Translations under genes and position numbers: made by a program | Notes under the pieces: model-generated | Told to the model about the DNA's origin: nothing | The model's database searches: none | The model's input: the letters and a program-made list of their open reading frames with translations, nothing else | DNA from: an uncultured SAR86 cluster bacterium | GTDB lineage: Bacteria > Pseudomonadota > Gammaproteobacteria > Magnimaribacterales > D2472 | NCBI GenBank assembly: GCA_902591665.1 | Contig: CACJBO010000002.1 | Coordinates: forward strand, 151,398-215,397 | Direction: 5' to 3' | Length of the DNA: 64,000 bases | Shown: piece by piece, positions 1 to 64,000 of the stretch | How positions within the stretch are numbered: the stretch's first letter is position 1 | Layout: each line of letters begins with the position of its first letter

Positions 1-3000
1 TGCTTAATTTTTTTAAGTACTATAAACATAGCAGGTATATACAGTAACGCTGTCATTGTTGCTCCTAAAACACCAATACTCATGGCCCAAGCCAAAGGCC
101 TAAAAAATACGCTTGCAAAAATTAAAGGAACAAAACCACCAAGAGTTGTTAAAGAAGTGGTGATTATGTGTCTTGTTGATCTTATAACAACTTCTATTAA
201 TTCAGCCTTTGATATTAATTTTTTTTCAGCCTCTTCTTTTATGTGTGATAGAACTATAATTGAGTCATTGATCGAAAGCCCTATCAAACCAACAGCAGCT
301 ACTGTTCCTATAAAACCATAATTCTGTTGTCCAATAAATAAACCTAAAAAAGATAGTCCAATTGATAATATTGCTACTGATAAAATTATTGAAGCCTGTC
401 TAAATGAATTTAATGCTATTACCAGCCCTATTACAATAAGAATCATATAAATTACTGCTGATGAATACAAAGAGGCTTGTGATTCACCTCTTGTTTCTGC
501 TTCTCCAAGTTGTTTGATTGAGTATCCTGGGGGCAAATCATTCTTAAACTCCTCAACATCATCTTTAATAAATTCTTCAGTTGCAGAAGATAAGGTACCC
601 GTCCAAACCCAGCCCTCAACACTATTCATTCTTTGACCATCTTGTCTTGTAATGATTGAAGATTTATTTGTTATCCTGCTTTCGCCAAAGCTATCTATAT
701 ACTCAAAACCATTTTGAGAGGGAATGGTTAAATAGCTTGCTGATCCTAAAATGTCATCAGGCTTATTAATGCCTTTTAATCTTATTGGTATTTCTTTATT
801 AGAATCAAGCATAGTTCCAACAATTACGCCGTTATTGGCAGCATATAATTCATTAACTAAATTTTTCGGATTTATGCCTGATAAAGAAATGTTTGAATTG
901 CTGAGCTCAAGCTCAATATTAGTATTTATGTTTGAGGTTTCTGATTTTGTAAGACTTATATCAGGAGCATTATTAATGATGAGTTCTAATTTTTCTCCAA
1001 GCTGTTTCAGAACATAGGGATCATCGCCAAAGATCACATAACTAACATCTGAAAAAACTGGAGGGCCTGCAATAAAGCTATCCACTATCACAATAATATC
1101 TGGATTTTCATCTACAATTAGTTTTGAAAGCTCAGGCAAATTATCAATCATTTGATAATAATCTTTTGCAAAAAATACAGACTGAGCTACATTATTTGCA
1201 CCCTGCTTTTCCTTGCCACCAACAATGTTCATCAAAACTCTTGGCATTCTCCTTCCTACAAACCAATAATCTTTTTCAACTTCAACAAGGCCAGATTCAA
1301 GAACCTGATTTCTTATAATCTTTGCTCTCTCAAGGGTCTTTTCAGCAGAAGCATTAGATGGCAACTCAATATTAATCCTAAACATGTCTCTGTCTTGAGC
1401 GGGAAAAAAATCCTTTGGCAAAGTTGTAAACAGTAAAAATCCAAGGACTGGTAAAGAAATAGAAATTAATAATGCCCTTCTTGGAACTGCGAAAGACCAT
1501 GTTAAAAAACTTCTATATTTATCAAGAATCTTTTTGTTGTGATAGCCCTCACTGTGAATATCAACATTTTTAAAATATGGAATTTTTTCCATATAACTCA
1601 TTAAAACTGGTACCAATAAAATTGCCAAAGCTAGAGATGAAGTAATGGACATAATAACTGTCAAAGCTAAACCACTAACAAATTCAATACTAGGACCCTC
1701 TCCGGTTACAATTGGTAAAAATGCAAATACTGTTGTTGCGGTTGCAGCTGTGAGAGGTATTATGAGGTGATTTACTGATTCAGTAATTGAATCCTTTATA
1801 GAAAGACCAATATTTCTTCTGTGCTTATAATCTTCAACAACTATAATTCCATTATCAATCAATAACCCAAGAGCAATTATTATCCCAGTTATTGATGTCT
1901 GATGAAGAGGCAGTCCAATAGCTCTGCATCCAATCATCACTAAACATACTGAAAAAGGGAGTATTAAAGTAACAATAATTGCAGGCCTTAAACCCAGAAA
2001 AAATAGACTAATACTTAGAACAAAAAATATAGCAAGAGAAAAACTTTTTATTAACTCATTAAATTTCTGTGTCGTGTAAGATGATTCATCATATATTTCT
2101 TCAATAGTGATTTCTTCTGGCAAAGAAGATCGCATTTCATCTACAACTAATCTTGCTCGATCAACATAATCATGAACCCTTTGTGACATGGCTCCAAGTG
2201 CTGCTACAGATACAACAACTCTTCCGTTATATAAGAAAATATCTTCAATAGGTGATAATGGTTTTTTTGAAATATTCGCAATATCTTGAAGCTGAATAAT
2301 CTCAGAGTTATTAACAACTTTAATAGGAATCTCAGAAATTTTTTGAACACTTTGAGTGTTATCTTTTAGTCTAATCAAAAATTCAGAATTTTGGTTTGAA
2401 GAGACACCAGCTGCTCTCTTATTGTCAAAAGACTCCAGAGCATTTGAAATCTGGCTGTATGTTAAACCTAGCGAAGAAATTTTATTAGAATCTACCTCAA
2501 CTACAATTTCTTCGTCTGTTTCTCCATAAATTGCAGTTGCATGAGTGGCGCCAATTGAGCTAAGTTTTCTTTTTAGCTGATTACCTAACCTCGACATCAT
2601 TACAATTGGTGCCTCGCCCGATCCATTCCAAGATATAGCATATTGAACAGTTATTGGCGGCCCACTGCTTCTGTCGAGAATAACTTCAACCCCTTCAGGA
2701 GATATAAATTGGGCTAATTTATCTTGGACCATCGACCATGTTTGTTCGATTAAATCGGGATGGATGCTATGTTCTAGCTCAACAGTAATGCTTGCATATC
2801 CTTGAGAAATAATTGAATCTAGTTCTTTAATCTCCTCTACTTCTCTGAGCTTTATTTCAAGTTCGTTTACTATTTGAGTTTCAATTCTTTCTGGTGATGC
2901 GCCAGGATAAAAAACTCTTACTCCTGACCAACGCTGTGCAAGCTCAGGATTTTCCTGAATGGGAATTGAAATTGCTGAAGATATTCCGGCTAATAGAATA

Positions 3001-3059
3001 AAAGAAAGGGTAAGAAATAATATTCTTGGTTTCTCAATAAGAAGATTTATAAAACTCAT
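1..3059 (-). CDS. RND efflux transporter permease subunit (AcrB/AcrD/AcrF family), 3'-truncated by the window edge
   Basis: Absent from the ORF track because no stop codon lies in the window. ATG at 3059 overlaps the adaptor stop (ATGA). Hand translation: MSFINLLIEKPRILFLTLSFILLAGISSAISIPIQENPELAQRWSGVRVFYPGASPERIETQIVNELE..., ending ...TALLYIPAMFIVLKKIK at the edge, consistent with the last TM helix of a ~1020 aa RND pump. Confidence 0.93.
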   Translation of the reverse strand, partial: MSFINLLIEKPRILFLTLSFILLAGISSAISIPIQENPELAQRWSGVRVFYPGASPERIETQIVNELEIKLREVEEIKELDSIISQGYASITVELEHSIHPDLIEQTWSMVQDKLAQFISPEGVEVILDRSSGPPITVQYAISWNGSGEAPIVMMSRLGNQLKRKLSSIGATHATAIYGETDEEIVVEVDSNKISSLGLTYSQISNALESFDNKRAAGVSSNQNSEFLIRLKDNTQSVQKISEIPIKVVNNSEIIQLQDIANISKKPLSPIEDIFLYNGRVVVSVAALGAMSQRVHDYVDRARLVVDEMRSSLPEEITIEEIYDESSYTTQKFNELIKSFSLAIFFVLSISLFFLGLRPAIIVTLILPFSVCLVMIGCRAIGLPLHQTSITGIIIALGLLIDNGIIVVEDYKHRRNIGLSIKDSITESVNHLIIPLTAATATTVFAFLPIVTGEGPSIEFVSGLALTVIMSITSSLALAILLVPVLMSYMEKIPYFKNVDIHSEGYHNKKILDKYRSFLTWSFAVPRRALLISISLPVLGFLLFTTLPKDFFPAQDRDMFRINIELPSNASAEKTLERAKIIRNQVLESGLVEVEKDYWFVGRRMPRVLMNIVGGKEKQGANNVAQSVFFAKDYYQMIDNLPELSKLIVDENPDIIVIVDSFIAGPPVFSDVSYVIFGDDPYVLKQLGEKLELIINNAPDISLTKSETSNINTNIELELSNSNISLSGINPKNLVNELYAANNGVIVGTMLDSNKEIPIRLKGINKPDDILGSASYLTIPSQNGFEYIDSFGESRITNKSSIITRQDGQRMNSVEGWVWTGTLSSATEEFIKDDVEEFKNDLPPGYSIKQLGEAETRGESQASLYSSAVIYMILIVIGLVIALNSFRQASIILSVAILSIGLSFLGLFIGQQNYGFIGTVAAVGLIGLSINDSIIVLSHIKEEAEKKLISKAELIEVVIRSTRHIITTSLTTLGGFVPLIFASVFFRPLAWAMSIGVLGATMTALLYIPAMFIVLKKIK

Positions 3060-4042
3060 TGTATATTTAAAGACTTACCTTCAATAATTTTTTGAGCCCC
3101 GCCTAACACCACAAGATCACCATCATTTAATGTTCCATTAACGAAAGCATACTCACCTTCAAAATATAAAATTTCTACAAGATCTCTTACGACAACTTTT
3201 TTATCATTAACTGTATAAATTGCCCATATGCCCTGTTCGGATTGAGATAGAGATTTAATAGGAACCCACGTTCCTCTTCCTTCCATATTTAGACTTAACT
3301 TTAATTCTGCGATAGAGCCAGGATCAAAAAATGTATCAAAATTAAAAATTGCCAACCTGTTATCTGAACCTCCAGGTGTCATGGGAGCAAGTCTTGCAAG
3401 AACACCTTTAGATCTTTTATTTCCAATTTTGAAATCATAAAAATTGCCAATATTTAATTTATCAATATATTTTAAAGGTATAGATATGTGTGCCTCGACA
3501 TTTTTAGACCCTAAGATTTCTACAATCGGAATTCCACCATTTATAACAGAACCTGTATCAAGATATCTGTTTTGAATTACACCATCAAAAGGGGCTGTTA
3601 GTTTAGTCTGTTCAAGTTTTACTTTGTAAAACTCGTACTGTGATTTTGCTATGAGCTCTTCAGAATTAGCATTATCAAGATCCTGAATTGATATATGTCC
3701 TTCTGATCTGAGGTCTTTGTATCTATTTAATATTTGTAAAGCTAGATCATATTTAGCTTTGGCTTGTTGAAGTTGAGCAGTTGCTTCGCGGTTATCTAAT
3801 TCTGCAAGTATTTGTCCTTTTTTTACAGCATCTCCAATATCAACATTTATAACATTAATTTTTCCTGGAATTTCAAAAGCCAGATTAGATTGATGAGCAG
3901 GTAATAATTTTCCAGGAAATTCTCTTGTAATTTTATAAGAGTCCATCATCTTAACTTCAAGAATTTCGAGCGATAACAATTCTGAACTAAAAACTATTGA
4001 GATTAAAAATAAATTTAGTTTTTTAATAATACATTTAATCAT
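3056..4042 (-). CDS. RND efflux periplasmic adaptor (membrane fusion protein)
   Basis: Lipoyl/barrel-sandwich motifs (GKINVINVDIGDAVKKGQILAELD; LTAPFDGVI); directly upstream of the RND permease. Confidence 0.93.
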   Translation of the reverse strand: MIKCIIKKLNLFLISIVFSSELLSLEILEVKMMDSYKITREFPGKLLPAHQSNLAFEIPGKINVINVDIGDAVKKGQILAELDNREATAQLQQAKAKYDLALQILNRYKDLRSEGHISIQDLDNANSEELIAKSQYEFYKVKLEQTKLTAPFDGVIQNRYLDTGSVINGGIPIVEILGSKNVEAHISIPLKYIDKLNIGNFYDFKIGNKRSKGVLARLAPMTPGGSDNRLAIFNFDTFFDPGSIAELKLSLNMEGRGTWVPIKSLSQSEQGIWAIYTVNDKKVVVRDLVEILYFEGEYAFVNGTLNDGDLVVLGGAQKIIEGKSLNIQ

Positions 4043-4067
4043 TTGACTTTATTTACTAAAAAATTTA

Positions 4068-4086
4068 ATGTTAGCAGTGTAAACAT
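4068..4086. promoter_or_regulatory. Putative TetR operator, box 1 (ATGTTAGCAGTGTAAACAT)
   Basis: Imperfect 19-bp palindrome between the divergent adaptor and tetR genes; repeated 29 bp downstream. Confidence 0.75.
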
Positions 4087-4096
4087 GATAGCTAAA

Positions 4097-4115
4097 ATGT
4101 TAGCAGTGTCAACAT
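4097..4115. promoter_or_regulatory. Putative TetR operator, box 2 (ATGTTAGCAGTGTCAACAT)
   Basis: 18/19 identical to box 1; ends 10 bp before the tetR ATG. Confidence 0.75.
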
Positions 4116-4125
4116 TTAAATTAAA

Positions 4126-4746
4126 ATGAAATCATATCATCACGGAAATCTAAAACATGAATTAATAGATTGCGCATGTAAGTTATGTGAACGAGATGGG
4201 TATACAAAATTAAGTATTCGCTCGCTAGCCAAAGAAAGCGGGGTGTCACAAACTGCACCCTATCGTCACTTCGAAACTAAAGAAGCATTATATGCATCAG
4301 TTGCAACAGAAGGATTTAAAAAGCTTTCAGAAGCTTGCTATATTGATGCTGATAAAAAAATTATGAAAAAGCATCTTGTTGAAATGGGATGTAATTATAT
4401 TGATTTTGGTCTCAAAAGTGCTAATACCTATGATCTCATGTTTGGAACTGCAGTTGGTAATTTTGCTGAATATCCTGAATTGTTAGATGCAGCAAATTCA
4501 AGCTATGAAAATTTCAGATCAAATTTTGCTAAATTAGCTAATGAAAGTGATGAAGTAATAGCTTTCAAATGTATTACTTTATGGTCAATGGTACATGGTC
4601 TTGTAGGAATATTAAGAAAAGTTCAGGTAATTCAAGATGCCCCCTTGATGGATCATGAAGCAGGCCCCATGTCGTCTGCTATTCTTATAGCTGATAACTT
4701 AGAAGGTTATTTAGATAAAGCGTTAGATGGGCTTATTCAGAGCTAG
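4126..4746 (+). CDS. TetR/AcrR family transcriptional regulator
   Basis: N-terminal YHHGNLK and HTH (LSIRSLAKESGVSQTAPYRHFETKEAL); divergent from the efflux genes. Confidence 0.93.
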   Translation: MKSYHHGNLKHELIDCACKLCERDGYTKLSIRSLAKESGVSQTAPYRHFETKEALYASVATEGFKKLSEACYIDADKKIMKKHLVEMGCNYIDFGLKSANTYDLMFGTAVGNFAEYPELLDAANSSYENFRSNFAKLANESDEVIAFKCITLWSMVHGLVGILRKVQVIQDAPLMDHEAGPMSSAILIADNLEGYLDKALDGLIQS

Positions 4747-5269
4747 TTACTTCAATTGTTATTTTTTCAGAAACAAAAGGTCCTTGGCCAGCAAAGTTAT
4801 TAATTGATTGTTTTGTATTATGAACAGAAGATCCAAGAATTAGCTGTAACGTATATTTGCCTGGCTCTAATTCAATAGTAGCTTCAGTTTGACCTGCGCC
4901 ATAGTGAAGATGATTCTCATCAAAAGGTATCCAGCCTCTAGGATTCTCATTAACATTTACTAGCAAGTGATGGTGACCAACGGCATGACATTTATTCTCA
5001 GGTCTTTTTTGAACCCCTGCCGGAACTATTTCTATATTTTCAGAGCCAAAAACAACCTTTATATTTTTTGAATCAGAAATATACCCGTCTTGTGGAGACA
5101 CAATATATACTCTTGGGTCTATATCACCACACTCAATATCATCAAGTATAGTTGCTCCAGCTGCAGCCACTAAAACACCACCCATTACAGCAGTTGATAC
5201 TGATGCTGGTACTAAAACACATCCACTTAATAAAGAACTACAAATAGCAGCACAAAGAACTTTATTCAT
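4733..5269 (-). CDS. DUF4399-family putative lipoprotein
   Basis: GHHHLLVN and HLHYGAGQTEATIELEPGKYTLQLILG match the DUF4399 pattern. Start moved to ATG 5269 (MNKVL), which gives a lipobox LLSGC. Confidence 0.7.
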   Translation of the reverse strand: MNKVLCAAICSSLLSGCVLVPASVSTAVMGGVLVAAAGATILDDIECGDIDPRVYIVSPQDGYISDSKNIKVVFGSENIEIVPAGVQKRPENKCHAVGHHHLLVNVNENPRGWIPFDENHLHYGAGQTEATIELEPGKYTLQLILGSSVHNTKQSINNFAGQGPFVSEKITIEVTSSE

Positions 5270-5726
5270 ATGAACCATCCACATAAGTTAAGGTATTGAT
5301 TTCATCTATATTTTTAGACTCAATCACTTTCCCAATAACAATTGTATGAGTGTGATATTCAATCAGTTGATCAACTTCACAGAAAATATTTGCTTGGGCA
5401 TCCTTTAAAAATGGAATGTCTGACAGATCCCACTGATCGGATATAAATCTATTTTTTTCTTCTTCATAATTACTGCAGATATTTGAGAGTTCTTCATGAG
5501 TTTTGGTAAGAAGATTAATGCAATATTTAGTTCCCACTTTTATTGAATCATGAATACCAGCAGTTTTATTTATGCAGACCAATATGCTTGGAGGATCTAT
5601 TGAAACCGATGTAACAGATGAGACAGTAATCGCATTATATTCTTTATTTTCATTTACATTAGACAAGATGCTTACTGAGTAAACATAACTTCTCATTGCT
5701 TTTCTAAAATTATCTTGAAGAGACAT
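5262..5726 (-). CDS. Flavin reductase family protein
   Basis: FRKAMR, AITVSSVTSVSIDPPSILVCIN and HTIVIGKV motifs. Confidence 0.9.
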   Translation of the reverse strand: MSLQDNFRKAMRSYVYSVSILSNVNENKEYNAITVSSVTSVSIDPPSILVCINKTAGIHDSIKVGTKYCINLLTKTHEELSNICSNYEEEKNRFISDQWDLSDIPFLKDAQANIFCEVDQLIEYHTHTIVIGKVIESKNIDEINTLTYVDGSYE

Positions 5727-5791
5727 GTTTGAATTATACTTAGTTTAAATAAAAAAAATATCTGGTTATTTATAATTTTATCAAATAAAAA

Positions 5792-6352
5792 ATGAAGAAT
5801 AGTTTAAGAATATCTGGAGGAAATCTAAGGGGGAAAAAAATACCATTTGAATTTAAAGATTCTCTTAGACCCACTTCAAGCAAGCTTAAAGAAATCTTAT
5901 TTAATTGGATTCAATTCGAAATTCATGAGTGTGTTTGCTTAGATTTATTTGCAGGCACTGGTTCACTTGGTATCGAAGCTCTTTCAAGAGGTTCACCTAA
6001 AGTAATTTTTGTTGAACTTAATAAGAAAAATTATTCGTCTTTATCAATAAATTTAAAAAGTTTAGGTATAAGGGATAGATGTAAAATTTTTTTTAAAGAT
6101 GCATTTTCTTGGCTCAAAAATTATGATCTTTCGGATATTGATATCATTTTTTTAGATCCTCCTTTTAACAAAGATTATGAAACCAAAATTCTTAATCAAT
6201 TATTTAAAAAGAAAGATTTAAAACCATCATGCAAAATTTATCTTGAATATAGTAAGTATAATGAGATTGAAATACCAAAAGGATTTATTGTCCTCAAAGA
6301 AAAAGATGTTGGAGATGTTAAAGCACTGCTCTTAATAAAAGATGAAAATTAG
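5792..6352 (+). CDS. rsmD: 16S rRNA (guanine966-N2)-methyltransferase
   Basis: LRISGGNLRGKK, LRPT, LDLFAGTGSLGIEALSRG, DPPF. Confidence 0.93.
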   Translation: MKNSLRISGGNLRGKKIPFEFKDSLRPTSSKLKEILFNWIQFEIHECVCLDLFAGTGSLGIEALSRGSPKVIFVELNKKNYSSLSINLKSLGIRDRCKIFFKDAFSWLKNYDLSDIDIIFLDPPFNKDYETKILNQLFKKKDLKPSCKIYLEYSKYNEIEIPKGFIVLKEKDVGDVKALLLIKDEN

Positions 6353-7247
6353 AATAGCAACCAGAAAATCAGAATTAGCATTATTTCAAGCAAATTTAGT
6401 TGCTGAAAAGCTTATCGAAAAAAATAATGCTCTACAGGTTGAACTGGTTCCAATGTCTTCAGATGGAGATGAAACAGACGCACCACTTCATCAAATTGGT
6501 GGCAAAGGTCTTTTTATAAATACCCTAGAATCTGCCCTTCTAGAAGAAAAAGCTGATATTGCAGTTCATAGTTTAAAAGATGTTCCAGCAAAACTTGATG
6601 AAAACTTTTGTATTGCAGCCGTTCTTAAAAGGGCTTCTGCTGGCGACATGCTCCTTACTAATAATGGCTGTTCAATCAACGATCTGGCTATAAATTCTAC
6701 AATAGCAACTTCCAGTCCCAGAAGGTATGCTCAAATCAAAAATTTACATCCTGAAATTAAAATTGTTCCTATTAGAGGAAACATAGCAACGAGAATTAGC
6801 AAGCTAGATCAAGAAAATATTGATGGTTTAGTGGTTGCCAAGGCTGCACTAGAAAGACTAAACATAAGTAATAATAATTGCTATGAATTTTCTTTTGAAG
6901 AAATGTTACCAGCAGCCTCTCAGGGCTATATAGGTGTGGAGTGTTTAACATCAAATAAGAAAATTTTAGATATTTTAAAAACAATCAATTCATCAGAAGA
7001 TCTAATTCTTGCTCAAGCAGAGAGAGATTTTGTTTTAAAATTAAATGGGTCATGCCTATCTCCAATTGCTATATATTGCAGACAAAATTTAGATAAAATT
7101 TTAATTTCTGCAAGGGTATTATCTCAAAATGGAGAAAATCAAATTCATAAAGAAATAATCAGCTCTTTTGAATCCATACATAAAGATATCAGAGATTTAT
7201 CTCAAGAGTTTATATCTATGGGTGCTGATAAATTAATCCTTACCTAA
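6342..7247 (+). CDS. hemC: Hydroxymethylbilane synthase
   Basis: IATRKSELAL, GGKGLF, AVHSLKDVP, IRGN, LNGSCLSPI. Confidence 0.95.
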   Translation: MKIRIATRKSELALFQANLVAEKLIEKNNALQVELVPMSSDGDETDAPLHQIGGKGLFINTLESALLEEKADIAVHSLKDVPAKLDENFCIAAVLKRASAGDMLLTNNGCSINDLAINSTIATSSPRRYAQIKNLHPEIKIVPIRGNIATRISKLDQENIDGLVVAKAALERLNISNNNCYEFSFEEMLPAASQGYIGVECLTSNKKILDILKTINSSEDLILAQAERDFVLKLNGSCLSPIAIYCRQNLDKILISARVLSQNGENQIHKEIISSFESIHKDIRDLSQEFISMGADKLILT

Positions 7248-7969
7248 TGATAATTAATACTAGGCCAGAAGAAGTCTCAAAAAAAATTATTGAACTGTGT
7301 GAGCAAGAAAAGATTGAATCTAGACACGTTCATATGTCTAGGATTAAATTTTTGTCTGGTTCAAAAAAACAACAGATATACAGAGAATTAATCAAAAATA
7401 TTCATACATTTTCAAATATAATTTTTACTAGCCAAGCCTCAGCAAAATTTGGCTCTGACTTGTTTAATTTACATCCCGGCCTACTTAATTCAAAACAAAA
7501 TATTTTTTCTGTAGGGGATGCTACTAAAAAAATATTGATTGATAATGGGTTTAAATCGATAACACCAAGCAATAAATCATCTCAAGGCATTATTGATCTA
7601 ATTAAAGAAAAATTTCCAGGTAAAAATTTAATTTTTTGCGGAGAGAATTCAAATATGAATTTGCAAAATGCCTTTAAGGGAAATATGAATGAGGCTGTAT
7701 GTTATAAATTAATATTCGATATAAATCAGCTTCAAAATATACCAAAAAGCTCTGCGGTAATACTCATATATAATTTTTTAACATTTGAATTTATTTATAA
7801 AAACCTTGTAAAGGGTTTAATAGAAAATAAATCATTTGTCCTTGCATCTGAAAGGATTAAATCAGAAGTTTCAAAAATAGTTGAAGAGACAGAAATTCTC
7901 AACAAGATTTATGTTTCAAAGTCTTATATGGATGAGGATATGCTAGATAAGGCTAAAGAGATTATTTAG
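7247..7969 (+). CDS. hemD: Uroporphyrinogen-III synthase
   Basis: N-terminal INTRP, IFTS, VGDAT; translationally coupled to hemC. Confidence 0.8.
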
Positions 7970-9239
7970 ATTTTTTCCCATTTCCAGCCTTCATTGAGGT
8001 GAAGAACTCGTCGTTTGTTTTATGTGACTTCAGTCTGTCAATTAAGAACTGTATTGATTGTGCATCTTCCATCTCATCAAGGATTTTTCTAAGAACCCAC
8101 ATTCTTTGTAGCTCGTCCTCAGAAGTCAACAAGTCCTCTCTTCGTGTGCCCGATCTTCTGATATTAATTGCTGGAAAGATACGTTTTTCTGCAATTTTTC
8201 TTTCCAAATGGATCTCCATATTACCTGTACCTTTAAATTCTTCATAAATAACTTCATCCATTTTAGATCCAGTTTCAACTAAGGCAGTTGCTAAAATAGT
8301 TAGGCTACCTCCTTCTTCTAGATTTCTTGCTGCTCCAAAGAATCTTTTTGGTCTTTCTAGAGCATTTGAATCAACACCCCCGCTTAGTATTTTTCCAGAT
8401 GCTGGTTGAACTGAGTTATATGCTCTTCCAAGTCGAGTAATTGAGTCCAACAAAATAACAACATCTTTTTTATGTTCAACTAGCCTTTTAGCTTTCTCAA
8501 TAACCATGTTTGCTACTTGAACATGTCTGCTTGGGTGCTCATCAAATGTACTTGCGACAACCTCTCCTTTAACAGTTCTTGACATCTCTGTAACCTCTTC
8601 CGGTCTCTCATCGATAAGCAATACTATTAATTCAACTTCTGGATTATTGCTTTTAATAGAATGAGCTATGCTCTGAAGCATCAATGTCTTACCAGCTTTT
8701 GGTGGAGAAACGATTAATCCACGCTGACCTTTACCTATTGGTGCTATTAGATCAATAATTCGTGATGAAAGATCTTCATTAGAGCCGCTTCCCTGTTCAA
8801 GAATTAATCTTTCATTAGGGAAAAGAGGTGTTAAATTTTCAAATAAAATCTTATTTTTTGTATTTTTAGGCTCTTCGCCATTGATAGTGTCGACCTGAAT
8901 TAGAGCAAAGTATCTCTCTTTATCTTTTGGTGTTCTGATTTTGCCAGCAATAGAGTCCCCCTTTCTAAGGCCAAATTTTCTTATCTGACTTGGAGAAACA
9001 TATATATCATCTTCACCTGCACAATATGAACCTTCAGGAGAACGTAAAAAACCAAACCCATCATTTAGTATTTCTAAAACTCCTCCGCCATAAATATCGA
9101 TCCCTTCAGAAGCTTTATGTTTAAAAATTCTAAAAATTATTTCTTGTTTTTTAAGCCTACCAACATCTTCAAGACCAAGCTCGGTTGCTATATCAACCAA
9201 TTCATTAATTGGTTTAACTTTTATTTCAGTGAGATTCAT
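7962..9239 (-). CDS. rho: Transcription termination factor Rho
   Basis: [17 protein letters not shown], Walker [19 protein letters not shown]. Confidence 0.98.
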
Positions 9240-9270
9240 ATAAATTTTTCCGTTTTTATATTAATTAAAA

Positions 9271-9317
9271 GAGGATTTGATAAGGTGATGATCTAAGATC
9301 GTGATGCGAAGATGATA
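9271..9317 (-). promoter_or_regulatory. Candidate rut-like (C-rich, G-poor) tract in the rho leader
   Basis: 15 C versus 3 G in 47 nt on the rho sense strand, in an otherwise AT-rich spacer. Confidence 0.45.
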
Positions 9318-9353
9318 ATTGTTTTTAACTAAAGATGCAAAATTAATCTTTAA

Positions 9354-9680
9354 TTAAACAACAGTACTTATAAACTCCTCTAATTGTTGTTTACTTAAAG
9401 CCCCTATTTCTACTCCTGCAGGCTCTCCGTCTTTAAATATTATTAATGATGGAATTGATCTAATCCCATATTTTGCTGCTAACTCCCTATTTGAGTCAAC
9501 ATCCATTTTACAAACTTTGATTTTATCTTTATTTTCTTCTGCTATTTCTTCTACGGTTGGAGATAATTGTTTACATGGTCCACACCATTCAGCCCAAAAG
9601 TCTACGAGCACCGGCATATCAGAATTTAAAACATCATTGTTAAAATTCTCTTCATCTTGTAATTCTATAACGCTACTCAT
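9354..9680 (-). CDS. trxA: Thioredoxin
   Basis: WCGPC active site; upstream of rho as in other proteobacteria. Confidence 0.97.
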   Translation of the reverse strand: MSSVIELQDEENFNNDVLNSDMPVLVDFWAEWCGPCKQLSPTVEEIAEENKDKIKVCKMDVDSNRELAAKYGIRSIPSLIIFKDGEPAGVEIGALSKQQLEEFISTVV

Positions 9681-10675
9681 TTAGTTGTTATCTCCTTGGA
9701 AATTTCTTTAGCTGCATACGTTAGAATTGCGTCTGCACCGGCTCTTTTAAAGCTTACGAGAGATTCTAACATAACATTCTCGTCTAGCCACCCTTTATTG
9801 ATAGCAAGTTTTAACATGCTGTATTCTCCACTTACTTGATATGCAAATGTTGGAATTTTAAAAGTGTCTTTAACCAATGAAATTATATCAAGATAAGGCA
9901 TACCAGGTTTAATCATTACAATATCTGCACCCTCGCTTATATCCATTGCAACTTCATGAATGGCTTCATTCTTGTTATGAAATGACATTTGATATGAAGA
10001 CTTAGATGCTCCTGCAAGATTGCCAGCTGAGTTTACAGCATCTCTGAAAGGACCATAAAATTTTGAGTTATATTTAGCAGCATAAGACAAAAGAATTGTA
10101 TTTTTATAGTTAGCCTCTTCTAATGCTTTTCTTATAATTCCAATTCTGCCGTCCATCATATCTGAAGGCGCAATAATATCAGCACCCGATTCAGCCAATA
10201 AAAGTGATTGAGATTTTAATGCATCAAGCGTTAAATCGTTATCGACGTAATTATCTTTAATGATTCCATCATGCCCATGATTTGTATAAGGATCTAATGC
10301 AACATCGGCAATAATGATAATCTCTGGAAACCTCTTTTTGATTGATTGGATTGATTTACAAATTAGATTTGATTTATTCAGTGCCTCTTTACCAAAATCA
10401 TCTTTCTTACTCTCTTCAATTACAGGAAATAAGGCAATTGAGTTGACGCCGCTATTTAATACATCTTCTACTTCACTAAGAACACTGTCTGCACTGAATC
10501 TTGATATGTTGGGCATAGAGTCAATCGGCTCTGTCCCTTCAAGATTTTCTTTAATAAATAATGGCTGTATTAAATCATTAGAAGATAAACTTGTTTCAGA
10601 AACTAGCTTAATTAAATTATCACTTGCTCTAAGGCGTCTAAGTCTTGAATTTGGAAAATTTCTTTTTACATTCAT
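9677..10675 (-). CDS. hemB: Porphobilinogen synthase
   Basis: RLRRLR, DVALDPYTNHGHDG, APSDMMDGR, MIKPGMPYLD. Confidence 0.96.
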   Translation of the reverse strand: MNVKRNFPNSRLRRLRASDNLIKLVSETSLSSNDLIQPLFIKENLEGTEPIDSMPNISRFSADSVLSEVEDVLNSGVNSIALFPVIEESKKDDFGKEALNKSNLICKSIQSIKKRFPEIIIIADVALDPYTNHGHDGIIKDNYVDNDLTLDALKSQSLLLAESGADIIAPSDMMDGRIGIIRKALEEANYKNTILLSYAAKYNSKFYGPFRDAVNSAGNLAGASKSSYQMSFHNKNEAIHEVAMDISEGADIVMIKPGMPYLDIISLVKDTFKIPTFAYQVSGEYSMLKLAINKGWLDENVMLESLVSFKRAGADAILTYAAKEISKEITTK

Positions 10676-10680
10676 AGTTT

Positions 10681-12342
10681 TTAATCTGTAATAGCTCCAA
10701 GGCTTGCAGATTTTACACTTTTAGCAAATTTTGACAAAACTCCTTTTTGAGGAGGAATTTTTGGATTTGTCCAATTTGCTAATCTTTTTTCAATTTCTTC
10801 TGATGATACTTTGAGTGTTAGTTCATCTTTCTCAGCATCAATTAGAATAGTATCTCCGTCTTCAACAATAGCAATTACTCCACCATCAGCAGCTTCAGGA
10901 GTAATATGCCCGACCACAAATCCGTGAGTACCACCTGAAAACCTTCCATCTGTAATAAATCCTACTTTATCTCCTAAGCCTTGGCCCATAATTGCAGATG
11001 TTGGTTTCAACATTTCACGCATTCCAGGACCTCCCTTTGGTCCTTCATATCTAATAACCACCACATCACCAGCTTCAATGGATTTATTTAATATCGCTTC
11101 AACGCCTTCCTCTTCAGAATTGAAAACTCTAGCTTTTCCTTCAAAAGAAGTTCCCTCTTTTCCAGTTATTTTTGCCACAGCACCCTCTGATGCTAAATTT
11201 CCGTATAGAATTCTAAGATGACTTGTTGACTTAATTGGGTTCTCAAAACTCCTTATGATGTTTTGATTATCTGCATAAGGTTTAACATTAGACAAGTTTT
11301 CAGCCAGAGTGTTACCAGTAACTGTTATGCATTCTCCATGAAGCAACCCCTTATCAAGAAGTGTTTTCATCAGAGGCTGTATACCTCCGTTAGCATTGAG
11401 TTCTGACATGTAATGAGAACCAAAAGGCTTTAAATCTGCCATAACAGGAGTCTTTTTACCAATTCTTGTAAAATCATCTAAATCTAATTGCACACCAATT
11501 GCATGAGCCATTGCTAGCATATGCAGAACTGCATTTGTAGAACCCCCAAGTGATATAACCACAGTAATTGCATTTTCAAATGCTTCCTTGGTCATTATGT
11601 CAGAAGGTTTTATATCCTTGTCTAGAAGGTTCATAATTGCCTGGCCTGAACCAATGCAATCTTTTTGCTTATCATCAGAAGTTGCATCTTGGCTACTGCT
11701 ACCAGGCAAACTCATTCCAAGCGCTTCAATTGCTGATGCCATTGTATTTGCTGTATACATACCACCACATGAACCAGGGCCTTTGACTGAAATTTTCTCA
11801 ACGTGGATTAAGTCAGATTCTTCTAATTCACCTTTTGAAAATTCTCCAGTCTTCTCGCAGACAGTAACATAGTCAGTATTTTCAGAACTCGGCTTTATTG
11901 AACCGCCGTATATAAATATAGAAGGCCTATTAAGCCTTGCTAAACCAATGATGCAGCCAGGCATATTTTTATCACATCCACCAATAGCAATGACACCGTC
12001 ATAGCCCAAACACCCAACAACAGTTTCAATTGAATCAGCTATAACTTCTCTTGAAACTAAGGAATATTTCATTCCTTGCGTTCCCATAGATATTCCATCT
12101 GAAACGGTAATTGTATTAAATAGAACTCCCTTGCCACCAGAGTCATCAATAGAATGCTCAACTACATCAGCTAATTGATTTATATGCATGTTGCATGGAG
12201 TGACCTTTGCACCAGTTGATGCTATGCCAACAAATGGTTTTTTAAAATCCTCAGACGTAAACCCAACTCCCCTAAGCATAGATCTTGAGGCAGCTTGATT
12301 TGGGCCATCTACAAGATCTTTTGAAAATTTTCTATTTGTCAT
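10681..12342 (-). CDS. ilvD: Dihydroxy-acid dehydratase
   Basis: PCNMH, GCDKNMPG, CGGMYTANTM, TDGRFSGGT. Confidence 0.96.
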   Translation of the reverse strand: MTNRKFSKDLVDGPNQAASRSMLRGVGFTSEDFKKPFVGIASTGAKVTPCNMHINQLADVVEHSIDDSGGKGVLFNTITVSDGISMGTQGMKYSLVSREVIADSIETVVGCLGYDGVIAIGGCDKNMPGCIIGLARLNRPSIFIYGGSIKPSSENTDYVTVCEKTGEFSKGELEESDLIHVEKISVKGPGSCGGMYTANTMASAIEALGMSLPGSSSQDATSDDKQKDCIGSGQAIMNLLDKDIKPSDIMTKEAFENAITVVISLGGSTNAVLHMLAMAHAIGVQLDLDDFTRIGKKTPVMADLKPFGSHYMSELNANGGIQPLMKTLLDKGLLHGECITVTGNTLAENLSNVKPYADNQNIIRSFENPIKSTSHLRILYGNLASEGAVAKITGKEGTSFEGKARVFNSEEEGVEAILNKSIEAGDVVVIRYEGPKGGPGMREMLKPTSAIMGQGLGDKVGFITDGRFSGGTHGFVVGHITPEAADGGVIAIVEDGDTILIDAEKDELTLKVSSEEIEKRLANWTNPKIPPQKGVLSKFAKSVKSASLGAITD

Positions 12343-12347
12343 AATTT

Positions 12348-13946
12348 TTATTCAGATGCATACCTTAAAGCAGCTGTTAATAGTTTTTTAGTATATTCTT
12401 CTTTTGGTTCATCAAAAACTTCCTCTGAAATTCCAGACTCAACAATCTCACCATTTTTCATTACAAAAATATAATCTGACATTGATCTTATAACTTTTAA
12501 GTCATGACTGATAAAAAGATAGGTCAAGCCATATTCATCTTGAATACTCTTAAGAAGATTTATTACTTGTATTTGGATTGATCTATCTAATGCAGAAGTA
12601 GGTTCATCTAAAATCATAAATGAAGGATTCATTATTAATGATCTTGCAATAGCAATTCTCTGTCTTTGTCCTCCTGAAAACTCATGTGGATATTTATTTT
12701 TTGCATTAACTTCTATTCCTACATCTGATAAAACCTTATCTATTTTTAATTCTCTTTCTTTTTTTGATAATTTGAAATGAACTCCTAGCCCTTCTCCAAC
12801 TATCTCTCCAATTGTCATCCTTGGTGAAAGGGAGCCATAAGGATCTTGAAAGACTATTTGGATATTCTTTTTTAGATCTTTCTTTTCTTTAGAAGAATTT
12901 GAATTAAGATCTTTGCCTTTAAAAAATACATCGCCTTCATAAGAAATCAAATTTGCGATTGCTTTTCCAAGAGTTGACTTTCCAGACCCGGATTCACCCA
13001 CCAATCCAATCGTAGTGTTTTCAAATATTTTGAATGAAACATCTTTTACAGCATGGAACGTGCTTTTTTTAAAAATATTTGCAGAAGGAATGTTGTAGTA
13101 AACATTTAAATTATCTACTTGTATTATTGGATTTTTACTTATAGTGCTAGTTTCTTTAGGTTTTGGCTCGGCATCTAAAAGTCTTTTGGTGTAATCATGA
13201 TCTGGATTATTAAAAACATCTGATGTAACTCCTTGCTCAACAATAATGCCATCTTTCATTACACATACATGATCTGAAAACTGCTGAACTAGACCAAGAT
13301 CATGAGTTATAAATAAAATTGACATGCCTAGTTCATTTTTTAATTTAGACATCAAATCTAAAATTTGAGCCTGAATAGTTACATCTAATGCTGTGGTAGG
13401 CTCATCTGCTATAAGTAATTGGGGTTTATTAACTAATGCCATTGCGATCATAATTCTTTGCCTTTGACCACCAGATAATTCATGAGGATATGCATAAAAT
13501 CTTCTTTCAATATCATCTATTTCTACAAGCTCTAAGAGTTTTTTAGCTTCATCTATGGCTTCTTTTTTTGTACTGTCAGTGTGAAGTAATATTGATTCTG
13601 CTATTTGATCGCCAACTCTATGATATGGGTTTAATGATGTCATTGGTTCTTGGAAAACCATTGAAACGATGTTGCCCCTGATATTTAGCAATTTATTTTT
13701 AGAAGCATCAATTATTTCATCGCCTTTAAATTTTATGGATGAAGCTTGCGAATATGATGCCTGAGGTCTTGGCAATAATTGAAGAATAGACATTGCAGTA
13801 ACAGATTTTCCAGATCCAGACTCGCCAACAAGCGCCATTGTCTTATTACTTTGTATATTAAAACTTATATTATCTACTGCTTTAAAACTACCATCCCTGG
13901 TAGCAAAATTTATACTTAAGTTGTTAATTTCTAATATATTACTCAT
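12348..13946 (-). CDS. Peptide/nickel-type ABC transporter ATP-binding protein, two fused NBDs (YejF-like)
   Basis: Two GESGSGKS Walker A and two LSGGQRQR/FSGGQRQR signatures. Confidence 0.9.
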   Translation of the reverse strand: MSNILEINNLSINFATRDGSFKAVDNISFNIQSNKTMALVGESGSGKSVTAMSILQLLPRPQASYSQASSIKFKGDEIIDASKNKLLNIRGNIVSMVFQEPMTSLNPYHRVGDQIAESILLHTDSTKKEAIDEAKKLLELVEIDDIERRFYAYPHELSGGQRQRIMIAMALVNKPQLLIADEPTTALDVTIQAQILDLMSKLKNELGMSILFITHDLGLVQQFSDHVCVMKDGIIVEQGVTSDVFNNPDHDYTKRLLDAEPKPKETSTISKNPIIQVDNLNVYYNIPSANIFKKSTFHAVKDVSFKIFENTTIGLVGESGSGKSTLGKAIANLISYEGDVFFKGKDLNSNSSKEKKDLKKNIQIVFQDPYGSLSPRMTIGEIVGEGLGVHFKLSKKERELKIDKVLSDVGIEVNAKNKYPHEFSGGQRQRIAIARSLIMNPSFMILDEPTSALDRSIQIQVINLLKSIQDEYGLTYLFISHDLKVIRSMSDYIFVMKNGEIVESGISEEVFDEPKEEYTKKLLTAALRYASE

Positions 13947-14950
13947 AGTATTTCTTTATACTCTCTTAAAAAATCATCCACAGCTATTTGAGCAGCTTTG
14001 ATTCGTGTTGCAGATGCAAAGCCATGAAACATATTAGGATAATGCAATTGTTTTACTTTATCTCCTTTTTCATGCAACAAATATGCATACTTTTCTCCAT
14101 CGTCGCACAGAGGATCAAATCCAGCAGTTATAATTACAGTGTTTGGCATTGTCAAATCAGTATCTAACTTCAGCAAATTAAACACTTGGTCTTTTATGTT
14201 CTCTTCACTTTTGCCAAATTTTTCCCAAAACCAAATCATCGTTTTCTTTGTTAGCAAATAACCTTCTGCTAGGTCATCATATGATTCAGATTTACATTCA
14301 GGATCACACATAGGATAAATCAAGAGCTGACTGTCAGGAAGTCTGTCGCTGTTATCAGCTATAAGTTTATGAACCAATGAAGCCGCTAAGTGAGCGCCTG
14401 CACTATCCCCACATACAGAAATATTATCCGATGTATATCCATTTTTCTCTAACCATTCATAAGCCAATAATGCATCATCTAATGAATCTGGATATTTATT
14501 CTCAGGAGAAAGTCTGTATTCTAAAGAAAAAAATCTCGCCTGTAATTTTTCAGCCATATAAGAAACTGTATCGTCGTGCGTTTCAACAGAATTTAATACA
14601 TAGCCACCACCATGAAAAAATAAAACCACCTTATCAGTATTTATAGAATCAGGATTATATTCACGAAGTAAAATATTTTTATCATTACCTACAAAGTGGT
14701 CGAGCTTCATGACCGGATTTTTTGTGCCTAGTGACAACTTGTTTTTAATTCTATTTTCTGTGATCAGCTTTCTAATATCAGAAATTTCGTTATCTGGTAT
14801 GGTCGTAAGATCTATTGATGGTTGAAGGCTAATTAAAGCTTGAGACTGTTGGTCAAAAATATGTCCTCTATACGGAGGTCTCTTTTTAATAAAGATATTA
14901 AAAAACCACGACGGTATAAGAAAAAAAAATTTTAAAAGCATAGTTCTCAT
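13943..14950 (-). CDS. Alpha/beta hydrolase, HSL-family esterase/lipase
   Basis: HGGG oxyanion motif, GDSAG nucleophile, DPLCD, HGF. Confidence 0.9.
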   Translation of the reverse strand: MRTMLLKFFFLIPSWFFNIFIKKRPPYRGHIFDQQSQALISLQPSIDLTTIPDNEISDIRKLITENRIKNKLSLGTKNPVMKLDHFVGNDKNILLREYNPDSINTDKVVLFFHGGGYVLNSVETHDDTVSYMAEKLQARFFSLEYRLSPENKYPDSLDDALLAYEWLEKNGYTSDNISVCGDSAGAHLAASLVHKLIADNSDRLPDSQLLIYPMCDPECKSESYDDLAEGYLLTKKTMIWFWEKFGKSEENIKDQVFNLLKLDTDLTMPNTVIITAGFDPLCDDGEKYAYLLHEKGDKVKQLHYPNMFHGFASATRIKAAQIAVDDFLREYKEIL

Positions 14951-15011
14951 GATTCTTATAAATAATGTTGTACTTTATTTTAATAACTTAGAAGTTTATT
15001 CTTTACACTCT

Positions 15012-15428
15012 ATGAAGAAATTTATTGCAATTATACTCCTATCTTTAAATTTATACTCTAATTCGAATACGTCTGATTTTTTAATTAAGCAAAATAATGT
15101 CTTGCCTGCTAATGAAGCCTTTAATATTGAAACAACCATAAGTGATGATTCCATATTTATTTCATGGGATGTTATGGAAGGATACTACTTGTATTCTAAA
15201 AGTATAAAAATTGAAAACAATTATGAAGCATTAAACTTTGAAGTTTTGGAATCTGAGGAATCTATCCATAACGATGAGTTCTTTGGTGAAAGTAAAATAT
15301 TTAGAGACAAAATATTAATTAAATTAAATAAATCTATAGGGTTGGATTTAAATAATATATTGATAAAATATCAAGGCTGTGCAGATGTAGGTATCTGTTA
15401 TCCAATTCAAATACATAAACTTCTTTAA
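15012..15428 (+). CDS. Stand-alone DsbD N-terminal (alpha) domain protein
   Basis: Signal peptide from ATG 15012 (MKKFIAIILLS); GYYLY, HNDEFFG and YQGCADVGICYP motifs; stop immediately after the domain. Confidence 0.8.
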   Translation: MKKFIAIILLSLNLYSNSNTSDFLIKQNNVLPANEAFNIETTISDDSIFISWDVMEGYYLYSKSIKIENNYEALNFEVLESEESIHNDEFFGESKIFRDKILIKLNKSIGLDLNNILIKYQGCADVGICYPIQIHKLL

Positions 15429-15454
15429 AAATATAATAAATTTCGCTTAAATTC

Positions 15455-15463
15455 TGCTAAAAT
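15455..15463 (+). promoter_or_regulatory. Extended -10 promoter (TGcTAAAAT) 7 nt before the aroQ ATG
   Basis: Sequence match only; no SD between the box and the ATG. Confidence 0.5.
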
Positions 15464-15470
15464 CTTAAAA

Positions 15471-15914
15471 ATGAACATTTTATTAATAAATGGACCTAAT
15501 CTAAACTTATTAGGTACGAGAGAAATAGATATATATGGTGAGATGACCTTATCAGAGCTTGAGGAAAATCTTGTACTTATTGCTAAGAATCAAGGCCATA
15601 AATTACATTGCGTACAAACCAATGCTGAGCATGAAATAATTGATGCAATTCATGATGCAAAACTCAAAAACAATATTGATTCAATTGTAATTAACCCTGG
15701 TGCTTTCACTCACACAAGCATAGCGATAAGAGATGCTCTTTCTGGAGTAGAAATACCATTCTATGAGGTGCACATTTCAGACATCAATAATAGAGAAGAT
15801 TTTCGAAAATTTTCATATCTTTCTGATATAGCAAAAAAAGTATTCTCAGGACAAGGTTTAAAGGGTTATGAATTAGCACTCAATGATGCTATTAATAATA
15901 ATTTGGAGAAATAG
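15471..15914 (+). CDS. aroQ: Type II 3-dehydroquinate dehydratase
   Basis: INGPNLNLLGTRE, INPGAFTHTSIAIRDA, EVHISD. Confidence 0.96.
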   Translation: MNILLINGPNLNLLGTREIDIYGEMTLSELEENLVLIAKNQGHKLHCVQTNAEHEIIDAIHDAKLKNNIDSIVINPGAFTHTSIAIRDALSGVEIPFYEVHISDINNREDFRKFSYLSDIAKKVFSGQGLKGYELALNDAINNNLEK

Positions 15915-16355
15915 ATGGATATTAGAAAGATTAAAAAGTTAATAGAAATGTTACAAGATTCAGATCTTAAAGAAATAGAAGTCAGCCAAGGAGACGAATC
16001 AGTTCGTATTTCAAGAGACAATAGTTCTCAAACATATGCGGAACCAATAATACAAAAACAAGTTATTCATGACGCTTCCAATATTGTCTCTCAAAAAGAA
16101 ATACCTAAAGAAGAAGTTAAGGGTAACAAAGTTACATCACCAATAGTTGGGACTTTTTATAGAAAACCAAGTCCTGACAAGGATCCTTTTATAAAAGTTG
16201 GTGATGAAGTTAAAGAAGGGGATATTCTTTGCATCATTGAAGCCATGAAAATGATGAACGAAATAAAATCTGATTTTAGCGGTAAAGTAGTTTCAATTGA
16301 AGTAGAAGATGGGCAACCAGTCGAGTACGGACAACATATCATAACAATCAACTAA
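15915..16355 (+). CDS. accB: Acetyl-CoA carboxylase biotin carboxyl carrier protein
   Basis: [11 protein letters not shown]; EAMKMMN biotinylation site. Confidence 0.96.
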
Positions 16356-16361
16356 ATTATC

Positions 16362-17711
16362 ATGCCTTTTAAAGTTCTCATCGCAAATAGAGGTGAAATA
16401 GCCCTTAGGGCTATAAGAGCCTGCAAAGAGTTAAATATTTCTACTGTTTCAGTATATTCAGAAGGTGATAAAGATTTAAAACATTTGAAATTTTCAGATG
16501 AAACAGTTTGCATCGGTCCAGCATCTCCGCTTGAAAGCTATCTTAATACACCAGCAATTCTTTCAGCTGCTGAATTAACTCAAGTAGACGCTATTTATCC
16601 AGGTTATGGTTTTCTTGCCGAAGATTCTAATTTTGCAGAGATGTGTGAAAAAAGTGGTTTTAAATTTATTGGTCCAAGTCCAGATACTATCAAAAATATG
16701 GGAGATAAAATAACTGCTAAGACATTAGCTGAAGACTCAGGTATTCAGATTGTTCCAGGTTATAAAAATGATATTCCAGAAGATCCCGAAGAATTTAAAA
16801 AAATTGCAAAAGAAATAGGATATCCAATCATGATTAAAGCAACTGCTGGCGGTGGTGGTCGCGGAATGAGGGTTGTTGAAAACGAAGATGATCTAATTTC
16901 AAGCGCTGAGATAACCATGCAAGAGGCAAAAAATGCCTTCGGCAATGAAAAGATTTATCTAGAGAAATTTATCCCCAATCCAAGACATATTGAAATTCAG
17001 GTTGTCGGAGATGGAAAAGGTCATGCGATACATTTAGGAACTAGAGATTGCAGCATGCAAAGAAGACATCAGAAAATTATTGAAGAAGCACCTGCAAAAA
17101 ATATAGATCAAGATGCGCTCAATAAAACATATGAGGCATCTATAAACCTATGCAAAAAACTTAAATATGAGGGAGCTGGGACAATTGAATTTTTGTATGA
17201 AGATGGAGAATTTTACTTTATTGAAATGAATACGAGAATCCAGGTTGAACATCCTGTCACAGAAATGATTACTGGTTTTGATATTGTTAAAGCTCAACTT
17301 AGGATTGCACTTGGAATGGATATTAAATTAGACCAAGAGTCTATTAATTTTTTTGGCCACGCAATGGAATGCAGAATTAATGCAGAAGATCCTGTTACCT
17401 TCCAACCCTCTCCAGGAAAGATAACAAAAATGCATATTCCTGGTGGTTTTGGAATTAGATATGATTCACACATATATGGTGGATATACTGTTCCTCCATA
17501 TTATGATTCTCTTTTAGCGAAAATAATAACGCTTGCTAATACAAGAAATTCTGCTATCAAAAGAATGATAAGTGCATTAGATGAGTTTTTTATTGATGGT
17601 ATTAAAACCAATCATTCTCTTCATCAAAGAATTCTTCATGATGAAACTTTTGTTGCTAATAAGCATACAATTAACTATTTAGAAAATGAGTTTTTAAAAA
17701 ATGACAGCTGA
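16362..17711 (+). CDS. accC: Acetyl-CoA carboxylase biotin carboxylase
   Basis: [30 protein letters not shown]. Confidence 0.96.
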
Positions 17712-20115
17712 ATATAATCCAAAAAAAATTGAAGAATCTGCTCAAAAAAAGTGGATTGAGGATGGCAGATTTGAGGCAAAACCAGATGATCGTGAAAAAT
17801 ATTATTGCCTCTCAATGTTTCCATATCCATCAGGTAAGCTTCATATGGGTCATGTCAGAAACTATACCATTGGCGATGTAATATCTAGATATAAAAGAAT
17901 GAATAACTTTAATGTATTTCAACCAATGGGATGGGATGCGTTTGGATTGCCAGCAGAAAATGCAGCAATAGCAAATGAAGTAAGTCCAAAAGAATGGACA
18001 AATGACAACATAGAGCATATGAAGCAGCAACTCATATCACTAGGTTTAGGATATGACTGGTCAAAAGAGTTAAGAACCTGTGAACCAAATTATTATAAAT
18101 GGGAACAATTAATCTTTAAAAAATTCTTTGAAAAAGGTCTTGTATATAAGAAAAAATCTCTAGTTAACTGGGATCCCGTAGATGAAACTGTGCTTGCAAA
18201 TGAACAAGTAATAGATGGAAAAGGATGGAGATCTGGAGCTCCAGTAGAAATTAAAGAAATTGATCAGTGGTTTATAAAAATTACTGATTATGCTGATGAG
18301 CTACTCTCATCCTTAAACGAAGTTGATTGGCCAGAAAATGTGAAAACTATGCAAGAAAACTGGATAGGTAAATCTCATGGAGCAGAAATAAAATATCAAA
18401 TTAAAGATTCAGAGGAATATCTAACTGCTTTCTCAACAAGACCTGATACGATTTTTGGTGTCTCTTTTGTAGCTATTTCTCCTAATCATAAAATTGCTTT
18501 AAATCTATCGGAACAAGATAAAAAGATAGAATCTTTCCTTAAGCAATGCAAAGAAACATCGTCTGCAGAAGCGGATATGGCAAAGGCCGAAAAGCTTGGT
18601 ATAGATACTGGAATGAAGGTTATTCATCCGCTTACGAATGAAGAAATTCCAGTATGGATTGGTAATTTTGTTCTTCTTGATTATGGAACAGGTGTTGTTA
18701 TGGGTGTTCCAGGGCATGATCAAAGAGATTTTGAATTTGCTTCAAAATATAATCTTGATATCAATCAAGTTATATCAACTAGTGCCAATGATGAATTACC
18801 TGTTCTTACCAGAGGAATCTTGCTTAACTCTGATAAATACAATGATCTAGATTCTGATTCGGCATCAAAAAAAATCATTGAAGAGCTAAGTGAAAAAAAT
18901 CTTGGTGAAGGACTTATACAATTTCGATTAAGAGACTGGGGCGTTAGTAGACAAAGATATTGGGGATGTCCAATACCTGTTATATATGAAAATGGTGATG
19001 CTAAATTAGTTGAAGAAAATGAACTTCCTGTAGTTCTTCCTGAGTTACCAAAAGATTCTCCGCCAATTCCGCTAAGTCAGAATAAAGAGTTTTATAAAAT
19101 ATCTGATGGGGTTGAAAGAGAAACTGATACATTTGATACCTTTATGGATTCATCTTGGTACTACGCTCGATTTACTTCTGCAGATAATGATAGTGAAATT
19201 TTTGATGAAAATTCAAAGTATTGGCTTCCTGTAGATTTATATATTGGCGGTATTGAACACGCAATACTGCACTTACTTTATTCAAGATTTTTTCATAAGG
19301 CTCTTAGAGACATGGGTATGGTTGAGGGTAACGAACCATTTAAAAAACTTTTAACGCAAGGCATGGTTCTTAAAGATGGTGCAAAGATGTCAAAATCAAA
19401 GGGCAATACAGTTGATCCACAGTCCTATATTGATAAATATGGCGCTGATACCGTAAGACTTTATATGATGTTCACTGCGCCACCGGAACAAAGCCTGGAA
19501 TGGTCTGAATCTTCTGTTGAGGGAGCATCAAGGTTTATAAAAAAGGTGTGGAATTTAGTTATAAGCAGAAATTATGAAGACATCAATACTCCAGATAACT
19601 TTTCAAAAGAAGAACTAGATTTAAGAAGAAAAACACATACAACACTAAAAAAAGTTACTAATGATTTTGAAACAAGATTTTCTTTTAATACTGCTATAGC
19701 TTCAATAATGGAGCTGCTAAATGCTATACCGGATAATTTTAAAGATGAAGATGCATCAAACTCAAAAAAATATTGTTTAAATGAAGCAATAATTATTATT
19801 CTTAAAACTCTTAATCCTATTGCGCCGCATGTATCAGAATTCTTATGGAATCATTTTTATAACTTGAATGCCCCAGAAGAAATAGAATCCTCGTGGCCAA
19901 AAGTTAAAGACAGCTTATTAGAAGTATCTGAATTTGAATTAGTAATACAAATTAATGGAAAGGTTAGAGGCAAGACAACTGCTAAAATTGAAGATACCCA
20001 AAACCACATAGAGGAAAGGGCAAAAAAAATTGAGAATGTTGCCATCAATCTTGATGGGAAAAATATAAAAAAAGTAATTTATATCAAGGGAAAAATCATT
20101 AATTTTGTTATCTAG
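17701..20115 (+). CDS. leuS: Leucine--tRNA ligase
   Basis: [13 protein letters not shown] (HIGH) and KMSKS. Confidence 0.97.
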
Positions 20116-20137
20116 GTAATTTATTTTTGTTATTACT

Positions 20138-20165
20138 TTGATATTTTTTATTTGCTAGTTAAGAT
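20138..20165 (+). promoter_or_regulatory. Sigma70-like promoter TTGATA-N16-TAAGAT, 7 nt before the lptE ATG
   Basis: Sequence match only. Confidence 0.5.
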
Positions 20166-20172
20166 AAATTTT

Positions 20173-20640
20173 ATGAAGCTTCGTTATTGTTTAATTTTTT
20201 TTATTAGTATATTTGTTGTTTCAAGCTGTAGTTATAGCCAAATAGCATTAGGTCCCAATAGTAGGGAAAACTATTTGGTCTACTATGACGATTCCATTCC
20301 TAACTCACTTAAAGAAATATTAGATATATCTTTCAATCACTCAACCCTTGAGGATGAAAAAAAAATTCGCATTTATTTAAGAGACTTTGATTCAAATAAT
20401 TACAATGTATATGCCGGATCGTCACTTAGGTCGCTTGAGGGTGAAGTAACTGCAAGCGTCCAACTTGAAATTATTAGTAAATTAAAAACAATAAATAAAA
20501 GTATTAAAGTAATGAAAAGACATAAATCGAGCGAGCTAAATCCTTTTGCTGAACAAGAGACAGTCGAAAGTCTAAAAAAAATTATTAATAATGAAATATA
20601 TAACCAATTACTATTAGAGGTTAGTCTCTTTGAAATGTGA
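20173..20640 (+). CDS. lptE: LptE-like lipoprotein (LPS assembly)
   Basis: Start moved to ATG 20173; lipobox-like VSSC; sits in the conserved leuS-lptE-holA position. The sequence itself is divergent. Confidence 0.6.
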   Translation: MKLRYCLIFFISIFVVSSCSYSQIALGPNSRENYLVYYDDSIPNSLKEILDISFNHSTLEDEKKIRIYLRDFDSNNYNVYAGSSLRSLEGEVTASVQLEIISKLKTINKSIKVMKRHKSSELNPFAEQETVESLKKIINNEIYNQLLLEVSLFEM

Positions 20641-21610
20641 ATCGCTCTCTCTAGGAAAATATCTAGAGAAATCTCAAAATATTTTTTTTATATTTGGCTC
20701 TGAGGTTGTTCTGAGAAATAATTCAAAAGATTTAATTAAAGAATATTTATCTCAAAAAGGATTTATTGAAAGAAGGCTTATAACCAAAGAAAACTTTGAT
20801 AACATTGAGCAGATCATTATTGAGAGTTCTGGTGGGTCTCTTTTTGGATCTAAATTGATAATTGATATAAGTCATGATCAAGGACGATTGCCAGATAAAA
20901 TAGAAAAGATATTTCAAATAGAAAATATTTTTAATAATGAAAATATTGCCATTATTATTAATTCTCATAACGAAAAATTAAACAGCAAAACAAAACTATA
21001 TAAAGCAATGGAAAAAAATGCGCTCATCATTGAGTGTAGTAAATTAAAATCTTTTGAAGAAAAAATCTGGTTGAAAGCACAGTTAGGATTTATTCCTGAA
21101 CAGGATAGAAAAAGTCTTATACAAAACATATATGAATTGAATGCTGGGAACCTGGTTGCTCAACAAAATGAAATAAATATCCTGAAATTAATTTACAAAA
21201 ACGGTATTGATATTTCCAAGCTTTTTTATTCAGATTCAGCTGAATTTGAGCCTTTTGAGCTTGAAGATGCTCTAACAAGCTTAAATACAAAACATGCATT
21301 GAGAATTACTGGCTCAATAAAAGATTCTGAAGCACATTATGCCCCTCTATTAGTTTGGATAATTGGAAAAATTATTACTAGCTCGACTATTGCAAAACAA
21401 AACATAAACCCTAAATTAAGCCTTGAAAAGTCAGGTATCTGGAGTAGCAAAATTGCTAGTTATATGAATTTCATTAAATTTCATTCTTTACAAAAACTTA
21501 TATCATTGCAAAAAAATGTTTATGAGCTTGATCTTACTAGCAAAGGCTTATCTAAAAAAAATTTCTGGGATGATGTAGATAGAATGATTATAAGCATGAC
21601 TACTAATTAA
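20630..21610 (+). CDS. holA: DNA polymerase III subunit delta
   Basis: TTG start; IFGSE, SLFGS, AGNLVAQQNEINIL; synteny with leuS-lptE. Confidence 0.85.
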   Translation: MKCESLSLGKYLEKSQNIFFIFGSEVVLRNNSKDLIKEYLSQKGFIERRLITKENFDNIEQIIIESSGGSLFGSKLIIDISHDQGRLPDKIEKIFQIENIFNNENIAIIINSHNEKLNSKTKLYKAMEKNALIIECSKLKSFEEKIWLKAQLGFIPEQDRKSLIQNIYELNAGNLVAQQNEINILKLIYKNGIDISKLFYSDSAEFEPFELEDALTSLNTKHALRITGSIKDSEAHYAPLLVWIIGKIITSSTIAKQNINPKLSLEKSGIWSSKIASYMNFIKFHSLQKLISLQKNVYELDLTSKGLSKKNFWDDVDRMIISMTTN

Positions 21611-21614
21611 AATA

Positions 21615-22442
21615 TTAGCCAAAAAATTTAGAGTCAAAAATCTCCTTGCATGAGATATAAAGAGAATCATCAAGACTTAGTGAGTGATCAATATTAACTA
21701 TATTTTCTATTGGGGCAATTCCTTTAGTAGAGCTTGTAAGCCAAGCAGATGTTGCATTCTTAAGTTCATGATAATTAAAATCCCCCTCAATAACCTTAAT
21801 GCCTTTATCTGACAGAGCATCAATTAAAATTGATCTAGTTATACCCGGCAAAATATTGTTAGATAGGGTTGGTGTATAAACGTTACCGTCTTTAATAAAG
21901 AATATATTTGAGGCTCCAGCCTCGGTTAAGATTCCGTCTTTATGCATGATAACTTCATCGCAATCATGTGATCTAGCATTATTCATATTCATGACATTGG
22001 CTAATAATGAGGTTGATTTTATATCGCATCTTCCCCATCTTGTATCTTCACAAATCATTACACTTAATTTTTTAGTTTCAAATGAACAAGGAGTGATATA
22101 GCCAAAAGTTTCTGTATTCATATCTTCAGAGTGCATATGTGATCTGATTAAATCTTCACCTCTGGTGACTTGATAATAAATATAACCATTTTCAAAACTC
22201 GATGAAGATAACAACTGATTGATTTCAGCTGTAACTTTCTTTACATCTAGGGTTATTGAAAGAGCGTAGACACTTCTTTGCAACCTTTCAATATGACTCT
22301 TAAATAAAATAAATTGCTTTTTATAGAAAGGTATGACTTCGTAAACACTATCTGAAAATGTATACGCCCTTGAGAAGGGAGAAACTTTTATATTTTCTAT
22401 GTAATCAAAATTACCATTAAATACAGCTTTAATCTGATGCAT
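21615..22442 (-). CDS. Class IV aminotransferase (D-amino-acid aminotransferase-like)
   Basis: FSDSVYEVI, QVTRG, RCDIKSTSLL, EAGASNIF, ILPGITR; follows dacA. Confidence 0.85.
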   Translation of the reverse strand: MHQIKAVFNGNFDYIENIKVSPFSRAYTFSDSVYEVIPFYKKQFILFKSHIERLQRSVYALSITLDVKKVTAEINQLLSSSSFENGYIYYQVTRGEDLIRSHMHSEDMNTETFGYITPCSFETKKLSVMICEDTRWGRCDIKSTSLLANVMNMNNARSHDCDEVIMHKDGILTEAGASNIFFIKDGNVYTPTLSNNILPGITRSILIDALSDKGIKVIEGDFNYHELKNATSAWLTSSTKGIAPIENIVNIDHSLSLDDSLYISCKEIFDSKFFG

Positions 22443-23586
22443 TCTCCGTCATTCCAAAAAGACTTAATATCCATAATACAAACTTAGACCAAAGCCTTCC
22501 AAAGAAACCCTTAGACTTTATGTTTTCTAGTGCAACTAAGTTGGTTGAAAATACAATCTCGTCATTGCTAATAATTTCAAGAGTTCCAATTTTTTGACCA
22601 ACTTCAATTGGAGCTTGAATATTATTACTGTAATTATAATTAACGGTTAGGTCTTTGAAGCTGGTTCTTGGAAGAGTAATGGAAACATCTTCAAGAACAC
22701 CCAAGCCAAGAGTTTTTTCTACACCGCCCCAAATATTGATTTTTTTATATTCCTGATTAGCATTTAAAACTTTTTGAGTAGCAAAAAATCTAAAGCCATA
22801 CTCTAACAACCTTTGACTAGCCAAAAATCTATTATTATCTGAATCACTGCCTGCAACCACGGTAATTAATCGCATATCGCCTCTTTTAGCTGAGCCAACC
22901 AAACAATAACCTGCAGCTTCAGTATGACCGGTTTTTACACCATCTGAAGAGTCGTCTCTCCACAAAAGCTTATTTCTGTTTAATTGTTTTATATCATTAA
23001 AAGTGAATTGTTTTTCTTTATAAAATGAATATATATCTGGAAACTTTGTAATTAGATTTGAGGTTAGAATCGCCAGATCTTGTGCTGACGAGAAATGATT
23101 GTCATCAGGAAGACCTGTAGAATTCTGAAAAATGGTATTATTCATATTTAATGAACTCGCGTAAGCGTTCATTAAGTCAACAAAGCCTCTTTCTGTTCCG
23201 CCAACATATTCAGATATAGCAACCGAGGCGTCATTTCCTGACTGAATTATTATTCCTTTAAGTAAGTCTGATATGCTTACTTTTTTTCCAGCCTCGACAA
23301 ACATTCTTGACCCTTCCATTCTCCAAGCTTTTTCACTTATCAAAACCTCATCATCTATTGAAATTAAATCATTAGATATCTGGTCTGCAGTAACATATAC
23401 AGTCATTATTTTAGTCATGCTGGCAGGCTCAATTTCAGAGCTTGAATTAAATTCTGCAATTACTGTATTTGTATTAGGTTCAATTAAGATATAACTTTTT
23501 AAATCAAGTTCCGGTGCATCAGGTACAAAACTTTGACCAAAAGCAACCATCGATGTTAATAAGGGTAATACTAATAAATTTTTCAT
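22429..23586 (-). CDS. dacA: D-alanyl-D-alanine carboxypeptidase (PBP5/6 family)
   Basis: SMTK, SGN and KTG motifs. Confidence 0.92.
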   Translation of the reverse strand: MKNLLVLPLLTSMVAFGQSFVPDAPELDLKSYILIEPNTNTVIAEFNSSSEIEPASMTKIMTVYVTADQISNDLISIDDEVLISEKAWRMEGSRMFVEAGKKVSISDLLKGIIIQSGNDASVAISEYVGGTERGFVDLMNAYASSLNMNNTIFQNSTGLPDDNHFSSAQDLAILTSNLITKFPDIYSFYKEKQFTFNDIKQLNRNKLLWRDDSSDGVKTGHTEAAGYCLVGSAKRGDMRLITVVAGSDSDNNRFLASQRLLEYGFRFFATQKVLNANQEYKKINIWGGVEKTLGLGVLEDVSITLPRTSFKDLTVNYNYSNNIQAPIEVGQKIGTLEIISNDEIVFSTNLVALENIKSKGFFGRLWSKFVLWILSLFGMTENASD

Positions 23587-24470
23587 TTTTTTAACTCTTC
23601 TGATAAATAATAAATCGCCATAGCGTAAAAGTGACTGATATTATATTTGGTTATTGCAATAAAGTTATCATCCCCAATAAAATATATATCTTTTCCATCC
23701 TCATTAAAGCTTAATGGTATAAATTTCGAAAGGTTTTTATTTGGTTTAAATACTTTTCTTACATTGTTTGGATAAGCATCGTAAATAATTTGGCCATCTT
23801 TTTTCCATCCATGAATATATAAGTAGTTGGCTATGCTTCCTATTGCATCATCAACTGAGCTAAATAAATCTGCATACCCATCCCCATCATAATCAATTGC
23901 ATATGCTCTATAACTTGAAGAAATAAATTGTCCATAACCCATCGCACCAGCATATGAGCCCTTTATTTCATTTATATTTAGATCGTTTTCTCTGGTCAGT
24001 AAAAAAAAGTCAACGAGTTCTTTTCTAAAAAATTTTGCTCTCCTAGGATAATCGAAACCAAGTGTAAGCAAACTATCAATAACTCTGTAACTGCCTTGAA
24101 TTTTTCCATACCTTGTTTCAACACCTAAAATTGCAGTTATTACCTCCTTAGGTACTCCAAATTCTTTTTCTGCTCTTTCAAGAGTTTGAAGATTATTTTT
24201 AATGAACTGTCTTCCATTAGCAATTCTTTTATCTTCTATAAACAATTTTTTATATCTATCCCACGTCCAAGTAAATTCAGCAGGTTTTGAAATTGAATCA
24301 ATTATTTTTTGTTGTCTTACTGCATTTGATAGAACATCTTCTACAAATGATTGTTCAAATCCATGATTTGTAACAAGTTCATCAATTAATGCTTCTGATT
24401 TCGGATGTTTTAAATAATCACCCTCGACAGAGAATGAGATTAACAATGTAATTAATATGATTTTTTTCAT
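23583..24470 (-). CDS. mltB: Lytic murein transglycosylase B (MltB/SltB1 family)
   Basis: ILGVETRYG catalytic Glu, GSYAGAMGYGQF, DYDGDG EF-hand. Confidence 0.88.
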   Translation of the reverse strand: MKKIILITLLISFSVEGDYLKHPKSEALIDELVTNHGFEQSFVEDVLSNAVRQQKIIDSISKPAEFTWTWDRYKKLFIEDKRIANGRQFIKNNLQTLERAEKEFGVPKEVITAILGVETRYGKIQGSYRVIDSLLTLGFDYPRRAKFFRKELVDFFLLTRENDLNINEIKGSYAGAMGYGQFISSSYRAYAIDYDGDGYADLFSSVDDAIGSIANYLYIHGWKKDGQIIYDAYPNNVRKVFKPNKNLSKFIPLSFNEDGKDIYFIGDDNFIAITKYNISHFYAMAIYYLSEELKK

Positions 24471-25567
24471 TTTTGCATTAATTTTTTATGTGTAGCCATG
24501 GAGATAATAATTCCAAAAGCTATGTAGAATGATAACAAAGATGAGCCTCCTTTGCTGATAAATGGCATGGGCATCCCTACAACAGGTATTATGCCAACAA
24601 CCATACCCAAATTAATAAATAGTGTTGATGCAAAAACTAAACTAAGGCCACCAATAGTTAATCTACAAAACCTATCTCTTGCATTAAAAGCTAAATAAAT
24701 GCATCTTAGTAATATAAAAAAGAAAAGGGACAGCAAGACACAAACACCAAGGAATCCAAACTCTTCAGCAATCACGGCAAAAATAAAATCTGTTTCAGCT
24801 TCAGGCAAGAAATTTAAATTTGCCTGTGACCCTTCTTGAAAACCTTTTCCACTCATCCCTCCGGAACCGATAGCAATTTTTGATTGTGTAATATTCCAAC
24901 TACTTCCAAAGGGATCATTAGAGGGATCTATAAAAGTTAAAATTCTTTGTCTCTGGAAGGGTTCTAAAAAATTATTCCATAAAAAAGGCATTGAAAGAAC
25001 TATTAATCCAAAAGATGTAAAAATAAATTTCCAGCTTAAGCCTGCTAAAAATAATATATATATTCCAGCCATGAATACAACAAGACCTGTTCCTAGGTCA
25101 GGCTGTGAATAAACTAAATAAAAGATAAAGAGAATTAAAGCCAGTGTAATAAAAGTATGTTTTAAGCTTATTGGCAAAGGTTTGTCATATAAATAGGAAG
25201 CTAAAAAGATTGGTAAGGCAATTTTTATTATTTCTGAGGTTTGTAAGGTAAAGAAACCAAAATTAAGCCATCTTTTTGCTCCATTTATCTCTCTTCCAAA
25301 AATCATAGTAGCAAAAATCAACAATATGGCTAAGATAATGAAAAGGCTAGAAAATATCTTATAAAAATCTGGGTCTGGTTGGCTTAAGATAAACATTAAA
25401 ATCAATCCAAATCCTACAAATATTGATTGCTTTATTACTGTATTAAGATCTCCTTGAGATGCGCTATATAAAAAAAATAACCCCATTACAGACAATAATG
25501 TAATAGAGATAAATAAATATTGATCAAAATATATAGAGAAATTTTTAAAGGTTAATTTTTTTTTCAT
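24467..25567 (-). CDS. rodA: Rod shape-determining SEDS glycosyltransferase
   Basis: GAKRW, QPDLGT, LPEAETDFIF; follows PBP2. Confidence 0.94.
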   Translation of the reverse strand: MKKKLTFKNFSIYFDQYLFISITLLSVMGLFFLYSASQGDLNTVIKQSIFVGFGLILMFILSQPDPDFYKIFSSLFIILAILLIFATMIFGREINGAKRWLNFGFFTLQTSEIIKIALPIFLASYLYDKPLPISLKHTFITLALILFIFYLVYSQPDLGTGLVVFMAGIYILFLAGLSWKFIFTSFGLIVLSMPFLWNNFLEPFQRQRILTFIDPSNDPFGSSWNITQSKIAIGSGGMSGKGFQEGSQANLNFLPEAETDFIFAVIAEEFGFLGVCVLLSLFFFILLRCIYLAFNARDRFCRLTIGGLSLVFASTLFINLGMVVGIIPVVGMPMPFISKGGSSLLSFYIAFGIIISMATHKKLMQK

Positions 25568-27402
25568 TTGCCTATTAAACTATTGAGAACTGCTATTGCA
25601 ACTGGTCCAGCTACAGAGCCCCCGCTTTCTCCATTCTCTATAACCACACTCACAGCATATTTTGGGTTGGGCATAGGCCCAAAAGCGATGATAATTGCAT
25701 GATCCCTATTTCCTTCATTCTCTCTTATGATTTTGTAATCCTCTTTGGTATCTGTACTAACCAACTCAACGGTTCCAGATTTAGCAGCAACTGTATATGT
25801 TTTTAGTTCTTGCAATCTTTTTGCTGTCCCAATAGGGCTCTCTATCACCCCTATCATGCTTTGATGCAATCTTTTCCAATCCAGATCATCAGTATTATTT
25901 AATTGTATATTTAGATTTTTGATATCTTGCTTTTCATGAATAAATGATAGTTCTTTAGAAGTTCCTTTATTAGCTAATACTGAGGAGTAATATGCTAGTT
26001 GTAATGGAGTAGCACTAAGATAGCCTTGACCCACCCCCAAATTAACGGTATCTCCCTTAAACCATCCAAAATTTAGATTGTTCATTTTCCATTCTGGAGT
26101 TGGCAATAAAGCTTTATCGGGGTTAAAGCAGTCTGCACAAACTTTTGTTCCAAAGCCAAAGTTAGATAAATGCTCAATTAATTTATTGATATCTGACTTA
26201 TAAGCTAACGAGAAGAAGAAAGTATTTGAGCTAACAATCATTGCCTTGTTCAAGTTAACATTTCCATGCCCTCCTTTTCTCCACCCCCTGTAGACTCTTT
26301 GATCTTCAGGTAATATAAAATATCCTGGGTCTTCCATAGAAAAATCCCAATCAATAATATTATTTTCTATACCAAATAGAGCAATAGCAGGTTTGATTGT
26401 TGACGCAGGAGAATATCTCCCTTGAGAGGCTCTATCAAAAAAAGGTTTATCCTTATCTTGGATTAGCGCATTAAATGCCCTAGAAGAAATTCCATTTGAA
26501 ATTGCATTAGTTGAAAAACTAGGCGTACTTACGTAGCTGACAATTGATCCACTATCTATTTCAATTGCAACAACAGCTCCACGTCTGTTATCCATCTGAT
26601 CATAGGCAACTTGTTGGGCTTCAATATCTAATGTTGTAAAAAGATTTTCGCCATTTTTCGGTTTAATGAACTCTCTTTCTTCAACAAATCTGCCTCTAGC
26701 ATCAACTTCAAAAATTTTCTTACCAAATTTACCTCTTAGTATTTGATCATAAGTGCTTTCCAGTCCTGTTTTACCTATTTGAAATCCATTTGAATATTTA
26801 AAAATTGTCTCTATTTGCGGCAATGCTTGACTGTTAAGAATTGAGACTAGCTCATCATTACTAACACCTCCCACATATCCTACAGCATGGGAAAATAATT
26901 CCGGATAATTGTTATAACGACTATATCTGACATCAATAAATGCATTTGGAAATTTATAACCCCTTACTTCAAATTTAGCAATTTCTTCCCTAGACAGATT
27001 TTTTTTTACAATTAGCTCTCTGTTGTAAAGAGCTTTAAGATCAAAATTTTCTCTAACATAGTCTAATTCATCTGAATCTAGTTCAATAATTGGCGATAAA
27101 TCAGACAAGAAAGCATCTATATTTTTTATTAGCGATGCTTTTACTATGAGATCATAAGTTGGGACATTATTTACAATAATCTTTCCAGATCTATCATAGA
27201 TTATTCCTCTTACTGGTTGAACCAATACCTCTTTTGTTTTATTTGCAATTGCTGCTGTCTCATAGTCTTTGTATTCAGACACTTGAAGTGAGTATGTTTG
27301 ATAAAGAAAAAATGAGAATACAAAACCAAAAAACACATAAACTACTACTAGTCTATTAAAAAAACTCTTCTTTTCGGCATACCTTTCATTTAAATCAATC
27401 AT
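25564..27402 (-). CDS. mrdA: Penicillin-binding protein 2
   Basis: RGIIYDR, STIK (SxxK), SSN, KSGT. Confidence 0.94.
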   Translation of the reverse strand: MIDLNERYAEKKSFFNRLVVVYVFFGFVFSFFLYQTYSLQVSEYKDYETAAIANKTKEVLVQPVRGIIYDRSGKIIVNNVPTYDLIVKASLIKNIDAFLSDLSPIIELDSDELDYVRENFDLKALYNRELIVKKNLSREEIAKFEVRGYKFPNAFIDVRYSRYNNYPELFSHAVGYVGGVSNDELVSILNSQALPQIETIFKYSNGFQIGKTGLESTYDQILRGKFGKKIFEVDARGRFVEEREFIKPKNGENLFTTLDIEAQQVAYDQMDNRRGAVVAIEIDSGSIVSYVSTPSFSTNAISNGISSRAFNALIQDKDKPFFDRASQGRYSPASTIKPAIALFGIENNIIDWDFSMEDPGYFILPEDQRVYRGWRKGGHGNVNLNKAMIVSSNTFFFSLAYKSDINKLIEHLSNFGFGTKVCADCFNPDKALLPTPEWKMNNLNFGWFKGDTVNLGVGQGYLSATPLQLAYYSSVLANKGTSKELSFIHEKQDIKNLNIQLNNTDDLDWKRLHQSMIGVIESPIGTAKRLQELKTYTVAAKSGTVELVSTDTKEDYKIIRENEGNRDHAIIIAFGPMPNPKYAVSVVIENGESGGSVAGPVAIAVLNSLIGK

Positions 27403-27863
27403 TTGTGATATGGCGCGTTATTTATTATCGAAATTGCTCTATATATTTGTTCAACTAAAATTATTCTAAAAAGCCGATGAGGAAATGTAAAATTTGATGC
27501 TGAGAGCACTTTGTTTGAGATCAATTTAAGATCTTCAGATAACCCAAATGACCCCCCAATTACGAAGCAAACTTTTGTGTTTTCATGCATTAAATTTTCA
27601 AATATTTTACTGAACTCACTGCTGCTAACTTTATCGCCAGCCATATCACATATAATCAGAAAGCTGTCACTAGGAATTTTTTTTAAAATTAAATCTGCTT
27701 CTAATTTGATTACTTCCTCTATTGATCTTTTAGGGTTTTGTTGACCTTTTACGTTTATAAAATCAATTTTTACGTGATTATTTAGTTGCTTAAGATAATG
27801 ATTTATTCCCTCTAATTCCCATTTATTAGGCTTGTTGCCAACCGAAATAATAGAGAGGTTCAT
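27399..27863 (-). CDS. rlmH: 23S rRNA (pseudouridine1915-N3)-methyltransferase
   Basis: FVIGGSFGL, TFPH, EQIYRA, PYHK. Confidence 0.93.
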   Translation of the reverse strand: MNLSIISVGNKPNKWELEGINHYLKQLNNHVKIDFINVKGQQNPKRSIEEVIKLEADLILKKIPSDSFLIICDMAGDKVSSSEFSKIFENLMHENTKVCFVIGGSFGLSEDLKLISNKVLSASNFTFPHRLFRIILVEQIYRAISIINNAPYHK

Positions 27864-28207
27864 TGATTAGAAGAATTCAAAAGGGTATTTTCCCCCCATA
27901 GGCCTTCTAGATCATAAAACTCTCTTATATCTTCTTTCATAATATTGACAACGACACCACCACAATCAACTAAAATCCAACCTGACTCTACTTTTCCCTC
28001 AACATTTAAAACATTTTTATTGCCTGCTTTAATTGATTCAACAAGTTTGTCTGCAAGAGATTTTGCATGTCTATTTGAATTAGCTGTTGCAATCATTATT
28101 ACATCTGCAAAAGACGAGATGCCTTCAATATCAAGTGATAAAATGTTTTCAGCTTTATTATCTTCTAGGCTTTTTTGGCAAATATTTTGAAGTTTTTTCT
28201 CAGACAA
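27860..28207 (-). CDS. rsfS: Ribosome silencing factor
   Basis: KAENI, WILVDCG, REFYDLEGLW; TTG start. Confidence 0.93.
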   Translation of the reverse strand: MSEKKLQNICQKSLEDNKAENILSLDIEGISSFADVIMIATANSNRHAKSLADKLVESIKAGNKNVLNVEGKVESGWILVDCGGVVVNIMKEDIREFYDLEGLWGENTLLNSSNQ

Positions 28208-28299
28208 GATTATTTATATTTCAATAGTTTTTATTAACTAAAAATTAACTTATATTCAGAGTTATACTAAATCATTATTTATAAAAAAGGTGACAAATT

Positions 28300-28728
28300 T
28301 TGGAATTAACATCATTTAATTCATTGATAGAGATTTTTAATGTTTATAAAAATTTAATTCTTTGGTTTGGATCTATTTCTTTATTCGTTTTCTTGTTTAG
28401 TTTATTGAGCATAAAGTGGCTTGTTTCATTAATTCCTGAGGATTATTTTATAAATAAAAAAGATTCAAAAATTAAGACAAGTAATATTTTTATTTGGTAC
28501 ATAGTCTTAATTTTTAAAAATCTAATTGGGTACTCGCTTATTCTAGGAGGCATAATGATGCTTGTCCTTCCTGGTCAAGGTTTATTTACAATCATTATCG
28601 GTCTAATGATGAGCAATTATCCTGGCAAGTATTCTATTGAGAAAAAATTTATTGCTATTCCTACAATTTTAAAATCTATAAACTGGCTAAGAAGAAAATC
28701 AAATAAACCACCGATAAGAATTACTTAA
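28300..28728 (+). CDS. PGPGW-family membrane protein
   Basis: Hydrophobic helices with LVLPGQG (PGPG variant); TTG start with AAGG upstream. Confidence 0.7.
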   Translation: MELTSFNSLIEIFNVYKNLILWFGSISLFVFLFSLLSIKWLVSLIPEDYFINKKDSKIKTSNIFIWYIVLIFKNLIGYSLILGGIMMLVLPGQGLFTIIIGLMMSNYPGKYSIEKKFIAIPTILKSINWLRRKSNKPPIRIT

Positions 28729-29306
28729 AGACTAGAAATTTTTTCAATGTACTTTGATAAGATTGAAAGTCTTTGAGTGGCATCAAATGCTTCAAGTAAA
28801 TTTTGCTTCTGGATTGAAGTAAGCGGTATCAGGCCTCCAAGATGGTAAGCAACAGAATCGGCAGAATTAAAATCTACTTTGATTGGAAGTTCATTAACTT
28901 TTGGATGCTTTATTATCTGAGATAAGATATTAATTATATCAGGATACTCTGCTAATAAAGCTTGATTATCAACCTCAGGATCTATCTCGGGCTTGATATC
29001 TGCAATATGCAATCCATCTTCAAGTTGACATATATTATTAATTGAAACTTTAGTTTCAGCTTTGACAGTGATGCCAAGAAGACCATTTGGAAGATTATTA
29101 AAATCAACTATTTCAACATAAGTACCTTTTTTAGAAATTCCAAATTCAGATGCATCATTTATTTTCAAAACAATTACAAATCCATGGCTATCTGACATGC
29201 ATTTCTTAATCATCTTTAGATATCTTGGTTCAAAAATTTGTAGTGATTGAATGCTACCAGGCAAGGCAACCAAACCAAGAGGAAAAACAGGCAAGTTATT
29301 TTTCAT
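28725..29306 (-). CDS. LON peptidase substrate-binding domain protein (no protease domain)
   Basis: LPVFPL, LQIFEPRY, KQNLLE. Confidence 0.85.
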   Translation of the reverse strand: MKNNLPVFPLGLVALPGSIQSLQIFEPRYLKMIKKCMSDSHGFVIVLKINDASEFGISKKGTYVEIVDFNNLPNGLLGITVKAETKVSINNICQLEDGLHIADIKPEIDPEVDNQALLAEYPDIINILSQIIKHPKVNELPIKVDFNSADSVAYHLGGLIPLTSIQKQNLLEAFDATQRLSILSKYIEKISSL

Positions 29307-30595
29307 GATAAGAAATCAATAATCGGTTCATAAAGTTTACTACTATCTTTATTTGTCATTAAAAGAACAACATCATAATCTTTTATAATACTTTTTATAT
29401 TACCAATACATTCATCATGGTGGTTGAAAGATTCGTCATCTTTAATAACTTTGTTGTGATCAAGCCATATCACTTTATCAAAAGCAGTTACTGAGTCAAA
29501 AATAGCATTACCATGAGATCCAGAGGACATAGTGTTTGATCCAAGCTCAATAATTCCTAATATTTTATTTTCTTTAAATTCATTCCTGATAGCTTCTGAT
29601 GCATAGGTTATTGCAGTTGGGTGATGTGCAAAATCGTCATAAATTTTCACACCAGAATGCTCTCCTTTATACTCCAGTCTTCTTCGCACTCCATTGAAAC
29701 TTTCTAATGCCTCAATAGAATCGTTTGCTGATATGCCGCATGTGGTAGCAGCCATAATTGCTGAAACATAATTTTTAAAATTATGCTCTCCAATTAAGGG
29801 TAAAGAGTTTAATAAAAATATATCTTCATCTATTTTTACTTCTTTAGAGCTAAAATTAATTTTTAAATTTTTATCATTAATTTTAATAACATTTGACCAG
29901 CATCCCATATCGAGAACATCTAGAACATTCCTATCATCATAAAAACATACAATATTTCCGTTAGATGGAATTATTTTTAAAAGATGATGAAATTGTTTTT
30001 TTATATCATCTAAATTATTAAATATATCAGCATGATCAAACTCTATGTTATTAATAACAAGGGTATCAGGAGAATAATGAATAAATTTTGATCTTTTATC
30101 AAAAAAAGCTGAGTCATATTCATCAGCCTCAATAACAAATATTTCATCGGTTCCAAGAGAAGCTGAACCATCAATATCATTTGAAATTCCTCCAACTAAA
30201 TAACCAATATCTCTACCTGATGACTTAAGAATATGTGTAAGCATATAAGAGGTAGTTGTTTTACCATGTGTTCCTGATACAGCAAATACTTTTCTGTTTC
30301 TAAGAATTTCACCAAGCATTTCAGGCCCTGATTTAAATGGAAGACGATTATTTAATATATGTTCAACGGATTCATTTCCTCTCGATAATGCATTGCCAAT
30401 TACGTATAAATCAGCCTCAGGAAGATCGTTTAATGCATAACCTTCTATTAAATCAATTTTTAAAGCATCTAGATGCTCTGACATCGGTGGATAAAATTGC
30501 ATATCTGAACCTGAGACATCATTACCGGAGTCTTTGAGTATTTGCGCAAGGCCACCCATGAAGGTTCCACAGATGCCTAAGATATGTATCTTCAT
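29303..30595 (-). CDS. mpl: Murein peptide ligase
   Basis: IHILGICGTFMGGLA, GTHGKTTT, EADEYDSAFFDKRSKF, DDFAHHPTAI. Confidence 0.95.
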   Translation of the reverse strand: MKIHILGICGTFMGGLAQILKDSGNDVSGSDMQFYPPMSEHLDALKIDLIEGYALNDLPEADLYVIGNALSRGNESVEHILNNRLPFKSGPEMLGEILRNRKVFAVSGTHGKTTTSYMLTHILKSSGRDIGYLVGGISNDIDGSASLGTDEIFVIEADEYDSAFFDKRSKFIHYSPDTLVINNIEFDHADIFNNLDDIKKQFHHLLKIIPSNGNIVCFYDDRNVLDVLDMGCWSNVIKINDKNLKINFSSKEVKIDEDIFLLNSLPLIGEHNFKNYVSAIMAATTCGISANDSIEALESFNGVRRRLEYKGEHSGVKIYDDFAHHPTAITYASEAIRNEFKENKILGIIELGSNTMSSGSHGNAIFDSVTAFDKVIWLDHNKVIKDDESFNHHDECIGNIKSIIKDYDVVLLMTNKDSSKLYEPIIDFLS

Positions 30596-30648
30596 ATTAG
30601 TTATAATACTTTAACAAGTTTTATTACAACATATTTGGGTGGGGAAAA

Positions 30649-31899
30649 ATGAAAAAAAATGCTTTATATGCTCAATCTGGTGGCGTGACTGCAGTAATAA
30701 ATGCAACAGCAGGTGCTTTAATTCTGGAAGCAAAAAAAAGTAATAAGATTGGAAAGGTTTTTGCTGCTAAAAATGGAATACTAGGAGCGCTTCGTGAAGA
30801 TTTGATTGATACATCAAAAGAATCAAATAATTCTCTATTATCCCTAAGGTACAGACCGGGTGGTATATTTGGATCTTGTAGGTTTAAGCTTAAAGATCTC
30901 GAAACGAGCGAAAAGGAATATAGAAGACTAATTGAGGTATTCAAGGCTCATAATATTGGTTATTTTTTCTACAACGGCGGAAATGATTCCGCCGATACTG
31001 CTTATAAGGTCTCTCAAATAAGTAAAAAACTTAACTACCCAATCCAATGTATTGCTATTCCAAAAACAGTAGATAATGACTTAGCACTCACAGATTGTTG
31101 TCCTGGGTTTGGCTCTGCAGCTAAATATATTGCAACCTCAATACAAGAAGCTTCATTGGATGTTCAATCAATGTCAGAAACCTCAACAAAGGTTTTTATT
31201 ATGGAGGTAATGGGAAGACATGCTGGATGGATGGCTGCCTCATCAGCTTTGGCAAGAAAAAATAAAGGAGATGCTCCACATATTATTCTTTTGCCAGAAA
31301 TTACTTTTAATCAAAAAGAGTTCTTATCACTCGTTAAGAAAACTGTTTCAGATAAAGGTTTTTGCGTTGTTGTTGTGTCAGAGGGTGTTAAAAATAGCAA
31401 AGGTAAATTTCTTTCTGAATCAAATACAAAAGATGCTTTTGGGCATGCTCAATTAGGTGGAGTTGCCCCTTATATAGCAGATCTTATTAACACAAAATTA
31501 AAACTTAAAAACCATTGGGCTGTTTCTGATTATCTTCAAAGAAGTGCGAGTCATATAGCTTCAAAAGTAGATTTAGCGCATGCAGAAGCTGTTGGAGTCC
31601 ATGCTATCAAATATGCTTTAGCTGGTATGAATGGCGTAATGCCAATAATTGTAAGAAATAACAGTAGTAAATATAAATGGAAAATAGAACCAGCTCCACT
31701 ATCGAAAATTGCCAATCTGGAAAAAAAATTACCAAAATCTTTTATTACAAAAAACGGAATGGGCGTTACTACAAAAGCATTAGATTATCTAAACCCACTT
31801 ATTCAGGGAGAATCAAATCCCCCATTTAAAAATGGAATTCCAGATTTAAAAGAATTTAAATTGGTGCCTGTTCAAAAAAAATTAACTACTTGGCGATAA
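30649..31899 (+). CDS. pfp: 6-phosphofructokinase, predicted PPi-dependent
   Basis: AQSGG, GGNDS, PKTVDND, MGRHAGW. Confidence 0.85.
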   Translation: MKKNALYAQSGGVTAVINATAGALILEAKKSNKIGKVFAAKNGILGALREDLIDTSKESNNSLLSLRYRPGGIFGSCRFKLKDLETSEKEYRRLIEVFKAHNIGYFFYNGGNDSADTAYKVSQISKKLNYPIQCIAIPKTVDNDLALTDCCPGFGSAAKYIATSIQEASLDVQSMSETSTKVFIMEVMGRHAGWMAASSALARKNKGDAPHIILLPEITFNQKEFLSLVKKTVSDKGFCVVVVSEGVKNSKGKFLSESNTKDAFGHAQLGGVAPYIADLINTKLKLKNHWAVSDYLQRSASHIASKVDLAHAEAVGVHAIKYALAGMNGVMPIIVRNNSSKYKWKIEPAPLSKIANLEKKLPKSFITKNGMGVTTKALDYLNPLIQGESNPPFKNGIPDLKEFKLVPVQKKLTTWR

Positions 31900-32382
31900 T
31901 CAAGGATTAGCATTTAAGTCCTCAATAATTTTTGAAATATTCTCTTTTAGCTCAACTTTTTCTTCGTCATTCAAGAAAGATCCTATTTCTACATCTTTAC
32001 CCTTAGAGCGAAAGCTTAGTTTAAGTACCTTATTAATATCTTTTGAAATTTGAAAAGAAGTAAAAGTTCTAAATTCCTCCCAGCGATACTCAGCCTTATG
32101 AATGCCTTTTTCTACTATTACCTTATCTTTAGACAAAAATATTTTTTCTCTTTTACCACTCCACCTAAAATTTAAATAAAATGCTATAAGCAAAATACTT
32201 ATTTCTAGACCGGCAAATGGCAATATCAAAGTTGCACCAACTAAATAAAATATAGTTGCTATCCCAAGGCAAATAAATGCAATACTCGAAATAAATATTA
32301 CTCTGTATGTTCCGGTTAACGAGCTATTAGGTTTTATGTATACTCCAAATGAATTTGAACTAATTTTTTGAATAGAAACCAC
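31900..32382 (-). CDS. DUF2244-family membrane protein
   Basis: PNSSL, ILPFAGLE, EIGSFLNDEEK; GTG start. Confidence 0.75.
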   Translation of the reverse strand: MVSIQKISSNSFGVYIKPNSSLTGTYRVIFISSIAFICLGIATIFYLVGATLILPFAGLEISILLIAFYLNFRWSGKREKIFLSKDKVIVEKGIHKAEYRWEEFRTFTSFQISKDINKVLKLSFRSKGKDVEIGSFLNDEEKVELKENISKIIEDLNANP

Positions 32383-32397
32383 GATACAATATAACTA

Positions 32398-33597
32398 ATG
32401 AAAAAAATTATTAATGACTATGCAAATTATACGGTGCCTTTTTACGGACCAGCAGATTTTGTTGTAAAAAAAGCAAAAGGTTCATATGTATGGGATACAA
32501 ATAATAATAAATATATTGATTTTACTGCTGGCATAGCTGTAACAAATTTAGGACATAGTAACAGCGAATTGACAAAAATTCTCAATCAGCAATCTAAAAA
32601 TGTATGGCATTTATCAAACTTATACATAAATGAACATGCTGTTCAACTATCAAAAAAATTATGTCAAAAGACCTTTGCTGATAAAGTTTTCTTTTGTAAT
32701 TCGGGGGCCGAATCAATAGAGGCTGCAGTTAAAACGGCAAGAAAATACACATCCAAGAAATTCAAAAAAGATAAGAATGAAATTATATCTTTCTCAAGTT
32801 CATTTCATGGCAGAACAATGCTCGGTATTGCTTTAGCAAAAGCAAAGAATCTTATTGATGGTTTTGCACCTCTGCCTAAAGGTATAAAAAATCATCCATA
32901 TAATAAAATTGAGGGCCTAGAGAAATTATTTTCAGATAAAACCTCAGCAGTTATTCTTGAATTAGTTCAGTGGCAGTCTGGAATAACAAAAGCAGATCAA
33001 AAGTTTATTTCAAAAATTAAACAACTTGCTAGAAAACATAAAGCTTTAATAATTATTGATGAAGTTCAGTCTGGTATTGGAAGAACGGGTACATTTTTTG
33101 CGTATGAACAATTTAATTTAGTTCCAGATATTTTATGTTTTGCTAAAGGTATAGCAAATGGATTTCCTTTGGGGGGAATTCTTACTTCAAATAAAATAGC
33201 TAGTGCTATGACGGTTGGTTCGCATGGAACAACATTTGGAGGCGGACCAATTGCTTGTGCTATAGGCTCATCAGTTGTTGACACAATTTCTAAAAAATCT
33301 TTTCTGCAAAAAGTAACTAAAAAAGAAAAGATATTTATAAATGAGCTCGATTCAATAAGTAAAAAACTGGGATGTATTCAATCAATATCTTCAGCAGGTT
33401 TATGGGTTAGCGTTGAATTTAATCAGGGTATAAATATAGATAATTTGATTGCTCTGGCTCATACGAAAGGTCTTATGATCTTGAAAGCAAATATTAATAC
33501 AGTCAGATTTTCTCCAAGTTTAATCATAGAAGATGATCTGATTAAAAAAGGTTTAGGGATTTTTGAATCTTCTATTCTTGCTCTTCTGAAGAAATAG
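32398..33597 (+). CDS. Class III PLP aminotransferase, ArgD/AstC-like
   Basis: [38 protein letters not shown]. One active-site motif is atypical (see findings). Confidence 0.85.
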
Positions 33598-35833
33598 TTT
33601 CAACCTCTTCAATCATTCTATCTACTTTTCTGTAGCCTTGGGGCAACATATTTCCTCGTTTAGCTCTAGAAGAAATATAGTTCTCTAAATCCTTTAATTT
33701 TAAAGTTAAAAATCTTTTGCCGCTCTCAATTCTTAATGAACTAACAGGAGATAGGAGCTGTGCATGAGCCATGAATTCTTCTTTTGCAACAAATTTTGGT
33801 GTTGGAATATTAATTATCTTATTTCCTTTACCTTTCGCAAGAACAGGTAATTCATCTATTTTAAATATTAGTAATCTCCCAATATTTGATACAGCAGCAA
33901 TATAAACATGATCATCTCGAACCCTTATAGCTCTTAAGAGATCAGCATCATTGGGTAGTTTCATGAAAGCCCTACCTGACTTTTTATTAGAAACCATATT
34001 TTTAAATTCTGAAATATAACCATATCCAGCAGTATTCATAATCATATATTTATCATCATCATTACCAATTAAGGTCGATATAAATTTGACCCCAGAATCT
34101 GCAGTGACTCTGCCTGAAATTGGATCACCCATACCCCTTGCTGATGGAAGTGAATGACTTGGAAGAGAATACGCTTTACCATTTGAATCAAGAAAGACTG
34201 CAAGCTGATTACTTTTTCCACGACAGAAATCTTGAAGCTTATCTTCTCCTCGATATGATAAAGAACTCGGATCAATTTCATGTCCTTTTGCGCTTCTAAT
34301 CCATCCAGCTTCTGAAAGAACTACTGTTATAGATTCAGTTACCAGCGTTTCCTCCTCAGAGAATACTTTTGCTTCAGAAGAATCTTTTATTGGAGACTTT
34401 CTTTCATCACCAAACTCATCTTTTATTTCAAGCAATTCTTTTTTGATTAGGGTTTTGAGTCTAGTTTTAGAATTCAATATTTTTTCAATATCATCTCTTT
34501 CATCAACTAACGAATCTCTCTCTTGTTCAAGTTTAATTTGTTCAAGCTTTGCAAGTTGCCTTAATCTAATTTCAAGAATTGCATTGGCTTGAATATCTGA
34601 TAGTTTGAAAGCTTTTATAATTTCTTTTTTAGGCTCATCTGACTCTCTTATGATTTTGATAACTTTATCAAGATCCAAATAAACTATTAAAAGACCCTCA
34701 AGTATATGAAGCCTATCATTAACCTGATCTAGTCTATGCTCTAATTTTCTTGTAACTGTATTTTTTCTAAAAACAAGCCACTCTTTAAGCAATTCAACTA
34801 ATGAGAAAACTTTTGGGCCACCTTTCAAAGAAATAAGGTTCATATTTGCTCTGTAATTCTTTTGAAGATCGGTCGATGCAAACAGATGATTCATAACATC
34901 TTCTGCATTCACTCGATTAGACTTTAATGTAATTACCAGTCTTACTGGTTCTTCATGATCGCCCTCGTCAGCCAAATCCACAACCATGGGTATTTTCTTT
35001 TTAAGCATTTGGTCAGCTATCTGTTCGAGAATTTTTGAACCAGAAGCCTGATAAGGAAGAGCATTAATAATAATTTCATTTTTTTCCTGTTCCCAATGGG
35101 CTTGTGCTTTAAACCCCCCTCTTCCAGTCGAATAAATTTCCTCAAGCTCTTCATTGCTTGCAATAATTGGTGCATGGTTTGAAAAATCAGGTCCTTTAAT
35201 GATTTTTAAAAGGTCTTTTAATTCTGATTTTGGGTTTTCTAAAACATGAATGGTCGCATCTATGACTTCATTAATATTATGTGATGGGATATCAGTTGCC
35301 ATTCCCACAGCGATACCAGAGGTACCATTTAATAGAATAGAAGGCAATTTAGCAGGAAAAATTACTGGTTCTAAAAGAGAGCCATCAAAGTTTGGCTGCC
35401 AATCAACTGTTCCTGACTTGAGCTCAGAGATCAGCAAATCTGCAAATTTAGTTAATTTTGATTCTGTATACCTCATTGCTGCAAATGATTTAGGATCATC
35501 TTGTGAACCCCAGTTACCCTGACCATCTACAAGAGGATATTTAAAGGAAAAATTCTGAGCCATTAAAACCATGGCTTCATAAGCAGCACTATCTCCATGG
35601 GGGTGAAACTTACCTATGACATCGCCGACAGTCCTTGCTGATTTTTTATACTTAGATCCCGCATCTAATCCCAATTCAGACATGGCATATAAGATCCTTC
35701 TTTGAACTGGTTTTAATCCATCCCCAATATTTGGTAAAGCTCTATCTAAAATTACATACATTGCATAATTTAGATAAGATTCTTCTGCGTACTGTTTAAG
35801 GCTTATTGAATTTGTATCTGATTGCTCTTTCAT
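33572..35833 (-). CDS. parC: DNA topoisomerase IV subunit A
   Basis: [23 protein letters not shown]. Confidence 0.96.
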
Positions 35834-35835
35834 AA

Positions 35836-37731
35836 TTATATTTTTGCTAATGAGCCTTTTTTCTCAAGCCATTCTTTTCTTGCAGCTGCATTTTTCTTTG
35901 ATAAAAGAAGATCCATCATTGAGTTAGCATTATCGCTTGAGCTAATAGAAAGTTTTACAAGCTGCCTTGTTGATGGATCCATGACAGTTTCTCTTAACTG
36001 AGAAGGATTCATCTCTCCCAAACCTTTGAATCTCTGAATATTTATCTTTGGTTTACCTTTTTTACTTTTAAAATTTTTAACAATCTCATCCCTTTGAGAG
36101 TCATCCAAAGCATATAACACTTCTTTGCCACAATCGATTCTATATAGAGGTGGCATTGAAATATATATACGTCCCTCTTGCACTAAGGGTTTGTAGTGTC
36201 TCAAGAAAAGAGCGCATAATAATGTTGCTATATGTAATCCATCAGAGTCTGCATCAGCTAAAATACAAATTTTTCCATATCTTAAAGATGATAAATCACT
36301 GTTACCAGGCAATACACCAATAGCAGTAGAAAGATTTTTTATCTCTTGAGATTTTATAATTTCAGCACTTTCTAAGTCCCATGTATTTAATATTTTTCCG
36401 CGTAGCGGCATTATTGCTTGAAATGATCTTTCTCTAGCCTGTTTAGCTGAACCACCAGCAGAATCTCCCTCAACAAGGAATAACTCAGTTTCATTTAAAT
36501 CCTGACTATTACAATCAGAAAGTTTTCCTGGCAATGCTGGTCCTTTAAAAGTTTTCTTTCGCTCTACAATATTAGAAACTTTTGCCCGTGTCTGCGCAGA
36601 AATAATTGCAAGCTCAGCAATTTTTTCCCCTTCCTCAGTATGAGTATTAAGCCAAATACTCAATATATCTTTGGTGGTACTTGACACAAATGACATGTGA
36701 TCTTTAGAGTCTAGTCTTTCTTTAGTTTGACCAGCAAACTGAGGATTTTGTAACTTTGAAGAAACTATAAAAATAGCATTATTTATTATGTCATCTGCAT
36801 TTATTTTTAAGCCTTTAGGTAGCAAATTTCTGTATTCACAAAATTCTTTTATAGACTCTAAGAGGCCTGATTTAAAACCATTGAGGTGAGAACCACCTTG
36901 AGCGGTAGGAATTAAATTTACATATGTCTCATCAAGTTTATTTTTGGGGGGTTTCGGTGACCAATTTATAGCAAACTCTAGTTCCTGAGCACTACCTTCT
37001 TTTGCGCATATTATTGAATCTTCTAATATAAGTTCTGCACCCTCTGATGATTCATTAAGATAACTTTTTAAGCCATCTTCAAAGTACCACTTCTCTTTAT
37101 CATTAGGTTTTTTCTCATTAATAAATTCAATGGTTAAGCCTGGGCAAAGCACTGCTTTTGCCTTTAGTAAGTGTTTTAAGGTTTTAACTTGTACATTAAT
37201 ATCTTCGAAATATTCTGGATTGGGCTTAAAGGTAATTGAAGTTCCAGTGTTTCTTAAGCCAACATCTCCAATTTTCTTAAGCTCACTAACCTTATCGCCG
37301 TTACTAAAATCTATTTGAAATTCTTGGGAGTCTCTTTTAACTTTGACTTCTAATGCTTCGGATAGAGCATTTACAACAGAAACTCCAACTCCATGTAGTC
37401 CGCCAGAAAAATTATAATCGTCACCTGAAAATTTTGCCCCAGCATGAAGCTTACACAAAATTAATTCAACACCAGTAACCTTGTGCTCGGGATGGATATC
37501 AACGGGCATTCCTCTTCCATTATCTGAGACTTTGATGTTGCCATCCTTCAAGAGTGATATTTTTATATTTGAACAATGACCAGATAAGGCTTCATCAACT
37601 GAATTATCTAAAACTTCTTGTATTAAATGGTTAGGATTTGATGTATCTGTGTACATCCCAGGTCTTTTTTTTACAGGATCTAAACCTGATAAAACCTCGA
37701 TTGCTTCTGCATCATATGAATTTTTTGCCAA
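35836..37731 (-). CDS. parE: DNA topoisomerase IV subunit B
   Basis: [33 protein letters not shown]; TTG start. Confidence 0.96.
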
Positions 37732-37820
37732 TTTTAAGATGCCTTATTAATGATTGAACTTATGAAAGATATTCTACTCTAAGAAATATTAAAAGAATTA
37801 TAAAATATAAAAAATTTACA

Positions 37821-37841
37821 AATGTTTACACTGTAAACATT
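37821..37841. promoter_or_regulatory. Perfect palindrome AATGTTTACA-C-TGTAAACATT upstream of tolC (putative TetR operator)
   Basis: 10-bp arms. The 19-bp core is 17/19 identical to the box at 4068-4086 and 16/19 to the box at 4097-4115. Confidence 0.75.
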
Positions 37842-37863
37842 AATATTGAGTTAAAATAACGAC

Positions 37864-39195
37864 ATGAACAAAATTACAAACTCATTATTCATATTAATTT
37901 TTTCAACTTCTAGCCTTTTAGCAGAAAACTTATTAGATATTTATAATGAGGCATTAAAAAATGATCCAACCTTCAAGGCTGCAGAATATTCATATCTTGC
38001 AGATAAAGAACTTGTTGTTCAAGGGAGAGCTGCTCTTTTACCAAGTCTAACTTTGAGTGGTTCAACTAATTGGAATGAGTATTATCAAGATAAGCAGCTT
38101 CAACAAGAATATAACTCATTTTCGAGCTCGGCAAGATTAACACAGCCTTTGTTCAGGTTAGATTCTTGGTTTCAGTTTAAACAATCTAAATCGTTAACAA
38201 GTGCTGCTGAAGCTGAGTTTGCATACGAACAACAAAATCTTTTAGTTCGAACTGCAGAACTTTATTTTGGGGTATTAAGAGCTATAGATAATCTAAATGC
38301 AGCCATATCAGAAGAAAAGGCAATAAAGAAACAGCTTGATCAAGCACAACAAAGATATGAGGTTGGCCTTTCTGCAATAACTGGTGTACAAGAAGCCCAA
38401 CTAGCATACGACTTAAGTAAGGCATCTAGAATTAATGCAGAAGGAAGTTTATTTTCTGCAAGAGAAGCATTAAACGCATTAATAGGTAGAGAAATCTTTA
38501 GCCTAGATGAATTGGGTGAGGGCTTATTAATTGAGAGTCCTGCACCAAGTTCGAAAGAAGAATGGGTGGATATAGCATTGCAAAATAATTATCAGCTCAA
38601 AGCGGCATATTTAAGAAAAGATGCAGCTAAAAGTAATGCTAGAAATGCAGCTTCTAATCATTTACCTAAAATAGATATTGTTGGATCTAAGTCTGAATCT
38701 GAAACAAATCAATTTAATTATGAAGGCCTAAACTTCAATGGTCAGGGCATCCCTGTGCCAGAGATAACAGGCAGAAGAAATTTTGCTATTCAGTTTAGTA
38801 TGCCAATTTTTCAAAGTGGAGCTGTAAACTCAAGAAGAAAGCAGGCTTACGCACAATATGAGAGAACTAATGAGAACACATTATTTACTCAAAGAAAAAT
38901 CATACAAGACGTTCGATCAGGATACTCTAATGTTGTTACCTTGGTTGCCAATGTAACTGCTCAAAAACAAGCTGTAATCTCAGCAACTAGTGCACTTGAA
39001 GCTACACAAGTCGGTTACAAAGTCGGCACAAGAAATGTTGTAGATCTTTTACAAGCAGAAAAAAATCTCTACAGTGCAGAAAAAAATCTTGCTAATGCTA
39101 AATATGATTATATTCTTGCCAACCTTAGATTAGATTTAGCTGCAGGAACTATTACTCCTGGAGACCTTGTTTCAATTAACAGTCTACTAAATTAA
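37864..39195 (+). CDS. tolC: TolC-family outer membrane channel
   Basis: Signal peptide, QPLFR, GTRNVVDLLQAE, AKYDY; divergent from parE as in other gammaproteobacteria. Confidence 0.92.
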   Translation: MNKITNSLFILIFSTSSLLAENLLDIYNEALKNDPTFKAAEYSYLADKELVVQGRAALLPSLTLSGSTNWNEYYQDKQLQQEYNSFSSSARLTQPLFRLDSWFQFKQSKSLTSAAEAEFAYEQQNLLVRTAELYFGVLRAIDNLNAAISEEKAIKKQLDQAQQRYEVGLSAITGVQEAQLAYDLSKASRINAEGSLFSAREALNALIGREIFSLDELGEGLLIESPAPSSKEEWVDIALQNNYQLKAAYLRKDAAKSNARNAASNHLPKIDIVGSKSESETNQFNYEGLNFNGQGIPVPEITGRRNFAIQFSMPIFQSGAVNSRRKQAYAQYERTNENTLFTQRKIIQDVRSGYSNVVTLVANVTAQKQAVISATSALEATQVGYKVGTRNVVDLLQAEKNLYSAEKNLANAKYDYILANLRLDLAAGTITPGDLVSINSLLN

Positions 39196-39199
39196 TTAA

Positions 39200-40009
39200 A
39201 TGCCAGAATTACCGGAGGTTGAAACAACCCTCAGGGCAATAAAAAAATTCCAAGGTCAAAATCTAACCAATATTAAAGTTCATAATAGAAACTTGAGATG
39301 GACTGTTGCCAAAGGTCTTGAAAAAAATTCAAGAAATCAAAAATTAATTAATCTTCATAGAAGGGCCAAATACATAATTTTTGAATTAGAAAATACTTAT
39401 TTAATGCTGCATTTAGGAATGTCAGGAAGTTTGAGAATTTTAAAAAGTGCAGACAACTATTTTCTAAAACATGACCACATTGAATTCATCTTTGATAATG
39501 AAAAGATTATTTATAATGACCCAAGAAGATTTGGTTCGCTTCACATTGCAAAAGATATTAAAAATCACAAATTAATATCTGGGCTTGGGCCAGAACCTCT
39601 CTCTGAAAATTTCAATGGTGCATATCTTTTAGAATGTTGTAAAAGATCCAAAACTAATATTAAAACTCTGATAATGAATCAAAAAAATGTGGTTGGTATT
39701 GGGAATATATATGCATCAGAGTCTCTTTATCTTTCAAGAATAAATCCGCAAAAAGAATCACAAAAATTAGATATTGAAGAATGTAAAAGAATTGTAAGTT
39801 CAGCAAAAAAAGTTCTGAATGAAGCAATAGAAGTGGGAGGTACTACTCTAAAAGATTTTTACTCTGCAGATGGCAGTCCAGGATATTTCAAAATTAAATT
39901 AAATGTTTATGGGCGAAACGGGAAAAAATGTAAAAATTGTGAAGAAGAAATATTAAAAGTTACTATTAATCAAAGAGCTACGTTCTATTGTCCAAAATGT
40001 CAGTCTTAA
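39200..40009 (+). CDS. mutM: Formamidopyrimidine-DNA glycosylase
   Basis: PELPEVE, HLGMSG, GIGNIYASE, C4 zinc finger. Confidence 0.96.
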   Translation: MPELPEVETTLRAIKKFQGQNLTNIKVHNRNLRWTVAKGLEKNSRNQKLINLHRRAKYIIFELENTYLMLHLGMSGSLRILKSADNYFLKHDHIEFIFDNEKIIYNDPRRFGSLHIAKDIKNHKLISGLGPEPLSENFNGAYLLECCKRSKTNIKTLIMNQKNVVGIGNIYASESLYLSRINPQKESQKLDIEECKRIVSSAKKVLNEAIEVGGTTLKDFYSADGSPGYFKIKLNVYGRNGKKCKNCEEEILKVTINQRATFYCPKCQS

Positions 40010-40488
40010 GTCTGTAGTTTAGCTTTTAATGCCTGCTCAACTTTTGGGTGAACAAATTTAGAAATATCACCTTTTAAATCAGAAATTTCTTTTATCAAGC
40101 TTGAAGAAACATAGATTAAGCTTTCCTTAGGCGTTAAAAAGATGCTTTCTATGTCAGGAGCTAATGATCTATTCATGGTTGCTAATTGAAATTCATATTC
40201 AAAATCAGATACAGCTCTTAATCCTCTAATAATTGCACATGCATTGAAGTCTTTAGCTAAATCAACAGTTAATTTTCTAGGAAAGCCAACAACCTCAACT
40301 TTGTTGTTATTTTCGTATATAGATTCAGCAAGATTAATCCTGTCTTCTAATGAAAACATGGGATTTTTTGATTCGCTTTTTGCAATTGCAACAACAACCT
40401 TATCAAAAAGACCGCAACCTCTCTCAATAATGTCCATATGTCCATATGTTATTGGGTCAAAGGAACCTGGATAAATTGCAACTTTCAT
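40006..40488 (-). CDS. coaD: Phosphopantetheine adenylyltransferase
   Basis: YPGSFDPITYGH, RGLRAVSDFEYE. Confidence 0.96.
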   Translation of the reverse strand: MKVAIYPGSFDPITYGHMDIIERGCGLFDKVVVAIAKSESKNPMFSLEDRINLAESIYENNNKVEVVGFPRKLTVDLAKDFNACAIIRGLRAVSDFEYEFQLATMNRSLAPDIESIFLTPKESLIYVSSSLIKEISDLKGDISKFVHPKVEQALKAKLQT

Positions 40489-40494
40489 AAGCGA

Positions 40495-40522
40495 ATCATA
40501 CTAAACAATAATATTTAAGCAA
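40495..40522 (-). promoter_or_regulatory. Sigma70-like promoter TTGCTT-N16-TATGAT, 6 nt before the coaD ATG
   Basis: Sequence match only. Confidence 0.5.
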
Positions 40523-40587
40523 TATTTTAGGATTAATACTAAATTAATTAGAAAATCAAGTTATCTTAAAAAATATATTTTTTAAAT

Positions 40588-40616
40588 TTGATACATATAA
40601 AATTTTTAGCTATCAT
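40588..40616 (+). promoter_or_regulatory. Sigma70-like promoter of proteorhodopsin (TTGATA-N17-TATCAT)
   Basis: Near-consensus boxes with 17-nt spacing; SD AAGGAG before the ATG. Confidence 0.6.
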
Positions 40617-40673
40617 CTTAAGTTCATACTAACGGGGGAGTAATTTATTTACTCAAAATAAAAGGAGTTTAAT

Positions 40674-41429
40674 ATGAAATATTTATTAATCTTAGGTAGT
40701 GTTATTGCGCTTCCATCTTTTGCTGCCGGTGGTGGTGACCTAGATATTAGTGACGGAGTTGGAATTTCATTCTGGTTAGTTACTGCTGCTATGTTAGCTG
40801 CTACGGTTTTCTTTTTTGTTGAAAGAGATCAGGTAAGTGCAAAATGGAAAACTTCATTAACAGTATCAGGCTTAATAACAGGTATTGCTTTTTGGCACTA
40901 CTTGTATATGAGAGGAGTATGGGTAGAGACCGGTGATTCGCCAACTGTATTTAGATATATAGATTGGCTTTTAACTGTTCCATTACAAATGGTTGAGTTC
41001 TATCTAATACTAGCTGCTTGTACTAATGTTGCTGGTTCTTTATTCAAGAAATTGCTTGGTGGATCAATAGTAATGTTAGTTGCAGGATTCATGGGTGAAG
41101 CTGGTATGGCCAATGTAACTATTGCGTTTGTGGTAGGTATGGCTGGATGGTTATACATGATCTATGAGCTATATTTGGGTGAAGGTAAGGCTGCTGTTAG
41201 TACAGCAAGTCCTGCTGTTAACTCTGCATACAATGCTATGATGCTAATTATAGTAGTTGGATGGTCTATATATCCTGCTGGATATGCTGCTGGTTACCTA
41301 ATGGGTGGCGAAGGAGTATATGCTTCAAATCTAAACCTTATCTATAACCTTGCTGATTTTATTAACAAGATTCTATTTGGTTTAATTATATGGCATGTTG
41401 CAGTTAAAGAATCTAGTCATTCGCACTAG
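40674..41429 (+). CDS. Proteorhodopsin, blue-absorbing outward proton pump
   Basis: WHY (His75), RYIDW (Asp97), TVPLQMVEF (Thr101, Gln105, Glu108 = DTE motif, blue tuning), DFINK retinal-binding Lys. Confidence 0.97.
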   Translation: MKYLLILGSVIALPSFAAGGGDLDISDGVGISFWLVTAAMLAATVFFFVERDQVSAKWKTSLTVSGLITGIAFWHYLYMRGVWVETGDSPTVFRYIDWLLTVPLQMVEFYLILAACTNVAGSLFKKLLGGSIVMLVAGFMGEAGMANVTIAFVVGMAGWLYMIYELYLGEGKAAVSTASPAVNSAYNAMMLIIVVGWSIYPAGYAAGYLMGGEGVYASNLNLIYNLADFINKILFGLIIWHVAVKESSHSH

Positions 41430-41446
41430 TTTATAACTAATATACT

Positions 41447-41475
41447 AAACCCGGTTTTAAACCGGGTTTTTTTTT
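41447..41475 (+). terminator. Intrinsic terminator after proteorhodopsin
   Basis: AAACCCGGT-tttaa-ACCGGGTTT followed by a T tract. Confidence 0.85.
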
Positions 41476-41548
41476 GAAATTTGTTACCAGCTTTTAATAA
41501 AAAGTGTGTTTTAATAATTTATATTATTGCTTATTGGAGGTGAAAAAA

Positions 41549-41992
41549 ATGAAGTACCTTATAACAACTTTAGCTATTATTTCTTTTAATGTTTACTCAG
41601 ATGATCACAAAGGTTTGCCAAAACCATCTGATTGCAAGGGTAGTCCTACTAATTACTATGTTGCTAAACTTATCGAAGGGGGAACTATCGAGGGCTGGCT
41701 AAATGCAACCAAGATGCATGAGGCTTACTATAAAGATAGAGGTTTTGATGTGGAGGTAGTGCCTTCTATACAATACCTACCAAGCGAGGAAAATAATGGA
41801 CCGAGTGAAGAAGTCTTTAGATTAAGCACTCATGTGATTCATAAATCTTTGCCTGAACAGGAAAGATGGTGGGATTGGAATCAAAATACAAGAACTGAGT
41901 CAGATATTCAGGTAAGAGATGCTTTTGTTGCAGAGTATGATAAAAATAATGAGGTAACAGCAAGAAGGTATCTTTGCATACTTTCCAACTAG
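41549..41992 (+). CDS. Hypothetical secreted protein
   Basis: GGAGG SD at 41536-41540 supports ATG 41549; signal peptide MKYLITTLAIISFNVYS; no family recognised. Confidence 0.7.
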   Translation: MKYLITTLAIISFNVYSDDHKGLPKPSDCKGSPTNYYVAKLIEGGTIEGWLNATKMHEAYYKDRGFDVEVVPSIQYLPSEENNGPSEEVFRLSTHVIHKSLPEQERWWDWNQNTRTESDIQVRDAFVAEYDKNNEVTARRYLCILSN

Positions 41993-41995
41993 ATT

Positions 41996-42712
41996 TTATG
42001 GAGAAATAGTTTCTCCATCATATGCTAATAAGTTTCCAGAGTCTTTTGTTGTTGCATTTTCAATTACATTTGAAAGCAACTCCCTGCTTTGTTCTGGAGT
42101 GAATAACTTACCTTTTGCTACATTTTTCTTAAATGGCTCGCTAAGATTACTATCTACTGTTCCAGGTTGAAGCCCTAAGACAATTGCATTTGAGTTTGTT
42201 CTTTTTAATTCAATACTAAAGCTTTTTATTATCTGATTAAGTGCTGTTTTGCTTGCTCTATATGAGTACCAACCACCCAATTTATTGTCTGAAATACTCC
42301 CTACCCTTGCACTTAAAAAGGCCAAGACAGACTTAGTATCTTTTGTTAGTAATGGTATGAAGTATCTACCAACTAATGAAGGACCAACAGTGTTCACGCT
42401 CATAACTTTAGTCATACTTTCATGATTAATATCTTTAATACTTTTTTCAGGGCCAAAACTCTCAGAGTGCAAAATCCCAGTAGCAACAATAATATGGTTT
42501 AGGCGGTTTTCTTTTACTTTTTCTGCTGCATCTTGAATGTTATTTTGATTTTCAATATCTAACTCAAAACTTTGAACTTTCTTATTTTCATAGCTTTGTT
42601 TTTTTCTTGAAAATGCATATACATTTTTAACTGATTGATCGTTAGAGTAATGCTCTACAAACGCATTCCCTATTGCTCCAGACGCACCAATAATTGCCAC
42701 ATTTTTATCCAT
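41996..42712 (-). CDS. SDR oxidoreductase, CsgA/C-factor-like
   Basis: GASGAIG, SARVGSI, GWYSYRASK. Confidence 0.88.
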   Translation of the reverse strand: MDKNVAIIGASGAIGNAFVEHYSNDQSVKNVYAFSRKKQSYENKKVQSFELDIENQNNIQDAAEKVKENRLNHIIVATGILHSESFGPEKSIKDINHESMTKVMSVNTVGPSLVGRYFIPLLTKDTKSVLAFLSARVGSISDNKLGGWYSYRASKTALNQIIKSFSIELKRTNSNAIVLGLQPGTVDSNLSEPFKKNVAKGKLFTPEQSRELLSNVIENATTKDSGNLLAYDGETISP

Positions 42713-44460
42713 TAAGGTCTCCTAATATTGTCTACCATTTCATAAACATGTTCTGGGGGCTTACTATAAAAACTGGAGACAGCTATAGCAATAACAATGT
42801 TAATCATCATTCCAATAAAACCAATGCCTTCTGGTGAAATACCTAAAAACCAGTGCTGGGCATAATTAAATTCAATATTAATAAATTTAAAATAAATAAT
42901 ATATAAAGAAGTAAATATTAGCCCTGATAGCATTCCTGCAATTGCTCCCTGCATATTTAATCTTTTATAAAAAATACCAAGAAATAGAGCTGGAAAAATG
43001 GTAGATGCTGCAAGCCCAAATGCAAAAGCTACCACCTGAGCTACAAAACCTGGGGGATATATTCCAAACAATCCTGCAACCAATATAGCTACTGCTGCAG
43101 AACATCTTGCATATAAAAGCTCTTGTTTATCAGTAATTTTTGGCATAAAAGTTTTCTTAAGTAAATCATGAGAAACTGAAGCAGATATTACAAGAAGCAA
43201 TCCTGCTGCAGTTGATAATGCCGCAGCTAGAGCTCCAGCTGCTACGAGAGCAATAACCCATCCTGGCAATTGTGCTATTTCAGGATTGGCTAATACCATT
43301 ATATCTCTATCAATATATACCTCATTATTATTTGCTTGGTTAGCGGCGTTACTAACCAATCTTTCTCCATAATTGCCCTCGCCTTCAACAAACTTTGGTT
43401 TAGTTCCGTCCAAAGCGTTGCCTGCTGAGTATTGAATTAAACCATCCTCATTTTTATCTTTCCATGCAATTAGACCTATATCTTCCCAGTTCTGAAACCA
43501 CTCTGGTGAAGATTGATATTCAACATTTTGAACAGAATCAATAAAATTAATTCTTGCAAAAGCTGATACTGCTGGAGCTGTTGAGTATAAAATCGCAATA
43601 AAAATTAGTGCATAACCCGCAGACTTTCTAGCATCACTTACTTTTGGCACCGTGAAGAACCGAACAATTACATGAGGCAGGCCAGCGGTTCCAAACATTA
43701 AAGCTGCTGTGATACAAAAAATATCAATTTTACTCTTCGAATTTTCAGTATATGCATTAAATCCTAAATCTGTTGTGACCTGATCTAATTTATCTAAAAG
43801 ATAAGTTGAACTATCTACAAGGGTATCGCCAAAACCCAGCTGCGGAACTGGATTGCCAGTTACTAAAATTGATATAAAGATAGCTGGAACTAAATAAGCA
43901 AAAATTAATACGCAGTATTGGGCTACTTGGGTGTAAGTGATTCCTTTCATTCCTCCAAGGACTGCGTAAAAAAAGACAATACACATACCTATTACAACTC
44001 CAAGATTAATATCTACTTCAAGAAATCTTGAAAAAACAATGCCAACACCTCGCATTTGTCCAGCCACGTAGGTAAAAGAAACAAATATTAAACATATCAC
44101 CGCAACTAACCTTGCGGCATTAGAATAATATCTAGTTCCAATAAAATCCGGAACAGTATATTGACCAAATTTTCTTAAATAAGGAGCTAGCAATAACGCA
44201 AGCAATACATAACCCCCAGTCCATCCCATTAAATAAACAGAACCATCTTTTCCAAGAAAAGCTATAAGGCCTGCCATAGAGATAAAAGAAGCGGCTGACA
44301 TCCAATCTGCTGCGGTAGCCATACCATTTGCAACAGGGTTGACTCCTTTTCCTGCTATATAAAAATCATTTGTTGACTGTGCGCGAGACCAAATGGCAAT
44401 TCCAATATATAGTGCAAAAGATAAACCAACAAACAAATAGGTTAATGATTGAGTATCCAT
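42712..44460 (-). CDS. Sodium:solute symporter, ActP-like (cation/monocarboxylate)
   Basis: ADWMSAASF, GTAGLPH, AAALSTAAGLL; paired with a DUF4212 gene. Confidence 0.88.
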   Translation of the reverse strand: MDTQSLTYLFVGLSFALYIGIAIWSRAQSTNDFYIAGKGVNPVANGMATAADWMSAASFISMAGLIAFLGKDGSVYLMGWTGGYVLLALLLAPYLRKFGQYTVPDFIGTRYYSNAARLVAVICLIFVSFTYVAGQMRGVGIVFSRFLEVDINLGVVIGMCIVFFYAVLGGMKGITYTQVAQYCVLIFAYLVPAIFISILVTGNPVPQLGFGDTLVDSSTYLLDKLDQVTTDLGFNAYTENSKSKIDIFCITAALMFGTAGLPHVIVRFFTVPKVSDARKSAGYALIFIAILYSTAPAVSAFARINFIDSVQNVEYQSSPEWFQNWEDIGLIAWKDKNEDGLIQYSAGNALDGTKPKFVEGEGNYGERLVSNAANQANNNEVYIDRDIMVLANPEIAQLPGWVIALVAAGALAAALSTAAGLLLVISASVSHDLLKKTFMPKITDKQELLYARCSAAVAILVAGLFGIYPPGFVAQVVAFAFGLAASTIFPALFLGIFYKRLNMQGAIAGMLSGLIFTSLYIIYFKFINIEFNYAQHWFLGISPEGIGFIGMMINIVIAIAVSSFYSKPPEHVYEMVDNIRRP

Positions 44461-44720
44461 TAATATTTATCTTCCTCATCATTATGATCTTTGTATTTCT
44501 TATCTAATTTATTCATTAAATGAACATAGATAAAGATAAGAACAACAAACAAATAAATACTTCCTTGTTGAGCAAACCAAAATCCTAGCTTGAAGCCGCC
44601 AATTTGATATTGATCAAGAGAATCTGAAAATATGATTCCAAAACCAAAAGAAACCAAAAACCATATTGATAAGAGAATGATTAGAATTTTAAGATTAGCT
44701 CGCCAATAATCTTTATGCAT
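44460..44720 (-). CDS. DUF4212 small membrane subunit of the symporter
   Basis: YWRANL, GFKLGFWFAQQGSI. Confidence 0.85.
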   Translation of the reverse strand: MHKDYWRANLKILIILLSIWFLVSFGFGIIFSDSLDQYQIGGFKLGFWFAQQGSIYLFVVLIFIYVHLMNKLDKKYKDHNDEEDKY

Positions 44721-44843
44721 AACTTATGAGACCTTAATTGATATTCCGTTATTCTTTTTTAAAGGGTTCCTGATAAAAATTAAATATACCATTGTTATTA
44801 ATATAGCTATAAACTTTTTAAAAGTTAATTAACAAGAAAAATT

Positions 44844-46058
44844 ATGGCATTTGAAGTAAGTGATAAAGCAAAAGAAATAAATGAGAGACTTGAAGTATTC
44901 ATGGAGGAGCATATTTATCCTCGTGAAAGAGACTATGATGAGTTTACAAGCAATCAAGACAACCTCTGGCAATATCCTGATTGGTATGAAGATCTAAAAA
45001 AAGAAGCAAAAAAACAAGAACTATGGAATTTATTTTTACCAAAAGAATATGCTCCTTGGAGTCCTGGCCTAACAAATTTAGAAATTGCAGGGCTTTTTGA
45101 AACAATGTCTAAGTCTGCATGGGCACAACAAATCTTTAATTGTAATGCCCCTGATAGAGGCAATATGGAAGTATTAGCAAAATATGGAACTCCTGAACAA
45201 CAAAAAGAATGGCTCGAACCATTATTAGCAGGTGAAATTAGATCAGCATATGCAATGACAGAACCAGATGTTGCTTCATCGGATGCAACAAATATGGAAC
45301 TAGAAATTAGACGTGATGGTGATGAGTATGTTCTAAATGGAAAAAAATGGTGGACAACTGGTGTTATCTCACCCAAATGTAAATTTATGCTTGTTATGGG
45401 AAAATCAAATCCTGAGAACTCTCGACATACACAACATTCAACAATCATTGTGCCCACTGATGCTGAGGGATTTTCAATTACAAGAGCCTTGAGATCTCTA
45501 GGCGAATATCACTCTCCTGGTGGTGAAGGTGATGTTGTTTTTAAAAATGTTCGTGTTCCGGTGTCTAATCTTATATTAGGTGAAGGAAGAGGATTTGAAA
45601 TAGCTCAGGGCAGACTTGGTCCAGGAAGGTTTCAATATGCGATGATGTTTGTTGGTATGGCTCAAAGATCTTTGGAGCTCATGTGTGAAAGAGCGCAAAA
45701 TAGAGTTGCCTTTGGTGAAGCTCTTATTAAGAAAACTAGTGTTCAACATGAAATAGCAAGAAGTCGGTGCGATATTGAGCAATGTCGATTACTTGTTTTA
45801 TCTGCTGCTGAAAAAATGGATAAATATGGAATTGATGCTGCAAGAGATTACATCTCAATGTTAAAAATAGTAGCGCCAAAAATGTGTGAAGATGTCTCTA
45901 GCAGAGCAATACAGATATTTGGAGGCATGGGCGTGTCTCAGGATACTCCGTTAGCGCATATATTTACTACAAGCAGATTTTGTAGAATTGCAGATGGTCC
46001 AGATGAAGTTCATATGTCTCAGTTGGCTAAACTTACCATAAGATCATTGTCGGGTTAG
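44844..46058 (+). CDS. Acyl-CoA dehydrogenase family protein (ACAD10/11-like)
   Basis: NCNAPDRGNMEVL, AMTEPDVASSDATN, QGRLGPGR, RIADGPDEVH. Confidence 0.9.
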   Translation: MAFEVSDKAKEINERLEVFMEEHIYPRERDYDEFTSNQDNLWQYPDWYEDLKKEAKKQELWNLFLPKEYAPWSPGLTNLEIAGLFETMSKSAWAQQIFNCNAPDRGNMEVLAKYGTPEQQKEWLEPLLAGEIRSAYAMTEPDVASSDATNMELEIRRDGDEYVLNGKKWWTTGVISPKCKFMLVMGKSNPENSRHTQHSTIIVPTDAEGFSITRALRSLGEYHSPGGEGDVVFKNVRVPVSNLILGEGRGFEIAQGRLGPGRFQYAMMFVGMAQRSLELMCERAQNRVAFGEALIKKTSVQHEIARSRCDIEQCRLLVLSAAEKMDKYGIDAARDYISMLKIVAPKMCEDVSSRAIQIFGGMGVSQDTPLAHIFTTSRFCRIADGPDEVHMSQLAKLTIRSLSG

Positions 46059-46074
46059 ATTTTAGATAAACAAC

Positions 46075-46102
46075 AAAAAAGGGAGCATAAGCTCCCTTTT
46101 TT
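46075..46102. terminator. Bidirectional intrinsic terminator
   Basis: AAAAAAGGGAGC-ataa-GCTCCCTTTTTT between the convergent ACAD and TonB receptor genes. Confidence 0.9.
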
Positions 46103-46116
46103 AATACTCTAATCAA

Positions 46117-48546
46117 TTAGAAGTTATATTTAACACTGAAGCTATGAGTTTCAGGTGCACCCATAGTCATTCCATTAACTCCACTTATTCCGCTTGCAAT
46201 TAATACTAACCTGACATAATTGTTGTCGGTTGCATTCTTAACTGAATAAGCAAGTTCCCATGAATCATTTCTCCAACCAATTTTATAATTTAAAAATTCT
46301 TGATCTTCTTTCTCTGCAAGCTCTGGATAGGCAGCTGGTAATTGGGCTTGCCATTGTGGTGAGAGCATTGGAGCTGAAGAGTATTCGTATGGGCCATCAT
46401 ATGAATAATCAACTCTTGAGAACATATTTCCATTTCCAAGAGGGAAATTATGAGAAAGTCCAATCGTATATGCATCATCAGGAGTTAGCCTTGCTGCAGC
46501 ATTAGAAAGAATATCTGGGGAGCCATCATCAACAGTAAAATATGACATATTTAAAGTCAGATTTGATGTTAATTTAGCAACAACATTTAAATCAAACCCT
46601 AGTCTCTCTGCTGTTTCGGTTGCATTTCCAACAATAGTTCCAGTACCTGTTGGACTTTGTGTAATGTAATGTTGGCCATCTGTGTCCATTGAAAAAGCAG
46701 TAGCGTTAAGCTGAACTTTATTGTTCATTAATCTTGATTTAATACCAACTTCAAAATTAGTTGTTTCAGTCTTATCAAAAGCTCTCATATCGCCTGTATC
46801 ACCAGAGGTAGAGTTAAAACCACCAGCTTTGTAACCAGTTGCAGCGGCTGCATAAAGCATTACATCATCTGAAAGATCTTTTTGAACGCTGAACGACCAT
46901 GTTGTTGCGCTATCAGATCTTGAAAAATTGTTATCTACATTTTGTAAGAAACCACTAAATGGCCAAGCATTGCCAAGCACAGCCTGTCTTGGAAGACCAA
47001 CAATAGCAGGATTACCTAATAAACCAGCCAAGGTAGGACTTACAGCTCCACCCAATAGAGCTTGAGCATATAAATCAGCATCTTTTTCTTCTGTAGTATA
47101 TCTAGCGCCAATTGTGTATCTGAAAGTATCAGAAACATGAACTGTCATTCTTCCAAAGATAGCCGCTGTTTCGTCAGACCACATCATGTCTTGAGCAATC
47201 TGATCTCCAGCCTCTGTTGTTGCAAAAAAACCACCAACACCTGGAAGAGCTGCTTGAAGTCCCTGAAGTGCAGCTAATTGTGCAGGTGAGGCAGCACCTG
47301 CTGCAGCTAAAGCTCCTAACTGTTGAGCCTGAGTACTAAGTTGTGTAAACCATGTTCCCCAAACAGGTGAAAAATCAGGACCAACTTCAATAGCAGCTTT
47401 ATTTGGATAACCGCCTGACTCTCCATATTCAGCATCAAGGAAAAATAACCCAACTGTATATTCTTTGTTGCCCATCATGTTTGAACTAAATCTTAATTCA
47501 TTAGTTAATGACTTACCTGGCATATTTCTCTTAAGTGTAAGCATGTCAAGAGATGTAAAATCTGCATCCCAGTGCCTAAATGCATCGTATTTATTCCTCG
47601 CAATGATATAAGTTAGAGTTCCGTTTTCTCTTTCTTGATCAACTTTAAGAGATGTTAATGTTGAATCTAAATTAAAATTAGGCGTCCCTGCTGAAGTTGC
47701 GTACTTATAATTTGTATAATCGTTGTCTGATGGGGTTCTTCCCAATAAAGGAATTCCAATTGCTACCTGTGAAGATGTTGGCACACTATCTACAGCACAA
47801 CATGTAGATTTTTTTGAAACATCTGAATGAGAAAATACATAACTAAGTTTTTCATTTTCATGATAAATCTTTAACCCAATCACTGAATCATCAACACCAT
47901 TTGCAGGCTGACCATCAACCATGTTTGTCATATAGCCATCTGACTCATTTACATTTGCACTTAATCTAATGGCAGTAGAATCTGAAAGGCCAAAACTCAT
48001 CGCTGAGGTTACTCTTGTTGAATTAAAATCGCCACTTTCATAATGAACAAAACCGTCTGAATCACCAGGCCTTGGTGTTTTTGTCGTTATATTAACAACA
48101 CCTGCATTTGAGTTCTTACCATATAAGGTACCTTGAGGACCTTGAAGGACTTCAATTCTTTCAATATCTATAAGATCATTTAATCCTAAGCCTGTTTTGT
48201 TAAGATAGACTCCATCTACAACAAGTGCTACATCAGACTCTAAGGATGCATCACTTTGACTGGTTCCAATACCTCTTATTCTCATAGATGCATTAAATGG
48301 ATCAACGTTATAATTAATGATTAACGTTGGTAATGCAGAGTCAATATCTCTTGCGGTTGTAATATTCATATCTTCAATTTGAGAAGCAGTCAAAACATCA
48401 ACCACCATTGGAATATCTTGAGCATTTGCTTCAGTTTTTGTTGCTGAAACAATTACTTCTTCAATTCCCTCTGAATCTTGAGAAATTAGACTTAAAGGTG
48501 CAAAAAGAACACCAAAAAACATCACTGTGCTAAAAAAATTTTTCAT
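46117..48546 (-). CDS. TonB-dependent receptor
   Basis: Signal peptide, TonB box EEVIVSA, plug IERIEVLQGPQGTLYGKN, C-terminal YNF; SD AGGGGGA. Confidence 0.94.
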   Translation of the reverse strand: MKNFFSTVMFFGVLFAPLSLISQDSEGIEEVIVSATKTEANAQDIPMVVDVLTASQIEDMNITTARDIDSALPTLIINYNVDPFNASMRIRGIGTSQSDASLESDVALVVDGVYLNKTGLGLNDLIDIERIEVLQGPQGTLYGKNSNAGVVNITTKTPRPGDSDGFVHYESGDFNSTRVTSAMSFGLSDSTAIRLSANVNESDGYMTNMVDGQPANGVDDSVIGLKIYHENEKLSYVFSHSDVSKKSTCCAVDSVPTSSQVAIGIPLLGRTPSDNDYTNYKYATSAGTPNFNLDSTLTSLKVDQERENGTLTYIIARNKYDAFRHWDADFTSLDMLTLKRNMPGKSLTNELRFSSNMMGNKEYTVGLFFLDAEYGESGGYPNKAAIEVGPDFSPVWGTWFTQLSTQAQQLGALAAAGAASPAQLAALQGLQAALPGVGGFFATTEAGDQIAQDMMWSDETAAIFGRMTVHVSDTFRYTIGARYTTEEKDADLYAQALLGGAVSPTLAGLLGNPAIVGLPRQAVLGNAWPFSGFLQNVDNNFSRSDSATTWSFSVQKDLSDDVMLYAAAATGYKAGGFNSTSGDTGDMRAFDKTETTNFEVGIKSRLMNNKVQLNATAFSMDTDGQHYITQSPTGTGTIVGNATETAERLGFDLNVVAKLTSNLTLNMSYFTVDDGSPDILSNAAARLTPDDAYTIGLSHNFPLGNGNMFSRVDYSYDGPYEYSSAPMLSPQWQAQLPAAYPELAEKEDQEFLNYKIGWRNDSWELAYSVKNATDNNYVRLVLIASGISGVNGMTMGAPETHSFSVKYNF

Positions 48547-48669
48547 TCTATAGTCCCCCTGTAGACTTTTATCTATTCAACTTAAAAAGATATCACAAAT
48601 TAAACAATAACTTTGTTCGTATACTATCAGAGTATGAGAATTATCCAACAGTATAGTTATGTATAAAAT

Positions 48670-49563
48670 TTAGTTCTTTTTTAGGCTACTAGCTGCTACG
48701 AAATTAGTACCCTTTAAAAGTTCTTCTATGTTTTCTAATACAGTTTGTTTTACTGCTCTAACGATAGGATTTGATCTAGAAAGTTCATGTTGTATTAAAT
48801 AAAAACCAATCTTAAATGAGTAATCATCTTTTTTAAATGGAACCAATCTGGGGTCATTGTCGCCATCTAAATCTGTCAGAAAAGTAACACCATTTCCTGA
48901 GGATACGAATGCGTGTGCGTCTTGATAGGAGTTTGAAGAAATTATTATATTTGGATTTTGAAAAAAACTATTAACTACAAAATTGGTATCTGCCTGATCT
49001 TTTCTTATATATGTTACCCATTCAAAATCATCAATATTTTTGACTTTCTTAAAGTATTCTTTGCTTCCGTATATATGCATATTTAATTCACCAAGCAAAG
49101 TTGCTATTGAATCTTCAGGAGGATTAGTAGTTCCGACAAATCCAATGTCATACATTTCTGTAGTAAGGTCACTTGAATCAGAATGATTCATTATATGAAT
49201 ATTGAGGTTAGGGAAATTCTTTCTAAGTTTGGTAATAATATTAGTCATATTGTTACCACCCTCGCCCTGTTTGTAGACTACCAGCTTTCCATCCATTAAA
49301 TCAGGATTGGGTATAAATCTTTCTTTTAATGCTGCGATTTTAAAATCAATTTTTTGAACTTCTTTGTATAAATCTTTACCGTGAACTGTTAACGCATACC
49401 CTGAATTTCTTCTTTCAAATAATTTGATAGCTAATTCTTTTTCAAGTTTTTCAATTTTCCTGGAAACGGTAGAGTGGTTAACCCCCATTTCTTTAGCACA
49501 ACCACTCAAGGTGCCATGATTTGCACAAGAGATAAAATATTCTAGATTTCCCCAATCGAGCAT
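48670..49563 (-). CDS. LysR family transcriptional regulator
   Basis: HTH GTLSGCAKEMGVNHSTVSRKIEKLEKEL, LFER. Confidence 0.9.
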   Translation of the reverse strand: MLDWGNLEYFISCANHGTLSGCAKEMGVNHSTVSRKIEKLEKELAIKLFERRNSGYALTVHGKDLYKEVQKIDFKIAALKERFIPNPDLMDGKLVVYKQGEGGNNMTNIITKLRKNFPNLNIHIMNHSDSSDLTTEMYDIGFVGTTNPPEDSIATLLGELNMHIYGSKEYFKKVKNIDDFEWVTYIRKDQADTNFVVNSFFQNPNIIISSNSYQDAHAFVSSGNGVTFLTDLDGDNDPRLVPFKKDDYSFKIGFYLIQHELSRSNPIVRAVKQTVLENIEELLKGTNFVAASSLKKN

Positions 49564-49640
49564 TTTAAATTGATTTAAACTGTTTAAATTTGAACATAAT
49601 ATACTACGGTTGATTAAATATAATCAATACATAAGCTCTA

Positions 49641-49659
49641 ATTTGTTATATGAACAAAT
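49641..49659. promoter_or_regulatory. Candidate LysR binding site ATTTGTT-N5-AACAAAT
   Basis: Perfect 7-bp dyad containing T-N11-A, between the divergent lysR and sulfatase genes. AT-rich, so it could be a chance match. Confidence 0.45.
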
Positions 49660-49686
49660 CGATATTTAGATTAGACTCAGAAATCT

Positions 49687-51321
49687 ATGAAAAGATATGT
49701 CTTGTTATTAGTATTTTTGTTTATAGCTATTTTTGGATGGGTATATAAAAGAGAAATTGCTTTAACACTTTTACCTATTGCTTTGAATATAAGCACTCCA
49801 ATTGCTGATAATCAAGATATTGAATGGCAAAAATCAGAATCTAAAAAAAACATAGATAAGCCAAATATCATACTTATTTTGGCAGATGACTTAGGTTTTA
49901 ATGATGTTTCTTTTTACAATGGCGGAGCTGCAGATGGCAGCTTAATGACGCCTAACATAGACCAACTAGCAAAAGATGGTGTTGCATTTATGAATGGTTA
50001 TGCTGCAAGTCCTGTTTGCTCTCCATCAAGAGCTGCAATTATGACAGGAAGATATTCAAGCAGATTTGGCTTTGAATTTACTCCCTATCCAGCATCAGCT
50101 GCAAGAATTATGAATATGTTGAGAAAAGATGGCGAATTAGAAAATATTGAATTAGAGGACGTTCAATGGGATGAAGTTGGTTTAGCTGTTGGAGGACTGC
50201 CAACAGAGGAAATAACTATTGCAGAGCTACTAAAAAATGATGGCTACTATACTGCACACATCGGCAAGTGGCATTTAGGTGGATTCACAGATGGAATGAA
50301 ACCAAATGACCAAGGTTTTGATGACAGTCTTAGGATGTACAGCAGTTTATATCTTCCAAAAAACCATCCAGATGTAATTAATGCAAAAAAAGATTCTAGT
50401 GTGGAAGATATGGTTTGGGCATCCTCACAATATGCAGCTGAGTTTAACGGAAGTGAGCCCTTTGAGCCCTCAGGATATATTACAGATTACTATACTGATG
50501 AAGCTATAAATGTAATTAACAATAATACGGATAGGCCTTTTTTCATTTATTTGGGGCATTTTGCACCACATAACCCCCTTCAATCACTTAAAGAGGATTA
50601 TGAAAAACATCAACATATGCAAAATCATACCCTTCAAGTTTATTCTGGAATGATTGAAGCTCTTGATAGATCAGTAGGAAAAATAGTGGAGGCGTTGGAA
50701 AAAAATGGATTATCAGAGAACACCCTAATAATCTTTACCTCGGATAACGGTGGAGCAGGTTATATTGGGTTACATGACATTAACAAGCCATATCGTGGTT
50801 GGAAACTTACTCATTTTGAAGGAGGAATGCACATACCTTTTTTTGCAAAATGGCCTGCAAAAATAACAAAAAATACTCAATATGATAAAAGAATTCATCA
50901 TACTGATATATTTAGTACTATTCTTGGGGCAGCAAATATTGAACCACCAAAAAATATTAAAATAGATGGAAAAAATCTTATTCCATTTCTAACCGATAAA
51001 AAATTTGGACAGCCTCATGAAACCTTGTATTGGAAGAATGCAACTTATCAAGCGATTATTCATGACGATTGGAAATTAATGAGATCTACTTATCCAAAAA
51101 AGCAAGAATATTTATTTAATTTAAATAATGATCCATATGAAAAAAATAATCTTGCTAGTGTTGAGATTGAAATTAAAAATTCATTGCATCGCATGATGGA
51201 CCAACATGTTGAATCTATGCCAAAACCTAAATGGCCGCAATCAGTTTTTATGCCAGTTACAATAGACAATCCAATAACAGATTATAAAGAAGGTGACGAA
51301 TTAATTTATTGGCCAAATTAA
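49687..51321 (+). CDS. Cys-type (formylglycine) sulfatase, arylsulfatase family
   Basis: ILADDLG, CSPSRAAIMTG, GKWHLG, TSDNG. Confidence 0.93.
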   Translation: MKRYVLLLVFLFIAIFGWVYKREIALTLLPIALNISTPIADNQDIEWQKSESKKNIDKPNIILILADDLGFNDVSFYNGGAADGSLMTPNIDQLAKDGVAFMNGYAASPVCSPSRAAIMTGRYSSRFGFEFTPYPASAARIMNMLRKDGELENIELEDVQWDEVGLAVGGLPTEEITIAELLKNDGYYTAHIGKWHLGGFTDGMKPNDQGFDDSLRMYSSLYLPKNHPDVINAKKDSSVEDMVWASSQYAAEFNGSEPFEPSGYITDYYTDEAINVINNNTDRPFFIYLGHFAPHNPLQSLKEDYEKHQHMQNHTLQVYSGMIEALDRSVGKIVEALEKNGLSENTLIIFTSDNGGAGYIGLHDINKPYRGWKLTHFEGGMHIPFFAKWPAKITKNTQYDKRIHHTDIFSTILGAANIEPPKNIKIDGKNLIPFLTDKKFGQPHETLYWKNATYQAIIHDDWKLMRSTYPKKQEYLFNLNNDPYEKNNLASVEIEIKNSLHRMMDQHVESMPKPKWPQSVFMPVTIDNPITDYKEGDELIYWPN

Positions 51322-51347
51322 GTTTAGTGATTATTAGAGAGGAGTAA

Positions 51348-52415
51348 ATGAAAGTTTTAAGAACACCGGATGAATGTTTTAAAAATATAAAAGATTATCC
51401 CTTTGATCCAGTTTATACAAACATAGAAACGAAAGATGGTACTTCATTAAGAATTCATCATATTGATGAAGGTCCTAAAGATGGTCCCATTTTGTTAGCA
51501 ATGCATGGTCAACCAGTATGGAGTTATCTTTATGCCAGAATGATCCCATTTCTAACCGAAGCAGGAATAAGAGTTATAGCTCCTGACTTAGTTGGTTACG
51601 GTAAGTCAGATAAGCCAGCTGCAAGAGAAGACTATTCTTATCAAAATCAAGTTGATTGGATGGGAGAATGGTTAAAGAAAAATGATTTTCAAAATTTAAC
51701 TTTTTTTGGACAAGATTGGGGAGGCTTAATAGGTTTAAGAATGGTGGCTGCAGATCCCGATAGATTTATAAAAATTGCTATGGGTAACACAGGTCTTCCT
51801 TATAACCCTAATGCTCCTCAAGAAGTTATAGATGAAGTAAATGAGTTTAGAGCATCAAATAAAAAGATAAGCTTCTTTGGAATGACCAAAGAAGTTAGCA
51901 AAATGGATAAAAATAAACATATGGCAACAAAATTTATGTACTGGCAAAAATTTACCTGGGATTCAAAAAATCTTCCAATTGGTTTAATTAACTCTTTTCA
52001 AATGGAGAGTCAGTTTAGGAAATCTCCGGTCAAAGCATATATCCATATACTGTTACAAAAAATAGGACTAGAAAAAATTTCACCGTTCTATACTGATTTA
52101 ATGAAAGCTTATGAAGCACCCTTCCCCAACCCATCATATAAAATGGGCCCAAGGGCAATGCCTAGTCAAGTTCCAATGATACCTGACCAATCTTTAGATG
52201 CTCAGAGAAAAGCAAGAGAGTTTTTTAAAACTTCCGATAAACCTTTTCTAGCTATTTTTGCAGGTAATGACCCTGTAACAAATGGAGCGGAGAAAGATGT
52301 TCTGAGGATGGCTCCAAATGCAAAAAGTGCCCCTCATATTGGCGGGGGTCATTTTTTTCAATGGACTAAATCAGAACCACTATCTAAGATATTAATAGAT
52401 TTTATTAAAGAGTAA
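51348..52415 (+). CDS. Haloalkane dehalogenase-like alpha/beta hydrolase
   Basis: [44 protein letters not shown]. Confidence 0.85.
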
Positions 52416-52420
52416 TTTTT

Positions 52421-53104
52421 ATGATTCATTTATATACAGCCTCAACACCTAACGGTCATAAAGTATCTTGCTTGTTAGAAGCATTAGAGATGCCTTACGA
52501 AGTTCATTCAGTAAACCTTGCTGAAGATGAGCAAAAAAAACCTGAATTTTTAAAGATTAGTCCCAATGGCAGAATCCCAGCTATTGTAGATACTGATAAT
52601 GATGACCTTTCAATCTTTGAGTCTGGTGCAATAATGCTTTATCTTGCAGATAAGGCGGGCAAGCTTATCCCAAATGATGTTAAAGGAAGAGCAAAAGTAA
52701 CTGAATGGCTCATGTTTCAAATGGGTGGTATCGGTCCAATGATGGGTCAAGCAAATGTTTTTTTTAGATATTTTCCTGAAAAAATTCAGCCAGCTATAGA
52801 TAGATATCAAAATGAATCAAGGCGTCTTTTTGAAGTTTTAGATACCCATTTAGCTGACAATAAATGGCTGGCAGGAGAATATTCGATTGCAGACATTGCT
52901 AACTGGTGCTGGGTTAGAACCCATAATTGGTCGGGTGTATCAATTGATGGACTAACCCATCTAGAAGATTGGAAAAATAGAATGTATGAGCAGCCAGGAA
53001 TGATTAAGGGAACTAAAGTGCCAGTAGATAGAGAAAGTATCTTAAAAAATGAAAAAGATGAAAAAGAATTTATAAAAAACGCACAAAAAATGGTAAAAAA
53101 ATAA
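52421..53104 (+). CDS. Glutathione S-transferase, YfcG/Nu-class-like
   Basis: TPNG active-site motif, [24 protein letters not shown]. Confidence 0.9.
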
Positions 53105-53116
53105 GGGGGAAATTTT

Positions 53117-53731
53117 ATGTTAAAAGTTTATTTTACACCTGGAACTAGAGCGGGAAGAGTGGTTTGGCTGCTAGAAGAATTAGGATTAGATTATGATGTG
53201 GATATCTTACCTTTTACAAAAGAGGGTTTGAAATCTCCAGAACATAGATCGAGACACGCATTAGGAAGAGTGCCAGTTCTTGAAGATGGTGATATTTCCA
53301 TATTTGAATCTGGAGCAATTATTCAATATATTCTTGAGCGTCATAAAGATGGTGGTCTTAAGCCTGATTCAGACTCTGAAGAGTTTCCATACTATCTTCA
53401 ATGGTTTCATTATTGTGAAGGCATGGTTATGCCGCCAATGAACCAAGTTGTAGTTCAAACAATTCTATTGCCTCCAGACAGAAGAGATGAGAATGTTCTA
53501 AAGCAAGCACAAAATCTGATAACTAAATCTCTTGGACCCGTTAATGAAAACCTTGCAGACAAAGATTACTTAGTTGGTAATTTTTCTGCAGCTGATACCA
53601 TGCTTGGTCATTCATGCTTTATGGCTAATAGATTGGGATGTGTTCCTGACGAGATGGATCATATAAAAAATTATGTAGCTCGTATTGAAGCAAGACCAGC
53701 ATTCCAAAAGGCAATAACTTTAGGAGAATAA
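53117..53731 (+). CDS. Glutathione S-transferase family protein
   Basis: RAGRVVWLLEELG, GRVPVL, ESGAI, FSAAD. Confidence 0.9.
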   Translation: MLKVYFTPGTRAGRVVWLLEELGLDYDVDILPFTKEGLKSPEHRSRHALGRVPVLEDGDISIFESGAIIQYILERHKDGGLKPDSDSEEFPYYLQWFHYCEGMVMPPMNQVVVQTILLPPDRRDENVLKQAQNLITKSLGPVNENLADKDYLVGNFSAADTMLGHSCFMANRLGCVPDEMDHIKNYVARIEARPAFQKAITLGE

Positions 53732-54139
53732 ATGAAATATAAAAATAGCGTTCATCCCACCAAAGAACAAATGGAAGGATTTCTTGAGGGTGACAATGAA
53801 ACACCAATCGCCATGATTAATCTTTTGAAGTTTAAAGAAAAAGCTGAATACGAAGACGGTAGAGATACTAATCTAACTGGCGAGCAAGCATATGCCATAT
53901 ATAGCGAAGAGGTTATTGAGCATTTAAAAAAGGTTGGTGGTGAAGTATCTTTTGGTGGATCTATAAATCGTCTAATGCTTGGGGAAGTGGAAGAACTTTG
54001 GGATAAAACTTTTATTGCGAAATATCCTAGTAAAAAAGCAATGCTCAAAATGATTACAGATCCTGACTATTTGGAAAGCAATAAACACAGGGTAGCAGGA
54101 CTTGCAGGACAGCTTAATATAGAAGTTAAAGAATTATAA
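53732..54139 (+). CDS. DUF1330-like alpha+beta barrel protein
   Basis: MINLLKFKE, AYAIY, KVGG, YPS, HRVAGL. Confidence 0.75.
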   Translation: MKYKNSVHPTKEQMEGFLEGDNETPIAMINLLKFKEKAEYEDGRDTNLTGEQAYAIYSEEVIEHLKKVGGEVSFGGSINRLMLGEVEELWDKTFIAKYPSKKAMLKMITDPDYLESNKHRVAGLAGQLNIEVKEL

Positions 54140-54141
54140 TT

Positions 54142-55248
54142 TTGAAGCAATTACAGACATTAAAGAATGATCTTTTAAAAACTAGAATCGTTCAAACAAA
54201 AAACTTAGAAATTGAAGAAGCTGAAATTTTAGTATCAATAGAAAGCTTTGCTTTTACATCTAACAATGTTACTTATGGAGTAGCTGGCGATACGATAGGT
54301 TATTGGCAATTCTTTAAAACAAAAGAAGATGCTAACAATGAATGGGGTTGCATACCGGTATGGGGATTTGCAAAAATCATTAAATCAAATGTCGAAGAAT
54401 TAATTGTTGGAGAAAGGTTATTTGGATATTTTCCTCCAGGCGATATCTTAAATTTAAAACCTATTAAAGTTACCAATCAAGGATTTACGGATGGCAAAGA
54501 ACATCGTAAAGATCTCCCAGCCGTATATAACAATTATTTAAGATTATCGGGGGATGCTAATTACGATAACTCATTAGATGATATTAGATCATTATTATTT
54601 CCACTGCATATAACATCTTTTTGTATATGTGATGCATTAGAAGATGAGGCCTATTTTGGTTCAGATCAAATTATTATAGTCAGTGCATCAAGTAAGACTG
54701 CAATTGGTGTTGCGCAGGGGCTGCAAGAAGCTTCTAATGCTCCATCAATAATAGGCCTTACTTCTCAAAAGAATCTAGATTTTGTTAAAAGCTTGGGTTG
54801 TTATGACGAGGTGATTGCATATGATTGCCTATCAGATGTAAATTTTAACCTTAAGTCTGTAATGGTTGATATGGCAGGAAGCCGAGAGATTCTAGGAACT
54901 CTTCATGGATCACTTGCTGACAAAATGCTTAAATGCTTAACAGTTGGTATGACTCATTGGGACAATGAAGTTACCGCTGAAGATGCTCTTGGTCAGGCCA
55001 TGCTTAGGGAAAGAACAGAATTCTTTTTTGCTCCAGCTCATATTCAAAAACGAGTGAAAGATTGGGGTCATGAAGGCTATAACCAAAAGACAAATGAATT
55101 CATGAAAACTAGATCTATTCAAAGTGCAGATTGGATGCAAGTGAAAAAAATTATAGGTCTTGAAGATTTTATATCTACGTATGAGAAGTTTGTAAGTGGA
55201 GACATAAACCCAACCGAAGGAATTATTGTAGAGTTAGAAAATGAATAA
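54142..55248 (+). CDS. DUF2855 family protein
   Basis: FAFTSNNVTYG, GYWQFF, PVWGFA, SASSKTA, FFFAP; TTG start. Confidence 0.8.
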   Translation: MKQLQTLKNDLLKTRIVQTKNLEIEEAEILVSIESFAFTSNNVTYGVAGDTIGYWQFFKTKEDANNEWGCIPVWGFAKIIKSNVEELIVGERLFGYFPPGDILNLKPIKVTNQGFTDGKEHRKDLPAVYNNYLRLSGDANYDNSLDDIRSLLFPLHITSFCICDALEDEAYFGSDQIIIVSASSKTAIGVAQGLQEASNAPSIIGLTSQKNLDFVKSLGCYDEVIAYDCLSDVNFNLKSVMVDMAGSREILGTLHGSLADKMLKCLTVGMTHWDNEVTAEDALGQAMLRERTEFFFAPAHIQKRVKDWGHEGYNQKTNEFMKTRSIQSADWMQVKKIIGLEDFISTYEKFVSGDINPTEGIIVELENE

Positions 55249-56278
55249 AAAGATAAAAGTTTTTGGGGCCCCTGCCTCACCTTATACACAGAAAATGGTC
55301 TCTATTTTAAGGTATCGCCATATTGCCTATGAAGTTTTTATGGGTGATGTTCCAGGAAGATTAAGCAGGCTAGAAGGAATAGAGCCGCCAAAGCCTATTT
55401 TACTTCCTACCCTTCTTTTAGAAGATGAAAGTGGTAAATTAAAAGCAACTACCGATACCACCCCTATCATTAGAAGGTTTGAAAGCGAGTATCCAAATAG
55501 AAAATTATTACCAGAGGATCCTGCTTTATCTTTCATAAATTATTTATTAGAAGATTTTGGTGATGAATGGGTTACTAAATATATGTTCCATTACAGATGG
55601 TATTTTGATGAAGATGCAGATAATGCGTCAACCGTCCTTCCATTGAGTGATCTTGCTGTGAATATGCCTGATGAAATACTTAAGGATGCAAAAAAATATG
55701 TTCATGATAGGCAGACTGGAAGGTTATGGGTTGTAGGATCAAACGATACAACAGCTGATTTAATAGATTCTAGTTATAAAAGATTTTTAAAATTGATGGA
55801 TGATCACTTATCTATTAGTAAATTTCTTTTTGGTGAAAAGCCTTCTTCTGCTGATTTTGCTATATATGGACAATTAACCCAGCTCATTGGTTTTGATCCT
55901 ACATCAAGAAAAATTGCTTACGATACCGCATTAAGGCTTGTTTCTTGGCAAGATGTAATGGCTGACTTATCTGGTCATGATGTTGAGAATAGTAACTGGA
56001 CTCCTCTTGAGGAAAGCCCCACTTCTTTAAAAGAAATTATGAAAGAGTTTGGTAGGATGTATGTTCCAGCTTTAATAGCAAATGCAGATGCAATTATGAA
56101 GGGCGAGGAAACATGGGAAGCAGAAATTGATGGGTCTTTGTGGACACAAAAAGCCTTTCCTTACCAAGCTAAATGTTTGAAGTGGATTAAAGAGGAGTTC
56201 GAAGCACTTAGTGAAAATGATCAGTCTAGAGTTAAAACTTTTCTTGATGGAACGGGGTGCGAAAAATTATTAGGATAA
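55241..56278 (+). CDS. Long GST-family protein (345 aa)
   Basis: GAPASPY, DTTPII, EDFGDEW, KYMFHYRW, ADFAIYGQL. Confidence 0.8.
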   Translation: MNKKIKVFGAPASPYTQKMVSILRYRHIAYEVFMGDVPGRLSRLEGIEPPKPILLPTLLLEDESGKLKATTDTTPIIRRFESEYPNRKLLPEDPALSFINYLLEDFGDEWVTKYMFHYRWYFDEDADNASTVLPLSDLAVNMPDEILKDAKKYVHDRQTGRLWVVGSNDTTADLIDSSYKRFLKLMDDHLSISKFLFGEKPSSADFAIYGQLTQLIGFDPTSRKIAYDTALRLVSWQDVMADLSGHDVENSNWTPLEESPTSLKEIMKEFGRMYVPALIANADAIMKGEETWEAEIDGSLWTQKAFPYQAKCLKWIKEEFEALSENDQSRVKTFLDGTGCEKLLG

Positions 56279-56282
56279 AGCT

Positions 56283-57086
56283 ATGGAAATAAAAAATAAA
56301 AGAATCGTAGTTACTGGTGCTGCAAGTGGCATTGGGTTGGCACTATGTGAGGAATTTTATGCAAGCGGTGCGCAGTCTATTGTATGCGTAGATCTCAATG
56401 AAGATGGCACTATGGAAATTGCAGAAAAAATTAATGGCCTTGCAGTGACAGCTGATGTGTCTAATGAACAAGACATAATTAATGTAGTTGAAAAAGCAAA
56501 TGAATATTCCGGAGGTATAGATATATTTTGTTCTAATGCGGGAATTGGTGGAACTCCAATGCTTTTAGAAACCACTTCTGAAGAATGGAATCATACTTGG
56601 GGCGTCAACGTAATGTCCCATGTTCATGCAGCTAGACATGTTTTACCTCAAATGCTTGAAAGAGGTGAAGGTTATTTAATGAATACAGCATCAGCTGCAG
56701 GACTATTATCTCAAATAGGTGCCGCCCAATACGCTGTTACTAAATCAGCGGCGGTAAGTTTTGCTGAATGGGTAAAAATTACATATGGTCAAAAAGGAAT
56801 TGGCGTTTCATGTCTATGCCCTCAGGCCGTAAGAACTGCAATGACCGCTCAAGGTGCTGGAGTCGCTGGGGTAGATGGAATGCTTGAACCTGATGTGGTT
56901 GCTAAAGATGTTATAGATGCAATTGAGAATGAAAGATTTTTGGTATTGCCTCACAAAGAAGTGAGTGAATATGTCCAAAGAAAGGGAAATGACAGAGATA
57001 GATGGATAACTGGGATGCAAAGACTGCAAAAAGAATATGAAGATTTTTATGAAAGTTGGGTTAGTGGAGATAAAGGAGAAAAATAA
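56283..57086 (+). CDS. SDR oxidoreductase
   Basis: TGAASGIG, NAG, YAVTK. Confidence 0.9.
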   Translation: MEIKNKRIVVTGAASGIGLALCEEFYASGAQSIVCVDLNEDGTMEIAEKINGLAVTADVSNEQDIINVVEKANEYSGGIDIFCSNAGIGGTPMLLETTSEEWNHTWGVNVMSHVHAARHVLPQMLERGEGYLMNTASAAGLLSQIGAAQYAVTKSAAVSFAEWVKITYGQKGIGVSCLCPQAVRTAMTAQGAGVAGVDGMLEPDVVAKDVIDAIENERFLVLPHKEVSEYVQRKGNDRDRWITGMQRLQKEYEDFYESWVSGDKGEK

Positions 57087-58054
57087 TGAAAACTAAAATA
57101 ACAGAACTATTTGGTATTGAGCACCCTATTATTCAAGGTGGCATGCATCATGTAGGATTTGCTGAACTTGCTGCAGCTGTTTCTAATGCAGGTGGACTAG
57201 GAACTATTACTGGCTTAACTCAAGGTACCCCAGAAAAGTTAGCAAATGAAATTGCAAGATGTAAAGAGATGACAGATAAACCTTTTGCTGTAAATTTAAC
57301 CTTTCTACCTTCTTTAACACCTCCAGATTATCCAGGATTAATTAAAGAAATAATTGATGCAGGAGTTCCAGTTGTTGAAACTGCTGGAAGAAACCCTGCA
57401 GAATATTTACCGGCTCTCAAGGAAGCTGGAATAAAAGTGATTCATAAGTGCACCTCTGTTAGGCACTCTATAAAAGCTCAATCAATTGGTTGTGATGCTG
57501 TATCGGTTGATGGTTTTGAATGCGGTGGTCACCCTGGTGAAGATGATATTCCTAATTTTATTTTATTGCCTAGAGCTGCAGAAGAGTTAGAGATTCCATT
57601 TGTGGCATCAGGTGGAATGGCTGACGGCAGAAGTTTAGTTGCTGCGATGGCACTTGGAGCAGAAGGAATGAATATGGGAACAAGATTTATAGCGACACAA
57701 GATGCTCCAGTTCATCAAAATGTTAAAGAAGCTATTGTTAATGCAACAGAACTTGATACTCGATTGATTATGAGATCATTAACAAATACAGAAAGAGTTC
57801 TTAATAATGAAGCTGTAGAAAGACTGATGGAAAAAGAAAAAAGATTGGGCGATGATCTCAAGTTTGAAGACATTCTTGATGAAGTTGCTGGTGTTTATCC
57901 AAAAATTATGCATGAAGGAACCATGGAAGCAGGCGCTTGGTCTTGTGGAATGGTAGCTGGGCTTGTTAATGACATCCCAACAGTCCAAGACTTAATAAAT
58001 AATATTATGTCCCAGGCTGATGAGATAATTAAATCAAGACTGCAAAATTTCTAA
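57086..58054 (+). CDS. Nitronate monooxygenase family flavin oxidoreductase
   Basis: PIIQGGM, AVSNAGGLG, ECGGHPG, ASGG, MGTRF. Confidence 0.88.
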   Translation: MKTKITELFGIEHPIIQGGMHHVGFAELAAAVSNAGGLGTITGLTQGTPEKLANEIARCKEMTDKPFAVNLTFLPSLTPPDYPGLIKEIIDAGVPVVETAGRNPAEYLPALKEAGIKVIHKCTSVRHSIKAQSIGCDAVSVDGFECGGHPGEDDIPNFILLPRAAEELEIPFVASGGMADGRSLVAAMALGAEGMNMGTRFIATQDAPVHQNVKEAIVNATELDTRLIMRSLTNTERVLNNEAVERLMEKEKRLGDDLKFEDILDEVAGVYPKIMHEGTMEAGAWSCGMVAGLVNDIPTVQDLINNIMSQADEIIKSRLQNF

Positions 58055-58057
58055 AAA

Positions 58058-59254
58058 TTATTTTTTATAATTTGCAGCTTCTTCAGATCCGTCGGTTGCT
58101 GTACCTTTTGTATAAGAGTGAGCTCCCATTCCTGCAAGATCACCGTCTTTAACAATTAAATATGGTTCTCTAATTGGCTCTCCAGCAAAGAAACACTCAA
58201 GTATTTCTCTTACACCAGCAGCATACCTGGCTTGAGCGGATAATGATGTTCCAGAAGTATGAGGAGTCATACCGTGGTTTGGCATTGTTCTCCAAACATG
58301 ATCATTAGGAGCTGGTTGCGGGAACCAAACATCTCCAGCATAACCACTTAACTGACCAGATTCTAAAGCTCTTGCAATTGCATCTTTGTCACAAATCTTT
58401 CCTCTAGCAGTATTAACAATATAAGCACCGCGCTTCATTTTTGCGATCATCTCATCATTAAATAAGTGTTCTGTCTTTGGATGCAGTGGACAACTAATAT
58501 TAACCACATCACAAACAGCAACTAAAGATTCAACAGAATCATGATAAGTAAGATTTAGTTCTGCCTCGACCTCATCAGGTAATTTATGAATGTCGAAATA
58601 GTGCAGATGGACATCAAAAGGTTTCATCTTTCTTAACATGTCGATACCTATTCTTCCTGCAGCTACAGTTCCGACATGCATTCCTTCAACATCATATGAT
58701 CTTTGAACAGCGTCAGCTATATTCCAACCACCTTCATTAACTATCCTGTGTTGATTGTGGTAATCCCTTACCATTGAAAGAATCATCATTACAATATGCT
58801 CTGCAACAGATCTTGAATTACAGTATGTAACCTCCACAACATCTATGTTGTGATCCATAGCTCCTTGAAGATCTACGTGGTCTGAACCGATTCCAGCAGT
58901 TATTGCCATCTTAAGATTTGGAGCGGTTTCCATCTTTTCACGAGTTAAATAATAGGGAAAGAATGGTTGAGATATCACTATATCAGCATCAACTAATTCT
59001 CTATCTGCTTCACACCCTTCACCATCTTTGTCAGATGTAACTACTAATGTATGTCCAGCGTCTTCTAGAAATTTTCTAAGTCCTAACTCTCCTGAAACAC
59101 ATCCAAGTAATTCTCCTGGAGTAAAATCAATGCCCTTAGGAGACGGCAATGTCATCCCATCTGGATATTTATCAATTTTTGGTAAATCATCTCGTGCATA
59201 CTTTTCGGGCATGCCAGTTTTTGGATCATCGTATAAAACGCATAATACTTTCAT
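58058..59254 (-). CDS. fdh: NAD-dependent (metal-free) formate dehydrogenase
   Basis: KVLCVLYDDP, ELLGCVSGELGLRKFLE, GIGSDHVD, AAGRIG, WFPQPAP, TPHTSG, as in Pseudomonas sp. 101-type FDH. Confidence 0.94.
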   Translation of the reverse strand: MKVLCVLYDDPKTGMPEKYARDDLPKIDKYPDGMTLPSPKGIDFTPGELLGCVSGELGLRKFLEDAGHTLVVTSDKDGEGCEADRELVDADIVISQPFFPYYLTREKMETAPNLKMAITAGIGSDHVDLQGAMDHNIDVVEVTYCNSRSVAEHIVMMILSMVRDYHNQHRIVNEGGWNIADAVQRSYDVEGMHVGTVAAGRIGIDMLRKMKPFDVHLHYFDIHKLPDEVEAELNLTYHDSVESLVAVCDVVNISCPLHPKTEHLFNDEMIAKMKRGAYIVNTARGKICDKDAIARALESGQLSGYAGDVWFPQPAPNDHVWRTMPNHGMTPHTSGTSLSAQARYAAGVREILECFFAGEPIREPYLIVKDGDLAGMGAHSYTKGTATDGSEEAANYKK

Positions 59255-59332
59255 AAACTCCCCCTTTATGTAAATAATTCAACTTTTACTAGAACAGAAA
59301 TTATTTAAAAAAACAAGAAAAATATTAGAAAG

Positions 59333-60223
59333 TTAAGCTTTGATAAGTGGGTTATGCTTAACTTTATCTGGAATGTCTTCTGCACCAGGAACACCTCTAG
59401 CAATTAAAAAAGGTTTAAGTGCTTCTATGGCCTTAGGTTCATCATAATGACCAATACCAGGATGGAGGTGATGTATAAAATGAAGTTGCATTGAATGATT
59501 TAAATATCTAGGCATCCAGTGGCTCCAAAATCTTGTATCTTTATATCTTCCTGTTTCAGTTTGATAATGAGGATACCAGCTGAAAAAGACTGAAAGATAA
59601 ATGACTCCAAACTTACTTGGCAACCACCATAATAGAAGTGTCTCTAAGGGAAAAAATACAACTAAGGTCAAAAGAATTACTCTATATAACATTCCTACAT
59701 TCAGACCTTTATTAAAGGATTTCATGAATGCTTTATCATTTTCATAGATTTGGGCTATCGCCTGATATTTTGATATTCCTGCCTGAGTTGCAACAATGAC
59801 CTCCCAAATAGATTTAGCAGATGCAGTATCATGATCTGGATCTTTTTCTGGATTATTTGTATAAGCATGATGTTTCATGTGAGTAGCTCTCATAACATCA
59901 TGAGGAAACATGAGTGTTATTAATGTGTAATGGCTTACAAATGAATCGATCCAACGTCTTTTTGGATTTCCCCTTGAATAATTACCGTGCTGTGCTTCAT
60001 GCGAAGGCAAGTATGCAAAGCAGGCACAAATAGTTGCAATGACAGAGCCAAGTAATAAAGAAATATGTCCATTAATAACTAATGGCCACAGAGAAAGCCA
60101 AATCGTTGCTTGACCAACCCCGATTAAGACCATCTCCCATTGAAACCTTTTTGAAAAACTTCTAGCGATCTCTTTTTCTTTATCAAAAGAAAATTCTTCT
60201 GAAATCTTTTCTAGATTTTCCAT
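59333..60223 (-). CDS. Membrane di-iron fatty acid desaturase/hydroxylase family protein (CrtR-like)
   Basis: His boxes HEAQH, HMKHH, HFIHH. Start moved to ATG 60223, 7 nt after SD GAGGAA. Confidence 0.8.
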   Translation of the reverse strand: MENLEKISEEFSFDKEKEIARSFSKRFQWEMVLIGVGQATIWLSLWPLVINGHISLLLGSVIATICACFAYLPSHEAQHGNYSRGNPKRRWIDSFVSHYTLITLMFPHDVMRATHMKHHAYTNNPEKDPDHDTASAKSIWEVIVATQAGISKYQAIAQIYENDKAFMKSFNKGLNVGMLYRVILLTLVVFFPLETLLLWWLPSKFGVIYLSVFFSWYPHYQTETGRYKDTRFWSHWMPRYLNHSMQLHFIHHLHPGIGHYDEPKAIEALKPFLIARGVPGAEDIPDKVKHNPLIKA

Positions 60224-60411
60224 AACCATGTTCCTCTTATCTTTGCTATAAGGCCAAGAAATAAACCTAAGATATAACAATAAATAGTAATATCAGTAAA
60301 TTGATAGCGAATAGCTATAGCATTAAAGACACTTCCCCAAAAAATTAGGCCAAACCATACCATGTTCCAATTGGAAATATGATCTGTAAGAATTTCCTTG
60401 AATTTATCCAT
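60211..60411 (-). CDS. Small hypothetical membrane protein (66 aa)
   Basis: Two hydrophobic segments; fills the gap before the desaturase and overlaps its start by 13 nt. Confidence 0.55.
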   Translation of the reverse strand: MDKFKEILTDHISNWNMVWFGLIFWGSVFNAIAIRYQFTDITIYCYILGLFLGLIAKIRGTWLWKI

Positions 60412-60514
60412 TTTGTTAATTATTTACTATTTTAGCCAAAAATATAAAGCAAAATATGCATTAATTATCGCAACATTAACAAAATATGATGAATATTGCA
60501 CAAAGTAAGAAAGA

Positions 60515-61351
60515 TTATTGAAAAATATCCAGATTTCTTTCTAAGCTTTTTATGCTTAAAGTCTTTTCGTCATGTCTTGAGGTTTCAATAAGACATTGTC
60601 TCCATATGTAATCTAAAAAATAAGTAAATTTGACCCAGCTTTTTAATTTTTCTTGATCAAGAAAAAAATTTTTACTGTAGCCACATAATAAATAACCAGT
60701 CTCCTTATCATTAAAATCATATGAAGAAATGATTGAGGCTAAATCAAAATAAGGACTATTTAAGGATGCATACTCCCAATCTATAAAAAAATATTTTCTA
60801 TTAAATAAAATATTTTGACGATTTAAATCATTATGAGAAAAAATTATTTGCTCTTTTTCGCAAGAGAGAGAATCAAAAATTTTGAAGCCTTGATTTAGAT
60901 ACCAATTATTTTTAATTTTGTTTTTAAGAATGTCTCTATAATTTTCTATGAGATTTTTAAAATTATTAATTGCAACATTATCAATTTTTATTTCATGAAC
61001 TTTTTTAATTTCTTTACCTAAAGAAATTAAATTTTCTTTTCTTCTAATATCAGAATATGAAATTTCTTTACCGTCATGAAATTCTCTTATTAGAATTCCT
61101 CTATCTAAATCGTGGTATAAAACTTTTTGATTTTGAATTTTTGTTTTTAAAAAATTAAGAATCTGAAATTCTGAAGCTCTTTGTTTTTTCAACCAATTTG
61201 GTATATCAAAATCAATCCTTATTACAGATTTAATGCCATTAAAATTGCATAGAAAAATTTGAGAAATTAGATCAATTTTTAAAGATGAAATAATTTCAAT
61301 TTTGTGATCAACCGAAGCAATTTTTTTGTCAATTTTTTGCATCAATTTCAT
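60515..61351 (-). CDS. Choline/thiamine kinase-like phosphotransferase (APH/ChoK fold)
   Basis: HNDLNRQNIL and IDWEYA; coupled to pnuC. Confidence 0.8.
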   Translation of the reverse strand: MKLMQKIDKKIASVDHKIEIISSLKIDLISQIFLCNFNGIKSVIRIDFDIPNWLKKQRASEFQILNFLKTKIQNQKVLYHDLDRGILIREFHDGKEISYSDIRRKENLISLGKEIKKVHEIKIDNVAINNFKNLIENYRDILKNKIKNNWYLNQGFKIFDSLSCEKEQIIFSHNDLNRQNILFNRKYFFIDWEYASLNSPYFDLASIISSYDFNDKETGYLLCGYSKNFFLDQEKLKSWVKFTYFLDYIWRQCLIETSRHDEKTLSIKSLERNLDIFQ

Positions 61352-61922
61352 CTTTCATTTCGGTCCAAGATTTATAACCAAAATAAATAATTATTAGGTA
61401 TACAAAAAATAATATTGAAGTTAAGAATAGTCCTCTTGAATAAAATAAAAACACAGAAATTGTGTCTATTACAAACCAATAAATCCAATTTTCTAAAAGC
61501 CTCTTTGCGACCATATAAGTCGTTATAATTGCTCCCCAAGTTGTAAGAGAGTCGATAAAAGGTAAGGCAGCATTTGTAAATTTTTCAAGCGCCCAGCCAG
61601 ATGCAAATGCTAATAGAAAGATCAACAAAATTGCTTTTATGTGTTGGTTTCTATTCCATGTTTTTACAAGAAATTTTTTATTGTCTGGTAAAGACATTCT
61701 CCACTGTGTCCAACCATAAACAGCCATAACACAATAAAATATTTGCAATCCTGCTTCCATATATAAGCCTGCAGAATACATCACAAAGAAATACAATAAT
61801 GAACTAAAAAATGCCGCAAACCAACAACTTATGTTCTGTTTAATAGCTAATAATAAATAGGAAATTGCAAGAATAACCGCCGCTGGTTCTATCCAGGCAG
61901 AATGAACAAGATTAGAAATCAT
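61329..61922 (-). CDS. pnuC: PnuC-family vitamin transporter (thiamine or nicotinamide riboside)
   Basis: QNISCW, LQIFY, YGWTQW, DSLTT, ENWIYW. Confidence 0.88.
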   Translation of the reverse strand: MISNLVHSAWIEPAAVILAISYLLLAIKQNISCWFAAFFSSLLYFFVMYSAGLYMEAGLQIFYCVMAVYGWTQWRMSLPDNKKFLVKTWNRNQHIKAILLIFLLAFASGWALEKFTNAALPFIDSLTTWGAIITTYMVAKRLLENWIYWFVIDTISVFLFYSRGLFLTSILFFVYLIIIYFGYKSWTEMKDEIDAKN

Positions 61923-63999
61923 ATCTTACTGTAACACCTAGATGCCTTGGGTCACCATGTCTTTCATAAAGTGTATCAATAAAATTTGGAGCCTCATTTC
62001 CAAAGTAAAAACCTCTTGTTGAATAGTACTCATCGAATATATTTCTTCCCCAAATTGAATACGTCCATTGACCATGAAAATAACTATAGTTTATGTTTGT
62101 TAAGAAATATGATTTTGATTTGTTGTCGTGAGAATCAGAATAGTAAAAGCTACTTTTACCCACGATATCAAATGATAAACTAGACTGTTCTGAAGGGTAC
62201 CAATTGAGACCAATGGCATAACTTTTTTCAGGAGCATGAGCTTGTGCTCTACCCTCAATTTCTGGTCGAGATTTCCAACTTTTAATCTCAGTTTTGAGTA
62301 AACCAAAATTAAGAAACATGTCTAAGTTTTCAGACAACTTAAAGTCCATTTCTAGCTCTATTCCATTGTTCGTTCCTTTTGCTGCATTTTGGGTTAAAAA
62401 TGTAAATGTATTTGGATCGTTTGGATCTACTTGAGTAGAGATTAAAACCTGTTGATCTTTTCTATCTGAGTGAAAAATTACAGCAGCTAAATTCAAATTT
62501 AATTCTTCAATTTTTGAATTAAATCCTATTTCATAATTAGTTAAAAATTCAGGATCATAATAAAGATTGCTATTTTTTGAATTCGGATCAAGCCCAAGAT
62601 TTAAATTAAAACCACCTTGGTTATATCCTCTTGCAATACTAAAAAAGATGTTCGTATTTTTATCTAAAATTTTATTAACGGATATTTTGCCGCCCGAAAT
62701 TTTATCTGAAGGATTAAATGATTCGCCAAAGGAATCTGAATATTTTGATTCTGAATTCTCCCAACGAAGACCCATACTAGCTTTTGTTGATTCGTTTATT
62801 AAGTAATTTAAATTTCCATAAATAGAAAAATTTTGAATATCAAATTTACTTGATGATGAGCTTTCACTCACATAAGGACTATATGGATCTGATGGGTCAC
62901 CATAAATGCCATCATCTTTTTTTAAATTTTTCTCATTTGATTCAAAGAAATTCATTCCAACAACCCATTCATATCTTTTATTGGAATTAAAATCAGCTTT
63001 ATTTGATAGAAGTCTAAATTCTTGACTAAAAGTCTCTCTAAATCTTAAGGTCTCAGAAAAATAATCATAAATATATGGCAAATGAGTTGAAGGATTGCCC
63101 CAATCTGCATCATAACTTAGCACAACATCGGTATCTGTCATGCTTGTTAAGCTCTGAAATTCAAAATCTTCTGTGATATGAAAGAATTTTATGCCATAAG
63201 CATTAGTTTTTTGAGAATCCATGCCCGGTCTGTCAGAAAGAGTGTTTAAACTGCCGTCAATTGTCCAAATATCAGCAGGATCATCGAGATTTATTTGAGT
63301 TACTAAAACCTTGAAGGTTGATTTTGCATTAACTTTCCAATTTGCTTTAAGCCTAAAAGTAGATTCATCTTTTTTTGAGGTATCTGATTTACCAGAAAAT
63401 AAATTTTTTCTGAATCCATCTGAGTAATCTTTCCTTAAAGCGATTCTGTATGTTAAATCATCAATTTGTGATGGCCCTCCAAAGGCTACACCACTGTTTA
63501 TAGTTCCATAGGTGCCTGTTGTTATTTCACTAATTCCTTCAAATACTTCTGTTGGTTCTTTAGTTTTTATATAAATAAGTCCTGCCATAGCATTTGATCC
63601 AATTCTTGAGCCTTGAGGACCCCTGTGAACTTCAATCTGATCAACATCAAAAGTTGTTGCAATTCCGCCTTGGCCAGAATAATCAATATCATCAATTAAA
63701 AAACCAACTGCTGAATTTGGCGTCCTTTCATAGCCAGATCTTTCGCCGATTCCCCTTATTTGAAAATGCCTTGCTCTTGAGTCGCTGGCTGCAAAGTTTA
63801 AGTTTGGTATTAGATAAGACAAATTCTCGAAATGTTTTATTGGAGCAGAATCAATTTCTTTTGAGGTTAGTACTAATACACTTGAGTCCTCTTCAATTAA
63901 CTTTGTGTCTCTCCAGTCACCTTGAACAATAATCTCTTCAACATCAGATGAAACTAAAAAAATTGAAAAGAAAAAAAGAAAAAAATAAGTTTTAATGGT
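61912..63999 (-). CDS. TonB-dependent receptor, 5'-truncated by the window edge (probable vitamin receptor)
   Basis: The frame stays open beyond the track start (63822) to the edge: TIKTYFFLFFFSIFLVSSDVEEIIVQGDWR... (signal peptide plus TonB box). Plug IEVHRGPQG; C-terminal YDF. Confidence 0.93.
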   Translation of the reverse strand, partial: TIKTYFFLFFFSIFLVSSDVEEIIVQGDWRDTKLIEEDSSVLVLTSKEIDSAPIKHFENLSYLIPNLNFAASDSRARHFQIRGIGERSGYERTPNSAVGFLIDDIDYSGQGGIATTFDVDQIEVHRGPQGSRIGSNAMAGLIYIKTKEPTEVFEGISEITTGTYGTINSGVAFGGPSQIDDLTYRIALRKDYSDGFRKNLFSGKSDTSKKDESTFRLKANWKVNAKSTFKVLVTQINLDDPADIWTIDGSLNTLSDRPGMDSQKTNAYGIKFFHITEDFEFQSLTSMTDTDVVLSYDADWGNPSTHLPYIYDYFSETLRFRETFSQEFRLLSNKADFNSNKRYEWVVGMNFFESNEKNLKKDDGIYGDPSDPYSPYVSESSSSSKFDIQNFSIYGNLNYLINESTKASMGLRWENSESKYSDSFGESFNPSDKISGGKISVNKILDKNTNIFFSIARGYNQGGFNLNLGLDPNSKNSNLYYDPEFLTNYEIGFNSKIEELNLNLAAVIFHSDRKDQQVLISTQVDPNDPNTFTFLTQNAAKGTNNGIELEMDFKLSENLDMFLNFGLLKTEIKSWKSRPEIEGRAQAHAPEKSYAIGLNWYPSEQSSLSFDIVGKSSFYYSDSHDNKSKSYFLTNINYSYFHGQWTYSIWGRNIFDEYYSTRGFYFGNEAPNFIDTLYERHGDPRHLGVTVRYDF

Positions 64000-64000
64000 A

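Follow-up and report, generated by a model that had tools for sequence, protein, structure and literature searches.

A 19-bp dyad recurs at a tetR-RND pump locus and at an unlinked tolC in SAR86 bacteria, with predicted control by one TetR-family repressor

Repression of the TetR type is a textbook mechanism. In Tn10, two 19-bp dyads, tetO1 and tetO2, occupy the region between tetR and tetA, which are divergent; the dyad centres are some 30 bp apart, within overlapping promoters that point in opposite directions, so that TetR governs tetR as well as the exporter gene. Neisseria MtrR and Corynebacterium AmtR and McbR command experimentally defined multi-operon regulons through operators unrelated to the dyad described here. 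In E. coli, tolC is governed mainly by a layer of activators (MarA/SoxS/Rob). In Vibrio cholerae, loss of the TetR-family protein AtrR (VCA0767) raises expression of vexRAB and of the unlinked tolC more than 10-fold, and the paper reports no operator or direct binding (PMC10805010). There is thus a genetic precedent for a TetR-family protein that controls an RND pump jointly with an unlinked tolC (PMC10805010).

We analyzed a 64-kb stretch of DNA, confirmed to come from SAR86 (the window; all positions refer to it). Its tetR-pump locus is similar to Tn10 in having two 19-bp dyads, 29 bp apart, in face-to-face promoters, but the exporter is a tripartite RND pump rather than an MFS antiporter, the TetR belongs to another clade (YHHGxL/WHG, TetR_C_33), and at least one further operator is predicted 34 kb away at tolC. 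As with E. coli AcrR/acrAB, a divergent TetR-family repressor sits beside an adaptor/RND pair, the channel is encoded elsewhere, and tolC occupies the same chromosomal neighbourhood near parE; in SAR86, however, the predicted operator of the repressor itself lies on the tolC promoter, and the TetR is no AcrR equivalog. The proposed regulatory logic is identical to that of AtrR, a TetR-family repressor over an RND operon and an unlinked tolC, although atrR is not beside the pump, and AtrR offers genetics without sites where SAR86 offers sites without genetics. MtrR, AmtR and McbR likewise combine a local target with unlinked operators, whereas the SAR86 regulon is read from sequence and has extra targets in certain lineages only.

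The tetR-pump locus and its paired dyads

The locus comprises the following features (strand is given where one applies).

3..3059, minus strand: RND inner-membrane permease; 3′ end cut by the window edge, with an open frame from 3059 to the window start
3056..4042, minus strand: periplasmic adaptor (membrane fusion protein), encoded first in the pump operon; Pfam HlyD_3 and HlyD_D23
4043..4048, plus strand: candidate tetR –35, TTGACT
4066..4071, plus strand: candidate tetR –10, TAATGT, 17 nt past the –35 and sharing 4 nt with the start of box 1
4068..4086: predicted operator box 1, ATGTTAGCAGTGTAAACAT, PWM 28.6 bits
4085..4090, minus strand: candidate adaptor/RND –10, TATCAT, overlapping the last 2 nt of box 1
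4097..4115: predicted operator box 2, ATGTTAGCAGTGTCAACAT, PWM 28.0 bits
4107..4112, minus strand: candidate adaptor/RND –35, TTGACA, within the right half of box 2
4126..4746, plus strand: TetR-family repressor, 206 aa; Pfam TetR_N and TetR_C_33

The regulator has an N-terminal HTH domain (TetR_N, PF00440, residues 13-58; 4.8e-10, 39.5 bits against a cutoff of 24), an all-helical C-terminal domain (TetR_C_33, PF13305; 1.8e-06, 29 bits against a cutoff of 26.8) carrying a WSMVHG motif, and palindromic predicted operators in its own, divergent promoter region, as expected of the TetR family. An AlphaFold model is all-helical with nine helices (pLDDT 53, low confidence for residues 78-206). The protein belongs to a large and uncharacterised clade (3138 representatives at 50% identity, E ≤ 1e-10), named YHHGxL/WHG for its conserved motifs, across which the recognition helix (..SQTAPYRHF..) is kept. 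A clade HMM run on the 64 kb matched this single ORF.

Next to it, the stop of the adaptor gene and the start of the permease gene overlap by 4 nt, giving the full-length pair in a single operon that a tripartite RND pump calls for. The adaptor scores 166.8 bits with TIGR01730 (RND_mfp; cutoff 94.9). The permease matches Pfam ACR_tran over model residues 3-1015 of 1021 positions (2.7e-108) and falls far under the NCBIfam cutoffs of named pumps, and is therefore a divergent RND protein. Equivalog models for AcrR (21 bits versus 271), AcrA (34 versus 765) and AcrB (125 versus 2150) all scored below cutoff, and the SAR86 system appears to work like AcrR/AcrAB-TolC while standing outside that orthologous group. 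Wherever a tetR locus included sufficient sequence upstream, a divergent adaptor homologue was found there (68/68). Across 80 tetR loci, no OMF gene was found out to a distance of 6 kb, and the pump would accordingly depend on an unlinked TolC. The sole OEP gene seen in the 64-kb window is tolC, which makes for a circumstantial case that the pump docks to this channel.

A promoter scan of the adaptor/RND side returned TTGACA-16-TATCAT with 11/12 matches, and orthologous regions read TATCAT, TATTAT or ATTAAT at the –10 position. On the tetR side, TTGAC[T/A] begins 25 nt before box 1 in 54/56 distinct orthologous regions, a spacing that is fixed although the surrounding sequence varies. Box 1 extends over the –10 edges of the two face-to-face promoters and over their likely start sites, and the right half of box 2, TGTCAACAT, which holds the minus-strand TTGACA, is invariant in 56/56 regions. 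The overlap of the boxes with the two promoters argues that TetR would shut off its own gene together with the pump.

Conservation of both boxes extends to each of the 56 distinct orthologous regulatory regions from SAR86, with a centre-to-centre distance of 28-32 bp in relatives. Box 1 is found in all orthologous loci, and among 80 metagenome loci encoding a TetR of 57-95% identity, every locus that reaches far enough upstream to be scored has both boxes. Compared with the closest genome, identity is 97.6% across the intergenic region and 92% in the adaptor and RND genes.

The dyad upstream of tolC

The third site lies about 34 kb from the tetR boxes, among the following features.

35836..37731, minus strand: parE, separated from tolC by a 132-bp spacer, with its start about 90 nt from the predicted operator
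37822..37840: predicted operator at tolC, ATGTTTACACTGTAAACAT, PWM 29.9 bits, in the parE-tolC spacer
37852..37857, plus strand: candidate tolC –10, TAAAAT, followed by exactly 6 nt and the ATG
37864..39195, plus strand: tolC, TolC-family outer-membrane channel; Pfam OEP, TIGR01844
39200..40009, plus strand: fpg/mutM, 4 nt past the tolC stop; Pfam Fapy_DNA_glyco, H2TH and zf-FPG

The site forms the core of a perfect palindrome, AATGTTTACAcTGTAAACATT (37821-37841), which ends 22 nt upstream of the tolC ATG at 37864. A preliminary description had given the positions and sequences of both boxes and of the palindrome, including this distance, and all are exact. Its figure of 17/19 identity to box 1 holds for the palindrome read on the minus strand, the plus strand giving 16/19. 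It had also singled out the tolC copy as the only perfect palindrome, which is correct within the window, but the perfection is specific to this lineage: tolC sites of relatives keep 7-9 of the 9 symmetric pairs.

Searching the window for box 1 with up to three mismatches recovered three sites only, where 0.03 would be expected by chance. A PWM built from SAR86 sites scored these three at 28-30 bits and the rest of the 64 kb below 12 bits, so that the scan proposed earlier turned up nothing further in the window, and 20 shuffles of the window gave no match. Recurrence of the three sites by chance is excluded. A fourth, weak match, at 5668-5686, was rejected as a site (PWM 4.3 bits).

Conservation in relatives, which had been put forward as a check, is likewise a direct observation. 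Protein-based sampling (eight TolC clusters, 82-98% identity) yielded 10 distinct upstream regions, and 10/10 contain the tolC site, alongside the 56/56 for the tetR boxes. Pattern-based matches add further SAR86 species with the site, down to 68% TolC identity, in which the flanks diverge; information averages 1.78 bits per column in the site versus 0.68 and 0.75 in the flanks. Both tetR boxes and the tolC site were seen in one genome for the window's own and for one MAG (CAJXAZ01).

The channel contains two PF02321 (OEP) stretches (2.5e-62) and scores 323.7 bits with TIGR01844 (cutoff 225.15), but reaches only 339 bits with the E. coli TolC equivalog model (cutoff 495), and is therefore a family member and not a strict equivalog. 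Its position nonetheless corresponds to enterobacterial tolC: the window's tolC is divergent from parE, as tolC in E. coli K-12 is divergent from the nudF-yqiB-cpdA-yqiA-parE cluster. Downstream, the tolC-fpg adjacency (gap 3-6 nt) recurs at all related loci, and fpg is probably co-transcribed with tolC, which would place it under the same operator.

A consensus promoter scan found no canonical promoter near the tolC site. TA[A/G][A/G]AT-N6-ATG is strictly spaced at tolC within the window's clade, and a TAAAAT 6 nt before the ATG suggests a leaderless transcript. With this hexamer as the –10, the operator would span about –42 to –24. The earlier proposal that the operator covers the –35 region of a TAAAAT promoter is plausible because of that strict spacing, although TAAAAT is not the sole candidate. 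In distant SAR86 lineages (L140 and L151) 11 nt separate the site from the ATG, and the first bases of the site fall within a TTGACA-18-T[C/T]TAAT promoter. Two tolC promoter architectures are plausible.

Proposed regulation and alternative explanations

In our model, which we consider likely, the 206-aa TetR controls tetR, adaptor/RND and tolC through the 19-bp dyads. A TetR dimer would bind dyads of the form ATGTnnrCA-s-TGynnACAT, and occupation of boxes 1 and 2 would shut off the tetR and pump promoters, while the third operator, on the tolC core promoter, would govern tolC, probably with fpg. A ligand, probably hydrophobic, would bind the C-terminal domain and cause TetR to leave all three sites, inducing permease, adaptor, channel and regulator together. 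Binding, its repressive (not activating) effect, the precise promoters and the ligand are all inferred from the genomic pattern. As the operator recurs at tolC and is conserved in relatives, the entire pump is very probably under a single repressor, a well-supported and fairly ordinary form of gene regulation. The proposal of the preliminary description that the local TetR acts at tolC too is supported by three mutually independent lines of comparison: conservation of the boxes, conservation of the tolC site, and linkage of the dyad to the TetR clade. One consideration weighs against it: TolC normally serves several exporters, and making it answer to one local repressor could carry a cost, except where the regulator is common to those exporters or where repression is leaky.

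A shared motif need not mean a shared regulator, and the tolC dyad could be bound by another protein, either a clade paralogue or an unrelated factor. Paralogues are conceivable given the very large clade and the 64 kb of genome in view, and at one SAR86 locus (L194) the neighbour of an adaptor/RND pair is a TetR of 38% identity, which may be such a paralogue. Yet all 68 SAR86 TetR relatives with enough flank occur in the same pump context, the clade HMM found no second member in the window and none in 23 SAR86 blocks with unlinked sites, and SAR86 has small genomes (contigs near 1.2 Mb were seen). Since the recognition helix is conserved clade-wide, any paralogue would compete for the same sites anyway, and we regard a separate regulator at tolC as unlikely. 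That the same TetR activates or merely modulates tolC, for example from upstream of the real promoter, seems to us quite improbable. In its favour, the consensus scan found no promoter near the tolC site, and with TAAAAT as the –10 the operator centre would fall near –33, from where some regulators activate. TetR-family proteins are overwhelmingly repressors, however, and the geometry in L140 and L151 is that of classic occlusion, as at tetR. Loss of AtrR in V. cholerae, moreover, raises tolC expression (PMC10805010).

The dyad might instead serve parE/parC (topoisomerase IV), or both divergent genes, as it stands in the 132-bp spacer shared with parE. The distance from site to tolC is nearly constant (11-27 nt), however, whereas that to parE varies, and in L148 parE is 1.7 kb off with the operator still beside tolC; an essential housekeeping topoisomerase would also be an odd target for an efflux repressor, and we give this explanation very little weight. 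The genome is 33% GC and the palindrome can form a 9-bp stem, which would suit a chance AT-rich repeat or a structural element such as a terminator or a hairpin in RNA or DNA. Such a chance or structural origin is effectively refuted by the expectation of 0.03 sites per window, by the PWM scores, by retention of the site while its flanks diverge and by a weak predicted fold (–6.7 kcal/mol, z = –0.9). Substitutions in relatives mostly break the symmetry without compensation (7-8 of 9 pairs kept), and the window has no Rfam match. Control of all three pump parts by the one TetR remains our preferred reading.

The dyad across phyla and the wider SAR86 regulon

We scanned 185,579 species genomes for the dyad at the DNA level, recording positives only, and obtained at least 120 matches. 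Among the 120 matches listed, 62 have a homologue of the window's TetR within 400 bp, in more than 10 phyla and at 28-74% GC, and these homologues have YHHGxL and the recognition helix ..APYRHF in common. The linkage is directly observed, ties the motif to the YHHGxL/WHG clade and points to the dyad as the clade's ancestral operator. Binding of the SAR86 TetR to it is predicted from this co-occurrence.

In other SAR86 species the operator sequence is found in front of further targets as well: a second adaptor/RND pair; an operon with genes for a patatin lipase, a TonB-dependent receptor and a small, secreted protein that is PAN-like; and the gene of an AurF-like oxygenase. These additional targets are lineage-specific, and none was seen in the 64-kb window. 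The preliminary description had held that a widespread motif would speak against its proposal: the loose form of the motif has no further occurrence in 771 kb of SAR86 DNA, but other operons do carry the operator in some species. The regulon can therefore exceed one pump, and 'one pump split in two' appears to understate it in those species. A more speculative view, possible but doubtful at present, is that a single YHHG/WHG-type TetR is a master switch for hydrophobic-compound traffic across the SAR86 envelope. As part of that view, thousands of clade members in more than 10 phyla may use an almost identical operator 'code', in which case regulons could be read from genome sequence.

Few uncultivated bacterial groups are as abundant in the surface ocean as SAR86. 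We know of no experimental work on its gene regulation, and our literature search found none on a SAR86 TetR. What the present analysis provides for this group is a specific regulator-operator pair that can be tested, along with a small regulon; the regulator can be produced in E. coli, and the three predicted sites are defined to the base. It suggests that a streamlined genome co-ordinates pump parts 34 kb apart by a direct repressor site at tolC, compared with the activators of E. coli. If one operator sequence has been kept by a TetR clade across phyla, regulons would become predictable for thousands of proteins, and the clade would supply synthetic biology with a ready-made orthogonal family of repressors and operators, which may be its broader use.

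Operator sites and pump genes in the window

Our re-reading of the window confirmed the observation of three dyads at the positions given in the preliminary description: box 1 and box 2 lie between the divergent tetR and adaptor genes, and the perfect palindrome ends 22 nt before the tolC ATG at 37864. The gene assignments made there (RND permease, adaptor, TetR, TolC) were borne out by Pfam and NCBIfam matches.

Features of the window discussed here
3..3059, minus strand: RND permease, full-length family match, truncated at the window edge
3056..4042, minus strand: adaptor of the RND permease
4043-4048 and 4066-4071, plus strand: candidate tetR promoter, TTGACT, 17 nt, TAATGT
4068-4086: box 1, ATGTTAGCAGTGTAAACAT
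4112-4085, minus strand: candidate adaptor/pump promoter, TTGACA-16-TATCAT, 11 of 12 consensus positions, pointing into the adaptor gene
4097-4115: box 2, ATGTTAGCAGTGTCAACAT
4126..4746, plus strand: TetR-family protein, Pfam TetR_N and TetR_C_33
37821-37841: tolC palindrome, AATGTTTACAcTGTAAACATT
37864..39195, plus strand: TolC-family channel, TIGR01844, 323.7 bits against a cutoff of 225

The window has a GC content of 33%, and its nearest relatives are SAR86 genomes. A search with box 1 allowing up to three mismatches returned these three places only, where 0.03 would be expected per window. With a weight matrix built from SAR86 sites (PWM), the three score 28-30 bits, every other position of the 64 kb stays below 12 bits, and 20 shuffles gave no match. 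A fourth, weak match at 5668-5686 (4.3 bits) lies within the flavin-reductase gene and is not considered a site. That gene and a DUF4399 gene (4733-5726) converge on the 3′ end of tetR, overlapping it by 14 nt; downstream of related tetR genes with enough flank, flavin reductase is present in 54/54 loci and DUF4399 in 39/54, and the operator was not found at either gene.

At the other end of the proposed regulon, fpg/mutM starts 4 nt past the tolC stop codon (39195-39200), a gap of 3-6 nt in all relatives. This DNA-repair glycosylase gene is probably co-transcribed with tolC, and therefore the efflux repressor probably governs it as well. The parE and parC genes are divergent from tolC, with parC-parE directly divergent (33572-39195). 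The neighbourhood is that of E. coli K-12, whose tolC diverges from nudF-yqiB-cpdA-yqiA-parE; SAR86 appears to have a streamlined form of it. A proteorhodopsin gene (40674-41429; Bac_rhodopsin, 5.4e-44) lies two genes downstream of tolC, and genes for an acyl-CoA dehydrogenase (44844..46058), a TonB-dependent receptor (46117..48546) and a LysR regulator (48670..49563) are found near it.

Conservation and promoter geometry in relatives

Related tetR loci were collected from marine metagenomes with the TetR protein as query (80 loci, 57-95% identity). Both boxes are present in every locus reaching far enough upstream, while their spacer and flanks vary. Among 56 distinct regulatory regions, the boxes are spaced by 28-32 bp, in 54 the start of TTGAC[T/A] precedes box 1 by exactly 25 nt, and the right half of box 2, TGTCAACAT, is unchanged in all 56; on the minus strand it supplies the TTGACA of the candidate pump promoter, that is, its -35 element. 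Because of the conserved TTGAC[T/A] position and the minus-strand TTGACA-16-TATCAT, the tetR and pump promoters appear to face each other, with box 1 spanning the -10 edges and probable start sites of both and box 2 spanning the pump -35, the same layout as Tn10 tetO1/O2. A divergent adaptor is found in 68/68 tetR loci with enough flank and an outer-membrane channel gene within 6 kb of tetR in 0/80, therefore the split arrangement is likely to be ancestral in the group.

Compared with the nearest reference genome (locus L169; L-numbers denote loci from other genomes, with positions after a colon), the intergenic region is 97.6% identical and the adaptor and RND genes 92%. The ligand-binding half of tetR (4336-4746) has 79.8% DNA identity, with genes on either side at 92-98%; as judged from this alignment, divergence or recombination is locally concentrated in the TetR sensor domain, and its fast evolution predicts different inducers in different lineages.

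The tolC upstream regions were sampled blind to the motif, by taking contigs that encode members of eight TolC protein clusters (82-98% identity). The dyad occurs at the same position in 10/10 distinct upstream regions, and sequence further upstream cannot be aligned between lineages. In 18 distinct regions the site carries 1.78 bits per column over 19 columns, versus 0.68 and 0.75 in the 30-nt flanks, and a scan for the DNA pattern, with each species represented by one genome, lists dyad-bearing SAR86 species whose TolC identity goes down to 68%. Conservation in related SAR86 genomes, which the preliminary description had left to be checked, is thus observed at the tetR boxes and at tolC. Perfection of the palindrome is confined to the window's lineage. 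In locus L148, parE is 1.7 kb distant and the site still stands beside tolC, therefore the regulated gene is probably tolC and not parE.

The dyad was also considered as an RNA element or hairpin, as its symmetry would allow. Its fold of -6.7 kcal/mol has z = -0.9, Rfam gave 0 matches in the window, and the substitutions are non-compensating: most of them break symmetry, leaving 7-8 of 9 pairs, which fits degenerate protein half-sites (TG[T/C]nnACAT) and not a hairpin. We therefore rejected this explanation.

No consensus promoter was found by scanning near the tolC site, so placement of the promoter rests on conserved spacing and stays ambiguous between two readings. In the window (37852-37866), TAAAAT is followed by exactly 6 nt and the tolC ATG, with a Shine-Dalgarno sequence absent at the normal distance; TA[A/G][A/G]AT, exactly 6 nt and ATG recur in every lineage of the window's clade (also in L092, provided that translation starts at its second ATG). 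The tolC mRNA may thus be leaderless, which suggests that the operator lies at about -42 to -24, over the -35 region. The preliminary description had placed it over the -35 of the TAAAAT box; the conserved spacing fits that placement, and there is a second promoter reading beside it. In the distant lineages L140 and L151 the site is 11 nt from the ATG and shares its first two bases with a TTGACA-18-T[C/T]TAAT promoter, as it does with a perfect TATAAT in SAR86A-type genomes; this points to a -10 overlapping the operator, the same geometry as at tetR. Core promoter elements are covered by the operator in both readings, and this speaks for repression by occlusion: operator-bound TetR would block the tolC core promoter.

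Pairing of the operator with a TetR clade

For the genome scan, we estimate a chance expectation of about a hundred matches (33 bits of pattern information, 1.2e12 positions). In 62/120 matches listed, the dyad is no more than 400 bp from a homologue of the window TetR. The tetR-adjoining matches listed come from more than 10 phyla (Actinomycetota, Bacillota, Desulfobacterota, Spirochaetota, Alpha- and Gammaproteobacteria, Acidobacteriota, Cyanobacteria and others) and 28-74% GC; examples within L099-L217 are L099:3024, L104:5308, L121:4563 and L175:5183. These homologues have in common an N-terminal YHHG[D/N]L[R/K], a recognition helix GVS..APYRHF and W..HG (Pfam TetR_C_33). A library of 50%-identity representatives contains 3138 clade members at E<=1e-10; YHHGxL is present in 125/133 and W..HG in 118/133 of the full-length proteins among the best 150 of the 3138. 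Genes beside clade members are unrelated to one another (old yellow enzyme, carotenoid oxygenases, adaptor, FMN reductase, radical-SAM protein and others). What is conserved across the clade, on this comparison, is the predicted protein-operator pairing, not the neighboring genes, and one operator appears to be kept by the entire uncharacterized clade. Pairing across phyla indirectly but strongly supports binding of the dyad by the window TetR.

The YHHGxL/WHG clade appears to have no characterized members. The best PDB match of the TetR is 3on2 (E = 7e-14), a structural-genomics entry without annotation; the protein reaches no NCBIfam model, and literature searches on the half-site, the 'WHG' motif, PF13305 and SAR86 TetR returned nothing relevant. 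The operator of PmeR includes TGTAAACA but is unrelated in other respects. An AlphaFold model (26 close homologues) had a mean pLDDT of 53, too poor for a fold search.

A dyad 34 kb from tetR need not be read by the same protein, and a paralogue elsewhere in the window's genome, outside the 64 kb, may act there. With a clade HMM, we found one such gene only within the 64-kb window and none in 23 SAR86 blocks with unlinked sites. Among the matches listed, tetR boxes and a tolC site occur together in one metagenome-assembled genome (CAJXAZ01). We consider it quite probable that one pump-linked TetR acts on tetR, pump and tolC. The earlier inference that one local TetR co-represses all parts of the pump is supported by comparative evidence, namely the conserved boxes, the tolC site and the motif-clade pairing.

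Accessory targets and comparison with known systems

Among the matches listed, 13 in SAR86 lie at neither tetR-pump nor tolC.

Operator sites at other SAR86 loci
Patatin/TonB operon: L120:384, L126:1139, L130:1361, L180:5736, L188:5356/5398, L212:7925/7967, L214:6689
AurF-like gene: L124:4208, L136:4185, L161:136
Second adaptor/RND pair: L131:1221, L142:3918, L228-L230 (about 860); missing in L231-L239

In seven species of these matches, the dyad usually occurs twice, the copies being 37-42 bp apart. It is flanked on one side by a rhodanese/GMC-oxidoreductase pair and on the other by an operon whose products are a small secreted PAN-like protein, a patatin-like phospholipase (lipase) and a TonB-dependent receptor. 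In three, a perfect dyad precedes an AurF-like di-iron oxygenase gene by about 20 nt; cobS/cobT-like genes lie before that gene and a beta-helix (NosD-like) protein gene after it. In two, the dyad stands about 20 nt (19-22) ahead of a second adaptor/RND pair; this RND is only 24% identical to that of the window, and a DnaT-like/lambda-P-like pair lies upstream in every case. When the second adaptor was looked up without bias, one abundant lineage alone (94% identity to L142) had the operator, and it was missing in three lineages with 76-78% adaptor identity to that one (L231-L239), so we rejected this pair as a conserved regulon member. The missing sites indicate that our sampling method is able to return negatives, and the lineage-limited site suggests that extra targets are accessory, with tetR-pump and tolC as the conserved core. 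None of the accessory loci lies within the 64-kb window. A match in L133 falls within a ferredoxin-like coding sequence and was treated as chance.

TetR-type repression is a textbook mechanism, and the SAR86 system would work like AcrR/AcrAB-TolC, yet lies outside that orthologous group. The logic differs from that of E. coli, where MarA/SoxS/Rob drive tolC and the targets of AcrR are acrAB, marRAB and soxRS (PMC9769551), whereas SAR86 tolC carries a predicted operator of the pump-linked TetR. The nearest precedent for joint control of a pump and an unlinked tolC is V. cholerae AtrR, whose loss raises vexRAB and tolC more than 10-fold, with no operator shown (PMC10805010). With the predicted pairing, a globally abundant, uncultivated bacterium gains a regulator-operator pair that is defined and can be tested; a by-product is a single operator that appears common to a large uncharacterized TetR clade across phyla.

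Follow-up and report, generated by a model that had tools for sequence, protein, structure and literature searches.

A conserved SAR86 gene cluster possibly involved in glutathione-dependent processing of halogenated or otherwise reactive lipophilic compounds

The window analysed here is a stretch of 64,000 nucleotides from an uncultured SAR86 cluster bacterium. Its open reading frames matched the coordinates given in an earlier note exactly, with nine co-oriented genes on the + strand at 49687–58054. They encode a sulfatase (49687–51321; Pfam Sulfatase, E 5e-57), a haloalkane dehalogenase (HLD; 51348–52415; NCBIfam PRK00870, 327 bits, cutoff 265), three GSTs, namely GST1 (52421–53104), GST2 (53117–53731; Pfam GST_N and GST_C) and a long GST (55241–56278; Pfam GST_N_3 and GST_C_6), a DUF1330 protein (53732–54139; Pfam DUF1330, 23.7 bits), a DUF2855 protein (54142–55248; Pfam DUF2855, 319 bits, E 9e-95), a short-chain dehydrogenase/reductase (SDR; 56283–57086; adh_short, E 1e-41) and an NMO-family protein (57086–58054; PA1024 homologue). 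The intergenic gaps, from 5' to 3', are 26, 5, 12, 0, 2, -8, 4 and -1 nt. Upstream, a control region (49564–49686) separates the sulfatase gene from a divergent LysR regulator (48670–49563, - strand; HTH_1 and LysR_substrate), beyond which lie a TonB-dependent receptor (46117–48546, - strand; plug and beta-barrel domains) and an acyl-CoA dehydrogenase (ACAD; 44844–46058, + strand; ACAD domains). Downstream is an NAD-dependent formate dehydrogenase (FDH; 58058–59254, - strand; PRK07574, 667 bits, cutoff 329). Coordinates and profile matches thus agree with the earlier description of nine genes with gaps of at most 26 nt, divergent from LysR and of the predicted families. That the run has no internal terminator was also borne out: its two + strand terminator-like matches are weak and lie within coding sequence, and the total for the region (11, against 9.9 ± 3.7 expected) is at chance level.

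Since the window is 97% coding, spacing alone is weak proof of a nine-gene unit. Same-strand gaps in the window have a median of -1 nt, 33 of the 40 are 26 nt or less, and runs of 7 unrelated housekeeping genes are packed equally tightly, so that the spacing by itself is not beyond chance. The run is raised above chance by the finding that different lineages keep the same gene set and that RNA contigs span every junction. Contigs from marine metatranscriptomes covered the cluster in four runs and bridged all eight junctions, evidence in which DNA carry-over is possible and the RNA origin of four of the runs is a presumption; the cluster was covered in every marine metatranscriptome examined. 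On synteny and RNA contigs together, the genes at 49687–58054 form one conserved, transcribed polycistronic unit.

Conservation was assessed at loci gathered around DUF2855, 80 of which were kept at species level out of 126 confirmed; partner percentages refer to the 48 with at least 7 kb on each flank. The commonest partner of DUF2855 is DUF1330 (88%), which is duplicated in many SAR86 clades, followed by HLD (75%), long GST (73%), GST2 (71%, always oriented as DUF2855), GST1 and sulfatase (62% each), NMO (58%) and SDR (44%), nearly always on the same strand. The four-gene core of HLD, DUF1330, DUF2855 and long GST is conserved across SAR86 and is also found in alphaproteobacterial single-cell genomes of PS1/OCS116, with proteins 52–70% identical and the genes arranged differently, which fits a transferable functional module. 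In other genomes a second, different HLD-like hydrolase adjoins DUF2855. A check of synteny over SAR86, OM60 and SAR92 had been proposed; the cluster does recur in SAR86, but the rest was not borne out among the 80 loci, none of which is labelled SAR92, and the only Halieaceae-labelled one (L059) has DUF2855 beside an unrelated SDR and none of the other cluster genes.

The variable parts of the cluster raise the question of whether it is a composite of independent sub-modules kept by genome streamlining and lacking a single shared substrate, consisting of the four-gene core, an SDR paired with a quinone reductase, a sulfatase recruited independently, and neighbouring genes unrelated to these. 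The alphaproteobacterial version lacks the SDR-NMO pair, in other SAR86 clades further genes lie between the pair and DUF2855, the sulfatase shifts position and is often missing, and the high coding density and the equally tight housekeeping genes point the same way, as does PA1024 in Pseudomonas, which presumably likewise adjoins an SDR and acyl-CoA dehydrogenases. However, SDR/NMO, GST1/GST2 and the sulfatase remain with the core across several SAR86 rearrangements, two different sulfatase orthologues are each kept within the cluster, and RNA contigs bridge every junction. We consider a composite unlikely.

The HLD (355 aa) belongs to subfamily HLD-I, with matches to 6f9o, 5esr and 4mj3 (E 1e-72 to 1e-77) and to DhlA of Xanthobacter (E 2e-44). 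All 51 orthologues preserve D123, W124, W199, D308 and the HGxP motif, and H335, within a GGGHF motif, aligns with the catalytic His of 6f9o and 5esr. Like these characterised enzymes, the protein is predicted to have an alpha/beta-hydrolase core, an Asp-His-Asp triad and a Trp-Trp halide-binding pair; it differs from them in a cap domain about 45–55 residues longer (355 aa versus about 300–310) and in its setting in a conserved multi-gene cluster. With the catalytic pentad intact in 51/51 orthologues and the threshold of the curated HLD model passed, the previous designation as haloalkane dehalogenase-like is upheld.

The first gene encodes an S1 (formylglycine-type) sulfatase with a CSPSR motif and a single N-terminal hydrophobic segment (residues 1–27), and its product is predicted to be membrane-anchored or exported and accessory to the cluster. 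No gene for a formylglycine-generating enzyme was found within the window. This orthologue, type A, is the first gene of the cluster in 11 genomes; type B, about 50% identical to it, follows DUF2855 in about 28 genomes, and no genome has both. Two alternative orthologue groups, in two positions and together in 62% of the full-flank genomes, support the proposed link of the sulfatase to the cluster. The closest solved structures are carrageenan sulfatases of S1_19 (6prm, E 1e-69) and S1_16, and comparison with solved structures revealed no likeness to alkylsulfatases of the metallo-beta-lactamase or dioxygenase type. The carrageenan-type relatives and the TonB-dependent receptor alongside might suggest a locus for the utilisation of sulfated polysaccharides, but glycoside hydrolase, lyase, sugar transporter and SusD-like genes are absent from the cluster and its relatives, and the conserved partners are of dehalogenase, GST and reductase types, making such a role highly improbable.

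GST1, with the N-terminal motif STPNGHK, matches 4eci (E 6e-89), YfcG (3gx0, E 1e-50) and NaGSTNu (5uun, E 8e-34), with matches below the cutoff for the NCBIfam YfcG and YghU models, and is assigned by sequence to the Nu class (YfcG/YghU-like). It is a candidate glutathione lyase or disulfide reductase, Nu-class GSTs being known to act as glutathione lyases (PMC5892560). GST2 (6to3, E 1.5e-23; maize GST I 1axd, E 1e-17) is a cytosolic GST of no assignable bacterial class, its closest solved relatives being plant phi-class GSTs. The long GST (345 aa), present in the alphaproteobacterial version as well, has an invariant SPY(T) motif and is extended at its C-terminus by about 85 residues. Its Ser13 aligns with the SPF motif found in plant GSTs (8jzk and 7dwf), the serine of which we take to be the tau-class catalytic residue. 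The folds closest to its AF2 model (pLDDT 83, pTM 0.85) are 4kf9 and the epoxide-opening GST StyI (9qd3). As GSTs are numerous throughout SAR86 genomes (PMC11582366), some of this co-location could reflect expansion of the family.

The DUF1330 protein is homologous to RPA0582 (PDB 3dca and 3hhl, E 1e-24). DUF2855 had no sequence match in PDB, and its AF2 model is of low confidence (pLDDT 60.7). Foldseek ranked PA1648, plant double-bond reductases, CurA and PTGR1 highest (E 1e-11 to 1e-8, but TM about 0.3), and hhalign gave a collinear but weak alignment with a neighbouring MDR. The model points, at low confidence, to a probable MDR fold of the double-bond-reductase type. Reductase activity is uncertain because an atypical loop, SASSKTAIG, replaces the glycine-rich cofactor loop and the model is of low confidence. 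The SDR is of the classical type, has no NCBIfam equivalog and is always paired with the NMO-family gene, a pair kept in SAR86 clusters. The NMO family named in the earlier note stood, but its function is better read as that of a PA1024-like, FMN-dependent NADH:quinone oxidoreductase homologue: the protein matches PA1024 of Pseudomonas aeruginosa (PDB 2gjl, 6e2a; E 2e-109) over its full length with 54% identity across 318 residues, and its match to the FabK model is below the cutoff. PA1024 is an NADH:quinone oxidoreductase (PMC10033279) of the same FMN TIM-barrel family; the gating pair Q80/Y261 described for it is Leu/Phe in the SAR86 protein.

A regulator always lies close to the cluster, but its family varies, with LysR here and TetR in other clades. 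The LysR protein, which has no NCBIfam equivalog, adjoins the cluster solely in the window and 6 near relatives. The control region contains a perfect dyad, TTGATTAAATATAATCAA, at 49610–49627 and a conserved AAATATGAACAYAATATACTA block; alignment of 7 relatives showed these blocks to be conserved with either the sulfatase or the dehalogenase as the first gene. The TonB receptor, which has no specific NCBIfam family, is beside the cluster in only 6 loci (47–91% identity) and is possibly a clade-specific uptake component. LysR and the receptor, placed in the system previously, are thus present at the locus but accompany the cluster in the nearest clade only. The ACAD, generic by NCBIfam, is a loosely linked neighbour: in 11 loci a close orthologue (87–98% identity) lies no more than about 8 kb from the cluster, in three different arrangements. 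The suggestion that SDR and ACAD feed beta-oxidation found no support, the ligase, hydratase and thiolase set being absent from the window; nor is there an evident link to central metabolism among the nine genes. In other SAR86 clades, acyl-CoA synthetase, ACAD and an alkenal-reductase-type MDR lie beside the cluster, which fits a lipophilic substrate.

The FDH, also noted before as a flank, is a convergent gene 3 nt past the last cluster gene, but it adjoins the cluster in the nearest clades only (8 loci) and is not a member. Its proximity invites a role in C1 halocarbon oxidation, in which dehalogenase and GSTs would convert dihalomethanes to formaldehyde or S-formylglutathione and then formate, to be oxidised by the FDH for energy. 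Formaldehyde production from dihalomethanes is known for theta-class GSTs and for HLD-I enzymes including DhlA. Against this, the FDH gene runs opposite to the cluster, genes for handling formaldehyde were not recognised, and an enlarged dehalogenase cap, three GSTs, a sulfatase, an SDR and a quinone reductase would be needless for C1 compounds; we regard this role as very unlikely.

Gene content, conservation, catalytic residues and transcription across all junctions are direct observations, and a tentative reading of them, the likeliest of those considered, is an inducible glutathione-dependent module that dehalogenates or otherwise processes reactive lipophilic compounds, coupled in this genome to uptake and periplasmic desulfation. 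Its conserved cytoplasmic heart is the long-cap HLD-I dehalogenase, DUF1330, DUF2855 and the long Ser-type GST, to which SAR86 has added two further GSTs (one of the Nu class) and the SDR and PA1024-like NADH:quinone oxidoreductase pair. A lipophilic algal metabolite carrying a halide, and in this genome a sulfate ester, would enter across the outer membrane, possibly via the adjacent TonB receptor, and would be desulfated in the periplasm by the S1 sulfatase. In the cytoplasm, the dehalogenase would exchange halide for hydroxyl hydrolytically and the SDR would oxidise the resulting alcohols to carbonyls. The Ser-type GSTs could then act either by displacing leaving groups in activated (alpha or allylic) positions or by conjugating enones or epoxides with glutathione, and the Nu-class GST could take the glutathionyl group off again as GSSG, while the enone or quinone-type electrophiles that result may be reduced by DUF2855 and the quinone reductase. 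Expression would be inducible through the LysR protein, bound to the conserved dyad. We infer the order of steps, the class of substrate, the roles of DUF1330 and DUF2855 and any assimilation of carbon; the sulfatase, LysR and TonB receptor are missing from many versions of the cluster.

In agreement with the earlier note, which knew of no pathway of this composition, a literature search found no published description of the cluster. The Lin pathway for gamma-hexachlorocyclohexane in Sphingobium comprises the haloalkane dehalogenase LinB, the SDR LinC, the glutathione-dependent reductive dechlorinase LinD and the LysR regulator LinR. In its predicted functions, the SAR86 cluster shares with it a hydrolytic haloalkane dehalogenase, an alcohol-oxidising SDR, a GST removing further halide and a LysR regulator. 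It differs in that its dehalogenase is HLD-I rather than HLD-II, it forms one operon whereas the lin genes are dispersed, it lacks LinA dehydrochlorinase, ring-cleavage dioxygenase and maleylacetate reductase, and its DUF1330, DUF2855, long GST, sulfatase and quinone reductase have no Lin counterpart. In the beta-aryl-ether pathway of sphingomonads, the SDR LigD and the GST etherases LigE/F are followed by LigG or a Nu-class GST as glutathione lyase (PMC5892560). The proposed route would likewise run from an SDR-made carbonyl beside the leaving group through glutathione substitution to removal as GSSG by a Nu-class enzyme, and GST1 matches NaGSTNu; aromatic catabolic genes are absent here, dehalogenase and sulfatase are extra, LigE is just a distant fold match of the long GST, and the resemblance is one of mechanism only. 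In the glutathione-dependent isoprene and styrene epoxide pathways (IsoI/StyI GSTs, IsoH SDR), a GST likewise opens an electrophile, and the conjugate is then oxidised by an SDR, but their monooxygenase and CoA-transferase are absent from the cluster, and StyI, though among the top fold matches of the long GST, has only about 16–17% sequence identity to it and matches barely better than other GST classes.

The same enzymes could serve defence rather than nutrition. The GSTs and the quinone reductase, together with an ene-reductase-like protein and a dehalogenase that is promiscuous, might make up an island for general defence against electrophiles and quinones, protecting the cell from polyunsaturated aldehydes, haloquinones and alkyl halides in algal exudates with no carbon yield. 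PA1024-type enzymes reduce quinones (PMC10033279), Nu-class GSTs are disulfide reductases or lyases and not classic conjugators, SAR86 genomes have many GSTs (PMC11582366), the nine genes offer no way into central metabolism, and coverage in every metatranscriptome examined fits steady expression. On the other hand, dedicated LysR/TetR regulators, together with the outer-membrane importer and exported sulfatase of this clade, fit deliberate uptake, acyl-CoA synthetase and ACAD adjoin the cluster in other SAR86 clades, and a stable multi-enzyme make-up in two bacterial classes suggests a defined substrate. A purely defensive role, though the likeliest of the alternatives, seems rather unlikely. 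Read as a glutathione-dependent processing module, the cluster points to an undescribed route by which SAR86, an abundant ocean bacterium, may handle halogenated or otherwise reactive algal compounds.

ORF calling and profile searches reproduced, in coordinates and families, the nine-gene run described in an earlier note. On the + strand it encodes a sulfatase (49687-51321), a haloalkane dehalogenase-like hydrolase (HLD, 51348-52415), two glutathione transferases (GST1, 52421-53104, and GST2, 53117-53731), DUF1330 (53732-54139), DUF2855 (54142-55248), a long GST of 345 aa (55241-56278), an SDR (56283-57086) and an NMO-family protein (57086-58054). It is preceded by an acyl-CoA dehydrogenase (ACAD, 44844-46058, +), a TonB-dependent receptor (46117-48546, -) and a LysR regulator (48670-49563, -), and followed by a convergent NAD-dependent formate dehydrogenase (FDH, 58058-59254, -). 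As had been claimed, the nine genes are co-oriented and closely spaced, with successive gaps of 26, 5, 12, 0, 2, -8, 4 and -1 nt, and terminator-like matches across the cluster region were at the level of shuffled sequence, with no convincing internal terminator. Spacing and terminator counts were rejected as operon evidence, being uninformative in a 97%-coding genome. The window (coding fraction 97%, G+C about 33%) has a median same-strand gap of -1 nt, 33 of its 40 same-strand gaps are 26 nt or shorter, and seven unrelated housekeeping genes (aroQ, accB, accC, leuS, holA and others) are packed equally tightly. Since the spacing is typical of the window and a housekeeping run is as tight, the decisive evidence must come from conservation and transcription.

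Using an alignment of DUF2855 proteins, 80 loci (126 confirmed) were pulled from one-genome-per-species collections; the window proteins were mapped onto these 80 loci, all ORFs were clustered and the gene orders were read. The relatives of the window found in this way were almost all SAR86 genomes. Partner frequencies were counted in the 48 loci that extend 7 kb or more to each side of DUF2855. DUF1330 was a partner in 88% of these, the dehalogenase in 75%, the long GST in 73%, GST2 in 71%, GST1 in 62%, any sulfatase in 62%, the NMO-family gene in 58% and the SDR in 44%, and the partners were nearly always on the same strand as DUF2855. Gene order varies between SAR86 clades, and membership is kept down to 60% DUF2855 identity. 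One of the other orders begins with an NMO-paralogue, the long GST, HLD, GST1, GST2, DUF1330 (often duplicated), a small membrane protein and DUF2855, and continues with (sulfatase), DUF4345, an MBL-fold hydrolase, SDR and NMO. It seems unlikely that the cluster is a composite of independent sub-modules.

A reduced cluster was found in several independent single-cell genomes and MAGs of PS1 and OCS116 alphaproteobacteria; in it DUF2855 is divergent from DUF1330, HLD and the long GST, and the membrane protein and the MBL hydrolase are also present. Its proteins are 52-70% identical to those of the window, a high value for two classes, which suggests that the cluster may be a functional module spread laterally between them. 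In other gammaproteobacterial genomes, DUF2855 adjoins a different HLD-like hydrolase. DUF2855 genes 62-69% identical to those of SAR86 were also observed in two single-cell genomes labelled Marinimicrobia (loci L069 and L070), where they stand without other cluster genes beside a small multidrug-resistance transporter, and in genomes labelled Rhodobiaceae (loci L039, L050 and L061); their presence in such distantly labelled genomes could reflect lateral transfer, or contamination or mis-binning.

The flanking genes are less constant. LysR accompanies the cluster in 7 loci and the TonB receptor in 6, both only in the window's own clade, and other SAR86 clades have a divergent TetR where this clade has LysR. 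ACAD is a recurrent but loosely placed neighbour (11 loci, three arrangements). FDH adjoins the cluster in near relatives only (8 loci), and C1 halocarbon oxidation via this neighbouring enzyme is a very unlikely role for the cluster. The earlier note had proposed a route of import, desulfation, dehalogenation or conjugation, and oxidation for algal products, and had named loss of gene order as grounds for giving it up; conservation holds for the core (HLD, DUF1330, DUF2855 and long GST) and fails for the flanks (LysR, TonB receptor, FDH and ACAD). A search of the window for a 158-aa membrane protein, the MBL-fold hydrolase, DUF4345, a DsbA/kappa-GST-like protein, TetR and an acyl-CoA synthetase found none of them. 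In other SAR86 and alphaproteobacterial versions of the cluster, the 158-aa protein is a conserved multi-pass membrane protein with no Pfam family and DUF4345 is likewise a membrane protein; an MBL-fold hydrolase with a signal anchor and the DsbA/kappa-GST-like protein also occur in other versions. Examples of these four extra genes lie at 9507-9983 in locus L020, 12762-14204 in L046 and 6519-7166 in L010.

The cluster was found in many marine metatranscriptome assemblies. Contigs in four runs cover it whole, all eight gene junctions are bridged, as a polycistronic mRNA predicts, and exact-match contigs cross the sulfatase/HLD and DUF2855/long-GST junctions. The suggested co-transcription of the nine genes is thus supported at every junction by assembled contigs, some of them from libraries merely presumed to be RNA and with DNA carry-over possible. 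Two joints depart from the gene order of the window: one runs from 49637 to 51448, skipping the sulfatase, and the other from 51312 to 55248, joining the end of a sulfatase to the start of the long GST. Environmental populations therefore carry alternative architectures of the cluster, one without the leading sulfatase and another in which a sulfatase lies between DUF2855 and the long GST, and each of the two agrees with the genome loci L001, L002 and L006. The control region on the LysR side, which contains the perfect dyad TTGATTAAATATAATCAA at 49610-49627, is conserved whether the sulfatase or the dehalogenase comes first.

The sulfatase, by domain and motif of the S1 formylglycine-dependent class (PF00884, E 5e-57), has the maturation motif CSPSR, and CAPSR or CSPSR is present in 41 of 42 cluster-linked sulfatases; no formylglycine-generating enzyme or anSME was found among the annotated ORFs of the 64-kb window. 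By a hydropathy heuristic, it has a single N-terminal hydrophobic segment (residues 1-27), which no other cluster protein has, and it should therefore act outside the cytoplasm. Among solved structures it is closest to the carrageenan sulfatases of S1_19 and S1_16 (E 1e-69), with steryl sulfatase further off, and none of them fixes its substrate. Utilisation of a sulfated glycan, to which the carrageenan sulfatases might point, is hardly credible, as no glycoside hydrolases, lyases or sugar uptake genes lie beside the sulfatase in this cluster or at any of the 80 related loci. The cluster-linked sulfatases form two orthologue groups: type A, that of the window (at least 74% identity), is the first gene of the cluster in 11 genomes, and type B, about 48-51% identical, directly follows DUF2855 in about 28 genomes, including the closest relatives of the window (L001, L002, L005 and L006). 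No locus has both types. That a sulfatase of one or the other type is retained within the cluster speaks for a real functional link; on the other hand, the sulfatase is missing from a third of the SAR86 versions and from the alphaproteobacterial version, and so does not belong to the core chemistry. On this distribution, we regard it as a swappable accessory of the cluster.

The dehalogenase matches Abhydrolase_1 (E 1e-20) and exceeds the cutoff of the curated HLD model, NCBIfam PRK00870 (327 bits; cutoff 265). It aligns with the HLD-I structures 6f9o, 5esr and 4mj3 at E 1e-72 to 1e-77 and with DhlA at 2e-44, versus about 75 bits for HLD-II enzymes, and is assigned by sequence to subfamily HLD-I. 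Asp123 (the nucleophile), Trp124, the cap Trp199, Asp308 (the acid) and an HGxP motif are invariant in 51 of 51 orthologues. The catalytic His of 6f9o and 5esr corresponds in the alignment to His335, which lies in a GGGHF motif, and D308 and W199 align to the corresponding residues of the same structures. The predicted catalytic pentad (Asp, His, an Asp after strand 7 and two halide-stabilising Trp, one beside the nucleophile and one in the cap) is thus present. The cap exceeds that of the solved enzymes by about 45-55 residues, a difference that hints at another, possibly bulkier substrate.

GST1 matches 4eci (E 6e-89), YfcG (E 1e-50), YghU (E 6e-35) and NaGSTNu (E 8e-34), contains the N-terminal T-P-N-G motif (STPNGHK) and falls under the equivalog cutoffs of the YfcG and YghU models; it is classified on these matches as Nu class. 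Enzymes of this class can be glutathione lyases, which strip glutathione from alpha-glutathionyl ketones (PMC5892560). GST2 is closest to plant phi-class GSTs. The long GST has an invariant SPY(T) motif, the Ser of which aligns to the SPF of plant GSTs 8jzk and 7dwf, presumably the tau-class catalytic Ser. Attempts to place the long GST in a class by sequence and profile searches of solved structures gave weak, class-unspecific GST matches alone. Its model (pLDDT 83, pTM 0.85) has a GST fold with a C-terminal extension of about 85 residues, and its nearest folds, barely ahead of other classes, are an uncharacterised Ralstonia GST and the epoxide-opening StyI.

Among solved structures, the sole match of DUF1330 is the uncharacterised RPA0582, and sequence and profile searches with DUF2855 returned nothing usable and no PDB sequence match. 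With a low-confidence model of DUF2855 (pLDDT 60.7), Foldseek retrieved hundreds of medium-chain dehydrogenase/reductase (MDR) enzymes, the top matches being alkenal, enone and prostaglandin double-bond reductases (E 1e-11, TM about 0.3). An hhalign comparison with a neighbouring MDR was collinear but not significant (probability 7%). In this weak profile alignment, the invariant SASSKTAIG of DUF2855 falls on the AxxGxxG cofactor loop of MDRs; the glycine-rich A-x-x-G-x-x-G form of this NAD(P)H-binding loop is absent from DUF2855. An MDR-like fold (GroES-like plus Rossmann) seems likely on this low-confidence model, and an NAD(P)H-dependent reductase activity is no more than a possibility. An apparent DUF1330-DUF2855 fusion, the 501-aa database protein P0001 matched by DUF2855, was rejected: within it about 170 residues of DUF2855 are duplicated in tandem and the C-terminus is frameshifted, so that it is probably an assembly artefact and not a domain fusion.

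The last gene of the run had been labelled a nitronate monooxygenase (NMO) relative. Its product matches PA1024 over the full length (369 bits, 54% identity), versus 197 bits for FabK and at most 95 bits for true NMOs. PA1024 itself is no nitronate monooxygenase: it is an FMN-dependent NADH:quinone oxidoreductase (PMC10033279). The label therefore has to be changed: by full-length homology, 57086-58054 encodes a putative PA1024-class NADH:quinone oxidoreductase, not an NMO or FabK. The Gln80/Tyr261 hydrogen-bonded gate of Pseudomonas PA1024 is Leu/Phe in the cluster homologue.

Taken together, these parts fit a glutathione-dependent route for compounds with leaving groups or electrophilic centres, a tentative reading that we hold at somewhat short of even confidence. 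In such a route, i) the dehalogenase would carry out hydrolytic dehalogenation, ii) the SDR would oxidise the alcohol to a carbonyl, iii) GST2 and the long GST would catalyse glutathione substitution or addition, iv) the Nu-class GST1 would remove glutathione, and v) DUF2855 and the PA1024-like enzyme would reduce enone or quinone products; periplasmic desulfation, an outer-membrane importer and a LysR switch would be extras in the window's genome. In other SAR86 clades the cluster has as neighbours a FATP-type acyl-CoA synthetase, ACAD, a PTGR1-type MDR and saccharopine-dehydrogenase-like reductases, which favour a lipophilic, fatty-chain substrate. The route may serve nutrition or detoxification; a pure detoxification island, for which the same GSTs and reductases would serve, is a doubtful but weightier alternative than the others.

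Known enzyme kinds and two orphan families make up the cluster, and there are precedents for the logic of the glutathione-dependent route. The Lin (gamma-HCH) pathway combines an HLD, an SDR, a GST and a LysR regulator, as the cluster does; in contrast, LinA dehydrochlorinase, the HLD-II enzyme LinB, LinE dioxygenase and LinF reductase have no family members among the cluster genes, the HLD of which belongs to HLD-I. The Lig beta-etherase pathway, with an SDR, a GST and a Nu-class GST lyase (PMC5892560), likewise shares the SDR, GST and Nu-class GST of the cluster. Identification of the cluster as either pathway was rejected on gene membership.

The rest of the window is made up of housekeeping genes, proteorhodopsin and transporters; it has no other related catabolic genes. 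A bacteriorhodopsin-family gene of the proteorhodopsin type (40674-41429, +; Pfam E 5e-44) is located upstream, about 8 kb from the nine-gene cluster and about 3.4 kb from 44844, in a housekeeping region with parC/parE, tolC-like, mutM and coaD genes. An SDR (41996-42712) adjoins a VC_2705-family sodium/solute symporter (861 bits) and its small DUF4212 subunit (42712-44720, -), and this trio lies beside the cluster in loci L002, L012 and L013 and is reversed in L031, L038 and L052. Downstream, a fatty-acid-desaturase-family membrane protein (59333-60280, -; weak CrtR-like match, 62 bits) stays near the cluster in several clades, directly after the type B sulfatase in L031, L037, L038 and L052. 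A tight run at 60515-63822 (-), conserved downstream of the cluster in near relatives, encodes a choline/ethanolamine-kinase-like phosphotransferase, a PnuC-family transporter and a second TonB-dependent receptor, and looks like a vitamin or nucleoside salvage unit.

In the literature searched, we found no mention of DUF2855, passing mentions alone of DUF1330, and no description of the cluster under SAR86 with dehalogenase, GST or sulfatase. An isolate-anchored SAR86 comparison reported a high GST copy number, for which it proposed a role involving hydrophobic compounds; neither a cluster of this kind nor a dehalogenase or sulfatase is described in its main text (PMC11582366). Chlorosulfolipids, polychlorinated alkyl sulfates that are both chlorinated and sulfated, were reported in 2026 to be dissolved in coastal seawater (PMC13413282). 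They are one candidate class of substrate in a bolder proposal, which we consider quite improbable: a dedicated cluster would let SAR86, and with a reduced version PS1/OCS116 alphaproteobacteria, break down polyhalogenated algal lipids. The sulfatase would then remove sulfate esters, the long-cap HLD and the GSTs would remove chlorines, and DUF1330 and DUF2855 would be new enzymes for the halohydrin or enone intermediates so formed. If this were true, the marine organohalogen cycle would have in this cluster a major biological sink that has gone unrecognised, and two orphan protein families would gain functions.

SAR86 bacteria are among the most abundant heterotrophs of the surface ocean. To our knowledge, their substrates are poorly known, as is the natural role of the HLD family outside pollutant degraders. 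The interest of the cluster lies in the abundance of its hosts, its apparently intact dehalogenase and its orphan families. Conserved throughout the order and expressed in marine waters, it seems also to have reached other oligotrophic lineages. Were it a detoxification island and nothing more, it would still go some way to explaining why SAR86 is so unusually rich in GSTs. If natural organohalogens or reactive algal lipids are its substrates, a dominant bacterial group would be tied to the turnover of halogenated dissolved organic matter, and DUF2855, DUF1330 and a new long GST subfamily would gain testable functions.
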